Source: Rhizophagus irregularis | Lineage: Eukaryota | DNA length: 64,000 bases | Assembly (NCBI RefSeq): GCF_026210795.1 | Contig: NC_089433.1 | Location: forward strand, 124,001-188,000 | Direction: 5' to 3' | Part shown: positions 1-64,000 of the stretch, piece after piece | Position numbering within the stretch: the first letter of the stretch is position 1 | Layout: each line of letters starts with the position of its first letter | Translations under genes and position numbers: made by a program | Notes under the pieces: model-generated | Told to the model about the DNA's origin: nothing | The model's database searches: none | The model's input: only the letters and a program-made list of their open reading frames with translations

Positions 1-975
1 TCAAAAATTCATAATAATTAAGATGTGAGTAGATTTAACAATACTGAACAATTTTCTCTTAATTATTAAGATGACACAGGTCGAAAAGTGAAAAATCAGG
101 CACCAATCGGTCACCAATCAGGTAGCTGATTGGTGACTGATTGGCATTTTTGCCAAATACCGTCACCAATCAGGCAGTTTGCTAACTTTTGATCCAGTGA
201 TCAGAAAAGAATGAAATATAGCTCATTGGAATCGTCTCATCAAGACGAATCTAATGGTAGTAAAATCGCATCTCTAGGATTAATAGTTAATAAAAAATTA
301 AATAAAATATAAATGATACATTTTTATTTTTATATTTTACTTAATTTCTCATCAAGTATTAATCCTAGAAATGCGATTTTACTACCATTAGATTCGTCTT
401 GTTGAGACGATTCCAATGAGCTATATTTCATTATTTTCTGATCACTGGATCAAAAGTTAGTAAACTGCCTGATTGGTGATGGTATTTGGCAAAAATGCCA
501 ATCAGGCACCAATCGGTCACCAATCAGGTACCTGATTGGTGACCGATTGGTGACTGATTGATGCCTGATTTTTCACTTTTCGACCTGTGTGATTTACTTA
601 GATCAAAAGTGCCAAAAATACACTCTGAAGTTGTTGATCAGGTATAAAAAAATTTAAAGATCGAAAATCAGTACTATTACGAATTATGACAGTTGCGTCA
701 TGGGTATTGACTAAAAATTCATAAAAATTAAAATACAAGTATTTTCGACCTTACTGAACATTTTCACTTAATTTACAAAGTCAATTTACTTAGATCTGAA
801 GTGCCGAAATTACACTCTAAAGTTGCTGAACGAAATTTAAAGTTAGTTTAATTATAAAAATTAAAGTAGTTACGCCAGTATTAGCAATAAACTTACAAAA
901 TTTGAGGTTTAGGTAGTTTTGATCTTGCTGAACAATATTCGCTTAATTTACAAAGGCAATTTACTTAGAACTTAA
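1..975. repeat. Diverged ~180-195 bp tandem repeat (about 3 units), first unit interrupted by the 75-589 MITE
   Basis: The motif CTGAACA...CTTAATT(T)AC/TAAAG..ATTTACTTAGA recurs at ~43-74+593-603, ~754-793 and ~928-969; removing the MITE restores the first unit. Confidence 0.6.
75..589. mobile_element. Fold-back MITE, CAC...GTG termini (CACTA/CMC-like), 515 bp
   Basis: Starts CACAGGTCGAAAAGTGAAAAATCAGGCA and ends with its reverse complement; almost the whole element is a palindrome; 3-bp TSD TGA (72-74, 590-592); subterminal CACCAATC/GATTGGTG repeats. Confidence 0.93.
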
Positions 976-1325
976 ATGAAGAAATTACGCACCAAAAGTT
1001 TAATAATATTAAAAAATAATGTAATTTTTCTATTTTTTTGTATTTTATGTAAAACCTATCCAAATAACCTCCATTATAAGTTTAGAAAATCTTTTTCTAC
1101 TCATAAAATTACATATATTTTTGCTTTTAAAACCACATATTTTTTTATATTTCAACTTCAATCTTGAAAAAAGTGCATTTTTAAGAAGAGTTTTTGGTGA
1201 ATTATAAAAAAAAAAATTGTTATTAAAGATCAGAAAATAAGGATAGAAATTGATAGAATTCACATGATAATCTATTAATTTTTTAACTTGTATAAATATA
1301 GTATATTGGAATTTGGCATTTAACT

Positions 1326-1570
1326 TAAAGTTGCTGGAGAAACTAGAAGGTTTTGGCAAGTTGGCAAAATGCTGAAATAGCGAAACTTTGCTGAAACTAT
1401 ATAAAAGTCTTATTAAAAAGTTGGCAAAACTCTGAAGAAAAGTGAAATCTGATAAAACTTATTATAAATGCTGAAACTGCTAAAACTTTGCCAAAACTAT
1501 AATAAAACTATATTAAAATCTTGAAGAAACTAATTGTAGAATTTTAGAAAGATTTAGGCAGGCAACCTTA
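1326..1570 (-). mobile_element. hAT-type MITE (TAAGGTTGC family), 245 bp, diverged copy
   Basis: Termini TAAAGTTGC / GCAACCTTA; perfect 8-bp TSD ATTTAACT; reverse-complement homologue of 21776-22019 and 29428-29675. Confidence 0.9.
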
Positions 1571-2635
1571 ATTTAACTATAAAATAACATAATTTGCTTA
1601 ATGTTACACAAAATAATTTTAATATGAAAATAATCTGCATGTGAACATTTCCAGTGATTGTTAAATTTTATTAAAAAACTTTATTAAATAAAATGCATTG
1701 CTTAGTTTATTATTACATAAAATTATTCAAACATGAATTTTGAATTATAAAAGATCTGAGTTGTTTTAATATGTTTAGGATTCTAAAATATTAAAAAAAA
1801 AGTTAAAAATGTTTTTTTAATAGTTTCAAAATTTTTTTTTAAAACTTACTTATAGGATTCATTAGAACTGATTTCCTATAATAAAATATTGGGGCATACC
1901 AGAAATTAGCTAATTTCTCTTAATTAGTAACCTTAACTTCTACACTCTTATTTGATTGAAATCTGATTGGCTAAAAAAATTATTACTATTAATTGCCAAT
2001 CTGCCACTTAACGATACAAAATTGATTAGTAGATCTGTCGCAAGTTTTTATATCAGTTATATGAATAACATTGATTAGTACATTTCAACTCTAATTTTAT
2101 TTTATATAAGTCATGCTTAATGTAACTATACTTTTACTAATCAATAATGCAAAATGTAAATATATTACAAAAAAAAAAATTTTTTTTCGTTTGCTATAAA
2201 ATTTAACAAATTTACTTTGGAGGAAATTACTATTCCAGCTCATATTTTAAGTAACTTTATATCAATTATTCATGAATTTTGCAAATTTTATAAGGTTTTT
2301 TTGTACTAGTATTATATAATATACAGTATATTTTTACTTAATTTAACAAAATAATGTTTTAAAAAGAAAATAAAAAAATTTTTTTTTTTTTTGGCAATAT
2401 TTTAGTTTTACCAGTTTTATAAAACTATACTTAGTAAGTAATATAACATCTTTTTTTAATGTATTTTTAGAGCATTTATATTACAACAAACCATTTTTAA
2501 ACTTGTATAAACACCATTCTGAAGTAATAGTATTTAATATAAAAATGTCCAATAAGATTAATTATAGATTGCTGATCATTTTGTATTGCTTGGCAATTAA
2601 ATATTAAATATTATACATAATAATTAGTATTATAT

Positions 2636-2925
2636 AATTATCTTGGCTTCTAGTAATTCAATTTAAACAAACTTTTTTTTGTTTTATAAAGCTAGATTTG
2701 TAGAACTAAATGAGTGCTATAAATTAAAAAAAAGTTTATTAAAATTGAAGTATTACTAGAAGTCAAGATAATTGCATTATAATAATTATTAGACTTCTAG
2801 TGATTTAATTTGAACAAACTTTTTTTTTGTTTTGTAAAGCTAAATTTGTAGAGCCAAATAAAAGTTATAAACTAAAAAAAAGTTTATTAAAATTGGATCA
2901 CTAGAAGTCAAATAATTGCATTATA
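2636..2925. repeat. Two tandem ~145 bp imperfect hairpin modules
   Basis: Two copies of CTTCTAGT..ATT(C/T)AATTT..AAACTTTTTTTT...TTTGTAGA..AAAT...TATAAA...AAAAAAAAGTTTATTAAAATTG...ACTAGAAG; related to the hairpin at 24206-24365. Confidence 0.7.
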
Positions 2926-3338
2926 ATAATTATAGAAAAATAATTAAATTACTTACATTTATATTTAAATATATAAATATCTCGTGATATATATAAACCT
3001 GATCTGAAGCTTGACTCCCTCCACCTCATTTACCCCAGTATCACCATCACTTTTTTACCCCATATGATTTTTTGTGACGCATTAACCTCATTTGCTTTTT
3101 TGCATAATATTTATCTTAAAAAAATTTTAATTGCAAAATTTTTCACTTCTTATACCTTTAAAATATTAAAAAAATAAAAAAATTAAATTTTCATATTTAA
3201 AGTATATAAAATATTGATTTCTTGCTCTTAAAATTTATGTTTTTAAATTTAATAAAAAAATTATTTACTAAAAGTTAATAAAACAATAAAAATAATAAAA
3301 AATGCTTTATTGATAAAAAATGATAAGTTCATTTCACT

Positions 3339-3560
3339 TAGTGTTCTGAATGAGTCATGTCGAGTCGATTATTGAACAAAATCGTACTCAACTTGGAAAA
3401 ATTGAGTCAAGTCAAGTCAAGTTAAAATTACAATAATTTTAGACTTGACTTGACTCGATTCATAAAAAGCATTAAATCGAATCGATTCGAATCAATTCGA
3501 GTCTAACTCCGAATTCGAATGAATGTCAAGTTTCGAGTTTAAACCGAATCAGACTCTATT
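3339..3560. mobile_element. Isolated hAT-like terminus with GAGTC/TTCGA subterminal repeats
   Basis: Begins TAGTGTTCTGAA, followed by dense GAGTCAA/GACTCGA/TTCGAA repeats; partner end and TSD not found. Confidence 0.45.
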
Positions 3561-3648
3561 TTTTCATTGTAAAGTGTAAATGATTTATATAGATTATTTA
3601 TATTATTAGTTATTCTTTATTTAATAAAATAATGTAAATAGCAAACAT

Positions 3649-3830
3649 TAGTGTTTCGGGCGAAACCGAAACTAAATTTTTGGCAAAACTTCCAAAACCT
3701 GGCGAAACTAGTTACGGCACTGGTACAAAATTCTGAAACTGGTGAAACTTTTGAAACTTGGCAGAATTTCCAAAACTTGGCAAAACTTCCCCAAACTTCT
3801 GAAACTTCTGTAACTTGGTGAAACATGTAT
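3649..3830 (-). mobile_element. Probable 3' terminus of the hAT element whose transposase ends at ~3917
   Basis: TAGTGTTTCGG terminus followed by many GAAACT/AAAACT subterminal repeats, directly downstream of the transposase stop codon. Confidence 0.6.
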
Positions 3831-4216
3831 TCACTTATTTTTCGTAATATTTGACTAATTTTAAAAGACAAAATAACAAAATTTATTTTTAAATTCCAAT
3901 TTACAATTCACAATTTTACATAGTATTAACTATTTCATCAGCTTCAGCAGCTAGATCCCATTCAATATCATCATTTTCATTATTTCCATTCATAGGAACA
4001 TCAGGATCCCGAAAAATACATATAAAGGTCACATGTAAGTTTGCTTAACCATATTAGTAAAATTTCCAAAAGTCATAAAATTTTATTTGTATAGATTTTG
4101 AGATTTTTTAAAAGGTTATATATATAGTTTGCGTAATAACAATCATTTTTATATATGTCATATATTTTAATTTGCGTAATCAACAGTATTTTTTAATAAA
4201 AAATATATATATATAT

Positions 4217-4445
4217 AATTCTAGCAGTCTTCTACTAATTAGCAGCATAACGCCTTGGAATTCCAGCAATTTTCTACTAATTAGCAGCATAACGCCTTGG
4301 AATTCCAGCGATTTTCTACTAATTAGCAGCATAACACCTTGGAATTCTGGCGATTTTCTACTAATTAGTAGCATAATGCCTTGGAATTCTGGCGATTTTC
4401 TACTAATTAGTAGTATAATGCTTTGGAATTCCCTAATAAGCAGCA
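4217..4445. repeat. 42-bp minisatellite, ~5.5 copies
   Basis: Unit AATTC(C/T)(A/G)GCGATTTTCTACTAATTAGCAGCATAACGCCTTGG; explains the repetitive ORFs 4172..4489 and 4180..4446. Confidence 0.95.
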
Positions 4446-4869
4446 TTACGTATAGTATAATACATAAATTTTTGAAAATACGTAATTGACGGCTAATCTG
4501 ATTGATAATAAATAATTTTTTTTCAATTTTTTGACTTTTAACAGACCGTTTTATTGAAAAAAAAAATAAAATAATTTTTTTTCAATAAAAATTTTTTTTT
4601 TGGCCTTTACTGTTATATTTTTTTTAACAACTGGCCATTTTATTAAAAAAAAATATTTGGTTTAGAATGTTATTAATATTCCTTTTTATTATTTTTCTTT
4701 AAAAGCAACTTCTTAAATCTAAAATTTATTATTTTAGATACTAATATCTTGGAAAAATATGAGTTAAGAGAAAAGTACAGTCAATTTTTTTGGAAATATT
4801 ACCATACTAATATTCCTTTTACTTTTTTCTTAGGAACTTGGAATTCAGACTAGAACTCCAATGCTCACT

Positions 4870-5231
4870 CACAGGTCGAAATTAGTTAAATAAATGCACA
4901 TCAGCTATCAATAGGTTATCAATCGGCTATCAATAGGCTACCCTATTGGTAGCCTATTGAACTTGCGCCATAATCCGTCACCAATCGGGCAGGCTGATTG
5001 ATAACCTATTGATAACCTATTAATACCTTATTGATAACCAATTTGATAAAAATACCAATAGGATACTAATAGGTTATCAATAAGTTATTAATTGGCTAAC
5101 AATCAGCCTGCCCGATTGGTGACGGATTATGGCGCAAGTTCAATAGGCTACCAATAGGGTAGCCTATTGATAGCCGATTGATAACCTATTGATAACCTAT
5201 TGATACCCTATTTAACTAATTTCGACCTGTG
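4870..5231. mobile_element. Fold-back MITE with CACAGGTCGAAA termini, 362 bp
   Basis: CACAGGTCGAAATTAGTTAAATA ... TATTTAACTAATTTCGACCTGTG; 3-bp TSD ACT; same terminal 12 bp as 75-589. Confidence 0.93.
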
Positions 5232-6665
5232 ACTGTAAGTAAAGAATTTTTTAGCTTTATTTTGTTTATTTTAGAAGTATTATTAACATTTCTATTGTTT
5301 TTTCTATTAGAAATAGTTTTTAGATTAAAACTAAACTGAAATTTTTAGTAAGTTGAGAATAGGGTAGAATTTTTTTTGTTTTATATGTGAAAATAGTATT
5401 AATATTTTTTTTCTTTAGAAATAGGATCTTCTTTTAGAAATGATTTTATAAATTATATTCTAAGTTTTTGTTATAATTTATAAAAAAATAATGAACAATC
5501 TTTTTGTTTTAGTGTTAATACTTGAATTATCAAATCATTAAATATAGTAGTATAAATAAATACGTCAGTACAAATTAATTTATGCAATTTGGCATTATGC
5601 TAGCAATTGAAAATCAATTATACTGGAAGTATATTTTAAATACAACTAATTAAATTAAAAAAAAGGCCATGATTTTATTTTTTTAATATACAAATGTCAT
5701 AAAAAAAATTTGCTTATTCTAATATAAATTATAAAGTCAGAAGTCAACTTTGCGTATTGATCTTAGTAAAAATATTTGCTTATTTTAAGGCAAAATTTTG
5801 CCGATCATCTCTGACTTTTATATGTATTTTTCGGGGTTCTGGAATATCTACTCTATCATTATCTTGAATCTCTTTCCCTATACTATCTATACTATCTTCA
5901 ATTATATCACTCAAAGTACCAACAAATGCATCCAAGTTCAAAAAATTATCAATATCTAATTCTTTCTCTTCGCCAATTACTATTTCCTTCTCATTATTGT
6001 AATAATCAAGTAGGTCATCTTCCAATTCAAGAAGGTCTTGGTCGGGATTCAAATGTGCATCAGTTAATATTTGATGAATTTCTTCAGTGGATTTTTCTGT
6101 ACCATAATATGGCAATTCTTTTTTCACATTTGCATGGTAATAGGCTAAAAGTTTATACATATTTTCAACTTTATTTAAGCCTAAACGTGTCCTTCTTTTA
6201 CCATATATCCAACCAAGACTTGACCATACTCACTCACATCCAGCTGCATGAGGTGTGATGGAAAAGAGTTTAAGCGCCAGTTGAACTAGGTAATCTTTAT
6301 CTTTAGGAAAGCTATCTTCGATAGAAAACCACAAAGTATAGGAAGTTTCAGTATCACCTATTTCAATATCAAAAGGCTTTTCTCATTTACGATATTGTTT
6401 CATTTGGTGCATTAATTCTTTATGTTCAGCATTTTTTTTTCCCATTTTCATAAAAATTTCATCCGCTACCATTAATAAATCTCTAAAAAGTCCTCGTGCC
6501 CAGTAAATCATCAGCAAGTTTTAAACAGGCGTATAAAGTGTTGAAAAATGCCATGTGTTGCTCAACGCCAAAAAACGTAGGGAAACGAACCTTTTATCAA
6601 TCAACGCCACCTAAAAATGTTGAAAACCGCGTAAAACAACACCAATTTAAATGTAAAACAACATA

Positions 6666-7093
6666 CAGTCAACTCTGGATATAACGAACCCTCCGTTCTA
6701 GGAGGTTTAGTTCGGTATATAGTGAATTCGTTATATAATATACCGAACTAGTTTTCTTTATAGGCAATTTAGGCCAAATTTGTAATGCTGGCCAAAATTA
6801 TAATTTCTTTTAACATAAATTTTCAAAAAAATTACTAGTAATTCTGGCCAGCACTATAAAATTGGCCTGGACTACTATATAGTCACATGACCGTTCGTTA
6901 TAGAAAGTATAAAGTTATTATATATCTGATATATAGGAGCTGGTTAAGTTTGGTTCGGATGTGTTATATAGTGTTTTATTATAAAAGTTCGTTATATCCA
7001 GTGAAATTATTTATAAAAAATCGGTTCTGGAAATTATGATTCAGTATAACGAGGTTTCAGTACAAACAGGTTCGTTATAACCAGAGTCGACTG
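6666..7093. mobile_element. Tc1/mariner (pogo/Tigger-like) MITE, 428 bp
   Basis: TIRs CAGTCAACTCTGGATATAACGAACC / GGTTCGTTATAACCAGAGTCGACTG; TA on both sides. Confidence 0.92.
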
Positions 7094-7574
7094 TACAGTA
7101 AAATAACGATAGTTTAAAAACGTGTATACAATGTATAAAAACGCGTATATTGATATTAAAAATGTGTAAAGCAATGATTTTATTGTATATTATTAATATA
7201 TATATTATATAAAATATGTAAATTTATTTATAATAAAATACGTATCAATTCAAATACATTATCTAATGTAAATTCCTTTTGTTATAATTGGATTGCCGCG
7301 GATTTTTAAGCGATCAATATACTAAATTTCTGTTGACATAGCGCCCCTGGTGACACAACCATAACAAGGTGGGAATGTGATTTGTACAACTGAATCACTT
7401 GATTGATCTTTCTACAAACTGAAACGTGATAATTATATTAATATTATTAACTGAATGATATTGCTAAATTGCAATTGATACATAATATAATGCATACTAG
7501 AATAATACATATAGATTAGAAGACAAAAAATAACAACAACGAATAATATCAAATTATAAAAGTCACGTGAACTT

Positions 7575-9684
7575 TTATTGCTCTTCTTCTAAATCAGCAA
7601 CTTCTAAATCAGCTGCTTGATTATCGTCCGTCGTATGCTCATCATAAACATCATCAACACAATTATCAATTCCAATGATTTCATCATCATCATCAATAGA
7701 TGTTATAGGTGTTTTGGGCAAAGACTCACATTCACATTCTTCAGAATCCTAAATAAAGAAATACAATATTACTAGTAATTTAATTTAAAACATTACATAC
7801 AATTCAGTTGAGTACTTACCACGTCTGTATCTGTTATATTTCCGGTCCATGAATCGACAATGTCTGCATCGATTTTTGACGAAAGGTGTTCCTCGTCAAA
7901 TATAACTTCTAATACTGACTGAACCCAAATGGCGTTTTCATTTGTACGCTCTTTATCAGATGCAAAAACCAATTTAATTATTAACGAAATATAAGTATCA
8001 GACGACGGATCATCTGAGTCGCTCGGTTTGTATAAATCTTCATGGACCTGTTGAACGTTTTTACTTGCTTTCCATGTTCGCATCTGTTATTTGCTGAAAT
8101 TATCTTTGAATGGCATTATTCTATTAATACCGAAAGTACTCCACAAACTTTCTTTCAATTTTCTAATGTAGTAACCTTTTTTAACGCGATTTGCAGCAAG
8201 TAACTATATTTAATAAAATAAACAAGTTGTTATAAATTTGGCAATTAATGACTAATATATAATACAAATACTACTTACTTGTGAATGCATTCTATCATCC
8301 CACAAATAATCGAACAAAACTCCTTTTCTGGACAACTTCATGAGTATTTTGGCGGATGTTTCATCATTTTCTAATTTTTCTTTAAGGCGATTTTTCATTT
8401 GTCAGTCGGTTACTCATCGATGCTCATGAAATAATTCATAAGAAAGATCTTTAATCGCATCCTTAATACATACAAATTATTATATTTAGTAAATAATATA
8501 AAGAAATACATAACTTTAAATCATATATTTACGTGATAAAATTCATCTGAGTTTTTGTCTTTCTTTTTCGTTTTACCTTTTTTTTTAACTTCGACTTCAG
8601 TTTCAACGTTGCGATGAGAATCTAATACTGACATTATATTTGAAATCTGGTCTTTTTGTTCGTTTAACATAGCTTTAAACCTTTCTTGATTATTAATAAT
8701 CGTGTTGAGTTTTGATGCTGTTTTTTGATTAATTTGTATTAATTTGGCAAATTCACCAGAACTAACTGCTATAAATTATCGTTAATAAGAATAATAAGAA
8801 CCAATTTGATAATTTATTAACAAAATAACAATGAACAAACAGTATATATCGTATCTAACCTTGATCCGTTACTTTAGATGATGATGTTATCGCATTATTA
8901 TTTGATGGCGATTCTTTACTAATCACTGCCTTAACGCTGGATGATGATGATTTACTAGAACCGGATGCTGCTTTACCACCAGATGCTGCTTTACCAGACG
9001 CTGCTTTACCACCAGATGCTGCTTTATCAGATATCGTTGTTTTAATAGAGGAAGGAGGAGAGAAGGAAGGAGGAGAAATTACCACCGAAGGGATATAAGA
9101 GGATATTGTTGATGATTCATTTATTGCCTGATGAAAACAATAAAATGTATTTAATAAACTAATAATGAATAATATAAACAATAAAAAAATTGATAACTGA
9201 TATTACTTGAGAAGATCCTTTGGTAGTTTTATTGGTACCGATAATAATCTCATCAATATCTCTATCACAAAACAAATCTAACCTTGCAATTTTCGTCTTT
9301 TTTGGAGTCTCTATTTGTGAAGCGTCTGAAATTGTTTGATGATTGGCTTCGGTATCTGTTAATTATAATGTATTTTTAGATATTCGTTCACACAAATTCA
9401 AAAAAAAACTAAAATAAACCCTTTCAAATTATTTTGTTCGTTGATCTAAAAGATATTAATTATATAAGTATATTTATACAATCATAATAATTTACAACCA
9501 AATATATATAATAATTTAAAGTTAAAATAATTACTTCTATATTTATACTCGTTGACGATCTAGTAGATCTAGTAGACCTAGTACTAGATCTAGTAGTAGG
9601 TTTTGGGCGTTTTAAATTATTAAAATCTAAAGAGCGTTTGCCGCTAGTTTTATTATTATTATTTTTGTTGTCGTCGTTATCCAT
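7575..9684 (-). pseudogene. Multi-exon accessory gene of the Plavaka element (unknown function, Ser-rich N-terminal half), with in-frame stops
   Basis: ATG at 9684 (MDNDDNK...); ORF pieces 9460-9705, 8855-9181 and 7793-8083 linked by short introns; acidic C-terminus ...VADLEEEQ*; TGA codons near 8402-8416. Confidence 0.65.
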
Positions 9685-10851
9685 TGATAAAAAGATGACT
9701 GACAAGAGAGAATTAATTGATTATTAGAATGTGAGAATGAGAAAAAAAAAATATTAGAATGTGAGAAAAAAAAGTAATCATTTTTTAACTCTTATGTGTG
9801 ATGATCTACTTGATTTACCTATACGTAAGTATACTCAAGTATACTAATGATTAGTATACTTACTTAGTGTCCAGTGTAACTTGTAACAAACATAATTAAT
9901 GTAATTACTTAATAGATGTTACTTTAAGACTAAATTGCGGCGCAATGTCACGTGTTACAACGATTCATTCGAATTTCAACGCCCACATCGCAAAAAAGTA
10001 TTAGTCATGTCACGTGTTGCAATGACAAATCTGATTCATTTCTTCACTTCGAATTTCAACGCCCACATTGCAAAAAAGTATTAGTCGTTGTTCATCACAT
10101 TGCAAAAGTATTAATCGTTGTTCATCCTTACGAAATCATGTGATGTTTCAAATTGAATTTCTGCTGATGAAGTAGACGTGATGAGTAACTATGGACAGCT
10201 AGAAATGAAAGCGTTTAACGATGAACAGAACAACTAGTAGTAGAGGTGAGCAATAAAGAGAAGGAAGAGATTAAATCTGAAGAAGAGAGAAAATTTTAAC
10301 GGGAAATTGTAAATATCGAGGATGTAAATTTTAACAAGTGAAATTTCCAACAAAATATAATTACCTTCATCCAACGCTCAGTTTTGCTTTTGGACGTTCC
10401 AGTTTACTGTATTAATTAATCCTTTATTTTATTCATCGTAAAAGTACTAATAATAATAATTATGCGTTAATTTCTATGATGTTTGTTGTGTTTGTTGACA
10501 CCTTAAATGTGAATATTTTCATCAGTATCATTACGCAGTTAACTGATGGTATCATTTGATATCCTCACCTAAATATTTAAACGACACGATGATTGATTAA
10601 TTTAATATATGTATTTCTTGATTGATCGTAATCAGTAACACTAACTGTTAACATTGTGTAAACTGTGCAATACGTCAAGCAATACTGTATTGTTAAGTAT
10701 TGTTAATATTATTGAGGCACATAGTCAATTTATTGTTAAACAAGTTAATATAATAAATCAACATGTAAAAAACCTTAATGTTTTTATATAAATTAACCTA
10801 CTTTACTAGCGTCAAATAAAAAACTTATTCACCATAAATCAACTTCAAAAA

Positions 10852-13800
10852 ATGGCTATATACTCGTGTCCACATTGTGAAAGAGTCTTCAGTCGTCGTG
10901 CTTCTCTACGAAATCATGTGAAAACTCACGATGATATAATTGATAAAGTTCTTAGAGAAATTGCTGAAGAAGTAGAACATGAACAAGAGGAAGTGGGTGA
11001 CGATGAACGACTTGAGGAGGCGAGCTACGAAGAGGAAGAGGAAGAGAGGGGGAGTACTAATAATGATGAAGTACAAGAGGAGGTGAGCTACAAAGAAGAA
11101 AGTGAAGATAATGATGAAGTACTAGAGGATGTGAACTACGAAGAAGAAAGGGAAGTTAATGATGAAGTACTAGAGGATGTGAACTACGAAGGGGAAGAGA
11201 AGACGAAGGGGAAGAAGAAGAGGAAGGGAGCAATAATGATGAACAACTAGAAGAGGTGAGCTATGAAGAGGAAGAGGAAGAGGAAGAAGAGGAAGAGGAG
11301 GTGAGAAATCAACGTTAAATGAAATTAAAATAATTTATACTTTTGTGTGCGTCTATATATATCTATATATAGAAAGCGATCGACATATTTATCAAGTATT
11401 TATTGTCTATTAACATCCATATATAGGAAGTGATTGATGAATCAAGAGACATTGAAATCGAATATTCGCTAATTGACATTGAACCAATCCTAACCTTCGA
11501 ATCTCTTGATATTAGAGTAACAAATATACCAGAATTTCCAAGCGAAGAGTTTGGAAATTTTATGGAGTTGCTTACTAAATGGAATTTGTCTGATGCATGT
11601 GGTAACGATATACTTAAATTTTCAAAAAAGATTTGCCGCGATAATGTAATTTTACCTACGTCAGTAAAAAAGGTCGTCAATTGTTGGATCAAATTGTTGT
11701 ACCACATATTTCTTTTAAAAAAGCGCCTATCATGACATATAAACAAGAAACGTATTATCTTCATTATCGTCCGATTTTTGACATTATAAAGGAATTGTTG
11801 AGCAATAAGGATATATTTGCCCATTGTACTTTTAAATTTACACTATTAAATCATAACAGAGAAAGAATATATAACGAACAATATAATGGACAATGGTAGG
11901 AAAGAGTCCAAAAATCACTTCCTAATGGTGCAAATGTATTGTCAGTAATTTTATATTCGGATACTATGACACGTGATCACTTAGGAAAGACCAGCGAACA
12001 TCCCATTTATTTGACACTTGGTAATATAGTTAGTTGGCGCAGAAATAGGCCTGATGCCAAAATACTTTTGGGTTATCTGCCGATCCTAAAGGCAAAAGAT
12101 ATTTCACAAAAGAGGTCAAAGAGTTTTCGGTTAGCCAAGCGAGTCCTTTATCAATATGCTTTAAATATATTGACACGATCGTTACTTGACTATAATGGTG
12201 AATTTGATCTTCAAACAGATAATGGTATAAAGTGGTGTTTTCCGTTTATTTCCGTAATGTTAGGAGATTTACCAGAAAATGCTGCAGTAACTTTAACATT
12301 TAACTTTGTTAATTGTCACCACCCTTGTCATAAATGTTTGGTGGAGTGTGAGAAGCTGAACAATGTGGAGTTAACAAACGATCGAATTATCTTAAGAACA
12401 CCAGAAAATATGAGATGTCTTGTTGAACAAAATTCTGCACAACAATATTCTCTACACGATATGAAAAACATCTTTTGGAATTATCCGTACGTATCACGTG
12501 ATTTTTAAAGAAAGTGTGTTTATTTTGCCAATTATTTTCTAATATATTTACTCAAAAATAAATGATAGTCAGTTAAATATTTATTTGTCAACAATACCTG
12601 ACCGAATGCATCATCTCGACTTGGGATTGTTTAATTATCAAGTGATCTACACAAGGGTGTTGTTAAAAGAATTGTGTGGTCAAATAGCGGTTGACGAACT
12701 TGATAATCGTTTGGCTAAAATCCCACGATTTTCTGGCCTTAAGATATTCAAGAATGGCCTGGAAAATATTAAGCAGTTTACTGCCAATGAATTTCGAAAT
12801 ATGATGAAGATATTTGTTTTCGTCATAGAAGGAATAGTCATAAACCACCACAAATCATCGATAAGTACATCCCGAGCCAAATGATCTGATGAAGCATTGG
12901 TTGACGTGTATTATTATTGGAATAAGATGTATTTATACAGCCGACGGGAGTATTTTAAGGAATCAGAGCTGGTGATTTTTGATGTATGATAGCGAGATAA
13001 TATGATGATTAGTTTTTTATGAATATTGCAATTAACATGATTATATTTTATTTTGTTTAAAGAATCTAATCAAACAATGGGCAAAGAGCTTTATAAAACT
13101 ATTTAAAGAATATTCTCTATCAGAACTTCGATTACCAAAGCTGCATAATTGGTGCTATCATATCATTAAGACAATTAGAGAATATGGAGCAATCAACGGG
13201 TTTACGACAGAAACGTATGAATTTTTACATAAAGAAGCTGTAAAAATACCCTATAGGTCTGGTAATAAGCGTGACCCAACAGATCAAATGATTAAATCAG
13301 TTGGTATTACAGCTAGTACGATATTCAATGCATTATCACAAATTAATATTGTTATATTATATATAAGTTTACCGAAAAGGGATAATTAAATACTTACTTC
13401 AGCGTACAAATGTTAATAGACGCAAACAAAAAACTCTAATGAATAGTTTGTTAGGCACATTTAATTTGCAAGATTTTGATGCGTTTTTCAATAATTACCG
13501 ATCAAACAATAGCTTGGCCCGTGAAGCTCTAACGGCTCTAGAATATTTTCTGGAATTGTTAAACGAGTTTTTAGATTTATGTGAAGGGTTAACCGATAAT
13601 GAAACTATTAATATTAGTTGGTATAGTTATGCTAATATTTCTTCAAGCGGGGATTACATTAGAGCAAAAAGCTTGTATTATAACGAACCATCATTTAGTG
13701 ATGTGTCAATCAGCATGAGCAAGGAAGAGTCTGAAGATTATAATACAGCCGAAGGTGGTGCATGTTTTGGCAAGGTACAGAATTTTATTTAATATTGAAC

Positions 13801-14085
13801 TACTAACAAATGATAATCCAAGCAATAACTTACTTATTTTATATTTAGATTCTTATGTTGATAATTAACGTTAAAATTATCGAAAAAGATTTGTCGTTTG
13901 ATCTTGCTCTTGTACAATGGTACAATTTTTGTAATTCAAGACAATTATACAAATATGATTGTCCTTGGTTGAAGATTATAAACACGTATAACTTTGTGCC
14001 TATTGAATCAATTATAGAATTGGTATAAGTAGTTCAACGTGCTGAACGACAAAATGAATATTTTGTTAATACATTTATGTTTTAA
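10852..14085 (+). pseudogene. Plavaka-type transposase with N-terminal C2H2 zinc finger and acidic repeat; inactivated
   Basis: CPHC..F.....LRNHVKTH finger; motifs ILYSD, HPIYLTLGNI, LLGYLP, GDLPE, CHKC, DRMHHLDLGLF, PKLHNWCYH, GFTTETYE; introns 11301-11426, 12487-12568, 12984-13062, ~13300-13367, 13774-13848; frameshifts near 11210 and 11670; stops at 11897 and 12882. Confidence 0.88.
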
Positions 14086-15002
14086 TTTCGATAAATTGCG
14101 TAAAACAATAAATACAGTATATTATACTTGCAAGTATTTAGTTAGTAGAGATAATTAATATGTTGTTTAGTAAAGTTAAAATGATATGATAATTATAGTA
14201 TAATTATACTTCGCGTTCACTGGCAGTGAAAAACGCGTATTAAGCTTACATTACATAAAACACGTGATGCAATAAAATTTTTTTTTTAAATATTAATTAT
14301 AATATATGTATATATATACTTAAATTAAATGGTACAATGGTTAGGTCGTGAGATTTGACGTATTAATAGTGTAATTGAGGTAATCGGTTCGGTTCCTAAG
14401 GTGAGCAAAATAAATATAATTTAATTAATATATTATATATATAGTTGTGTTAATATACAGTGCGTTGAACAACAATGCATAATGTGTTGAACTACACATT
14501 AGAGTTGAATGACACGTATATTAACATTAAGCGTTGATATACTCCAGTATACGGGTGTTGATTAATATTGTAAAACATGTTGAACAACTAGCTGGTATTG
14601 ATCAATGCGTATACTGGTGTGAATCAACACTTTTCAAACTTGCTGATGATTTCTGAAATATTTATTTGATATATTAAATTTAGTAAATAATAAAGTAAAA
14701 TAATAAATCATATGATTTACACGTTAAATAATTCATATTATGTAATAATTTTTTTTTTATTTATTTTTTTTCTTTTGAAAAATAAATATGCATTTAAATT
14801 TTTTTCTATTTAGTAATTATTTTCATATATTACCATAATCATTAGAATATACATAATTCAAATAATATAATTATATAATACACTATTAAATACTAAATTA
14901 TTAATAAATAAATTGTAATTTTAATTATTTTATTATAATATACTCTGCTTTTTTTTCAAAAAAAAAACCTATTGTATTCAATTTATTTACTAATTATTAT
15001 TA

Positions 15003-15827
15003 CCCTATAAAAAGTATTTATATTTAAAATATAATTAAAAACTTTTTAAAATATATTTAAAATATACTTAAAATATATTTAATTTAAAAATTGCGAAATA
15101 CTTATAATATACTTAAAATGTATTTAAAATTATCTTAAAATATATTTCTAATATATTTAATTTTTGCCCAAATACTTAAAATATACTTAAATTATATTTA
15201 AATTAAAATTTAAGTATATTAGGCCAAAGAAATAAAATTATTCGTTTCTTATGAAAAAAAATTGCTAAATTTGACCCGGCCGCCCGGAAAAAAAATTTAT
15301 TTTCAAAAAAAAATTTAGCCGATTCCTAAAAGATGATTGGTTGATTTAATAAATTTTTTGCCCGGGTTACCGGGTGGAAAAAAAAATTATTTTTTTATGA
15401 TTATGATTGGTCAAAACCAAAATCACATGACCAAATAAAATAAATTTTTTTATCTTTTCGCAACATTTACATGACCCGCCCGGTCATGAGAAACAAATAA
15501 ATTTATTTACTTGGCCTTATAGATATATTTTTTACATACTTAAAATATTCTTATAATATATTTCATAATATATTTTAAGTATATTTTAAGTATGTAAAAA
15601 ATATACTTATAATAATCTTATAATATACTTAAATTTTAATTTAAATATAATTTAAATATATTTTAAGTATATGGGCAAAAATTAAATATATTAGACATAT
15701 ATTTTAAGATAATTTTAAGTATATTTTAGATATATTAAAAATATATTATAAGTATTTTGCAATTTTTAAATTAAGTATATTTTAAATATATTTTAAGTAT
15801 ATTTTAAGTATAATACTTTTTATAGGG
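15003..15827. mobile_element. AT-rich fold-back element with CCCTATAAAAAG termini
   Basis: CCCTATAAAAAGTAT ... ATACTTTTTATAGGG; long inverted arms of ATATACTTAAAAT/ATTTTAAGTATAT repeats; symmetry extends ~12 bp further out, so exact ends are uncertain; lies just beyond the hAT intron donor near 15861. Confidence 0.8.
15222..15516. mobile_element. PIF/Harbinger-like MITE, 295 bp, nested in the fold-back element
   Basis: TIRs GGCCAAAGAAATAAAATTATTCGTTTCTTATGA / GGCCAAGTAAATAAATTTATTTGTTTCTCATGA; 3-bp TSD TTA (15219-15221, 15517-15519). Confidence 0.85.
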
Positions 15828-16735
15828 TTATAATAATTATAGGTAATCTGATTCAAACTTACCAGTATAATACGGATGTAAAAAAAAGCACAATAAATAT
15901 ATTGGATCAGCAAATTCAGCGTAACAACGGTTAAAAACTGAAATGCACTGCTGGTGAAAAACCCGGTGATCATTATTAGATAATTTTTTAATCGCAGCTC
16001 CAAGTCTTGCAAGTCCAAAAAAACAATCAGCAAGAGTGCAAGACTGAGATTCTAACGCTGCAATTGATTGTTTAATAGGACGTAAAGTAAATGCTAATGC
16101 ACGTACATCATCAAAAAATGCACATGTTCGTAGAACTGACAATACTGCTGTTGAAAGAGTTTCAGGTTTTTCACATTTTAACTAAATAAAAAGGCAAAAA
16201 AAAAGAAATTATTTGTTAAATTAATAATTAAATGAATTCAGACAAATAATTTCTAAAAGCTTACATTTTCTAATGGTACTTTATGACGCATAATTGAATC
16301 AACACAATCATACATAGTATGCCATCTGGTATCTGCCCACTTTTTCAATCTACCTCCATTAATATCGCAGGCTTTAGCTTCTTCTTTTAATGCAAAACCT
16401 TTTTTTATTAAAAAAATTATAAATTAAATAAATAAATAAATTAAAAATTAAATTACCTCTTTGATGACTTTTTTTAAAATGTCACTATAGTATTACACTT
16501 TGTTAAAATCCGATTTGCAAATGAAGTAGAGCAAATATCCTTTGAAATCAGATTAATAGCATGCACATTAAAGATATTTTTATATTATTCTGTGATAATT
16601 TGTCGTGCATTTCGAATATTTGCTCCTGAATCTGTTACAATCGCTGAAAATTTTGCCAGACTAATTTCATCAATTATTTCTTCAATTGTTTTGGCTAAAA
16701 ATTCGCCGGTATGACTTTCACTTGATAGATCTTTA

Positions 16736-17340
16736 CAGAAACCTTGAATTTTTAAACAATACCGAATTGATATAATAATGATGTTAAATAAATATCGTGG
16801 TGATATTAATTTGCAAATGATATCATTATGATATCGCAATGATATCATTTCAATATTAATTCAATATATCAAAATGATATCGTAAAGATATTTGTTTGAA
16901 AAAATATCAGATCGATATCATTTCGATATTGTTATAACAACAATGAATTTTTTGAAAAATGGGAAGTAAATACGATATTAATATGATATCATTCCAACAT
17001 TAATTCAATATCAATATGATATCGTAAAGATATCACTTTATAATTATCTAATCGATATCATAATAATATTGACAAAATATCAAATCGATATCATTTCGAT
17101 ATTTCGATATTGTTATAACAATAATGAAAAATAGAAAGTAAATACGATATTAATATGATATCATTTTGATATTGTTATAACAATAATAATTTTTTTTTAA
17201 TAAATGCAATATCAATATAATATTATTTTAATATTAATTCAATATCAAAATAATATCAAAATGATATTATCTATAAATATTGAATTTACCTTTAAAAATA
17301 TCAAATCAATCAAATATCGTTAAATTCAATTTTATAATAT
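16736..17340. mobile_element. End of a further element truncating the hAT gene; GATATC-rich subterminal repeats
   Basis: hAT coding sequence stops abruptly at 16735; repeated ATCGATATCATTTCGATATTGTTATAACAA blocks follow; other end not identified. Confidence 0.6.
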
Positions 17341-17599
17341 TTTAATAATTTGTAATCTAATTTAAAAGTTAATTTCAATAGATTTAAGTTACCGGTTATT
17401 TATTACAATAACAATTTTAATTACAGATAAAGTATACATTAGTTTAAATATTATATAACAGATAAAAAAAAATATCAATAAATCTATAATAAACTAATTC
17501 AATAAATTAGAATTATGAGTTAAATTGGTGATGTAAGTCAAAACATTATGCCTTAATACTCCAGAATCATAACTCATCAACCCAAAGTTGAGGATTAAC

Positions 17600-18200
17600 C
17601 GGGTACCTTGCTTTAGATTCAGCGACACTGCCCAAGTTGGATGGGGTGTCACAAGTACGCTTTAAAAAGACTCGCTATGACTCTATTGCAAAAAGGATAA
17701 GTATATTTGAAAACACCAGACATAAATTCACCTCAGAAGTTTGGCGGGAAACCCCTGTAAACAACTGCAGTTTCATCATTACCAAAATCATTGAACTTAG
17801 GAATACAATGAAAAAGTTCATGAGAATGACGGTTTTAAAAAAAAAATACAAATATATTCTCAACTTTGACAATTCACCCTTATTCTTTGGCCTGGAATTC
17901 TCATATGACTGCATTATTGTTGTTTGTAATTTGATCTATTGAATCCACCATAAATTGCCTGGCAAAGCGAACTTTTATTAGATAACCATAGCTTCATCAA
18001 TAAACGTTGCAATGTGTTTGGATGAATGACATCCTGTTTAATAAATTTTAAATGGGCAAACGTGGACCTAAAACCCATTAAAGATAGGCTGCAAGAAGTG
18101 CAAAGCAACCTACCAATCCACGAGTGGGTCTAAGGATTAGGGAATAAAATATACGCCAAACACACACAAGTTGATATGGAGTTAAAGTCTTACAAACTAA
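17600..18200 (-). pseudogene. Degenerate coding-like sequence, product unknown
   Basis: Higher GC than flanks; consecutive broken reading frames (LCTSCSLSLMGF...; ...AVVYRGFPPNF*GEFMSGVFKYTYPF...); strand is tentative. Confidence 0.3.
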
Positions 18201-18945
18201 AAATTATTTTTGCCACTTAATTTTTCAATAATCAATGTTATAAAAAAGTTACTTATGACTTAAGCCTATTTAATTATATATAAAACGACACTTCAAACAA
18301 ACAGAGCTCATGATATATGAGAATATCCCATCATGCCTATTTTAACCCTTGATTAAAGGATTTTCGTTACGTTAATTATATAAGCTTTACGCCTATATAA
18401 CATAAGCTTACACCTATATAATTCAAGTCCGCCTTTTCCTATAACACACTATGCACGACGGCAAACGGTATAGGAGGCAGACTCTACTTTCAGAAAGAAA
18501 GTTTTTTTTTCAAAAAAAAAAACGTACAAATAAATAGCGGTTAAATAAAATGATGGTTGAATTGACTTTTTAGGAATTAATAGGTCTTATACGTGATACA
18601 CGATCATTTAATCAGATAATTTTATAAATTTGGTATTATACGAACTTGATCAACCAATAATTGTTTAGGTAATGCACGGATGAGTTCTTTATAGGTGGAT
18701 ATTACTCAAAATAGAGCTAAATTAACTTTACACAGTTTATACAGATAATTGATTACTTAATGGTAATAACACAACAAGTTAAAGAAATTCAAATATGATT
18801 GAATCTCAACAGATATTCAAAACTTTTAAAACTTTTTGTAATTTTTCGATTGAAGCTAATTATTATTAAAGTCTATACCATTAAAAGAATAATAATTAAA
18901 TAAACTAAGAAGAAATACTCAATAAAACTCAATTTTATTTTTTTA

Positions 18946-20283
18946 TTAAAATTTTATAAAATCATTTATTAATGATTCTTCTTCATCATATAATTTTATA
19001 AGAACGCACCTAAATCTATAATTTAATTTTATTAATATATTATTATCAAAAGCATAATGTGCAAAATAAATAAAATAACTTACTTGTTTTAGGGTATTTA
19101 CTATATCACTTCCACTTCGGGAAGGGATAATTAAATTTTTAGTCATGGTATCCAACTCCTTTATACCAGATAAGTTTTTACCGTCCCAAGAAACGTGGAC
19201 GGCTTCCTTAACAAACTCAACTAACGTATCAGTTCCTCCATTATTTGTTAATTCCAAAATATTGACAGCTGTGAGTTGACGGTTTAAAAGTTTTTGCATC
19301 ACGTTTTCATCAACGTATTCTTTAATTTCTTTTTGTGAAAGATTTCCAGTTGTACCCCTATAATTAATTAATTAATAATTATACAAATAGCACTATTTTG
19401 TTGACTATAAAACAATAAAATAAATAAATACCTGCTCTTTCTTATTTTTTTGTATTTTTCCACTAAATTTAGAATATTTTGGTTGAATTTATTTCAAAAG
19501 TCAATTAAAGACTTACGAGTTTTTTTCTAAATGGCTTCTAGCTTCACTAGTATAAATTTTAAACTGAAAAATTTTTACAACCAAATCATCGAGTGCTTCA
19601 CTACTCAGATTCCTCGTTCGTAAAAATAAGCACTTTACCGACTCATCCTAGAGTCGTATTTTATCCTAAAATATTATGAGATACATTATTTAAAGATTTA
19701 AACATAATAAATATTACCATATTATATTAATACTAACTTCAGTATTCTTTGAACTAATGACATAAGATGATTCATTCATCTCATTTGCTAATCGTAAAAT
19801 ATCTGGATTTTTTAGAAGCCAGTTACATATATCTAATTTTGTACAAAACTGAAACAGATCCAGAACTGTTTTAGCCACGCCTAACTTGTCATTATCATTA
19901 TAATCATCTTCTTCTTCTTTATCTTCTTCATCTTCTTTTTCACTTTTATTCTTTACATCATCTTCTACTATTACTTCTTTTTCTATATAATATATCATTT
20001 CAATTATTTCAATTAAAATTAATAGAATAATATCAAAGAGCTAAAGCCTATATAATTAATATTTACCTAATAATAATTGATTGGTTTCTTCAATATTTAT
20101 TTTTCTCCTCTTTTTCGGTAAAGTCCTTGGATTTTTTTTCGTTCCTATCATACATATTTTTGGTATTTTACTATTTATTTTCCTTACATATAAGCAAAAA
20201 ATATAATTATATTTACAAAAAGTTATATATATACCTGTTTCAACTTCTACTTGATTATTATAAACTGCTTTACGTTTAGACAT
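18946..20283 (-). pseudogene. Multi-exon hypothetical gene, probably transposon-borne, with stops
   Basis: MSKRKAVY... start; acidic stretch; DICNWLLKNPDILRLANEMN; VKCLFLRTRN; short GT-AG introns linking ORFs 20056-20283, 19714-19998 and 18946-19302; at least one in-frame TAG (~19649). Confidence 0.6.
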
Positions 20284-21409
20284 AATATAAAATATTAGTG
20301 AAAAAAAATATAGAAAAATTTGATTAAGAAAAATAAGCGAAAAAAAAGTAAAATAAATATGTTTACTGAATTAAAGTTCTTTATATTAATTTTGAAACTG
20401 GACATTCTCATCTCGCGAGATCACACATTCACACAGTACATAATGTATGTATTCCAATTTTATACTGTAATCAATTCTAAATTCTAATAACCGAGTTCTC
20501 ATATTTATATCGTGCTCCATCTCCTATTTTTTGATCTAATGTCTCATTTTTGAAGAATGTTATATAACAATAGAATTTATTATCTATTGTCAAAATATAA
20601 AATGACTATTATAAGATAAAAATAAATGTTATGAATTTCTGTTTAAAAAAATGAATGATGAAACAATAATGTTAAACTTTCTTTTACGATTAAGTACAGC
20701 CTTTTACAGCCATAATTGCTATATTATTCTGACACTGTATGACATATCAACTCGCATGGTCAAAGAAAAAATCAAAATTTAATGATATCGGTATTATTTA
20801 TGCTTCACAATTAAACATAAGTAAGGGTAGTTAATATTATAATATTAATATAATTGGCATGTATAAATGTAGTTAGATTATTATATCTAGCGAATTTAAT
20901 CGTTTTGAAACTCGTCAAACTCGAGTTGAATTTGAGTTTGAATTTGCGTTGATGAAATTGTTAATTTTTGTTAGATTTGACTTGATTAAATATGATTTAA
21001 TTTTACAATTAGAAAAAATAAATTAAACGATTAAAATTGTAAATAAAAAATAGTATAATAAATTCATAATATCTAGTGAAATAAATTAGTTTGTGTGAAC
21101 TAAGGTTGCCTGCCGAAACCTATTTGGCTTAATGCCGAAAGGAGAAACTCCACATATAATGCCATAACTGCGAAACTGCGAAATTGCGAAACTGCCAAAA
21201 CTTGCGAAACTGCCAAAACTTGCGAAACTGCCAAAATTTGCGAAACCTTTATAATGAGTTTATCCATAGTTTCGGCATAATAAATAATAATATTTTATAT
21301 GAATTTCGGCATAATTACAGCATTCCTAATATTTTATTTTTAATTTCAGTTTCTAATAAATTTACATGTAAATAAACAACGTTATAATATTCTAATAATA
21401 ATATTATTA

Positions 21410-22570
21410 TTGAAAAAATCCTAACAAATGTAACAGTCATGATTTTTTTTCTGGAAATTCTACATAAAAAAAAATAAATTAATTAAATTTATCAAAAAAA
21501 AAAAATAACGAAACCCTTCTCCCGGTACTTTACCTTGATTACAAAAGTCTGGTTATATTTTTTCATCTGACAATCCTACAAAAAGAAAAAAAAATCAATT
21601 AAATTTATTAAAAAAAAATGATGAAAACACCTTCTCTGACCCTCCCTCACCTTAATTTTAAGAGTCTGGTCATGTTTTTCATAAATTATGAAAAAATTAA
21701 CGAAAAACTTTCACTGGTCCTCCTTTACCTTAATTTATAAATCTGTACATGTTTTTCGTCCAGCAATACTACAAATAAGGTTGCTTGTCTAAACCTTTTC
21801 AAAATCCTACGATTAGTTTCGTCAAAATTTTACTATAGATTTATTATAGTTTTGGCAGAGTTTTGGCAGTTTCGGCATTTATAATAAGTTTCGGCAGTTT
21901 CGCTTTTCTCCAAAGTTTCGCCAGTTTTTTAATATAACTTTAATATAGTTTTGGCAGAATTTCGCTTTTCGGCGAAACGCCATCTTGCCTAAACCCCTAG
22001 GTTTCGGCAAGCAACCTTAACTACAAAAAGAAAAATAAACAAGAAATTTATTAAATAAAAAAACAACGAAAAACCTTCCTCAGCCCTCTCCTTTACCTAA
22101 ATCCCAAAGTCCGGTCATGTTTTTCATCCAGAAACACTACAAAAAAGAAAAAAATAAATAAGTTAAATTTATTAAATAAAAAAACAACGAAAAACCTTTC
22201 TTTAGCCCCTCTTTTACCTAAATTCTAAAGTCCGGTCATATTTTTCGTCCGGCAACACTACAAAAAAGAAAAAAATAAATTAGTTAAATTTATTAAAATA
22301 AAAAACAACGAAACCCTTTCCCTCAACCCTTTCTTACCTCATTTCCAAAGTCCGGTCATATTTTTCGTCTGGCAACCTTACAATAAAGAAAAAATAAATA
22401 AATTTATTAAAATGGACCCTTTTCCGGTCCTTTCTTACTTCAAAAAGTCTGGTCGTGCTTTTTGTCTGGCAATCCTACAAAACGAAAAATAAACTATTAC
22501 ATTTTTTAAATAAAAACTTCCTGTCCGGACCCTCCTTAGTTCTTTACCTCATAATTTTTGTCCGAAAACC
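21410..22570 (-). repeat. ~120-bp tandem array; unit = ~80-nt intron + ~40-nt exon on the minus strand
   Basis: About 8 units; example exon 22218-22257 and intron 22258-22337 (GTAAGA...ACTAAT...TTTTGTAG on minus). Confidence 0.85.
21776..22019 (+). mobile_element. hAT-type MITE (TAAGGTTGC family), 244 bp
   Basis: TAAGGTTGCTTG ... CAAGCAACCTTA; perfect 8-bp TSD ACTACAAA. Confidence 0.95.
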
Positions 22571-23288
22571 TCAATACAAGAAAAAAGAGATCATCAGATG
22601 ATTTGTACTATGCAATCTGTCTGATAATTTAACTTTCCTGTGCCGAATTGGCGTAAATCATTGAGAATTCGATAAATTTGGCAAATTTTGGCAATTACGT
22701 CTATATAAATTCAATATGGCTGAATACGGCATTGCGTCAAAAAAAAAATCCATGCCGAAATTAATCATAATTCATAATGTTGCCGAAACTAATATATGTA
22801 TATCATATGATGTACTATGCCAAAATAGTTACGGCAGCTTAGACAGTTTTGGCAGGTTTCAGCAGTTATGGCATTTCAATATTTTAGACCAATTTTGCGA
22901 AACTAGTTTTAGCAGTTTCACATACGCCATCCCGCTGAAACCTCCTAGTTTTGGCAAGCAACCTTAGTGTGAACTCAAATTGAACTCGAGTTGAACTCAT
23001 ATTTGACACGATTGAATTCGTTCGATATTTAGATAATAACTTATTATTTGTAATTGTCTGATATAAATATATTGCAAGGGCATCTTAATCTTATTACCTG
23101 CATATATTATTTTTAATTTTTAAATAAAAAAGAAATTTATTTTTGCAGATATCTTAAACATATTACTTGCATATATTATTTTGAATGTTAACTAAAATAA
23201 ACAGAATTTCAAACTAGAGAAAATATTTATAAGGGAAGTATACGTCTTTTTTTTTAAAAAAATAATCATTTCTCAACAAATTTTAATC

Positions 23289-23831
23289 ATGCCTATAGAA
23301 TGGACCTGTGCAGCTACTGACCATTTGATAAGACAAAAAAGGTAAAATAAAATATTTTTCTAGATGTCTTCTTTCTTTTATATTACTTACATTATTCTTT
23401 TATCTAATAATTCAATAAATAATATCATAATAATGTAAAGACATGATAATGAGCGCTACCATGATATAGATGGTAGAAGTAGGGTCTCCTTCTGGGAGAC
23501 AACTGCAAGATGACTCTACCAGGACCTACGATTTTGTTACTCTGCAAGACAGTGTGAGCAATGATTCTGAAATTTAATTTGGAATTTCAATGTTAGTAAA
23601 GCAATAATAAAATAAAGATAATAAAAAAAAATGTATTAACTGTGTTGATATTTTTAGGATTTTGTTGAGTGGATAAATGGAGGTCATCGGTCTGGGTGTG
23701 GGTGGAGCAAGCTCTCACCCACCTTCGAATCTATAACCTGTCGCAATTTTTCCATTCTGAAGCCTTTTAACAATTGTATAGGAGTGTGGTTAGTTTTTCC
23801 ACTCTATGACCCTTTTGGTTGCTATATTTGA
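23289..23831 (+). pseudogene. Myb/SANT-like (trihelix-type) DNA-binding protein pseudogene, 3 exons
   Basis: Spliced (introns 23342-23440, 23592-23657): MPIEWTCAATDHLIRQKRHDNERYH...SFWETTAR*LYQDL...SARQCEQ*F*NL; the W..W..QC spacing is typical of SANT-like domains; TGA at 23511, 23562 and 23568. Confidence 0.6.
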
Positions 23832-24029
23832 GGTCGAGGGTGTGGCTTATTTGCTGGCCTTTTAAGTTGTCAAAATGGTGTAAAAAATCGTATCAGATGG
23901 CACAATAAATTTGCGATCAATTTTGGCTGACATTATGCTTTAATTTCAGCAGAGCTTTTAGGCAGAATATCTTGGTTTCCAGTAATTAGATTCGTGTGAT
24001 CTTTAGCTTATTTGAGTAAAGATAGTTAT

Positions 24030-24136
24030 CAGTTCTAGAAGACCGCGGTCCTACGGTCTTACACCATAAAAAGACAGACTGATCTGTCTTAGTGTAAGAT
24101 CACGATCTTTCAGTTCTATATCACATATAATAAGAC
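24030..24136 (+). mobile_element. Probable 5' terminus of the second hAT element
   Basis: CAGTTCTAGAAGACCG start with AGACCG/CGGTCT subterminal repeats upstream of the BED-finger exon; partner end not found. Confidence 0.45.
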
Positions 24137-24433
24137 AGGACTCCGGATATCTAATATAAAGGTCATAATGGACTTTTGGCCAAAAACACCCCTTTTTGCT
24201 GAAACTCAAAAAATCGTTTTTTGTAAATATCTCAGCATCCAGTAATTCAATTTTAATGAACTTTTTTTTATTTTGTAGCCCTCATTTAGCTCTACAATTT
24301 AAAAAAAAGTTCATCAAAATTGGACCACTGGATGCCGAGATATTTACAAAAAACGATTTTTTGAGCCCCTGAAAAATGGGCCAATCTGCCGAAAGTGTGA
24401 CTTATGACCTGTTTTGGAGATATCCGGGGTCCT
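24137..24433. mobile_element. MITE with AGGAC(T/C)CCGGATATCT termini and central long hairpin, 297 bp
   Basis: TIRs AGGACTCCGGATATCTAATATAAAGGTCATAA / AGGACCCCGGATATCTCCAAAACAGGTCATAA, related to the 4003-5840 termini; internal inverted repeat 24206-24365; no TSD visible. Confidence 0.8.
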
Positions 24434-25015
24434 CATCATGCATTTACTATTATTGTATTAGTGACAATCATATGATCATTTTCGTTTAATCAAACACTTG
24501 GTAATCATAACCTTTTAGCTAAATATGAGTTAAGCATGATAAAACTAGTTGTATTTATACAAAAATGCATCATTGTGTTTAAACTTACACAGTAGTTAAA
24601 AAATTTTTCCCATCGCAATTTTTTTTTTTATTAAATTTTTTTTTTTTTTTGAATTATAGCTGAAGAGCAAGAACAAGAGGATAATTATAACTCTTTTCCA
24701 TATGAATCCTTTATAGAGGATCAAATTTTTATTGATTATGAGGATGAGGAATATAAAGAAAGATATAGTGAAATAACAATAGAAATGACTGAAAAAGGAA
24801 CTGAAATTACTGAAACTGAAACTGAAACTTCTAGTATTAGATCTAAAGAATTAAGACAAGCTCGAGTTTGGAAACATTTTGAAAAAAAGACAATTGAAAA
24901 AGATGATAAACAAACTGAAACTTATATTTTATGTCATATTTGTGAAGGCCATTTTTCTGCAAACAATTCTACTACAACTCTTGAACGTCATTTAAAAGCT
25001 AAACATTTTGATGTA

Positions 25016-28000
25016 CACTAGTCGAATGATGGAATATCGGTAATAAATCAGTTACCTGATAATCATCTGATAATCCACATATCGTATTCTGATATTTCCA
25101 GATTAGTAATTCTGATATGGTACCGATTAATGGAAGAGATAGTTATATTTAAATTACATATAAGTTACATATCGATTTATAAATATTATGAAAATATCAC
25201 ATAAATATCATACTCATATTGGTATCCATATACCTCAATAATACCTGTATGATACTTGTATGATCATTATATGTATTATATACTGATAGATCAATAATTT
25301 TATTCTGAAATTTGTATAAATTGTATTTATTATATTTATTGCAATATTCTATCTAATGCTATCTATCGTATAATCTAATGTCCTATTTAATGTCCTATCT
25401 ATCGTATAATTTAATGTCTAAAATTTGAAATTTAAAATCTACAAAAAGAAAAAGAGATGATTAGTATTAATTTAAAGAAATTAAAGTTTTGGGAATAATT
25501 TTGAACTTACCGAAATTTTATTATACATCCAGAACTAATCACCTAAAAAAAAGAAAAAAAAATAAAACGTAAGTTAAGTTTCATTAAAAAGATTCAAAAG
25601 AAGCCTGTTGAAAACTCACCAAAATTTCATGCCTAGGATGAATATCTTGAAGTTTTGGAACTCACCCGATCTAAAGCCTGGAAACTAAAGCCAATATTTA
25701 CAAATAATTTAATAAATTTTTTTAAAAAAAATAAAGTTTTGTAAAACTTCTGAAACTCACCAATCTAATACCCCAAGGATCAAAGCCGATATCTACAAAT
25801 AAAAGAAAAAAATATTAATTAAATTTTTTAAAAAAATTGAAGTTTCAAAGTAAAACGAAACTTCAAAATCCACCTATCCAACATCTAAGAATTCAAAACT
25901 GATATTTATAAAATAAAAGAAAAAAATATTAAATTAATTTTAAAGAAAAAGATAAAGTTTCGTAAAATTTCAAAACTCATCAATCCAAAGAATCAAGGCC
26001 GATATCTACAAATAAAAAAAAAATATTAATTAAATTTTTAAAAAAAATTAAAAACAAAACTTCAAAACTTATCTACCCAAAGAATCGAAGCCAATATCTA
26101 CAAATAAGAGAAAAAATGTTAAATAAATTTAAAAAAATAAAGAAGTGAAACTTCACTTCATAACTCACCTATCCAAAGCCCTTATATATGCCTATACGAA
26201 AAAAATAATTTTTTCTTAACTTACCAGTCCGAAATAGCGTCTAAAAAAGGTTCAGAACCTGCAAAAAAAATAAGAAAGAAAGTTAGTATACGTTTATATG
26301 CCTTCTATTTAAAAAAAATTTTTTTCTTAACTTACCAGTCCAAAATGGCGTTTAAAAAAGGTCTGGAATATACAAAAAAAAAATAAAAAAGAAGGTTAGT
26401 ATACGCCTATACGCCTTCTATTTAAAAAAATAATTTTTTCTTAACTTACCAGTTCAAAATGGCGTCTAAAAAAGGTTCAGAACCTGCAAAAAAAATAAGA
26501 AAGAAGGTTAGTATACACCTATATACCATCTATTTAAAAAAAAATTTTTTCTTAACTTACCAGTCTAAAATGGCGTTTAAAAAAGGTCTGGAATATACAA
26601 AAAAAAAAAAAAAGGTTAGTATACGCCTATACGCCTTCTATTTAAAAAAATAATTTTTTCTTAACTTACCAGTCTGAAATGGCGTCTAAAAAGGGTTCAG
26701 AACCTACAAAAAAAATAAGAAAGAAGGTTAGTATACGCCTATATGCCTTCTATTTAAAAAAAAATTTTTTCTTAACTTACCAGTCCAAAATGGCGTTTAA
26801 AAAAGGTCTGGAATATACAAAAAAAAAATAAAAAAGAAGGTTAGTATATACCTATATGCCTTCTATTTAAAAAAATAATTTTTTCTTAACTTACCAGTCT
26901 GAAATGGCATCTAAAAAAAGTCCAGAACCTACAAAAAAAAAATAAAAAAGAAGGTTAGTATACATCTATACGCCTTCTATTTAAATAAAATAATTTTTTA
27001 TTTAACTTACAGTCCAAATGGCATCTAAAAAAGGTCCAGAACCTACAAAAAAAAATAAGAAAGAAGGTTAGTATACGCCTATACGCCTTCTATTTAAAAA
27101 AAAAATTTTTTAAATTTACAGTCTGAAATGATGTCTAAAGAAGGTCTAGAACCTATAAAAGAAGAAAGTAGAAGGTTAGTAGCACCTATACGCCTTCTAT
27201 TTAAAAAAAAAATTTTTTAAACTTACCGGTCTGAATGGCGTTCAAAAAAGGTCTGGAACCTACAAAAAGAAAAAGTAGAAGGTTAGTATATGCCTATACA
27301 CCTTCTATTTAAAAAAAAAAATTTTTTTAAAACTTACAGCGTATAAAAAAAGTCCAGAATCTACAAAAAGAAGAAAGTAAAAGGTTAGTATGCCTATACA
27401 CCTTCTATTTAAAAAAAAAATTTTAAAACTTACCAGTCTGAATGGCATTTAAAAGAGGACCAGAAGCACTCCGGAAGTTATAAAAAAAGAATAAAGAAAA
27501 GGTTCTATTTATTAATATATATATATACATATATTTAACTTACTGGTCTGAACCTAAAAAAAAAGAGGGAAGGAGTATGCATGTGACTCCATCACTCCAT
27601 AAAAAAAAATTTCTGAAGTTACTGGAAATAAAGTTAGTTTATTATTATTATAAGCCGATCATTATTATATAGAAAATACTAAATTTAATATCAGCATAGT
27701 ATATTATATGATATACATATTTCCGATCAGTTCCTAATTAATTTACTGATCGTTGATAATCTTTTTTTTAAAAAAAATTATTTACCTGTACTTCTTTTTT
27801 TTTGTAGGACATCAGAATATTTTTTTTTATAGGACAACTTTTTGGATTTCTTCTTTTTGTAAGATGTCAAATACTGGACTTGAATAAACTGTACAAGTAA
27901 ATAAAGTGAGTGTTATATGTGCATGTAAAAATAAAGCTCAATTCATTAAAGAAACAATACTAATGTTTCTTTTTCTAATTTTTTAGGATGCTGAGCTTCT

Positions 28001-28820
28001 TAGATTTCTTGTCTTTTGTAGGGATGTGAACCAGACAGGTGAATGGGATGGACGCATAGGAATAAAAAATATATTTATATTCCTTGGACTTCTTGGGTGA
28101 ACCTGAACTTGAATTTTAAGTATGTAAGTTAGAGGGAACTGAAGGGAAGGTTTTTTTTTATTAATATATTATATATTACTAACATTTACTCTAATTTTTT
28201 TTCTTTAGTCTACCAAACATTCTTGGTTGAACCCAGACTTGAAGATAGTATGGGTGGGAGTTTTACTTAATTGCTTTAAAGAAATGAATGTATTAATATT
28301 TCTTTTTTTACTTTGGGATGTGAACTTTAACGTATATCATTGATTAAGTCCTTTATCAATAAAAAATCAGTTTATTACATACAATAAAATAAAAATATTA
28401 CAATAAATAATTTTACAATAAATTTCAACTACATATAGATTTATTGGTAACCGTTTGAAATTAAAAAAATTATTATACAGTAAAAAGATTGGAATGCTAA
28501 AACTATGGCAAAACTCTAAAATTTTAACACTTCAAATACGATTATCTTAAAAAATTATTTGTACAATAATATAAATATCATATAAATATTATATTATTAT
28601 CATATAAAAATCAATAATTTATCAGATATCCAATAAGAACCAGATAACTTATTGATATGAGTTTAAAAAAATTATTTATAATCATGTGAATATCACTGGC
28701 CTATCGGTTACTAATATATGTTCAATTTTTAAAATGATCTGCTAGTGGCATATCGGTTTATGATATTTTTCTGATTTTATCTGATATGTCACAACTCGAT
28801 ACCTCATCATTCGACCAGTA
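25016..28820. mobile_element. Non-autonomous CACTA element, 3805 bp, with two divergent intron/micro-exon arrays
   Basis: CACTAGTCGAATGATG ... CATCATTCGACCAGT(A); 3-bp TSD GTA; removal restores KHFDV|YKDLGQ in the hAT frame; no transposase inside. Confidence 0.92.
25430..27560 (-). repeat. Tandem array of ~20 intron + micro-exon units (~110-120 bp); homogeneous part 26210-27440
   Basis: Plus strand shows recurring ACTTAC/ACTCAC (donor), CTAC/CTGC/CTAA + poly-A (acceptor, polyY) and GTTAGT/ATTAAT (branch); example exon 26225-26258, intron 26259-26335. Confidence 0.9.
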
Positions 28821-29427
28821 GTATATAAAGACTTAGGTCAAGTTAAATCTAATGTAAAACCCTGGACAGTTGATATACAACAAGAAAAGCATAATCTTTT
28901 TGTTAATTGGATTATCACAGACTAGCAATCATTTACCATTGTTGAAAATCAAAGTTTTAAAAAATTTATAGCATCTATTCAACCAAAATACAAAATTCCA
29001 TCTCAACACACAATAAAAGATATGATAATGAAAAAGTTTGAAAATGCACAAATTCAAATAAAAAACTACTTTCAACTTTCAACTTCCAAAATTTCGTTAA
29101 CAATGGATATGTGGATAACAATTAGTTCATTAGGTATTTTGGCAGTAACAATTCATTTTATAAAAGATAATTGGCAGTTTGATCACTTTGTATCAGATGT
29201 ATTGTATATTCCTTTATCATACACAGCTTTAGCAATTAAAGATTCTATTATCAAAATTGTTTCAGAATTAAATATTGCAGATCGATTAATTGGAATTACT
29301 AGTGACAATGAAGCAAAGATGTTAGTTCTGACTTGACTGATTAAAGAAGATCTTAATTTATCAGAATTTCGCCACTATCGCTGTGCAGCACATATTTTAA
29401 ACCTTGCTGTTGAAGCAGCATTTAATA

Positions 29428-29675
29428 TAAGGTTGCTTGTCTAAACCTCTTCAAAATCCTACGATTAGTTTCGTTAAAATTTTACTATAGATAGATTTAT
29501 TATAGTTTCGGCAGAGTTTTGGCAGTTTCGGCATTTATAATGAGTTTCGGCAGTTTCACCTTTCTCCAAAGTTTTGCCAGTTTTTTAATATAACTTTAAC
29601 ATAGTTTTGGCAGAATTTCGCTTTTTGGCAAAACGCCATCTTGCCTAAACCCCTAGGTTTTGGCAAACAACCTTA
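29428..29675 (+). mobile_element. hAT-type MITE (TAAGGTTGC family), 248 bp
   Basis: Near-identical to 21776-22019; perfect 8-bp TSD ATTTAATA; inserted just after the CxxH motif of the transposase. Confidence 0.95.
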
Positions 29676-30010
29676 ATTTAATACAAATATAGTTCCTAAT
29701 TGTGCCAAAAAGTTGCGTATATTTATTAGTACAGTAAAAAATTCACCTAAACAAATGGATAAGTTAAAGGAGTTTTTTCAAGTTGAAAAAATTAAATTTA
29801 AAGTACTACTTCTAGATTGTACTATAAGATGAAACTATACATTCTATATGATAGATCGAGCATTAGAAATTAAACCTCTTTTGGCTTATTTAGTATCAAA
29901 TCTTACATCATTATCAAATAATTGGCCAAATGAAGAAGAATGGAATATACTTACTATTTTAGCAGACTTATTGGCTCCTTTTGCATCAGTAATAAGAGTG
30001 ATATCTGCTT

Positions 30011-30166
30011 TATACATGCCACCCAAATTATTTTGGACTGCCGTAATTATAAGTAAAATCCCAAATTCAATTATGGCATCCCAAATTATTTTGGCACTTT
30101 ACATAGTAAATTATATATAAACTGAATGAATTATGGCATCCCAAAATAATTTGGGCAGCATGTATA
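30011..30166. mobile_element. Small MITE, 156 bp, 8-bp TSD (hAT-like)
   Basis: TIRs TATACATGCCACCCAAATTATTTTGG / TATACATGCTGCCCAAATTATTTTGG; perfect TSD ATCTGCTT. Confidence 0.92.
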
Positions 30167-33100
30167 ATCTGCTTCTAGTTATCCAACTATTGGTGAAGTT
30201 AAATTACTTTTTGAAGGTATTAGAATGCATTTAAATCAATCTCGAGGTGAAAATTTTATTTTACAAGACCAAGTAGATGAAATGAACCATGTTTTTACAA
30301 ATTATTTTAATGAAATAAGTGAGGCATTACATATTTCAGCCTTTTTTGATCCCCATTATAAAAAATTAGCATATGGTGATATCACTGATATGTCTCAAAA
30401 TAATATTTTTGAACCAATTCGTAGAGTAATTGCCAATTATTAATTATCAATCTTTTTTTTTTATATTGTTTTTTGCATAATTTTTTTTTTTTTTAAAAAA
30501 AAATTTCTTCATCTCCAGAAAAACATTATAAGCAAGTTGTATATTAGATATTTGAATTCTATTTTTACCAATTTTTTTGTAGTATATTTTCTTTTTAAAT
30601 ACTTATTAAATATATTGTATTTATTTTCTAGATATTTTAATAAAAATTTACTGCTTTCTGTAAGAAGAAATATTTTAAAAAATAAATAAAGATAAAGCTA
30701 ATTAATTATAAAAAAAAAATTAAAAACAAAAAATTTATTTATTATTATACTGTATAATTTTTATTATTTAGCAATTATAATATTTATTATTTTGAAAAAA
30801 ATATATTAGTATATTAAAATATAAATTATAATGCAGCAATTCTTACTAGCATTATGCAATTTTCAAATATCTAATTCTTTAAAGGTTATACTATATTAAA
30901 ATTTCCTTTATATTATGTATAGTGCTGATCTGAATTAAAATCAGTGTAACCCATAATGTAACCGTTGTAAGTCTACAATCAGTATTTGTTATATCATAAA
31001 AACTATATATAATGGTAAAATTATTAATTGTGAAATGGGATATGGAAAATTTATTGATATAGACATATAATATTGGTACATAGAATATATAATATTAATA
31101 TATTTTATATATAGTTCAATTTTTTGCAATAAAGTTAATTTATATTTAAAATTGTGGTTATATTAATATGATATGAAAATACAATATTATAATATGTGTA
31201 ACATTATGAACATTTCAAAAATAATACAAATACATTTAACATTATATAAATGACGTGAAATGTTTATATCGTACAGGTAGTACAACTACAATAATAATAT
31301 TTAATATTTTTGAAATTCGGTCAAGTAACTGACACTAATAATGTTGATAGTTCGGAAGTATTCTCAATAATTATATGTGGAATGGACCAAAATTAATACT
31401 GGGAAATTTTCGAAAATCAAAAAAAATCAGATACTAACGCGTTTTAAAAGTATCACAAAATGGTTTACCTAAATTGATTGTTTCATAATAAAATAAATGA
31501 TCATGATTTTAATGATTTTGGTGATTCCACATTAAACTTTCCAATTTTGTAACGCGATTTACAATTTTTTTTTTTCAAACGACATAATTCCGAAAGTTCT
31601 CCGAAATCACCAACTAAATGAATGTAAATAATTATTACATTAAGCTTTAATAAATGAAGCAATTTTAAAAATTTTTTTATATCACTAAAACAGGGTTTCT
31701 TTTAAGAAATTTCTCAAATAAAAAAAAAAGGGGAACTAAACTTTATTTGATTAGACAGGATCAAAATGCCAAGAAATTTTTTTAATAGATCCTCCATCAG
31801 TGTTTATGATCATATTATTCTAAATTTGACAAGCTGTATACGCGTGAAAAAAATACAGTATAAAAAAAATATATATAATATATTAGATATATTATAATTG
31901 TATTCATTTATTCATTCATTCATTATAAATTAAAATTCGGAATCAAAATAACCGAATATATGAATATTTATTTAGAAGATAACTTTATATGCATAATTCA
32001 TATAAACATTTTTAAAATGGTGAAATATTTTATGTAATTTCTGGAGATTAAACTCCGTTATTCTAGAATGTGATAATAACTTTATTATTAAATGTTTGAA
32101 AAAAAAAAAATTTTTTTTTTTATTATAAACCAAAGATTTATAAAGAATAAAGATTATATAGAAGGATGATAGAGGCGCAGAAATCATAGAGAATAATATA
32201 AATAAGGAATTGTGGCGTTGATATTTTTTTGTCGTTCATGTGACGCAACTTAAGGATGAGACGCGCTACACTTGTTTTATATAATATTGATAATATACAT
32301 AATATAACGTTTTCGCGATTTGATAAAGAATAACAATTCTAATTTCCTTTTTGAATAAATTTATGAATACAATTTCATTAATGAATACTTTCAAAAAAGA
32401 TTAGTCTCAAACTTTAACTTTGTAAAAGAACAATATCAAAGAAATTTTCGTAGATAAATATTTATTTTAACATAACATAAAGTAAAAAAGTTAATATCAT
32501 GTAAAAAAAAAAAATTTTTTTTTTTATCTTTTTCTTTTAGAAGAATGATCCAATTTCTATATCGAAAAGTCAAGCATATATGTGATATTTACAAAAAGTA
32601 AAGCATAACTAACTGTTTTTTCTACGTAGAATAGAACAAAAATAATTTAATAACTGCATCAATGGAAAAAATCTTCCCGGGTTACGGCTTTATTTTAAGC
32701 ATTTAATATTCATGGAACATATTCATCGAATTAACTGAAATTCTAAAAATAATGGATTGTCAATTAATGACGATCAATGATCAGATGACTATTTTTATCC
32801 GTTGTCATGCATAACAAATTTTTCGAAAGAACATCACAAATTTTTTTTTTTAAAAAAATTGTTTCTATAAAGAAGCATTTTTGTTTTTGTCACATTTGAA
32901 TATTTTTCCCATGAAAGACTTTTTCTTCTTTTTTTTTCTATTCATTTGGAAAATCTTAAAATTCTAATCAAAGGGATTGTTTTTTTCTTTAAAGGTCATA
33001 AGACTAAATAAGGTATTGATTTATTCGGTTTCTTTTACCAGAAAATTATCGCACATGCTATTAATATGTTATAGATTATTGATATTCAAAACAAATATAA

Positions 33101-33697
33101 TTTAATTGTTTTTTCATTATTTAAAAAGTTTCAATCTTTAATATTATTTCCTTTCTCGTAATTTCAAAATATAAACACTTTCTAAATTAATTATTTCAGT
33201 TTCTGTATAGAATGGTTTCACAATAAAAAAATATGTATGACAACTTCTAAATGAAAGGGGTAATATATTACCAAATGGGGAAGTTACTGTGGAAGTTACT
33301 TAAAGTAATGATGTCTGTCACGTGATTATTATTTCTTTGTTCCATACTTTCCATTCTTAATGATAAATGAGTTAATGATGATATATGCTTACTGCAATAT
33401 GTTATTTTAAGTATAATTAATGGTCATTCTATGTACAACTTTGTATGATTTTTGGGCTGTATGATAGATTACGTATATTTTTTTTGAACAAAACCTCAGA
33501 TCAATATTTAATTACGAATTGAATTTGCCAAGAATCGGTATGATTCATCAATAGAATATGTTAAGTGACTTTCGGAAATCAAATTACGATTATCAAGCAT
33601 GCCACTTACAGCCGTCTTAGAGACGGTACTCCCTCTGTCCCCTTTACAAAAGGTCTTCAAGCACCGGACGGGTAATAAAGGATGGGGGAATGATATA

Positions 33698-34671
33698 CAC
33701 TACCCGGAAAAAAGTAAGTAAGCAACCGTAAATTACAATAATCGTTACGAAAATATCCTTCTATATGTCTTTTGTGTAATAAGTAAAGTTAATCATCTAG
33801 TTGAATTGTATTTGTTCTAAAAATTACATGAATTTTTGGTTGAAAATATTTTATGATTTATCAAATAAATCAGATTTTAAATGGAATTATTTGAGTATAA
33901 CGTAACATTAAAAAAATTTTGTTTTACCTTTTAACTTTTAGCATATTATTACGAAATATCATCAAAATCAATGAAATGATCGACAAGTTATAATCATTTG
34001 ACCGATCATTTATCGATCATTAAATTCGGCCCAATTTTTTTTATGAAAACTTATTTTGATTATTATTTCTAACTTTTTTTTATTGAAACCAGAACTCAAG
34101 CTCATAATTTGGGCGCTTTGCAGTAGAAAGGGACGAAACTACTAAAAAAAAAAATAAAAAATGAGTTAATATAAAATCTGAACAAATTATAGCATTTAGA
34201 ATATTTTTGGCATATAAAAGAAAATTTGAATTTTTTCAGTAGTTTCGTCCTTTTTTACTGCAAAGCGCCCATTTGTTCTTTAGTTAATATCTTGTAAAAA
34301 ACTAATAGGTGCAAGTCATCCTTGTTAAATGTGTGTAACTTACAGACTATTTCGCTGATTTTGAAGATACTTTGCAATAATATGCTAAAATTTCGATAAA
34401 TAGTTTATTTAAAAATGAATCGTAATAAAGCAAAATTTTTTAATGTTATATTATACCTAACTATTTGCCGTTAAAAATCTGATTTATTTAATAAATTATA
34501 AAATATTACAATCAATTTTCTTCAGAAGCTCATGTAATTTTTAGAGTAGGTGCAATTCATCAACTTTACTTATTACACAAAGGACAGGTTAATTATTAAA
34601 AAAAAAAATTTATATAAAAAGGATATTTTCATAACGATTATTGAAATTTACTGACTTTTTTCCGGGTAGTA
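33698..34671. mobile_element. Old CACTA fold-back element, ~970 bp
   Basis: CACTACCCGGAAAAAAGT ... ACTTTTTTCCGGGTAGT(A); diverged inverted arms ~33698-33960 and ~34375-34671; TA-rich flanks. Confidence 0.82.
34111..34270. mobile_element. MITE, 160 bp, 4-bp TSD (Sola-like)
   Basis: TIRs GGGCGCTTTGCAGTAGAAAGGGACGAAACTACT / AGTAGTTTCGTCCTTTTTTACTGCAAAGCGCCC; TSD ATTT on both sides. Confidence 0.88.
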
Positions 34672-36929
34672 TATATATATATTGTATATATATACGCAAC
34701 ATCAAATACACAATAAATAAATTTTTTTTTTATGGCCAAGATTAAATACTTTTTATTATTATTGTCGAAACTTGAATATTTTTTTTTATTGGAAAAATTA
34801 TTCTGTTACATGAAAATATGTGAATTTTGAAAGAAAATAATGGAAATAATTCAGAGATATTAAAGTGATATTAAGGTGGGAATTACATTAATCTTAATAA
34901 GAAACTTGATAGAATTTAATATAACAATCACAAGAAAAAATTTGACCTGTTGAATGTTGATGACATTTGCTGACATACTGTAGTATTGATTAGTTGGTTC
35001 ACGTCCAGGTCACAAAACTGGTTGCGTAACTTATATATTTGTAAAAAAAAAAGATTCTTTTCTATCTTGTCTATTTGTAATAAGTAAATTTCAATAAATT
35101 GAAAATTTTAGGCGTAAATTGAAAATGGGTCTTCCCATAACAATGGAATTGATATACGATGCCTGTTGAAATTGTTGGTACCACAAATTACTCTTTGTCT
35201 TCGAAATAAATCTAAATTCAAAGTCTATCGGATCGACGACCTCAAGTAAATTATAAATCCCACACTTTGATGGATTCTAACTTACATTGTGATCAAATTA
35301 TTACTAAAGAACTGTTAAATATACAGCACGTAAAATTGGAGAAACCTTTTATGGTGTCGAAGGGTCGAAAGAAATAGTACTCGAGAGCACCTGATATTGA
35401 TGAGTTATAAAAAATTTAGCAAACGTGATAACGTGATATAACGTAATTTTTTTTTCGTCTTTCTGCCATCTTTGTCAACAGTACCGAATACTCACACGTT
35501 GTTACCGATAAAGTCGTAATAAATTTAGTTAATGCGAGTGTACGCGATTTTTCTTTACACAATAATACAATAATATCGAATATTCCAAACCTATATTGAT
35601 TTTTTTCATTGTCATGGTAACCAAGAAAAGGTAATTTTCTGTTATATTTTTTATTTGTTTCGCTAATATCTCATTATCCTACCTTGCAGAATCTCTGAAG
35701 AAACATATTGAGAAAGTTGTCAAGGCGAACTTAGACGTGAAGTACGTGAAGTACGTGAAGTGAAAAAAGTACGTTCCGGGTCAATCGTAAAACATGTTGA
35801 ATTTCTTGATTTATCTAATATAAATTAAGCAAAATTTTGATAAATTTACTACATTATGGTAAAAAAATGAATTTTCATAAAAATTTATTATATTATGGTT
35901 TTTTTTTCCCGAGAAAAAATGTACTATTTATAAACACTAGTACACAACGTATAATATTCCTCTTTTATTAAAATATGTACTTTTTTTTTATTGTGACCTA
36001 ATCTAAAAAAATGAGTGAAATATCGGGGTCTTGTTCCATTCGTAATGAATGACTGAAGCTTATAGTACAACTTTGTACGTTTACATATTAAAATTTCCAA
36101 AGAACTTAAAAATATTATAATAATTATAGCAAAAAAAAATATCATACCTTATTAAAATCAGTGATTCAGTATTAGCATTTTCCGATTTTTTCGTGCCAAA
36201 AAAAATTTTTTTGACCACACCAAATAAACCAAATTCCAATCGGTTCAATTAAGTCAAAAATAAAAATCAGAGTCACTGACCACAGCCAGACGCCGATCTT
36301 GACATTCACACACCTTTTAAATCTGACTAATGAACAAAGTACCGTTATCATCGTCAAACATTACGTCTTTTCTGTGTCACTAGCTGTACATTCGCGAATG
36401 ATCATCCCATGATTGCTGCCTAAACCTTTTTTGACTAGTTTCGGACCTAAACCCACAACCTTTTAAGTGTCGGTATCCCAAATTATAAATTTTATTTCAA
36501 CATTTACCAATTGACATTATCTTACTAATTGACGTTAACTAATTGACATAATAAGTTTGAACATTTTTTCCCTAATAGTTTGTGTAAATACCGAAATTAT
36601 ATACAATGACCTTTGATCTGCAACAAATTATATTACCTATTGGCTATTGCTCTAACGACCCATAAAGGTCATAATATAAATTGAATTTAGACTTTAGAGT
36701 TTAAGACGAAATGACGAATAACATTTAGGGATTTACCTTACCTTTACATTTTTACAATTTTAACTGGTTTAGCAACATCTTTGGTCTAGCCTTTTAATAT
36801 TTTCTGCCATAATTTCTATAAATGCCTATTTTTGGTTTGTTTACTGGTACACCAACCAAATTATTAAATTTTCCGCTGTGATATTGAATGTATAATGCAA
36901 GTCTCTGTAGAATTATAGTATTTATAGTA

Positions 36930-37020
36930 TTTCCACTATTTGGTTTCATTTCCACTATTGGTATCATTTCCACTATTGATATTATTTCCACTATTGGAAT
37001 CATTTCCACTATTGGTATCT
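36930..37020. repeat. 18-bp minisatellite, 5 copies
   Basis: Unit approximately TTTCCACTATTGGTATCA. Confidence 0.85.
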
Positions 37021-37170
37021 AATCATTTGATATCATAAATGTTCACGATTGAATTGTTGATCTTTTGGTTAACATAACATTGTGATTTACATTCTTATGA
37101 TCAATAAAAAATGATAATCTTAAAAAATCCTGCAAAGAGATTGACAAATTTTAAGAATAAATTATATTAA

Positions 37171-37388
37171 TTAATAGTAATAAATAATAATAATAATAAT
37201 AATAGTAATAGTAGTAATAATAGTAGTAGTAATAATAGTAGTAGTAATAATAGTAGTAGTAATAATAGTAGTAGTAATAGTAGTAGTAGTAATAATAGTA
37301 GTAATAATAGTAGTAGTAATAATAATAATAATAATAGTAGTAGTAGTAGTAGTAGTAACTATTATTATTATTATTATTATTATTATTA
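37171..37388. repeat. Compound (TAA/TAG)n microsatellite switching to (TAT)n
   Basis: Directly visible; source of the spurious poly-Ile/Thr ORF 37171..37542. Confidence 0.97.
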
Positions 37389-40300
37389 AAATTGAAAAAA
37401 TGACAAACCCACCACTAACATACCTCTTGAAACATTGGTCCTCATTATTAACTAGTCGGGATTTCGTGATTTCAAATACCATCCACTTCTCAACCCTTGA
37501 TAAACTAATACGCACAATGTTACAATGTCTCTTCCTCTTCACTCAAGTTATTTGTTGGCATTCCGTCATGGCGAATAATTTTGGTTAACTTACTTGGCCG
37601 CTTTTGGCTTGGTCGTTCAAATCTTGGCCAAACCAATTTTGTTTATTTGTTATTATTAGCTTCTCAGCATTGACACTTGAATGATTAGTCGCTTTATCTT
37701 GGCAACTTGGTTTTGAATAAAAGTTTCGTCAAGCGGCGTAAAGAAACTAAGAACTTAATTTTCTTTATATTAAATTAGTTTGATAAAATTTTTTTTTAAA
37801 AAAAAAAAGTAAGAAAGAAAATGAGAATAAAAGAATAAAAATAATACATTTGTCATAGTACAAAATATTGGTTTTGGAAAATTATTCGGTAAAATAAAAT
37901 TGGACGTACTATTTTAGGAAAATAAAGAACACAATATCACGTGATTAGCGGGAAAAATCTTTTAAAAATCTTTATAAAAAATTTTTTATAATAACAATAG
38001 AAAAAAAAAAGAAAAATTCAAAATAAAAAAAAAATTTAAATTAAAAAAGTGTTAAAATAAAAAAAAAATTTTTTTTTTTTTTTTATATGTTGTTTCGAGA
38101 TTGCATTCTTTTCTCAGGAGAAGATATTATAATGAATTAAAATGGGAGTAATGTTTAACGCGTTTCATCCCATTTAGTTTATCTAATAATGTGAATCATT
38201 CAAAAACGTTCAACACCTTCACACGAGAAAGAAACTTTAAAAACTTGTTATTGACTGTAAAAGAACAAAGGATACTAAATTCAATCAACTGAATAAATTT
38301 GATTGGTGCATGAATTACATAAAAATATGATCGCGTATGTGAATATCGCATATAAATAATACAAAAAAAGACATTTCACGCCAAATGTACAAAGTTTTTC
38401 GGAGATTCCGGAGATTATAAAGTTTTATAAAGTAAAAAAAAAATTTTTTTCAATCAAAGTGATAATTAATGAATCTTGATTTTTAACGCGCTATGGCGCA
38501 TCTCAAATATTTAAGTGAGCAACATTTTTAAATGAACATCTTATTATAGTTAATTTTTTTCCATTTCCTTTAGGTTATTTGTTTCGCGAAACATGGAAAT
38601 GTAGGGTGAATTTGATATTAATTACCTCATTCTCAATTTATGATATAAATAAATGCCGTCAAAATGATTTGATCTTTTTTGTTTTTGAAACGTTTTAATA
38701 TAAATATGTCAAGTAAGAAAAAAAATTATGTACAGGTTATATGTTACGTGATAATCTAAAATATACATCCTTTATTATAAATTTTTTTTTTAATGAAGTG
38801 GGAAAAAAAACCTGAAAGAATAAAAGAATATATATGTACATATACGGTGAAACTTTACTCTAAAGATCACGATGCGGTAAACACCATTACGGAGAATTAA
38901 CGCCGTATATGTACCAATAAGGATTTAACATATCCATAAAATGAACAATATAAAAAAACTTTGATAAGATGAACCATGTACATATATAAATATATAATAT
39001 ATAAATATTATATATATATAATAAAAATATATATTTTATATAATATTTGAATATTTACTTTATTTTCATCGAAAGGAATTGAATTGCTAAAATCATCCGT
39101 TCCGTTACCTTTTTATCTTTTTTTTTTTAAAAAAAAAATTTATCATCATAACCTAAACTTTATCAAGAAAAATATACTACTATAAAAAAATTATATGAAA
39201 TATGTATTACTTTAAATAGATTGTGGCACAGCAATATTCGGTTAAGGCTGAAATGAGTAGCGCTAAGAATATCAATTATTAGGATGAATTTGGTTAGCGT
39301 TGTACGAGCGCAGTTGATTTGTATCATATTAGTTATACCTTTTAACAATGAAAAAATACTTAATTAATTCTTTTTTAAAAATAAAAGGGTAACAATATGA
39401 ATCACGTGATATAGTTCGCTTCTCATAATTTTTTCATATGTACAATGAAAACATTTCCTAATTGGGACCCGAAGAAATCATGTGAAATGGTTATTCGTTC
39501 ATGCTTAATTGGCGTGTTTCACATGCGCAGCTTACGCAGCTTTTTTTTTTTAAAAAAAAATACTTACAATGAAAAATTCCTAAATTATTTGAGATAAAAA
39601 ATAATCAAACTATTTTAAAAAAAAAAGCCACGTAAAAAAATTAATAAAAACAAAGTATCGTATACGGTTTACAACATTTATTTTTATTTTTTAAGTTAAT
39701 TTCCGGGATCGACCGGGAATTCCGATCGGAATGCAAAAAATGCAAGCAATTTAATTATTTTTTTCAACGATCATCTAATGTCATACAAAAAAAAAAAAAA
39801 GATTTCCGCGTTTTCCGTACACATGCTTTCAAAATGTTTCAGATTAAAATTTCCAAGAATTTTCTCATAAAAAAATCCTCATAGACAATTTTAAATGTGA
39901 AACATTATTGAAGGAGTCCAGAAAAAACGTGAAAATTCCATTAATGAATTCTCAAATTTCTATCATAAAAAATTCTTTGATAAACCTCCATTGTATTATT
40001 TCCACTTTTTATCATTAAAAAGTTTCAAGAATTTGATTATATCATAATTACAATTTTTTTATATAATCATAATTATTCATAATTATGAAGATTACATAAT
40101 TACAGGAGATAATTACAGGAGAAAAAAAAAAAAAAAATTTCCCTAAATCAAAAGTAATTTAGGTTAGAACATTGTATTGAAAAAACTTTGTTATGTTTAC
40201 ATGTAAAAAAAACAATTAATTTATTTATTATTTTTTTTTTTTTTTTTTCTGCCAAGAAATGCATAAAAATACCGCTTAAACCAAGTTTTTTTTCTAAAAA

Positions 40301-43300
40301 GAAACGCACGAGAAAATCCACGTGAAAAAAAAAAATTAAAAAAATCGTGATAATCAGGAAATATGATGTGCTTATTATCTAATTCACTACAAAACAAATT
40401 TTTTTCATTTTTTTTTCTATATTTAATTTATTTTACCTGGTAAAAAAAAAAAACCAGGTGTAATAAAATTTGTTGTACTATGGAAATTTCTATCTAATTG
40501 TTCTATGGGATGTTGATCAATTTTATTACCGTTTTTGGAAATTTATTTTACAAAAAAAAAGATAACCGTGAGGATTGACGTGAGGATTGCCAGTGAAAGA
40601 TTACCGTTACTTTTTATCTTATTTTTCATAACATCACATTTTAGTAAGAAAGAAATTCTATCATCCATTAAATTAACAAGTTAACGATTGTTATAATAAT
40701 CAAAGCCCCAAGACGGAATTAATACTCCAAAGAACCAATAAAATAGAATTAAAAAAATTTTAAAAAAAAAACCAATTTGAATTCAATTTTTAACGATCAT
40801 TTCCTGTTTGTAAAACAATGGAAAAAATCAAAAAACTTAAATTGCTGCATTTCCGAAAAAGAGAAAATATCAATATCCTATTCCGGTTTAGTTTTCTAGA
40901 AATAGAAAACAACCAATTTTTGATTAATTTGCTGCGCACAATGACATATTGGGCTGGGTAATTTAATTCCGGGAAAGATCTACAAACAAAAAAAAAACCT
41001 TAACACGAGAATGAAAAAACATGACAACATTTAAGATCACGTGAAGCTTTCTTAGCGTTCTTAGCGGGCGTCGGTATTTTTTCTCCTTTTTTCATTGAAA
41101 AAATTAAAAATTTTAATCAGATGATTATCTCTTATTGTTATCTTTATATTGTTTTATAATATTTATTTATTATTTTTTTTTTTTAACAAAGAAAAGAGAA
41201 TTTGCTAAAATCATTGATCAAATAATTTTCAATTCATTAAAATAAATCAGATTTTTTTTTTAGTAGTAGATTCCGGAACATGTATTCCGTAGTTTCCCGC
41301 ATGAAGGTCAGAGGGATTTTTTTTTTTTTTTTAAGAAAAAAGGATCTATTTTTAAAATTAAAGAGTAAAAAATAAATTTCAGACCAATTCATTTTTGGAA
41401 ATTAAGTTTATAAATCTTAATTCTTGATCCGAAAATATCAACAAATCATTTTAATAAATTCGGAAAATTTTATAAACTCATTGTCTGCCCAAAAAAAGGT
41501 TGTCGATCATAACAAAAAAAATGGTTGATCTTCAGAATTTTTTTCATTTTTGTAAATGAATTTCCAATTTAAAGTAATAAACGCAGTAAAAAAATATAGT
41601 AAGTAACAAAAAAAATTATTTCAAACCTGTCAATTTCTTTTTTTTTTTTTCAAAAATAAAATTTTTTTTTTTTTTTTTTTAGAAATGGTTTAAGTTAAAT
41701 GATGTCATCATTTTTTAATAAAATTAGAAAAAATTTTTTTTTGGGCGGAAACAAATTATAATTGGAAAACTAATACCAAAACATTTTTTTGTATATAAAA
41801 ATCAATACTTAATAAATTGAGACTAACTTCAATATTTATTGTTATCAAATTTTAGCCAAATGGCTAAAAATAAAAAAGAATAATTGAAGGAATTTTTTTT
41901 TTTTTTCGCTAAAAATTTCATAAAATTTGTTATTGTTTTTTTATTGTTGTACGAATTAAATTAACCATTAAAAAATTAGTCAAAAAGAGTAAAATTATGT
42001 GACAAACAATTTTCTCAATTAAAATTTATCAAACCTACTCCGGTTATATATAACATAACTATTACAATACAACATAACGATAATAATACAACTTTTATAT
42101 AACATAACTATTATAATACAACTATACAACTATACACAACTATACACAACTAACTATACACAACTTATACACAACTTATACACAATTATATAACGCAGCT
42201 ACAGTATATACACAACGGTTTTTTTTTTAAATAAAAATAAAAATAAAGCCACAAACGATCGGATAAAAAGGGTTTTCAAAGAAAAAAATGAATCATTTAT
42301 AATCATTTAATATAAGGAAATAAGGAAAAATATAAGGTAATGCGTTATTATTGATTAGATGTTTTATTATTATTATTATTTTTTTTTTTTAAAAAAAAAA
42401 AATTTAAAATTAAATACACAACATATTAAAATTATAATTTATTGGTAAAAATAAAATAATTTTCATTTCCAAAATAAGATTCTTTAAAAAAATATTCCTC
42501 GAATAAAACAAATTTATTATATTTATTATGTATGTTTATAGTAATTATAGCAACAAATTAAAATCAATTTTGATGTTTCAAAATTTGAATATTTTAAAAT
42601 ATTTTTTTGAAATAACCAATATATTGAATATATTAAATATCGAATATATTGAATATTGAATATATTGAATATATTTAGCATTTTGAGTATATTGAGTATT
42701 TTGAGTATATTGAGTATTTTGAGTATATTGAGTATTTTGAGTATTTTGGGTATTTTGAATATCCAGTCAAATCATTTTCCAAAAAGTATTCTTCATTTGC
42801 TTCGAAATCAATAATATAAACCTGTTAAAAAACAGGTTATTATTATTTATTATAACCGTAGATTAAAAAAATTAACACATTTTATGAAACATAGTAAACA
42901 TGAACAACAAAATATTAATTATTAATAAACATGAATAACGAACCATTTTTTTAAATTATTATTAAATATGAATAAAGTCTTTATTGGAGAAAAAAAAATT
43001 AATCCCAGATCAATTCAATTTATGTAAATGATAAAAAAAAATATACAATTTATATACGAAAATAAAAATATGAAAAAAAAATGTATGTATAAAAAATGAA
43101 ATAAAAAAAAAGAAGAAAAATAAAGGAAAAAGAAGAAAAATACAGAAGAAAAAAAAAAAAGATTTATTTTATATATTACAGATTTTGCTTTTGCCAAAAA
43201 AGAATACGAAATACGAAAAAGAATTTACAAATAAACTTGAAAATCGTGAAATAATCTTAAAACTTATTACAATATATATATATATATATATATATAATTC

Positions 43301-43421
43301 GAAAGGGAGAAAATGAAAAAATCTATATATTAACAAGAAGAGAAATCATAAAAAAAAAAGAAATTAAAATTCGACGTATTATAAATTTCTATATCGTAAA
43401 TTTTTAACGAAAATCTTATTT

Positions 43422-44456
43422 CTAAAGTAAATAATGTTGGTTATTATTGATCGCGTTTTGGTTATCCTCGTACGAAATAAATTGTTGTGGATATTCGGGA
43501 TATCCATTATTTAAATTAAAATTGTTATAATTATCAAAATATATCAAAAGATCTAATGGATTATTAAAAGGTGATGGTAATTCATTAGAAGCTTCTGATA
43601 CACATTGTGGAAATAAATCTGGTGATTCGACAAATTCCGGCATTGGTGACGATGAAGATGATGAATATGATGATAATGAAGAAGACCCGGGTGAAAGCAA
43701 TTGAGGTGAAGCTAATTGTGGGGGAGATGGAAGTAATTGTGGTGAAAGTATTTGTGGTGAAAGTATTTGTGGTGTAATTTTTTGTTCTGTACCATTATTA
43801 TTATTATTATTATTATTGTTATTTGAATTTATCAAATTTGTTGAGTTTTCTATTGAATCATTATTATCATCATTATTCGTCGTATCTCCTAGAAAATTGG
43901 TTACACTAAAAGTATTTAACATTGAACTATCAACAACTACACTATTCTCGCTAAAAACGTGCGATTTAAATATTTGTCTTTTCTTTGGCTGAAATCTATA
44001 ACCGGGATATAATTCTTGATGAAGTATTACTGCTTGCAATGCGAGGATATCATAGCGTTCTTTAACTTCCGCGGAGATGTTGGTCCATAATTGTTTGCTT
44101 TGACGACATATGTCTGGCATTGCGTATCTGTAACCTAACTTTCTTAGTTCAAGCATATAACAATTCTTGAACAGAAAGTAGGAGTTCGGCGGTCTCGGAG
44201 GTACCACTTGCTTGCGAGGCTTCCTTCTTGTACTAATCAATTCAGTTACAGTGTATTTTGGATTATAAACACAATCTAAATCTAAATTTTCTGGAATACA
44301 TTTATGATTTTTTGTAGAAGAAACTGTTGAAGAAGTTGAAGAAACCGAAGAAGTTGGTAATGAAGAAGGACGATAGACGGAGTTGAGACCATTTTGTTGT
44401 TTGCTAAGTTCTTCAATGGCAACTTGAAAGGCTTTGGATTTTCCCATTTTTGTCAT
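43422..44456 (-). CDS. MATA_HMG-box transcription factor, intronless, 344 aa
   Basis: HMG box PPRPPNSYFLFKN...ICRQSKQLW....AEVKERYDILA....HQELYPGYRFQPKKR; first ATG at 44456 (MTKMGK) after an A-rich leader; Asn/Ser/Pro-rich C-terminus; uninterrupted ORF. Confidence 0.93.
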   Translation of the reverse strand: MTKMGKSKAFQVAIEELSKQQNGLNSVYRPSSLPTSSVSSTSSTVSSTKNHKCIPENLDLDCVYNPKYTVTELISTRRKPRKQVVPPRPPNSYFLFKNCYMLELRKLGYRYAMPDICRQSKQLWTNISAEVKERYDILALQAVILHQELYPGYRFQPKKRQIFKSHVFSENSVVVDSSMLNTFSVTNFLGDTTNNDDNNDSIENSTNLINSNNNNNNNNNNGTEQKITPQILSPQILSPQLLPSPPQLASPQLLSPGSSSLSSYSSSSSSPMPEFVESPDLFPQCVSEASNELPSPFNNPLDLLIYFDNYNNFNLNNGYPEYPQQFISYEDNQNAINNNQHYLL

Positions 44457-47400
44457 TTTTTTTTTTATTTTTTTTTGATTGAACGAATTTAACAAAGTAT
44501 AAACGAGTAAAAGAAGAAAAAAAAATATCGAGTTTATAAACGAACTAAAGCTAAAAATTTTTATATTTTAACGAGTAAAAAAAAAATTTATCGAGTTTAT
44601 AAACGAACTAATTTGAAAATTTTGTATTTGGTATTTTTTTTTTCCTTGCAACAAAAATTTCATCCTTATTTATATTTAAAATTTCTGATAATAATGTATG
44701 TATTCAATTGTGAAACATAATTATTAAATTTGGTATAGTGTATGATGATTATTGTGATTATTGTGATTATTAAAGATTATATATATACTTTATAATTTAT
44801 TTATTGTCCCTTTGTCCTGAGTTAAAATACTAAAAAATTTATCGGAATGATTTTCTGACTCAGTTCCTAATACTGTATAAATTAAGAAGTTTTAATTTAA
44901 TTTCATTTATGCAAATTTAATATGCAAATAAAATATACAAAATAATATACAATAGAATAAGAATTGATTATTTAATTTATATGATAATCGCAAAAAAAAA
45001 AAATAAAAAAATAAAAAAAAAAATATATACATTTATTTTTTTTTCAAAAGAGTATCACAAGATGTGTTTTTTCACTTCTTCACGGAAAAACAACAAAAAT
45101 TCGTGTGAAACTGTTTCTAAATTTATTTTTTTTTTTATCTGATAAGAATTTTGCTTTTTACTTTCATTTATTTTATTTTATTTTATTTTTTTTCTTTAGG
45201 TAAAGATAAAAGAGATTTCTTTTTTCGTTGAAAACCGGAAAATTGGCGTCTTGGGATCATGTTTGATAAAAAAAAAAAGTAGAAAAGAAAGAATTTAAAG
45301 AATTTACTAAGAAAACTTGCACACATTTACACATCATATGCATTAATGTGTACATATTCGGAATAGCCGTGATTTAAAATAAAATCTTTTATAAAAGTTT
45401 ATAAACACGTAAGATTATAAAATATTGATATTATATTTATTTTGTACGTGATTAAGTGATTTATATTACTGGTAAACTGAAACGATACCGTATCCAAAGT
45501 ACCCATTAAATTTCTATCGGTTTTAAAGGTCCGTATTACACTTATATTAAGTATATACCATATTTTAAGTATAAGGAACCAAAATCGGTTATCCTTGTCC
45601 GTAAGTATAATGAATATATAATATATATTTATTTTTAATTTCATATAATTTTCAAGTTTTAAATTTCCATATTAGTTAATAAGATAATTAGAACTAATAA
45701 TATTCGAGACTGAAATGCACATCTAATACTTTAGTAAATTTATAAGTAAAAAGGTAAAAAGAATTTTTAAAAAATTATATTTAGAATTTATAAGAATCAA
45801 AATTGGACATAAAATTAACCTAATTAAAAAAAATCATTAAATTTCAACGTGAAATTGACTTTTTTCCAAAAATAGAATTTCATCAATGATATTCTGTTTA
45901 AAAAATTTACTAGTTTGCCTTTTTTGATATCAAGAAATATAAGTAAATTTAGTTCGATATCACATGATCGACACTAAGAACAATTTATTTCATTGTTTCA
46001 AATAAAATAGTTCAAACATTTTCGTCATTCTACAAAAAAAACGAAACCAATTTCACATGATATATTATGATATATTAAATGGCGCATGCGCAGTAAATCA
46101 AGGGACCAGTTCAATATATTATTATAATATTTTTACTTGTTAGAAAACTTTAATTTGTACATTATTATTACATGTAATCATTATTATTAAAAATTCTTGA
46201 AGCAGACGCCAATCCCTCATGTAATGAAATGATCTTCTTTACCATATTAATCGATTGTACAAACAAGACGCATGGTCTAATTAAATGATGCATTTATACC
46301 GGAATCCTCATTTCCGACATGCGTTTTAAAATGATTTACTTATTTTACTTATTTACCGAATTTATCAATTTTTTTAAACCGAAACTGTATTTTTTGACTA
46401 ATGTTTGACTATTAATATTATTGAATTTTTTTTTTTTTAACCAAAGGGATTCTCTTATTTCGGAATAATGATTGCGTTTCATAAAAATTTTTTTTTCATT
46501 AATAAAGAAAAACATATAACAAATAAAATATAAATATGTAATGTATGTCATAAATTTTTTCATTATTTCAAAGAGATTTCATCCTCACTTCGGAATCAAA
46601 AGTACGTCATGCAAAGTGACCATAAAACCATCTTATAATAGCAATAATGTCGTAATAATTAATGCGCATGATTATGATAGTACAGAAGAATGATTATTTC
46701 GACAATTTATTATTGTTGAAGAAAGATGATACAAGTAGGTCAGATGAAAGGGTCCATTATGTGATCACGCACATGATCACATGAGTAATCATTGATATAT
46801 AGATAATAAATATGTTGTACATAACCCACATAACCCACATAACCCAGCATGACCCAACATAACTCACATAACTCGACGGTTAATATTTTTTATATGCAAC
46901 ACAGTACGATAATATTAATAAGTTGAAATTTAGCCAGACAAATTATTTATTGCAATTTATAGTAATTAATAAAAAAGCGTTGAAGCAACTTTATTTTTTA
47001 TAATTTCTTTATTAAGAAGTTTGAAGAATAGTAATATTACTCCATTTAGAACATCATAATTTATACAATCCTTTCTTTTTATTATTATTATTATATTTAT
47101 TATCCAATAAAAAATTATTATTTTACTATTACTAATACGCAATGCAATGGCCGCTGATTGAAATGCTGCAATGAACCTGCAAATGATGGTTGACTTCTCT
47201 TTAGAATTGGATGACAAAAATAATCAAATGATATTTTTTGACCAAATATTTCATAATTTCTAACATAGAAGAAAAAGAAGAAAGAAAAAAAAAAATATGA
47301 AAGGGAATACCAGGAATAGGAGGTAGTGAGGAAGATGACAAATATAAACATAAATAATAATAGTAGGTTTTTCCGCCAAAGAAAAAAAAATTTTTTTTTT

Positions 47401-50400
47401 TGTTTTGTTTTGAATATCATAAAAAAAAAAAAAATTTCATTCATTCAATAATAATAATATTATTAACAATATTATATAACCTTTGTCTGTCATTTTGTCC
47501 GTGGTCCGTCATTTGTGTTTTCTGTTTTATCACATAATTGTTTTCCCCTTCGATACAGAACTTTCAATTGAAAAATTTTAATGACTTAGCAAAATACGGA
47601 ATGTATATACATATAATATATATATATAGTATTTCAATATATATTAATGATCGCTTAATTATTTGTTTTTATACGACACACATTTTTTACCAGGTAATTA
47701 TTTTAGTCAGATGACCCCCTAAAAGCATTCCTTTTTTCTTTTTTTTCATAGCTGTGGGTAACAAAGAACATATGCATAAGACAAAGTAAGTAAAATTTAT
47801 AAAAAAAAAAAAAAAAAAAAGATTCTTTAAAGAAAAAAAAATACCCTTGATAAAGTAAAATGATGATCATAATTAAATTATTATTTGTTTGTTTTGATAG
47901 CTATTTAGACTACTTTACTACTTTATTATAAAAAAATAATTTCACGTGTTACGTATCTGTCGATCGGTGTCTATCGGTTGGTTTTTTACCAACAAAAATA
48001 AAAATAGAACGGAGTTGAATTACCATCTATTAATAGATTTGTACTTTTGTTTGCTGTTATTTTTAATTACTTTTTTTTTAGACGAGCATAGAAGTAGATT
48101 GTGGAAAAAAAAAAAAAATTTATATATATACACATAAATGTAAAGAAGATATTCTTCTATAATATAATTGTGCAATGAAGATTATTCCAAAGATTTCGAT
48201 AAAGGCTGACATAATTTTAGGAAATTTCGATTATTGAGTACGATAAAGTTTTTTTTTTTTCCAAGCTTCTATATCGAAAAAACGTTAATTCTACGTGGAA
48301 AGGCAAGATTAAAATTTAACATTCCAGAAAAAAATGTGGGATGTTTATTAAATACATTATCTATTGAATATCAAAAGTTTAGTGTTTGAATGTTTTGATG
48401 TTTCGATGCAGAAAAATTGGTTACGTGTACTTAAATGAATTCTTTCAAAAGGAAATATAAAAGTTTCAAAAGTTTCAAAAAAATATTCTTTGTGTTTCGT
48501 ATTTTATTTTTTTTAATATAATAATTACATATATATATATTTTTTTAAACAAAGTTTTAATATTGTTTTCATTTTTTTTGATCTAACTTATTTTACTTAT
48601 TCTTTAAAAGAAACAATTATCATTTTTTTTTTGTTTTTTTTTTGGAATTTTCTTTGTGATCTTTTTTAAATTACTATTAAATAATATTTTCAAGTATATA
48701 AAAAAAAATTTTTTTTTTTTTTTATTTCTCGCGTGCATTAAAAACGCGTCGCGTTTTTGTTTATCATAAGCATTTAATCGGAAGCACAATTTATTCATCC
48801 ATGTTTACATTTGGTTTTATTATTGAATCTCCTTTTTTTTTTAATCAAAAGGTTCATATAGTTCATATTAGGATAGTAATTCATATAAGGTTCATTAATT
48901 AATTTATTTATCGGCTTATATACTTATATACTATTAATAATATCGGGTATAATGCATAAGGTCACATCTTAATCATCTTAATTGCTTAAGTGGAATCTTT
49001 TTTGTATAATTCACTTCATTTTTTCCGAAGATTCGAAACTTTTATTATAAAGAAATAGAAAAAAAAAAAATTAAATAATTGCAGTGGTAGTTACACAGAA
49101 AAAATTTAAGACAAAGAAATTTGGACTATTCTAGCCCACTTGGCAAGCGGGCAAATTTTTCTTCGAGAAAATAATATATTCAATTATTTACCATTATTAT
49201 AATAATTATTTATTTTAAACAAGAAAACAAACAAGAAAAAATAAAATAAAAATATATATATATAAAAAAAAAATTTTATTTATTAAAAAAAATAAAATAA
49301 AAAAAATAAGATTCAATGGATTCAATAATAATAAAAATGGCGTTTTTATAAAGTGATATTAAAGAATAATTTTATCAAAAAAAGAAAAAAGAAAAGAAAC
49401 AAAAGCCAAGAATAATTTATTACTCTTGAAACCTTAATCCTAACATGATTATTTGATTTAATGGGTTAATCCCAAATGGGACGCGTCCGTGGTTTTTCTA
49501 ATAATAAAAGAATTACACTTAATTCTCTTGTAAAAGAGAACTGATATTAAAAATTTATTTATGTACAACAAATAAACGTTTACTAACATTAGATATTCTC
49601 TTCATCATGTTAACAATGTTGGAACAATTAATTTTAAGTAACAAAAGGTGATAATTAAAATAATTATTCCTAGATTTAGATTGTTTAGATTGTTATGGAA
49701 TACGGAATTCAGCTCCCGATATTTCACCAAATTCGATCAATTAACGTTTAATACGTTTAATACATGTTTCAAGTTGATGTCAATGATTATGTCAATTGGA
49801 ATTCAATTCCGATAATTTCAGACTAAATTGATCAAAAGTTAAATTTATATTATATTAAATTATATTTTATTTCTTATCAATCAAAATCTCTTTTCTTGGT
49901 ATCCGCAGTAACTTAATCACGTTTAATTTACATATTTTTTACATGGTTACAAATTTGACAAGAATCAATTACTTTATATTGACTTTTTCTTACTCATAAT
50001 GAATTTCTTTCATTTTATTCCGTTATTCCGCGCATTTATTAATTTATTTTGCAGCTTCTTCAAATACAATTTGAAACGTTTTATAAGGCGTATGACATAC
50101 ATTTTGTCTGTACGATTTGTCAGACAATAATTTATTGGCATCTCTGGATATCTTAGGGTATCTTTGGGTAAGACCTTTTTTTGTAATTGCCAACCTTGAA
50201 AAAAAAAAAAAATTCATACTCTTTTAACTTTGCAATTATCAACTTTTGAAAAAAATTTGTATTATTTGTGTTTTACATATTCTGACATCTGACTATTCTG
50301 TGAATACGAATCACATATCTTAAATAACTATCAAATATCAAAATATCAAGTGGGATATAGATATACTTTTCATTCTTTCATTCTTCTTCCTTTTTTTTAT

Positions 50401-50446
50401 ATATATAAACCTTTTTGTTTTCGTTCTTCATTTGGTCCAGTTGGAA

Positions 50447-51860
50447 ATCTTTTGTGACGTGCGATTTTTCGTAGCATCATTTCGATATTTCGATTGAAAT
50501 CTTACCATGTTATATACTGTATGTACGGTAGTTATTGCACTGTGTACGAGTTAAACCACTGTTTTCTTTTGAATGCTTTTAAATTTTCTACATTATTAGA
50601 TAAATTTCCGTAAACTTGATTTCAACCGGGATTCGAATTATTATTAAATCTTCGTGAGTTTACTATGGTTATTTGAAAGAACATAAGATTATCGAAATTG
50701 AAAGAAATATTCCGAAATTACATAATATCGATCGTCAATCAGATTTTTAATAAACAATTTGATAGTTAAGGTAATAATTTTTAAAATTAGTTATAATAAA
50801 GACAAAGAAAATTTTTTGCTCTTTGTTATTCTTTGTTAAAAAAATTTTTTTAATCTTATATTTTAGTAAAATACAAATTCAATTGTACTTTGGAATGAAT
50901 TCAATTATATTTTGAAATCATTTAGTCTCAAATTGTGTAAGATTTTGAAATTGTGTAAAGTTTTGATCTTTTTTGTGTCAAAATTTCATCCCTCTTGATA
51001 AATTACTTTTTTTTCGAAAAATTTCTTTTTCATTATTCAAAGAATCCAGGATTTCTACCTATTAAATGCATGAATTGTATATTAGTAATCTTTAATTTCA
51101 ATTTTTTTTTTTGTAGTGATTTGCTATCTTTTGTGATTGTAAAACTTTTATCTTTTGTGACGTGCGGTTTTTCGTAGCATCATTTCGATATTTCGATTGA
51201 AATCTTACCATGTTATATACTGTATGTACGGTAGTTATTGCACTGTGTACGAGTTAAACCACTGTTTTCTTTTGAATGCTTTTAAATTTTCTACATTATT
51301 AGATAAATTTCCGTAAACTTGATTTCAACCGAGATTCGAATTATTATTAAATCTTCGTGAGTTTACTATGGTTATTTGAAAGAACATAAGATTATCGAAA
51401 TTGAAAGAAATATTCCGAAATTACATAATATCGATCGTCAATCAGATTTTTAATAAACAATTTGATAGTTAAGGTAATAATTTTTAAAATTAGTTATAAT
51501 AAAGACAAAGAAAATTTTTTGGTCTTTGTTATTCTTTGTTAAAAAAATTTTTTTAATCTTATATTTTAGTAAAATACAAATTCAATTGTACTTTGGAATG
51601 AATTCAATTATATTTTGAAATCATTTAGTCTCAAATTGTGTAAGATTTTGAAATTGTGTAAAGGTTTGATCTTTTGTGTCAAAATTTCATCCCCCTTGAT
51701 AACTTTTTGAAAATTACTTTTTTTTCGAAAAATTTCTTTTTCATTATTCAAAGAATCCAGGATTTCTACCTATTAAATGCATGAATTGTATATTAGTAAT
51801 CTTTTAATTTCAATTTTTTTTTTTTGTAGTGATTTGCTATCTTTTGTGATTGTAAAACTT
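50447..51860. repeat. Direct tandem duplication of ~703 bp of non-coding DNA
   Basis: 50447-51149 is repeated at 51150-~51860 with only a few substitutions and small indels. Confidence 0.95.
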
Positions 51861-54035
51861 GGGAAATGAAGATAATGAAACCTGTTCTCGGGAATAAAAG
51901 CGGAATGAAATTTCATAATACGCTGAATTCACGATGGTATTCCTCGTTATCATCATTTGCGAGTGATGGATGTTGAGATAAGATCCACACGAACTGGAAG
52001 TTTTCTCGAGTCTTGACGAATTTGACCGGTTAATTTGAACAATTATTTACAATTATTTCAAGAAATTAAAATCAAAAATACCTTTTATATACATGCTATA
52101 TACGAATCCTAATTCAAATGTGAGTGGATGAAAAATTTTAATTGAACATTATTATGGAATTTTGTTATATCTTTCCAATGGTATGTAAAAACTCTAAGAT
52201 TTGGTTATTTATTTATTTACTTACCTTTTAATACTTAGGTTCGTATTTTTTTTTTGTGAACTTTGTTACTATGTGAAAACTTTGAATTTTGAAGGAAGTA
52301 ACTAAAATCAACCTTACCTTTCGTAAAATTTTAAAATTTTATGAATATTTAAAATAATACGAAAGAATGATATGAATATGATTCATATGAAAATTATTAA
52401 TTATACATGTATTCTCAAATTATTAACTTTCGCATTATTTACTTATTTAAACGAACAAAAAGGAATCAGATTTACGCCTTACTATTTATTTATTGTATCA
52501 CTGCAATCTTGCATGAATAAACTGGCCGTACAAATTATAAATCATGATATAGTTTTGGCCGGTATGATTTAAATTTTTCACTTATTATACATTTTTATCA
52601 ATTTGGTCATACATTTCTGAGCTAATGTTTAACTAGTTAATACAGTTTTTTGATATCTAAAAATAAACGATATATATATTTGGCGGATCCCCAAATTTAG
52701 GTAACGTTGGCAAATTGTCGAAACTTTTTCGTCATTTCGATATCGATAACGAAGGAAAACCGTAATAGTAGCCGTAATGGTATATACATAAAATTTTCAT
52801 TTTCATTTTTTGTTGGTTGCAATTTTAATATCACAATTTAGTAATCGCAATTTTAATATCACAACTTTAACTTTATATCGCAATTTGGCAAAATTTAGTA
52901 TCCGCAATTTAATAAATTTAATATCCCAACTTAATATCCCAACTTAATATCGAAATTTAGTATCTTCAGGTATTATATTTTCAAAATTTGGGTGCAAACA
53001 CAATTAGTTTTGCAAATTATAATAAATTTTGATGAAAATTTGGGATATTATGAACTTTTTTGCTGGTTCACAGTTAAAAAAAGGTATTTCTTCTATTACG
53101 GTAATTACGCAAAACCACCAGATTAAAATGGCGTAATTAAATATCAGGCCATAGATGATAACCTTACTTTGAAAGGTAAAATATTTATTTTAAATCAATT
53201 TCCTTTTGGCGTTTTAATCATCAATTTTAAGAATCTTTATTTGGGTAAAAACTGTTAATCTATATAACCTAAATAGGATGAATTCTATTAATATAATTTG
53301 AAGGTATTTTTTTCTTCTTTTATTTATTTATATGAATTTTTGATGGACTATAGTTAATTAACGGTTAATGGATAATTTACGATAATTTACTTTACAAAAA
53401 AAATTCAAAAAAAAAAATTATCTTGACCAATCAAATAAAATTCAAACAAGTTGACCATCCAATTCAACAGGAAACTCCAAAACGAAAATCTCATATCAAT
53501 TGATCGAATAAAAGAATTGATTAACAAAAGAATTATAAATCGTTAATCGATTAACGAGAGGTTCAGACTTCAGACCAAGTATTATAGAAATTTACTAGTA
53601 GTGTATTATTATTTATACAATAAATATACTAAAAAATGATTACCATACAAAATTTCAAATTTCTTTAGGTGGCGATGAGAATTTGTACAAGAACAAAAAT
53701 CAACATACGAAAAACAAGAATACAACGACGAATAATTTAACGTTACTTTGTAGCGTCAAACACTTGTAGCGTCAAAACAACGTACGAAACTAGTAAACTA
53801 AGAATTACGAGAATGGGTCGTTACTCGTTAGACTAGGCTTCAATAGATCATACTGTGAATTATAGTGATGAATCAAACTCAATCATCATTGATTCAAATC
53901 AAATCTATCATAATAATAACTATAATGGCTCTTCAAACAATAATTTTTTATTTTTTGAATTAATTATTTAATCGAACCAGAATCCTTTTTCATTTCCTTC
54001 AATTTTTTGCCTGTTCAACAAAATATTCTTTAAAA

Positions 54036-54772
54036 ATGCATGATTATCAGGCTATTAAAGAAATTGAAAAATTCCTTGAGGAATTGGCAGATGCCGAAGA
54101 CGATTATATCGATGATTATGAATATGATTTTTTACCTGAAAAATATCTTGAACCACCAGATTCACCAATTGAAAGAATTGCAGTTGGAGTCATTAAAAAA
54201 CGTGTTTCCGGTTTCAATATTCCATTCATCGAACACCATGCTCTTATTGTTAAGACTCCTAATGGATTCATTTCTTTTCATTACGAACGTAATAAAAATA
54301 GACCAATTCTTAACCGATGTATTAATCTTAACGATTGGGAATTGACAAAGTTTTACACTCCTAAAGACGGGATTACTATGGCGGATTTATTTCAAAATGT
54401 TGGAAATTTTTGGATTTTTCCTAAATTCAGATTCGTTCAAAAAATTCTTTCGATTTTATTTGAACAAAGGTAAATTTTTTGATACACTTATTTTAATTAA
54501 TTGATTTGTGTAACGACTTTATTAACATGGGTATTTATTTCTTACTTAGGATCGTTAATATGTTGAGAAGAGAATGGGCAAAAATTTCTCTTGTTCGAAA
54601 AACTCTAGTAAAAATTAAACTAATAATTAACTCGGGAGTTGAGTGGATTATGACACATATAAAAAGAATGTTTTCGCGATTTTTGTATGTAATTTTTCTT
54701 ATTATTTTATTTATTATATTGTGGTTTCAATTATTAATTCAGCGAATAAAATTCTTTTTTTTCAGCCAGTAA
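54036..54772 (+). CDS. Hypothetical protein, 3 exons (54036-54469, 54550-54684, 54766-54772), ~191 aa
   Basis: AAAAATG start; introns GTAAAT..TAG and GTATGT..CAG join ORFs 54036 and 54506 in frame (..LFEQR|IVNMLRR..SRFFQ*). Confidence 0.7.
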
Positions 54773-55089
54773 AAGTCACACAGCATACACAACATATTAA
54801 ACGTTGAATGTTACTTTACATAGTATATCTGATATGCAAAAGTAATAAAGTTGATTGAATTTCTCAGTGTAATATGTTCTTTTCACATGATAATTTATTA
54901 ATTTCTTAATCTCGGAAATCTTTGTTAAAACAAGTATAACAAGTTTTATTACAGGATTTATGTGCACTTCATTGTCAAATTTATATATATATAATACCTA
55001 TTTTGTAACCAAATCCATTTGCTTCGCTTTTTAACTCTCGTTTTTTATTTTATTTTTTTCTTTTTTTTTCTGTTTTCAAACTTTAAAAA

Positions 55090-55924
55090 ATGGGAGCTTC
55101 TTATTCGACATGTGCAATTTGTGTAGAGTCTCGGTATACTTCAGAATTTAAAGCAGTTACAAAGAATTGTAAACATACGGCATTAACTTGTCAGACATGT
55201 GTTAATAGACACATTGAAGCTGAATTAAACAATAAAGGAAATTTGGAAATTATATGTTTAGTTGAATCGTGTAGACAAATTATGGATTATAGTGATATAG
55301 AAAATGTCGCAAGAAAAGAGGTAATGGTAAGATATGATAGAATGTTGGTTAATAGTGCATTGGGTGGAGATCCAAATTTTAGATGGTGTAAAAATTCTAA
55401 ATGTGGATCTGGTCAAATTCATAGTAGCGGACGTATGTCTTTTAAATTTTCTTTTCAATTATATGTCATGGTTATGTTTTTAACGATAATTTTTGATTTT
55501 CTAGACAATGAACCTATAATGAGATGCGAATCATGTGGTCAAAAATCTTGTTATACACACGATGTTCTTTGGCATACAGATTTAACGTGCACTCAATATG
55601 ACGATATTATTAAAAAAGCGGAAGAGGCAACTCAAGATTTACTTAATCGAGAAACTAAAGCTTGTCCTAAATGTGGTGTAAGAATCACTAAAAATGGTGG
55701 TTGTAACCATATGACTTGTAGAATTTCGACTTGTAAACATGAATTTTGTTGGTTGTAAGTATTTTTCTATCTTTTCTTTTTTTTTTTGGTAAAGAAAAAA
55801 AATTTAAATAACTGATAATTTGAAAATTCTTTTATTTTTTTTATCTAGGTGTTTGGCTGATTATAATGCGATTCGTAAAAATGGAAATAAATCTCATCGG
55901 AGAACTTGTCAATTTTATGCCTAA
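55090..55924 (+). CDS. RBR (RING1-IBR-RING2) E3 ubiquitin ligase, 222 aa, 3 exons (55090-55432, 55505-55754, 55849-55924)
   Basis: RING1 CAIC..CKH..CQTC..C; IBR FRWCKNSKC..CESC..SCYTH..WH..LTC; RING2 CPKC..ITKNGGCNHMTC..CKHEFCWLC with catalytic Cys/His; canonical introns. Confidence 0.93.
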
Positions 55925-56179
55925 AGAAATCCTGATTTCTGAGAAATTATATAAATTATGATGATTGTGATTGTTATAGGAATTTTTGATATATATATAT
56001 ATATATTTCTAATATCCTTTTGATATATTGTATATAAATATATATTTTATTTTGTTTCTTTTTTTTTATATATATATATATATATATATAATAAAGGAAA
56101 TATATTCGAATTACTAGGAGCTTTTATCATGTAATGATTTTTTTTTTTGTAATATTATCAATATTTTTATTTTCTTACC

Positions 56180-56320
56180 GTCCCAGCCCAACTCCCTATT
56201 GGAAGAGAATACTTTTTATTTAATACATTAATGAATCCAGTTTCTGAAAGTATTGTTCCAAGTTGCCTTGTAAGTTTAGGTTCAATTTTTTTTGCTTCAA
56301 ACATGTCAATCCAGAATTTC
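56180..56320 (-). pseudogene. Fragment resembling the C-terminal part of a fungal SAM-dependent methyltransferase
   Basis: Translates KFWIDMFEAKKIEPKLTRQLGTILSETGFINVLNKKYSLPIGSWAGT followed by a GTAAG donor; no other exons nearby. Confidence 0.5.
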
Positions 56321-58149
56321 ATTATCATTACATAATCCATGTAATGATTTTTTATTGTAATATATCAATATCATTACACAATCCATGTTCTTTATGAATA
56401 TACTACGACGTAAAAATTCCTTACTATCACGATCTCTCAAGTGTCAAATTCTATGGAAAACTGTATGTATTATTACCTTTGTGAACAATTCGAAAAAAAA
56501 ATCAAATCACGCCGCATTATTAATAAATACTGTAGAAAAAATTTCCAGAATTATATATAGTACATAAATTGATGAAGGTCGTTTTTTTTCAAAGGACATG
56601 ATTGATCCAAGTTAGATGTGATATTGATTATGAATTCTGGCAGTTCTAACAGTATATGAGATGTTATTTATTGTTTAAAATGAGTCGTGATGAATCAAGA
56701 GACTAATTCATTACTGGCAGTATATGTGTATTGTTTAAAGTGGGTTCATATATCAATTCATGATGCTAATTCATTGCTGGAAGATATGGCAATGGAAGCC
56801 ACGTGCTTTTAGTGATTTGGTTGGTTGATATCTTACCATGTGATATTAAAAAAAAAAAATATATAACATAATATAGGCCAGAATTATAGAGAATCATAAA
56901 TGTTCTTAAAATTGTTCTACACTTTTAGGAATCTTATTGTAGGTATGATAGCCAAGCAATTCATTCAGTTCGCAAATTCACAGTTTTCAATGGTTGTTTA
57001 AGCTACATAGATGAAAATTATGAAATCCTGCTTACTGGATTTGGTTGTAAAAGTTAAATTTGTCTATATGATTACGCTTTGGTGATATTCCTTGTGTTCG
57101 TTTCAAAGTGATCAAAATCTATCACATCTTGCTCTGTAAATCTTACAGTATTTACTTTTTCATTTATCATTTAACTTAATGATGGCCTTTAACTATAAAA
57201 TATTTTATAGATACAAAAAATCCTTGATAAGAAAATTCTCGATCTTAACGATTATGGATTTGAAATAATTGTAAGACAATCCTTTTGTTGATGCTTTAAT
57301 TTTGATTAAGATTTTTTAAGGTTCTAAAGTTAATTGAATTATAATTTTAAGAAATCATTTGTAAAAAAAAAATCCAATAAAGAAAATCTTAATGGCCAAA
57401 AAAATATTTTTGTAAAAATTTTTTTTATTTTTTTTTTTTAAAAAAAAATAAATATCATAAAATAATATGTTAATTTAATAATTTATGGGGGTGTTTATAT
57501 TAAATTAACGTCAATCTTGACGTTAACCAATATAAATACCACCGTACAATATCTATATTATCGTACGGCTAATGCGGATCATGCTATCGATATTGATATC
57601 AAATATTGTACGATAACGAAACACTTAATTTTAATTGAACCTTATCATATTGATTGTAAGCAAAGATAATTATACATGACGATTGGATTATTTTTTCTCC
57701 ACGAAAAAATAAGCAAGTTGAATCTTTAATCACTATGAATAATTTGTGCCACGAAAAAATAAGCAAGTTGAATCTTAATCACAATGAGGTTTTAGTGGGG
57801 TTGTTAAAGAATAGGATGTCAGCTAATGAAGAACCTGTGATTAAGAAGCGTCGTGTGGAAGAAAAAATCAAGAAAAATAATTTTTAAAATTGACATTGCA
57901 TTGAAACATCATTTATTATATATATATATGCAGATTTCTATAATGTGTCACGTGTAATTCCAATTTCTTATATTGCAAAAAATTTTATTTATTAGATTAT
58001 TAGGAAAGGGAACAGCGAGAACGCAACTTCCTAGGATTTTTTAATTGATAATTTCATCTATAGGAAATAATATACTATTTAATATATATAATTATTTGTA
58101 AACAAAGCTAATTTTTTTTTTATACAACAATTCAAATACAAAAACTACA

Positions 58150-58420
58150 ATATAAAGCTTAATATGTATTATGTTTCAATGGAGAAAGAAAAACCCTATG
58201 CATTATGGCAACATAACACCTATAAATGCCGCAAGACTTTCATATTCATCCATTTTTAGTCCATACCTTTTTAAAAAGTTCAAGAATTTCGCCTTCGATA
58301 TGATCTTGAGGCCTATAGATCCCGAGGGATAATTCATAGGGGTTCCTCCTTGATCACTCAATGTCTTTGTGATGGTTATAGAGAACGGCGTTTCTCGTTC
58401 TTGCGACTGAGCACATTTCT
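58150..58420 (-). pseudogene. Degenerate coding fragment, unknown product
   Basis: Frameshifted protein-like text (KCAQSQERETPF...ELSLGIYRP...KKVWTKNG...ESLAAFIGVM). Confidence 0.4.
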
Positions 58421-58625
58421 TTTATAAAAAAAAAAGTTATAAAAGTTAGCAATATGTGTAAATTTCTTTTTATTGGAAATAAAATAATATACAAATGATA
58501 ACACTTTTTTTGTTCTATTTCAGTCCTTACTTCATTTATTTTTTATCCGTATCGTCTTGTTGTTTCTTTTTACTTCTATCCATTTCATTTAGTCTTTGTA
58601 AAAGTTGATTATTAGTTACTCTTTA

Positions 58626-59674
58626 AATATGATGTGTTGGATGTTCAACAGTGTGAGTTGTTCAACAGTATGAGGTGTTGAAATAAAAAAATACAGTATG
58701 TGTTGATTCAGCAGCACGAGTGTCGCGCATTCCGCCCGCCCATCTTTTAATTGTATTTTCTGTTTTCTTTCCTCTCCGATTTTCTTCATCTTCCTCCTGA
58801 CTTCTTTTTCTCATGATGATAAATGATTTTTTTTTGTATTTTTTATTTTACTCCTTTTTTTTTGAAATTGTTGAACTAAAAAAAAAAGAATTTTTTTTTT
58901 GAATATGATGTGTTGGATGTTCAACAGTATGAGTTGTCCAACAGTATGGGAGGTGTTGAAATAAAAAAATACAGTATGTGGTTGGTTCAGCGCGCATTCT
59001 GCCCGCCCAACTTTTAATTGTATTTTCTGTTTCTTTCCTCTCCGATTTTCTTCATCTTCCTCCCCGATTTTTTCTCATGATGATAAATGATTTTTTTTTG
59101 TATTTTTTATTTTAAACTCCTTTTTTTTTGAAATTGTTGAACTAAAAAAAAAGAAGATTTTTTTTGAATATGATGTGTTGGATGTTCAACAGTGTGAGTT
59201 GTTCAACAGTATGAGGTGTTGAAATAAAAAAAATACAGTATGTGGTTGGTTCAGCAGTACGAGTGTCGCGCATTTCGCCCGCCCATCTTTTAATGTATTT
59301 TCTGTTTCTTTCCTCTCCGATTTTCTTCATCTTCCTCCCTGATTTTTTTTCTCATGATGATAAATGATTTTTTTTGTATTTTTTATTTTAAACTCCTTTT
59401 TTTTTTTGAAATTGTTGAACTAAAAAAAAGGCATTTTTTTTTTTGAATATGATGTGTTGGATGTTCAACAGTATGAGTTGTCAACAGTATGGGAGGTGTT
59501 GAAATAAAAAAATAGAGTATGTGGTTGATTCAGCAGTACGAGTGTCGCGCATTCCGCCCGCCCATCTTTCAATTGTATTTTCTGTTTTCTTTCCTCTCCG
59601 ATTTTCTTCATCTTCCCCGATTTTTTTTTATCACGATGATAAATGATTTTTTTCGTATTTTTTATTTTAAACTC
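58626..59674. repeat. Four tandem ~265-280 bp units
   Basis: Units begin AATATGATGTGTTGGATGTTCAACAG at 58626, 58902, 59167 and 59446; GC-rich core GCGCATTCCGCCCGCCC and a pyrimidine tract. Confidence 0.95.
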
Positions 59675-60099
59675 AAAAAAAGAAAAAAGTCCTTTTATAA
59701 ATAAACATTTTAATATTGTACGCAAAACCTGCAAAACCTTAATAAAACGCGCAACGCGCCAATCACGTGAACATGACGATTACCACTAGACTAGTAATTT
59801 TCCGGCACAAATCACTACTTTTTACTCGCAGACAGCTCTCAAAATTTTAGAAAATGGAGGTTAATGGCCGTGCCTTGCCTTCCTCAATGTTACCTAAGAA
59901 AAGTACAGTATTTATAGCATGTATAGCATGGTGGGCCTGTGTCAAAATACCGCTGTATTCGATAAAAAAGGTAACTGAGTGAGGCAAGAAAGAAAGAGGG
60001 CTAGGACGGAGGAATACCGTTTGAAAAAATAATTATGTAATATTAGCATAGAAATTTCACCTTCGGCATATCATGGGCTTGCTTATTGTTTTATATTGT

Positions 60100-61900
60100 A
60101 TTAATAAAGCGAGCCTCAGTTAGCGAAGCAAACCCATCCGAGCTTGAAGTATTGAAACAACGCATCGGTGAGCTTTGAGGAAAAGAATGCCGAGCCTGAA
60201 ACCGCAACCGCAATGGAATCATTCTCATTTTCGTCGGATCATACTTCATATGAATGTGATCTTACTTCATATGAATGTCAAGGATTCAGTTAATCCTAAG
60301 AAAAAATGAATTCACTAGAAGATTCAGTTAATCCTCAATTAGCAGCACTCAACAACAGAAAGAATATTCGTTTCAAATTTATTATCTCCAAGATATGGAT
60401 GTTCAATAGAAGTAATGAAACAGCGTAACATTGTGCTTGAAGATGAATTGCCAAGCTTAAAACAACCTCTCTGTTGAGCTTTTCGAAGTTAAATCCGAGA
60501 ATGCAAAGCTCAGGCAGGAACTCAGGAGCAGAATCGAAAAATAGAGCGATATTGATATCAAGAACGCCTGAGAGTGCAAACCTTATGGCAAGAGTTTCGA
60601 AATTGGAACAGGGTTGGTTCCTCGACAGTGAAAGTCCAGACATGGAACGATAAGGAAGCGATACCAGCTGATACCAAGTCATCGAAGGACCCTGATAGTG
60701 AAACTAATAATGATATGGAAATGGGGGGCTTTCTTGATCGAAAAGCATAAGAAAAAAGTTAATGATGAGATAAGGCAGAGGAAGCAGGAGAAAAAGCTTC
60801 GTGATCAGTTGTCGACAAGAGAGGTATCTTCAACTCCGTTATCCGATAATAATATGAGTAAGATTTCAGTCGGACCCCCTTGCCAAAATAGTCATAGGAA
60901 GAAAGGTGCAGAAATATCGTATAACTGATAGCTGATGGGATGATGTCCAATCCGGTACTCCTTACGATGAAATTTCAACCGAGGTCCCCCGCTAAAATTC
61001 TTCCACAGTTTCTTTAGCACAGTTATTCAATAAGCGACGGGTGCTGAGCATGGCGCAATCGTGCTATCCAGGAAGAGATTTACTCTGGTATTATTATGAA
61101 GAAGAATTCTTGAATCAGGATAGAGCAACTACACATAATAATAAAGGAGAAATCGGTGAAAAAAAAGCAAATGGAATGATCTATGATAAAATCTTGGAAG
61201 TTCTTCTATTTTTCGTAAAAAAGAGATCTGAAGAGACAGGATTGCGACTCCCAGAAGTCTAAGCTGTAAAGATATATAAACAAGTACATCACGTCATATA
61301 GTGTGAACTCTATTTCAGAGTTGACTAATAAGTGATCAAAGATAATTTCTCGGAGCATACCGATTATAGGTCTGAAATAGAAAAGATGCCAGGATCAGCT
61401 GGTTAAGCGAAGTAAATCCACCATCTACATCTCAGGACACTCCAGCTAAGGCAGAGGAGGATGACCCTTTTATTAAGATATTCGAATATCTTGAAGAAAG
61501 ACAGAACGAAACGTCATCAAGTGAAATTCTTGTCGTTTGCATTAGATTTCATAATTTACACGTACGACTCTAATATGTCAGATGATGATCGAAGAGAAGA
61601 GAATCGCTGATACTGTACTTTTTTAAAAAGGGATCGTACTTGGGCAACGTGTCTTCAAGAACGTCTTGGTTCAGCTAAACAATCTAGATCATCACCTTCA
61701 TCATTCAAATTTCGAAAGTTTCATCATTACGATGTTTGCAAAGATGGTTCATCCAAAGCTATTGCAAAAAAATAAAGGTACTGGTACAGACGTCTCCTTG
61801 AGTGTGTATTGCAAATAGAATTCTATGGGACATCAACCCAATGTTCTTCAACCATTTTTTGCTTCTGTGTATTTAGGAACAATATTTAGGTCAAAGGGAT
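60100..61900 (+). pseudogene. Heavily frameshifted coiled-coil hypothetical gene of a repetitive Glomeromycotina-type family
   Basis: Broken frames SELEVLKQRIGEL; SENAKLRQELRSRIEK; KKKVNDEIRQRKQEKKLRDQ; LLWYYYEEEFLNQ; KKANGMIYDKIL; KKRSEETGLRLPE; family assignment from recall, not a search. Confidence 0.6.
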
Positions 61901-62749
61901 ATCGAGATTTCTTCATAAACGATAAAAGAATGAGCTATTGAATTTTACGAGATGGAACTCAATGGAACTCAATTGACAGAATTTAAAAAACGTGGTCCTA
62001 TTTGCGAAAGAATGAGCAGTTATTGATATTTGAAATTTAGAATGAAATTACCAAGAGGAATAGGACACAAATGATTTATGTCATTTACATTGAAAACTTT
62101 AATTCTGTTCAGTTGATGTTTTCTGATGAGTTTATTCAATTGCTAGGTAAAGAAGAAAATTTGCTTAGATATAATTTGATTTTTCATGAATATTGATTAA
62201 AATGATCCATTATATAATATGACTAGGAATATTTTTATTACATTGTAGAATTCTTTATTCTTTTGTATAAATAAAAAATTGTGTGCAATTCAATTTTTGA
62301 TACCACAATTACATCCATAATTGCCCATTCGGGTGAAACTATAATGTTATTTTTGTAAAATAAGTGTCATATTAAGAACGCGAACCTTGCGAATCTCCGC
62401 GTGAAAAATTTCTATACCTCTTTGAGACGAGATAAAATCATCATAATTCATTTCACTTCGTCACGAAATAATTACATTAAATAGTATGGAATAGTGATCA
62501 TATGGGTCAGAGTTTAGTTTTACTATATAATCAATGAAAAATTAGGAATTTACTTAAATAATAATAAATGTATAAGTCTGCTAATGGGTTGTTTATTAAT
62601 TCATTTAAATAATATTATTAAAATGAAAATCAGGAAATTAATCCTATAATTCGTACATAATGCATTTGTACTAATTCTTCTAAAACTACGAAATATAATT
62701 ATCAACTTCCTTTCTTGATCCTAAAGCGATTTCTTTAAGAATTATATTA

Positions 62750-63990
62750 CAGTCGGGTGAAAGAGACGGTTGGAATATATTCTCACTTATTTGGAATTTT
62801 GAAGGGTCTGTTTGCAACAGTGATTTGGATAGTATATTTGGATAGTTATAAATATTGATGCTTTGATAATCTTGTTATAGTATATTCCTTGTTTAATCCT
62901 AATATCATCAATATTGTCGAATTTCTTCGAAAGTAGTATTGAAACAAAGCCTTCTTAAGCTTACCGAAGTCAATCTTTTAAATCTTGAATCTTTTCAATT
63001 AAACTTGCCTGAGTTCTTGTTGGTTAATTTGGCTCGTTAATGATCATTCTCCAATTTTAACTTAACAATTTTTAAATTATCTGCTTATTACATTTAGGAA
63101 TAGACGCTTTTTTAAATCTTCAAATGACACGGTCTCATTTGGTTGCTGACTCATTATTTACTTGAAAGTCCGTCCCCATTACAAATCATTGCATGCGACC
63201 ACAATTCAAACAACCTTCTCCAAATGGCTTTCGAAACTCTAGTGTTTCATAGTCGCGCATATGTAAGCAAATCAAACATTGAATTTGACATCACTACAGT
63301 TTCAGAAACGGGCCTCGAAGAACTGAATGTCCTTTGAATTCTCATTAAAATCGCGTAGATCTTCGAAATGAGATTATTAAATTTTTAAAAAATTCATCTT
63401 CCACGAATTTAGGTGCGAAGGATGAAATTCCATCAATTGACTATCATATTTGAGCCGCTTTGTTATAACAAATAAACAATACAACTCAGCTTACTGCTTT
63501 AGCATACTTTTCAAGTTGTTATCCAGACATGCGCCTTTGTCAATATTAAATTTTACTCTGTTATTAAGAATCAAAGAACCACCCTGTAACACCTCAGCAT
63601 AAATCAAACTTTTTCTTGATTGAATTTGGTACATTATGCACAAGTGCAGTTGACGGCGTATTGTCAGAATTTTACTATGATCATGATATTGAAATAGAGT
63701 TAATAATAGTACTCCACGCACCCAGACATAGTCCCCAACACCAAATATTGTTATTATTTCATCAAGTTCAGACATTATATAAATAATTAACATAAAAATA
63801 AAAAGGTACTTTTTAGAAAAACGAGAAAAACTTTCGGGTGGCTTAACCACTTGAGAAATTGAAGATCTATATGAGTATTAAGCGGTTCTATATAAACATA
63901 TTACTATTTCGTGATCTGCGGTCGAATGTCAATGGTTACTTTGTCATTGTGGTGATATTTTGTTAGGCTATTGATTAAATTTTGAATCTT
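62750..63990 (-). pseudogene. Degenerate coding relic, possibly Crinkler-like
   Basis: Coding-like composition with short broken ORFs (63491-63850 and neighbours); only a loose resemblance to CRN-type proteins. Confidence 0.3.
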
Positions 63991-64000
63991 CTCTCATCCG

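Follow-up and report, generated by a model that had tools for sequence, protein, structure and literature searches.

Among the closest described systems are the Pack-CACTA and Pack-MULE elements of plants, which are outlined as non-autonomous transposons with TIRs, target duplications (TSDs) and mosaic interiors of exons and introns, some of the captured DNA being of unknown origin (PMC6379663, PMC8903248). Introners and fungal introner-like elements are summarized as families of similar introns tied to DNA transposons (PMC9860276, PMC12130899). Spliced noncoding RNAs also arise from transposon loci of the fungus Blumeria hordei; in the account given there, they are mostly antisense to transposon genes and have a mean of 2.3 exons, with <1.9% of them exceeding 5 exons (PMC10648671). 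Tandem exon duplication in UTRs, reported from animal genes in the context of mutually exclusive splicing, yields head-to-tail exon-plus-intron units outside the coding sequence (PMC9013439).

The window analyzed here, a 64,000-nucleotide stretch of Rhizophagus irregularis contig NC_089433.1, contains three elements that, as in the Pack-TYPE group, have TIRs and a target duplication and lack a transposase. In contrast to the plant elements as outlined in PMC6379663, their cargo is noncoding, tandemly amplified, micro-exonic, and fungal. Their arrays reach ~20 units within gene-less DNA transposons, unlike the B. hordei transcripts, and the units are joined in series inside transposons, unlike the duplicated UTR exons. 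Whereas an introner, as summarized, is an intron that moves on its own and enters unrelated exons, the arrays reflect joint tandem copying of exon and intron within a larger element. Their exons are homologous as well as their introns, so they do not consist of similar introns that entered unrelated exons one by one.

The most probable reading, at roughly 0.45, is that the arrays are Pack-type cargo of spliced noncoding RNA, independently expanded by tandem duplication. About two-thirds of R. irregularis transposons are still unclassified, according to PMC11075540. Literature searches yielded no description of such arrays in Glomeromycota; the families may already be present in the transposon libraries published with PMC11075540 and PMC8647823. 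The main texts of two papers on R. irregularis transposons do not mention introns or splicing. Spliced noncoding micro-exon cargo would represent an overlooked class of repeats, able to mislead gene predictors.

Elements and modules

The initial annotation placed TIR transposons at these three sites, and all three are real, with target duplications (Table 1). An automatic TIR finder recovered two of them but missed the CACTA element, whose left terminus is exact and whose right terminus carries two changes. This element is inserted in a BED-finger hAT gene (zf-BED in the left flank, E 4e-8), and excising it in silico restores the reading frame. For the AGG element, CAGG termini flanked by a 6-bp TSD are an equally valid reading. 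It interrupts the 3' part of what is presumably a hAT-like transposase relic, whose empty site reads in frame; a Pfam search of this relic gave no match. As annotated initially, none of the three elements encodes a transposase: the longest stop-to-stop open reading frames (ORFs), of 133 (AGG), 100 (hAT), and 81 (CACTA) residues, are too short.

Table 1. Coordinates of the elements, modules, and nested features in the window
Feature	Position	Strand	Description
AGG-terminus non-autonomous TIR element	4003..5840	.	29-nt TIR (18/20 matching), 8-bp TSD with 1 mismatch
42-nt tandem repeat, 4.8 copies	4230..4432	+	Without splice donors
Module A	4759..5418	+	Putative introns, from sequence: 4759-4833 (broken donor), 5235-5310, 5348-5418
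Nested CACAG-terminus MITE	4870..5231	.	3-bp TSD ACT, TIR 20/20; at exon end of module A
hAT-type non-autonomous element	21101..22966	.	Exact 8-bp TSD, short TIR 17/20
Module H	21420..22568	-	~8 tandem units (7 full, 1 deleted), degenerate, 51-82% identity
Nested hAT MITE	21776..22019	.	8-bp TSD; at acceptor of module H
Non-autonomous CACTA element	25016..28820	.	CACTA-type TIR 14/16, 3-bp TSD GTA; three-module mosaic
Module C2	25381..26181	-	5-7 older units, exons mostly 25 or 32 nt
Module C1	26185..27465	-	12 tandem units of 96-116 nt, 74-98% identical
Module P	27860..28315	+	Decayed intron/exon run, 2 intact introns and a third whose acceptor is broken

The interior of the CACTA element is a mosaic in which module C1 is cut in the middle of an intron and fused to C2, with module P on the other strand. 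Module P, an opposite-strand run, is absent from the initial annotation. The signals of U2 introns (GT donor, branch site, pyrimidine tract, and YAG) are strong in C1, weak in H, and partly broken in C2, P, and A. In C1, all 11 aligned units have a TACTAAC branch site, exons span 23-34 nt, and the most recent amplification is that of a 225-nt dimer. Module H has introns of 74-81 nt and exons of ~40 nt, with weak donors and branch sites. The window copy of C2 has defects in two donors and two acceptors. Module A has exons of 36 and 37 nt when the nested MITE is taken out.

Frequency and geometry of the arrays

Intron-pattern counts were compared with 200 block shuffles per element, which ignore tandem duplication, so that the counts are not independent events. 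With the strict pattern of the initial annotation, the CACTA element contains 13 introns (shuffle mean, 0.19; none of the 200 shuffles reaches 13), the hAT element 1 (4/200 shuffles), and the AGG element none. A loose pattern finds 19, 5, and 2 introns, respectively (0/200, 0/200, and 41/200 shuffles), and a medium pattern finds 2 in the AGG element (0/200). Runs of at least three units are restricted to the CACTA (up to 11) and hAT (3) elements. The AGG element, with just 2 intact introns, falls short of the three-unit threshold set initially and yields a three-unit run only if one takes out its nested MITE and accepts a broken donor.

Array introns measure 63-89 nt, near the initially reported ~70-90 nt, and internal exons, apart from outliers at 78 and 137 nt, measure 23-42 nt, a wider range than the reported 34-40 nt. 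Ordinary introns of the window are 58-94 nt long (12 of 13 hand-picked sites parsed), which weakens the view of intron geometry as a trait common to the elements. Because the array introns are of ordinary size, only the recurring 25- to 42-nt exons need explaining.

Within the window, all 3 non-autonomous elements longer than 1.5 kb have runs of at least two units, a tiny sample picked post hoc; none of the 12 smaller elements with TIRs or inverted repeats has one, nor does the single Plavaka element, and there is none in 33 kb of DNA lying mostly outside transposons. That five unrelated modules all have 25- to 42-nt exons and that none occurs in this 33 kb exceeds the regularity expected from neutral capture, which speaks against passenger cargo. 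The restriction to large elements favors a doubtful alternative, a convergent strategy in which a densely spliced internal RNA makes an element resemble a host gene, resist silencing by small RNAs or chromatin, and stay accessible to transposase, so that selection among copies shrinks the exons to the smallest workable size. The same alternative is weakened by the marginal status of the AGG element and by the many successful MITEs of the window that have no introns.

Relationships among the modules

The units of C1, C2, and H are homologous across exon and intron together, head to tail. Between modules, profile searches gave nothing better than E 0.35 among the best 22 matches per search (reversed-window best, E 0.014-0.78), and none of 78 cross-element exon pairs was reached by ≤3 of 300 shuffles, in a set where exon C2_e was entered 6 nt short and H_a, H_b, and A_c stood outside the pairs. 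This agrees with the initial observation that exon sequences differ among the elements. Intron cores of H, A, and P are alike beyond base shuffles (0/200 for H1-P2 and A3-P2; 13 of 78 pairs at ≤10), a likeness that counts against passenger cargo; however, a host intron also scored 4/200, and profiles did not confirm the likeness. This weak likeness would suit one ancestral splice module exchanged among superfamilies, the least probable of the explanations considered, as exon and profile comparisons stay at control level. With five modules lacking detectable homology in sequence, an exchanged common cargo, one of the two options offered initially, is not supported. The recurrence of non-homologous intron/micro-exon modules in different superfamilies stands, and their introns appear to be real. 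The modules being unrelated to each other is also in line with convergence.

No non-transposon source locus for the cargo was found in the viral or metagenome contigs searched. Among viral contigs, the C2 motif had 5 matches, all unrelated, and the C1 motif none, whereas a general intron-exon motif hit 120 loci, with a single match each among the 80 listed. In metagenome contigs, all 8 matches to the C2 motif were unrelated chance hits.

Coding potential and RNA features

Splicing in silico leaves the window copies with longest ORFs of 25-48 residues and 6-25 stops per frame, and no frame stays open across the spliced exons in the manner of a protein-coding micro-exon gene. Rhizophagus annotations may include many low-complexity hypothetical proteins built from such exons. 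The arrays might be decayed coding exons, either from intron-rich accessory genes of autonomous parents or from host genes with one repeat per exon: C1/C2 and P diverge, as does the gene pair of the Plavaka element (6500-14655), a length of 33 nt is found among the C1 exons, and one frame per exon is open. These stops, consensus exons of 34, 40, 32, and 25 nt, which are not multiples of three, and the 32-nt exons retained in a spliced relative of C2 make a coding origin improbable. Protein searches with array translations gave no match, a negative of little weight because unspliced translations are poor queries.

A snoRNA host gene was rejected, with no Rfam match reaching the gathering score anywhere in the window, as was a shared RNA structure (z of -1.8 to +2.0 for five folded units). 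Most C2 exons lack an m6A-type motif, and such a motif common to the exons was rejected as well.

Evidence of splicing

Read mapping covered positions 20500-26090 in 4 of 24 listed runs, picked by species label or by guess. In run X14, only guessed to be RNA, three joints of depth 784, each from one contig and read here as a single contig, remove five introns of a C2 relative; the 27 and 26 letters between them correspond to exactly 32-nt exons once shared end letters are counted. Three splice sites that this intron-less form requires are broken in the window copy of C2. Another X14 contig, from a related copy, skips exactly 22258-22337, an intron of module H. The array introns thus look genuine, as C2- and H-related contigs from one of the four runs mapped, probably RNA, lack introns at the predicted ends.

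Raw polyA reads include no exact intron joint among the 15 listed of 53 joint rows, and they cover H introns about as deeply as H exons, which does not sit well with passenger cargo of spliced RNA. Coverage of H introns, together with the youth of C1 (identity up to 98%), would fit a plain satellite in which one captured intron and its flanks were amplified and the splice signals are inherited look-alikes unused in tandem, most plausibly in C1. The five consecutive junctions of the C2 relative and the exact H junction argue against such a satellite and render it very unlikely. Depth over the H array is 37-51 per direction at 21435-21621 (X21 and X22) and near zero at the element ends, a concentration that favors convergence.

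The splice-signal columns of C1 also speak against a satellite: these 16 columns carry 3 changes, whereas the remaining 66 non-CpG columns carry 41 (p 0.02 by permutation, p 0.10 by Fisher test). The comparison leaves out the broken edge units and thereby favors conserved splice columns. Judged from these column rates, splicing may have been kept during amplification inside the element, a hint that favors convergence over passenger cargo.

Origin and possible role

In the passenger cargo reading, the element interiors likely hold pieces of spliced, noncoding transcription units, carried in the manner that plant Pack-type elements suggest. The modules would have been taken from, or have arisen in, transcribed source loci that kept splicing, and each would have expanded separately by head-to-tail duplication of one exon-plus-intron unit. 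Once copied to a new site, a module would decay, as C2, P, and A may have done here. Intron length would be what the local spliceosome uses, and the short exon would result from duplication units of ~110-120 nt that must contain one whole intron, its size perhaps lying near the lower limit for exon recognition. Movement would depend on transposase from elsewhere, independently of the array.

A role of the arrays in escape from host silencing is possible and is offered as a proposal. In its fullest and still more doubtful form, non-autonomous DNA transposons that belong to several superfamilies and reside in arbuscular mycorrhizal fungi would have independently evolved intron-packed noncoding RNAs, with a near-maximal one intron per 110-120 nt, that mark the element as a host gene and scramble its small RNAs, allowing silencing escape and mobility. 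By simple arithmetic, 57-72% of 24-mers from spliced RNA would cross a junction when exons are 32-40 nt long. Introns hinder silencing in C. elegans and in human cells, as summarized in PMC5554785 and PMC8770142, which lends this convergent strategy some plausibility. CpG observed/expected ratios point the same way, being 0.88-1.2 in C1, C2, and H versus 0.1 in P and 0.37 in the host hAT relic. However, the array-less transposase region of the Plavaka element keeps CpG equally (1.04), CpG columns are the fastest-changing ones in C1 (13 changes in 6 columns), and C2, P, and A have broken splice sites. Protection from silencing by splicing has so far been demonstrated in cells of worms and humans; should the arrays be under selection, natural pairs of elements with and without introns would allow asking whether splicing shields foreign DNA from silencing in a fungus.

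Other repeats and MITEs

Two further repeats were rejected as intron arrays, the 42-nt repeat of the AGG element because splice donors are absent and also the repeat at 58622-59674. The MITEs at 21776 and 29428 have a terminus in common with the hAT element. The empty site of the MITE nested in module H is seen in 21 (X21) and 23 (X22) raw reads, which join 21767 to 22020.

Elements and arrays

The three non-autonomous elements are bounded by TIRs and target duplications (3/3; Table) and encode no transposase, with largest ORFs of 133, 100, and 81 aa, in agreement with the initial annotation. Cutting the AGG and CACTA elements out in silico restores the frames of transposase relics, and the relic interrupted by the CACTA element includes a BED finger. 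The empty site of a MITE nested in the hAT element is seen in the raw reads of two polyA runs (21 and 23 reads), indicating that further copies of this stretch exist. The CACTA element (end at 25016) and the two CACAGGTCGAA-terminus MITEs have part of their TIR in common, which suggests that their transposases are related. Two of the three ~250-nt MITE copies are 94% identical.

Table. Features of the window
Feature	Position (nt)	Strand	Description
CACAGGTCGAA-terminus MITEs	75-589, 4870-5231		3-bp TSDs
Tandem pair	592-996	-	Units ~190 nt; one intact intron
~250-nt MITE copies	1325-1573, 21776-22019, 29428-29675		Terminus identical to that of hAT element
AGG-terminus element	4003-5840		Module A
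Two-unit run	6010-6243		Loose scan; outside the three elements
Plavaka element	6500-14655	both	Matching ends; nested in same hAT-like relic as AGG element
hAT element	21101-22966		Module H
Module H	in hAT element		~8 units, 51-82% identity
CACTA element	25016-28820		Modules C1, C2, and P
Module C1	26185-27465		12 tandem units, 74-98% identical
Module C2	in CACTA element		5-7 units, older
Module P	in CACTA element	opposite	Decayed run
HMG-box gene	43425-44456	-
Direct duplication	50447-51860		713 nt, 97% identity; outside TIR elements
Tandem repeat	58622-59674		Unit ~277 nt; no splice signals; outside TIR elements

Arrays of introns and micro-exons had been proposed for all three elements. The strict intron pattern of the initial annotation yields 13 introns in the CACTA element, 1 in hAT, and 0 in AGG, and a loose pattern 19, 5, and 2, the last count being reached in 41 of 200 shuffles. 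The elements differ in how far their arrays extend; runs of at least three units occur in CACTA and hAT, but not in AGG. Module A has two intact introns; a third, with a broken donor, emerges after removal of the nested MITE. The CACTA interior is a mosaic of C1, C2, and P. Because units are tandem copies, the independent cases are five modules in three elements. At 26199-27010 in C1, the acceptor is lost in every second unit, the next AG lying 7 nt downstream, and exons of the amplified 225-nt dimer alternate between 34 and 27 nt.

Relationships and geometry of the modules

As previously noted, exon sequences differ: they are alike within modules and not between elements (78 pairs). The suggested exchange of one cargo module between elements is highly improbable, as these pairs contain no cross-element match and no module profile matches another module above the reversed-window control among the first 22 matches listed per search. 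Pointing the opposite way, toward relatedness, modules H, A, and P have intron cores that score above base shuffles. However, one host intron also nearly beat such shuffles, which do not preserve the purine-to-pyrimidine gradient of introns, so this likeness is read as composition. The observation is partly confirmed and its interpretation partly supported: unrelated modules recur, and an exchange of cargo is not supported.

The common geometry holds for intron size but is ordinary here: introns of the window's ordinary and transposase genes are predicted at 58 to 94 nt (12 of 13 hand-picked introns parsed), so array introns of 70 to 90 nt need no special cause. The recurrent exons of 25 to 42 nt do require explanation. 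Within the 64-kb window, to which all counts refer, runs of at least two units are found in 3/3 non-autonomous elements over 1.5 kb, in 0/12 smaller elements (several bounded by eye, TSD unconfirmed), in 0/1 Plavaka element, and nowhere in 31000-64000. Change is lower at the splice signals of C1, where 16 columns carry 3 changes, versus 41 for the other 66 columns (P = 0.02 by permutation and 0.10 by Fisher test, broken edge units excluded). C1, C2, and H have a gene-like CpG content and P is CpG-depleted, but within C1 the fastest-changing columns are still CpG columns.

Splicing and product

Read evidence on splicing covers H and C2; the introns of C1, P, and A are predicted. In contigs of a run guessed to be RNA, three joints of equal depth take out five C2 introns, leaving between them exons of exactly 32 nt, in line with exons of the window copy, and another contig omits exactly nucleotides 22258-22337, an H intron predicted at 80 nt. 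All of these contigs derive from related copies rather than the window locus, since three required sites are broken in the window. Introns of the C2 and H type appear to be used, and an unused satellite is a very unlikely account of the arrays. Counting against splicing, the introns of H have about the same coverage as its exons in raw polyA reads (libraries unstranded by appearance), with no exact intron joint among the 15 of 53 joints listed. Read depth is concentrated on arrays and near zero at element ends (hAT and C2 region), which argues against DNA carry-over.

Spliced in silico, the window copies have longest ORFs of 25 to 48 aa and 6 to 25 stops per frame, which makes decayed coding relics an unlikely source; by these predictions, the product is non-coding. 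An Rfam search gave no match, and five folded units have no fold in common.

Origin of the arrays

The favored mechanism, with a probability of roughly 0.45, is passenger cargo: fragments of spliced non-coding RNA loci would be taken up by the elements, or arise inside them, expand through duplication of a single exon-plus-intron unit, and decay following insertion. Viral and metagenome contig searches found no source locus, so capture is something we infer. The mode of working resembles that of Pack-type elements (PMC6379663); host-derived cargo is a defining feature of these, and host capture is here conjectural. Tandem exon duplication (PMC9013439) would have shaped the cargo.

The main rival, the selected transposon strategy of the initial annotation, is rather doubtful. 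Introns hinder silencing in other systems (PMC5554785, PMC8770142), a precedent that would favor it here. More doubtful still is the bolder view that several superfamilies independently evolved intron-dense ncRNAs whose splicing might aid silencing escape and mobility.

Blumeria transposon lncRNAs are spliced but have few exons (PMC10648671). Introner identity was rejected for these arrays. The strings "intron" and "splic" are absent from the main text of two published R. irregularis transposon descriptions; the available part of the Glomhopper paper (PMC13465315) discusses introns only for a recombinase gene, and that of a genome preprint (10.1101/2022.10.19.511543) has no relevant passage. 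No description of such arrays was found in the literature, supplements aside.

Neighboring features

The first 30 kb of the window is AT-rich and contains many transposons. On its plus strand, the Plavaka element carries a broken transposase (Pfam Plavaka, E = 1.4e-22); an accessory gene with many introns diverges from it on the minus strand. Across half of its sequence, the HMG-box protein shares 99% identity with a protein of Rhizophagus irregularis, and every named match among 25 is from Glomeromycota. The adjoining ~12 kb (31000-43400) has no convincing long ORF and, unlike the transposon-filled first 30 kb, is mostly free of such elements. By eye, the exon of the tandem pair at 592-996 resembles a decayed leucine-rich repeat.

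Follow-up and report, generated by a model that had tools for sequence, protein, structure and literature searches.

Tandem duplication of exon-intron units with very short exons is known from one-repeat-per-exon genes and from schistosome micro-exon genes. In those genes the exon lengths are divisible by three and the product is a protein, unlike the arrays of Rhizophagus irregularis described here. Tandem arrays inside a transposon bounded by terminal inverted repeats (TIRs) are known from Jozin, a CACTA/CMC-EnSpm element of Chenopodium; an intron plus micro-exon unit is not described in the available part of that report (PMC8978399), whereas the unit in R. irregularis is a complete intron with its micro-exon. 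Spliced non-coding RNA from fungal transposons has been reported for Blumeria hordei, where, in the part of the study available, transposon-antisense lncRNAs have 2.3 exons on average, fewer than 1.9% have more than five, and the validated ones lie in LTR retrotransposons or intergenic regions and have long-read support (PMC10648671). The main array of R. irregularis likewise runs opposite to the transposase, judged by the orientation of a related metagenome locus, but it comprises about 19 tandem-duplicated introns and its splicing is barely evidenced. SmTRC1 of Schistosoma and maize Spm are CACTA-type as well and give several spliced transcripts, truncated copies included; their splicing yields proteins, and the accessible sections describe no tandem intron-exon array (PMC1636069).

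Several host pathways link introns to silencing. In Cryptococcus stalled spliceosomes trigger siRNA production (SCANR, as cited in PMC6643885), in S. pombe cryptic introns recruit silencing through Pir2/ARS2 (PMC7229227), and for Aquarius/EMB-4 introns are described as a barrier to nuclear RNAi (PMC5554785), all according to the portions of these papers at hand. Such routes could let transposon introns promote or hinder silencing; they are pathways of other species, and their relevance to the R. irregularis element would be by analogy.

Among titles and the beginnings of abstracts, mostly outside subscription papers, no published description of an array of introns and micro-exons was found. 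Neither "intron" nor "splic" occurs in the main text of the R. irregularis transposon papers PMC11075540 and PMC8647823, whose supplementary repeat libraries may list the element, and the array is unmentioned in the available part of the assembly paper (PMC10234402). The layout is real and apparently undescribed, built of known parts and repeated in two elements.

Intron signals in the window

The window, i.e., the whole stretch of DNA that was analysed, comprises 64,000 nt of R. irregularis (NC_089433.1, positions 124,001 to 188,000). A strict intron scan gave 24 calls in the window, of which 15 lie on the minus strand of 27560-25430 (13 distinct donors), compared with 0-5 calls in 20 shuffled windows. 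All 13 donors come with the full set of GT donor, branch site, polypyrimidine tract, YAG acceptor and host-typical length. With a looser micro-exon scan 17 calls were obtained, 12 in the same region, three in a second array and two elsewhere (0-3 in 30 shuffles). The initial annotation had described units of GTAAGT, ACTAAC, a polypyrimidine tract and YAG at about 111-bp spacing, and these are present far beyond chance. Its statement that the signals are of U2 type and of the size of gene introns in the window also agrees with our inspection by eye of three gene introns (72, 80 and 94 nt), which resemble the array introns in length and signals. The introns of the following gene served as host reference.

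55087-55900, plus strand: RING-IBR gene with two introns

The G+C content of the window is mostly 19-34% and reaches 39%, and transposon remains are abundant, including Plavaka and a BED-finger transposase. The Plavaka transposase at 10810-13800 (plus strand) is broken and has acidic repeats as well as a C2H2 finger at its N-terminus; an HMG-box gene lies at 43422-44567 (minus strand). Several long palindromes, at 71-593, 4906-5194, 15030-15812 and 24190-24380, are non-autonomous elements that contain repeats of 11 bp; matches of the last one to miRNA families are below the cut-off. At 5235-5418 (plus strand), adjoining a palindromic element at 4864-5232, an exon of 37 nt lies between two intron-like units in tandem. 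Further repeats are a 703-bp tandem duplication at 50447-51860, with 99% across the 300 nt listed, and, at 58622-59674, a 279-bp repeat in 3.8 copies.

A CACTA-like element inserted in a hAT pseudogene

The main array lies inside a transposon that itself interrupts a transposase pseudogene.

25016-28820: non-autonomous CACTA/CMC-like element, 3805 bp, no open reading frame of 100 aa or more inside
25016-25045, plus strand: left TIR, first bases CACTA
28791-28820, minus strand: right TIR, first bases TACTG, common to metagenome locus L001
24653-25015, plus strand: BED zinc finger part of the interrupted hAT-type transposase pseudogene (PF02892, E 4e-08), which resumes from 28824

Between the two ends of the element, CACTAGTCGAATGATG at 25016 and the end at 28820, 14 of 16 terminal bases pair. 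Both flanks carry the 3-bp target site duplication GTA, and the empty site gives a continuous hAT frame from the BED finger onward. The window alone also allows a 2-bp TA duplication; the end of L001 favours 3 bp. The part downstream of 28824 is without a Pfam match and is provisionally taken to be hAT by its motifs. This pseudogene is also broken by a MITE at 29428-29676 and, near 30007-30170, by one or more further insertions.

The search with the TIR motif returned one metagenome locus, L001 (a single contig), and none in the prokaryote genomes searched. Its right end matches that of the element with 71% over 183 nt (E 7e-17). The C-terminal ORF of L001 has relatives in Rhizophagus named "transposase domain-containing", and the names of its relatives span Rhizophagus and Funneliformis. 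DUF4218 was detected in three of six of these relatives, below the cut-off; the L001 ORF itself has no Pfam match, and the catalytic domain falls outside the contig. A second ORF of L001 (1290-2130, minus strand), with a Cys-rich C-terminus and no Pfam match, lies upstream of the transposase-like ORF and is probably another inserted element. Since the 3' end of the transposase-like ORF faces the shared TIR, the main array is antisense to the transposase of the family.

TIRs, GTA duplication, restored frame and L001 together make the assignment as CACTA-like, which the initial annotation had proposed, well founded. CACTA/CMC-EnSpm elements are defined by TIRs that begin with CACTA and end with TAGTG (available text of PMC4158355). 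The left end reads CACTA and the right end TACTG, likewise in L001, so that by its termini the element appears to agree in part with CACTA/CMC-EnSpm in the strict sense.

Two unrelated repeat families in one element

Within the element the intron-bearing sequence resolves into several parts.

26225-27543, minus strand: young array of 12 units, each 96-116 bp long (an intron of 73-87 nt and an exon of 23-34 nt), first unit degenerate
25666-26168, minus strand: old array of five units, each 92-113 bp long, whose exon of 25-32 nt is unrelated to the young exon
25439-25619, minus strand: two single intact introns (25619-25543, 77 nt; 25510-25439, 72 nt) flanking a unique 32-nt exon
25304-25438, minus strand: predicted last exon with AATAAA at 25340, 25331 and 25304, its 3' end placed from sequence
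27790-28300, plus strand: degenerate intron cluster facing the right TIR, with two strict calls (27906-27986 and 28124-28208)

The region had been read as one array of about 20 units; it actually holds 12 young units of about 111 bp, five unrelated older ones and two single introns. The ACTAAC-containing unit of about 111 bp is found in 11 copies at 27433-26225 plus the degenerate first unit (27543), and the mean pairwise identity of the 11 units is 85%. Intron 26335-26259 (77 nt) and the exon after it (26258-26225, 34 nt), two frames of which contain stops, are exactly as first described. A length of 34 nt is found in several exons and is not general, as the 11 young exons measure 23, 33, 33, 32, 34, 27, 34, 27, 34, 27 and 34 nt. 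In three of the 11 young acceptors TAG is changed to TAT, each time with a CAG 7 nt downstream, and this change is carried by a two-unit higher-order repeat of the young array. The 27-nt exons are thus the result of one acceptor change, copied three times, that leaves the CAG 7 nt on. The two 33-nt exons miss different bases relative to the 34-nt form.

The mean pairwise identity of the old array is 74%, and its exon resembles the young exon no better than chance (213 of 500 shuffles score as well). Donor, branch and acceptor had been claimed to persist in this older part, which is not the case: two of five donors read AT for GT, two of five acceptors read AA for AG, and the branch site is TTTAAC/ATTAAT-like instead of ACTAAC. 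Beyond the old array follow a truncated piece and then the two single intact introns. The cluster on the opposite strand (27790-28300) runs in the same direction as the transposase of the family, and its position suggests divergent transcription from the centre of the element.

Conservation of the splice signals

When all columns of 11 young units were compared, two of 15 signal columns were variable against 48 of 97 others (p=0.007). After filtering, which omits the two first units, homopolymer tracts and the last exon columns, the figures were 2/15 for signal and 26/56 for other columns (p=0.035, permutation stratified for base class); this test is small, the units are related, and an intron segment outside the signals varies almost as little. 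The splice signals of the young units thus seem to be modestly conserved. In the old array four of ten core G cells are mutated versus six of 35 other G cells (p=0.19). As the core G is hit no less than other G, there is no sign of constraint in the old array, and the expectation that splice signals would be more conserved than their neighbours is weakly supported, for the young units only.

RNA reads and coding capacity

RNA-seq reads of four runs with the same species label, whose strain may differ, were aligned to 24900-26100, i.e., the old part and the last exon; the sample comprised roughly one quarter to one third of every raw-read run. Among indexed sequencing runs, six of one organism, from three studies, contain 79-81% of the words of 25000-28900, and no RNA run is listed among those that contain them. 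The aligned records per run (336, 335, 298 and 21) are mostly short A/T-tract matches. Pile-ups at 25545, 25797-25835 and 26012-26047 were considered as expression and rejected as A/T-tract matches because 94-96% of the aligned reads in the three raw-read runs continue into unlike sequence. The last exon and last intron of the R. irregularis copy are covered to a depth of 1-2 in two runs, by reads that cross the intron unspliced. No GT-AG joint was found at the old-part introns of the element in the four runs over 24900-26100, and none of the 15 joints listed has splice-type ends.

Related, diverged copies of the element were also detected in the reads. Copies with intact acceptor and donor are present unspliced in three reads (X18) and one contig (X6). 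In one of the four runs, six reads (X19, 25796 to 25783) contain a 31-nt exon whose start and end are those of the window exon 26097-26073, with the upstream intron apparently retained; on the minus strand this exon abuts the first base of another old-type exon. This join, interpreted from a 17-letter entry, would fit splicing of a related copy, and a genomic deletion via 4-nt microhomology would look identical. For the proposal of a spliced RNA this candidate join in a related copy is weak support; the old part in the window has low depth and no GT-AG joints.

That the joined exons are non-coding, as the initial annotation stated, is clear. Joining the 11 young exons gives 338 nt with 6, 5 and 8 stops in the three frames, and the RNA of 765 nt that the intact sites predict contains no sense Met ORF longer than 30 aa. 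Translations read through the stops found no relatives among 427 and 729 candidates, and a comparison with 1.84 billion proteins gave one weak match, to an unrelated repeat ORF. A coding micro-exon or one-repeat-per-exon gene was rejected on exon lengths not divisible by three and the closed joined frame. Rfam gave no match within the array; its four matches elsewhere, all below the cut-off, lie on the palindrome 24197-24373 outside the element. Introns and unit fold no better than shuffles (z -0.02 to 0.80, four of four array stretches). A host gene for snoRNAs or mirtrons was excluded, with neither an Rfam match nor an unusual intron fold. The array motif was found at no locus in viral contigs and at none in prokaryote genomes. 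A generic micro-exon pattern occurs at 51 viral loci, none like the window and none with more than four intron calls per strand.

A second array in an element with hAT-type ends

A further array of the same design is located elsewhere in the window.

21100-22966: second element with hAT-type ends, TIR TAAGGTTGC, 8-bp target site duplication
21425-22547, minus strand: second intron and micro-exon array, with 8 units of about 120 bp each and exon lengths of 36-42 nt (40 nt in four of six)
21776-22020: MITE of the same family as the second element, inserted in its array at one acceptor, with 8-bp duplication; a further copy at 29428-29676

All eight donors have GT and six of seven acceptors AG at a mean identity of 67%; the donors were chosen with a motif, and this choice is biased towards intact sites. 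In the exons nine of 43 G cells are changed. The second array is unrelated to the other arrays (31-233 of 500 shuffles score as well) and is either cargo of the hAT-type family or a later insertion. The two MITE copies (21776-22020 and 29428-29676) share 95% over 186 nt and each have an 8-bp duplication.

Origin of the arrays

What is observed directly is the transposon with the site where it inserted, its two families of repeats, the mutated splice sites and the absence of coding capacity. In the explanation we prefer, and to which we give about an even chance, exon-intron units were repeatedly duplicated in tandem within a non-coding RNA of a CACTA-like transposon, transcribed weakly and spliced in part, and the present copy appears to be decaying. 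An internal promoter near 27600-27780 would produce outward transcripts on both strands, and unequal exchange or slippage would duplicate complete units. Such a unit, extending from one donor to the next, would still be spliceable after any number of copyings and has no reading frame to preserve. If spliceability is under weak purifying selection in transposing source copies, this could result in the modest conservation of the young units, while after insertion the splice-site G bases of the R. irregularis copy would be lost like any other G. The number of repeats would need no specific job. In favour of this explanation, two unrelated units were amplified successively in one element, together with the dimer repeat, the lost acceptor was itself copied three times, and the core G of the old array is mutated at least as often as other G. 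The last exon and intron have a depth of 1-2 and are unspliced, the reads of related copies are mostly unspliced with one candidate join, and introns and unit have neither an unusual fold nor an Rfam match. Both an array in a CACTA element (PMC8978399) and spliced lncRNAs of fungal transposons (PMC10648671) have precedents in the available parts of these papers. Against this explanation count the lower variability of the young signal columns (p=0.035), the second superfamily within 64 kb with an unrelated array of largely intact sites (donors 8/8, acceptors 6/7), and the three unrelated exon types of one design, which is more than one accident would lead us to expect. It also counts against it that the young array lies outside the RNA-aligned 24900-26100, although splicing would be most likely there.

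Part of this evidence would speak for splicing as the selected trait, in that many short introns load the RNA with spliceosomes and thereby shield it from nuclear RNAi or feed spliceosome-coupled siRNA production. Such selection, as camouflage or as siRNA trigger, is possible by analogy and would account for the recurrence of the arrays, and we consider it unlikely without dismissing it. Independent arrays in two superfamilies of one window, the conservation of the young signals (p=0.035), the CAG downstream wherever an acceptor is lost and the candidate exon-exon join in six reads are in line with it, as are the precedents for intron-linked control of silencing (available parts of PMC5554785, PMC6643885 and PMC7229227) and the 24-nt small RNAs from R. 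irregularis transposons (accessible text of PMC8647823). The sites of the old array decay without constraint, however, the listed joints lack splice-type ends (0/15), and the reads of related copies are mostly unspliced; moreover, shielding and siRNA feed are opposite effects, and neither is yet a specific prediction. The same lack of GT-AG joints in the old part and the unspliced related reads would suit a pure satellite, i.e., captured intron-bearing fragments amplified as DNA and never spliced as an array, for which the candidate join is explicable by a deletion through the 4-nt microhomology and satellite capture by CACTA elements is known (part of PMC8978399). This we hold to be improbable, as in three different arrays the unit is always exactly one intron and one micro-exon on a single strand, the arrays are colinear with two unique intact introns and a polyadenylation-like signal, and the other tandem repeats of the window have no such design. 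Least probable in our view is the remnant of a coding one-repeat-per-exon gene, or of the intron-rich leader of a second gene of the parent element after deletion of its coding part. Two young exons of 33 nt and three of 27 nt would fit, and a second ORF (PMC4158355) and several spliced transcripts (PMC1636069) are described for CACTA elements in the available parts of these sources. Yet the 33-nt exons miss different bases, the joined exons carry 6, 5 and 8 stops with a longest Met ORF of 30 aa, the read-through translations gave no relative among 427 and 729 candidates and a single weak, unrelated match among 1.84 billion proteins, and the exons of the second array are mostly 40 nt.

Implications

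It is a tentative and rather doubtful idea that at least two DNA transposon superfamilies of arbuscular mycorrhizal fungi independently evolved "splicing cassettes", kept for splicing, that set how host RNAi and methylation treat them. Even if the arrays are neutral, they would represent intron multiplication by tandem duplication in a non-coding RNA, and gene prediction is likely to mistake them for multi-exon orphan genes. If two arrays per 64 kb, as in this one window, are typical, the genome of an arbuscular mycorrhizal fungus would contain numerous transposon copies with different numbers of introns. Such copies would amount to a natural experiment on the effect of introns, which may protect the RNA of a transposon from silencing or expose it to silencing; until now this has been addressed with reporters in worms and yeasts.
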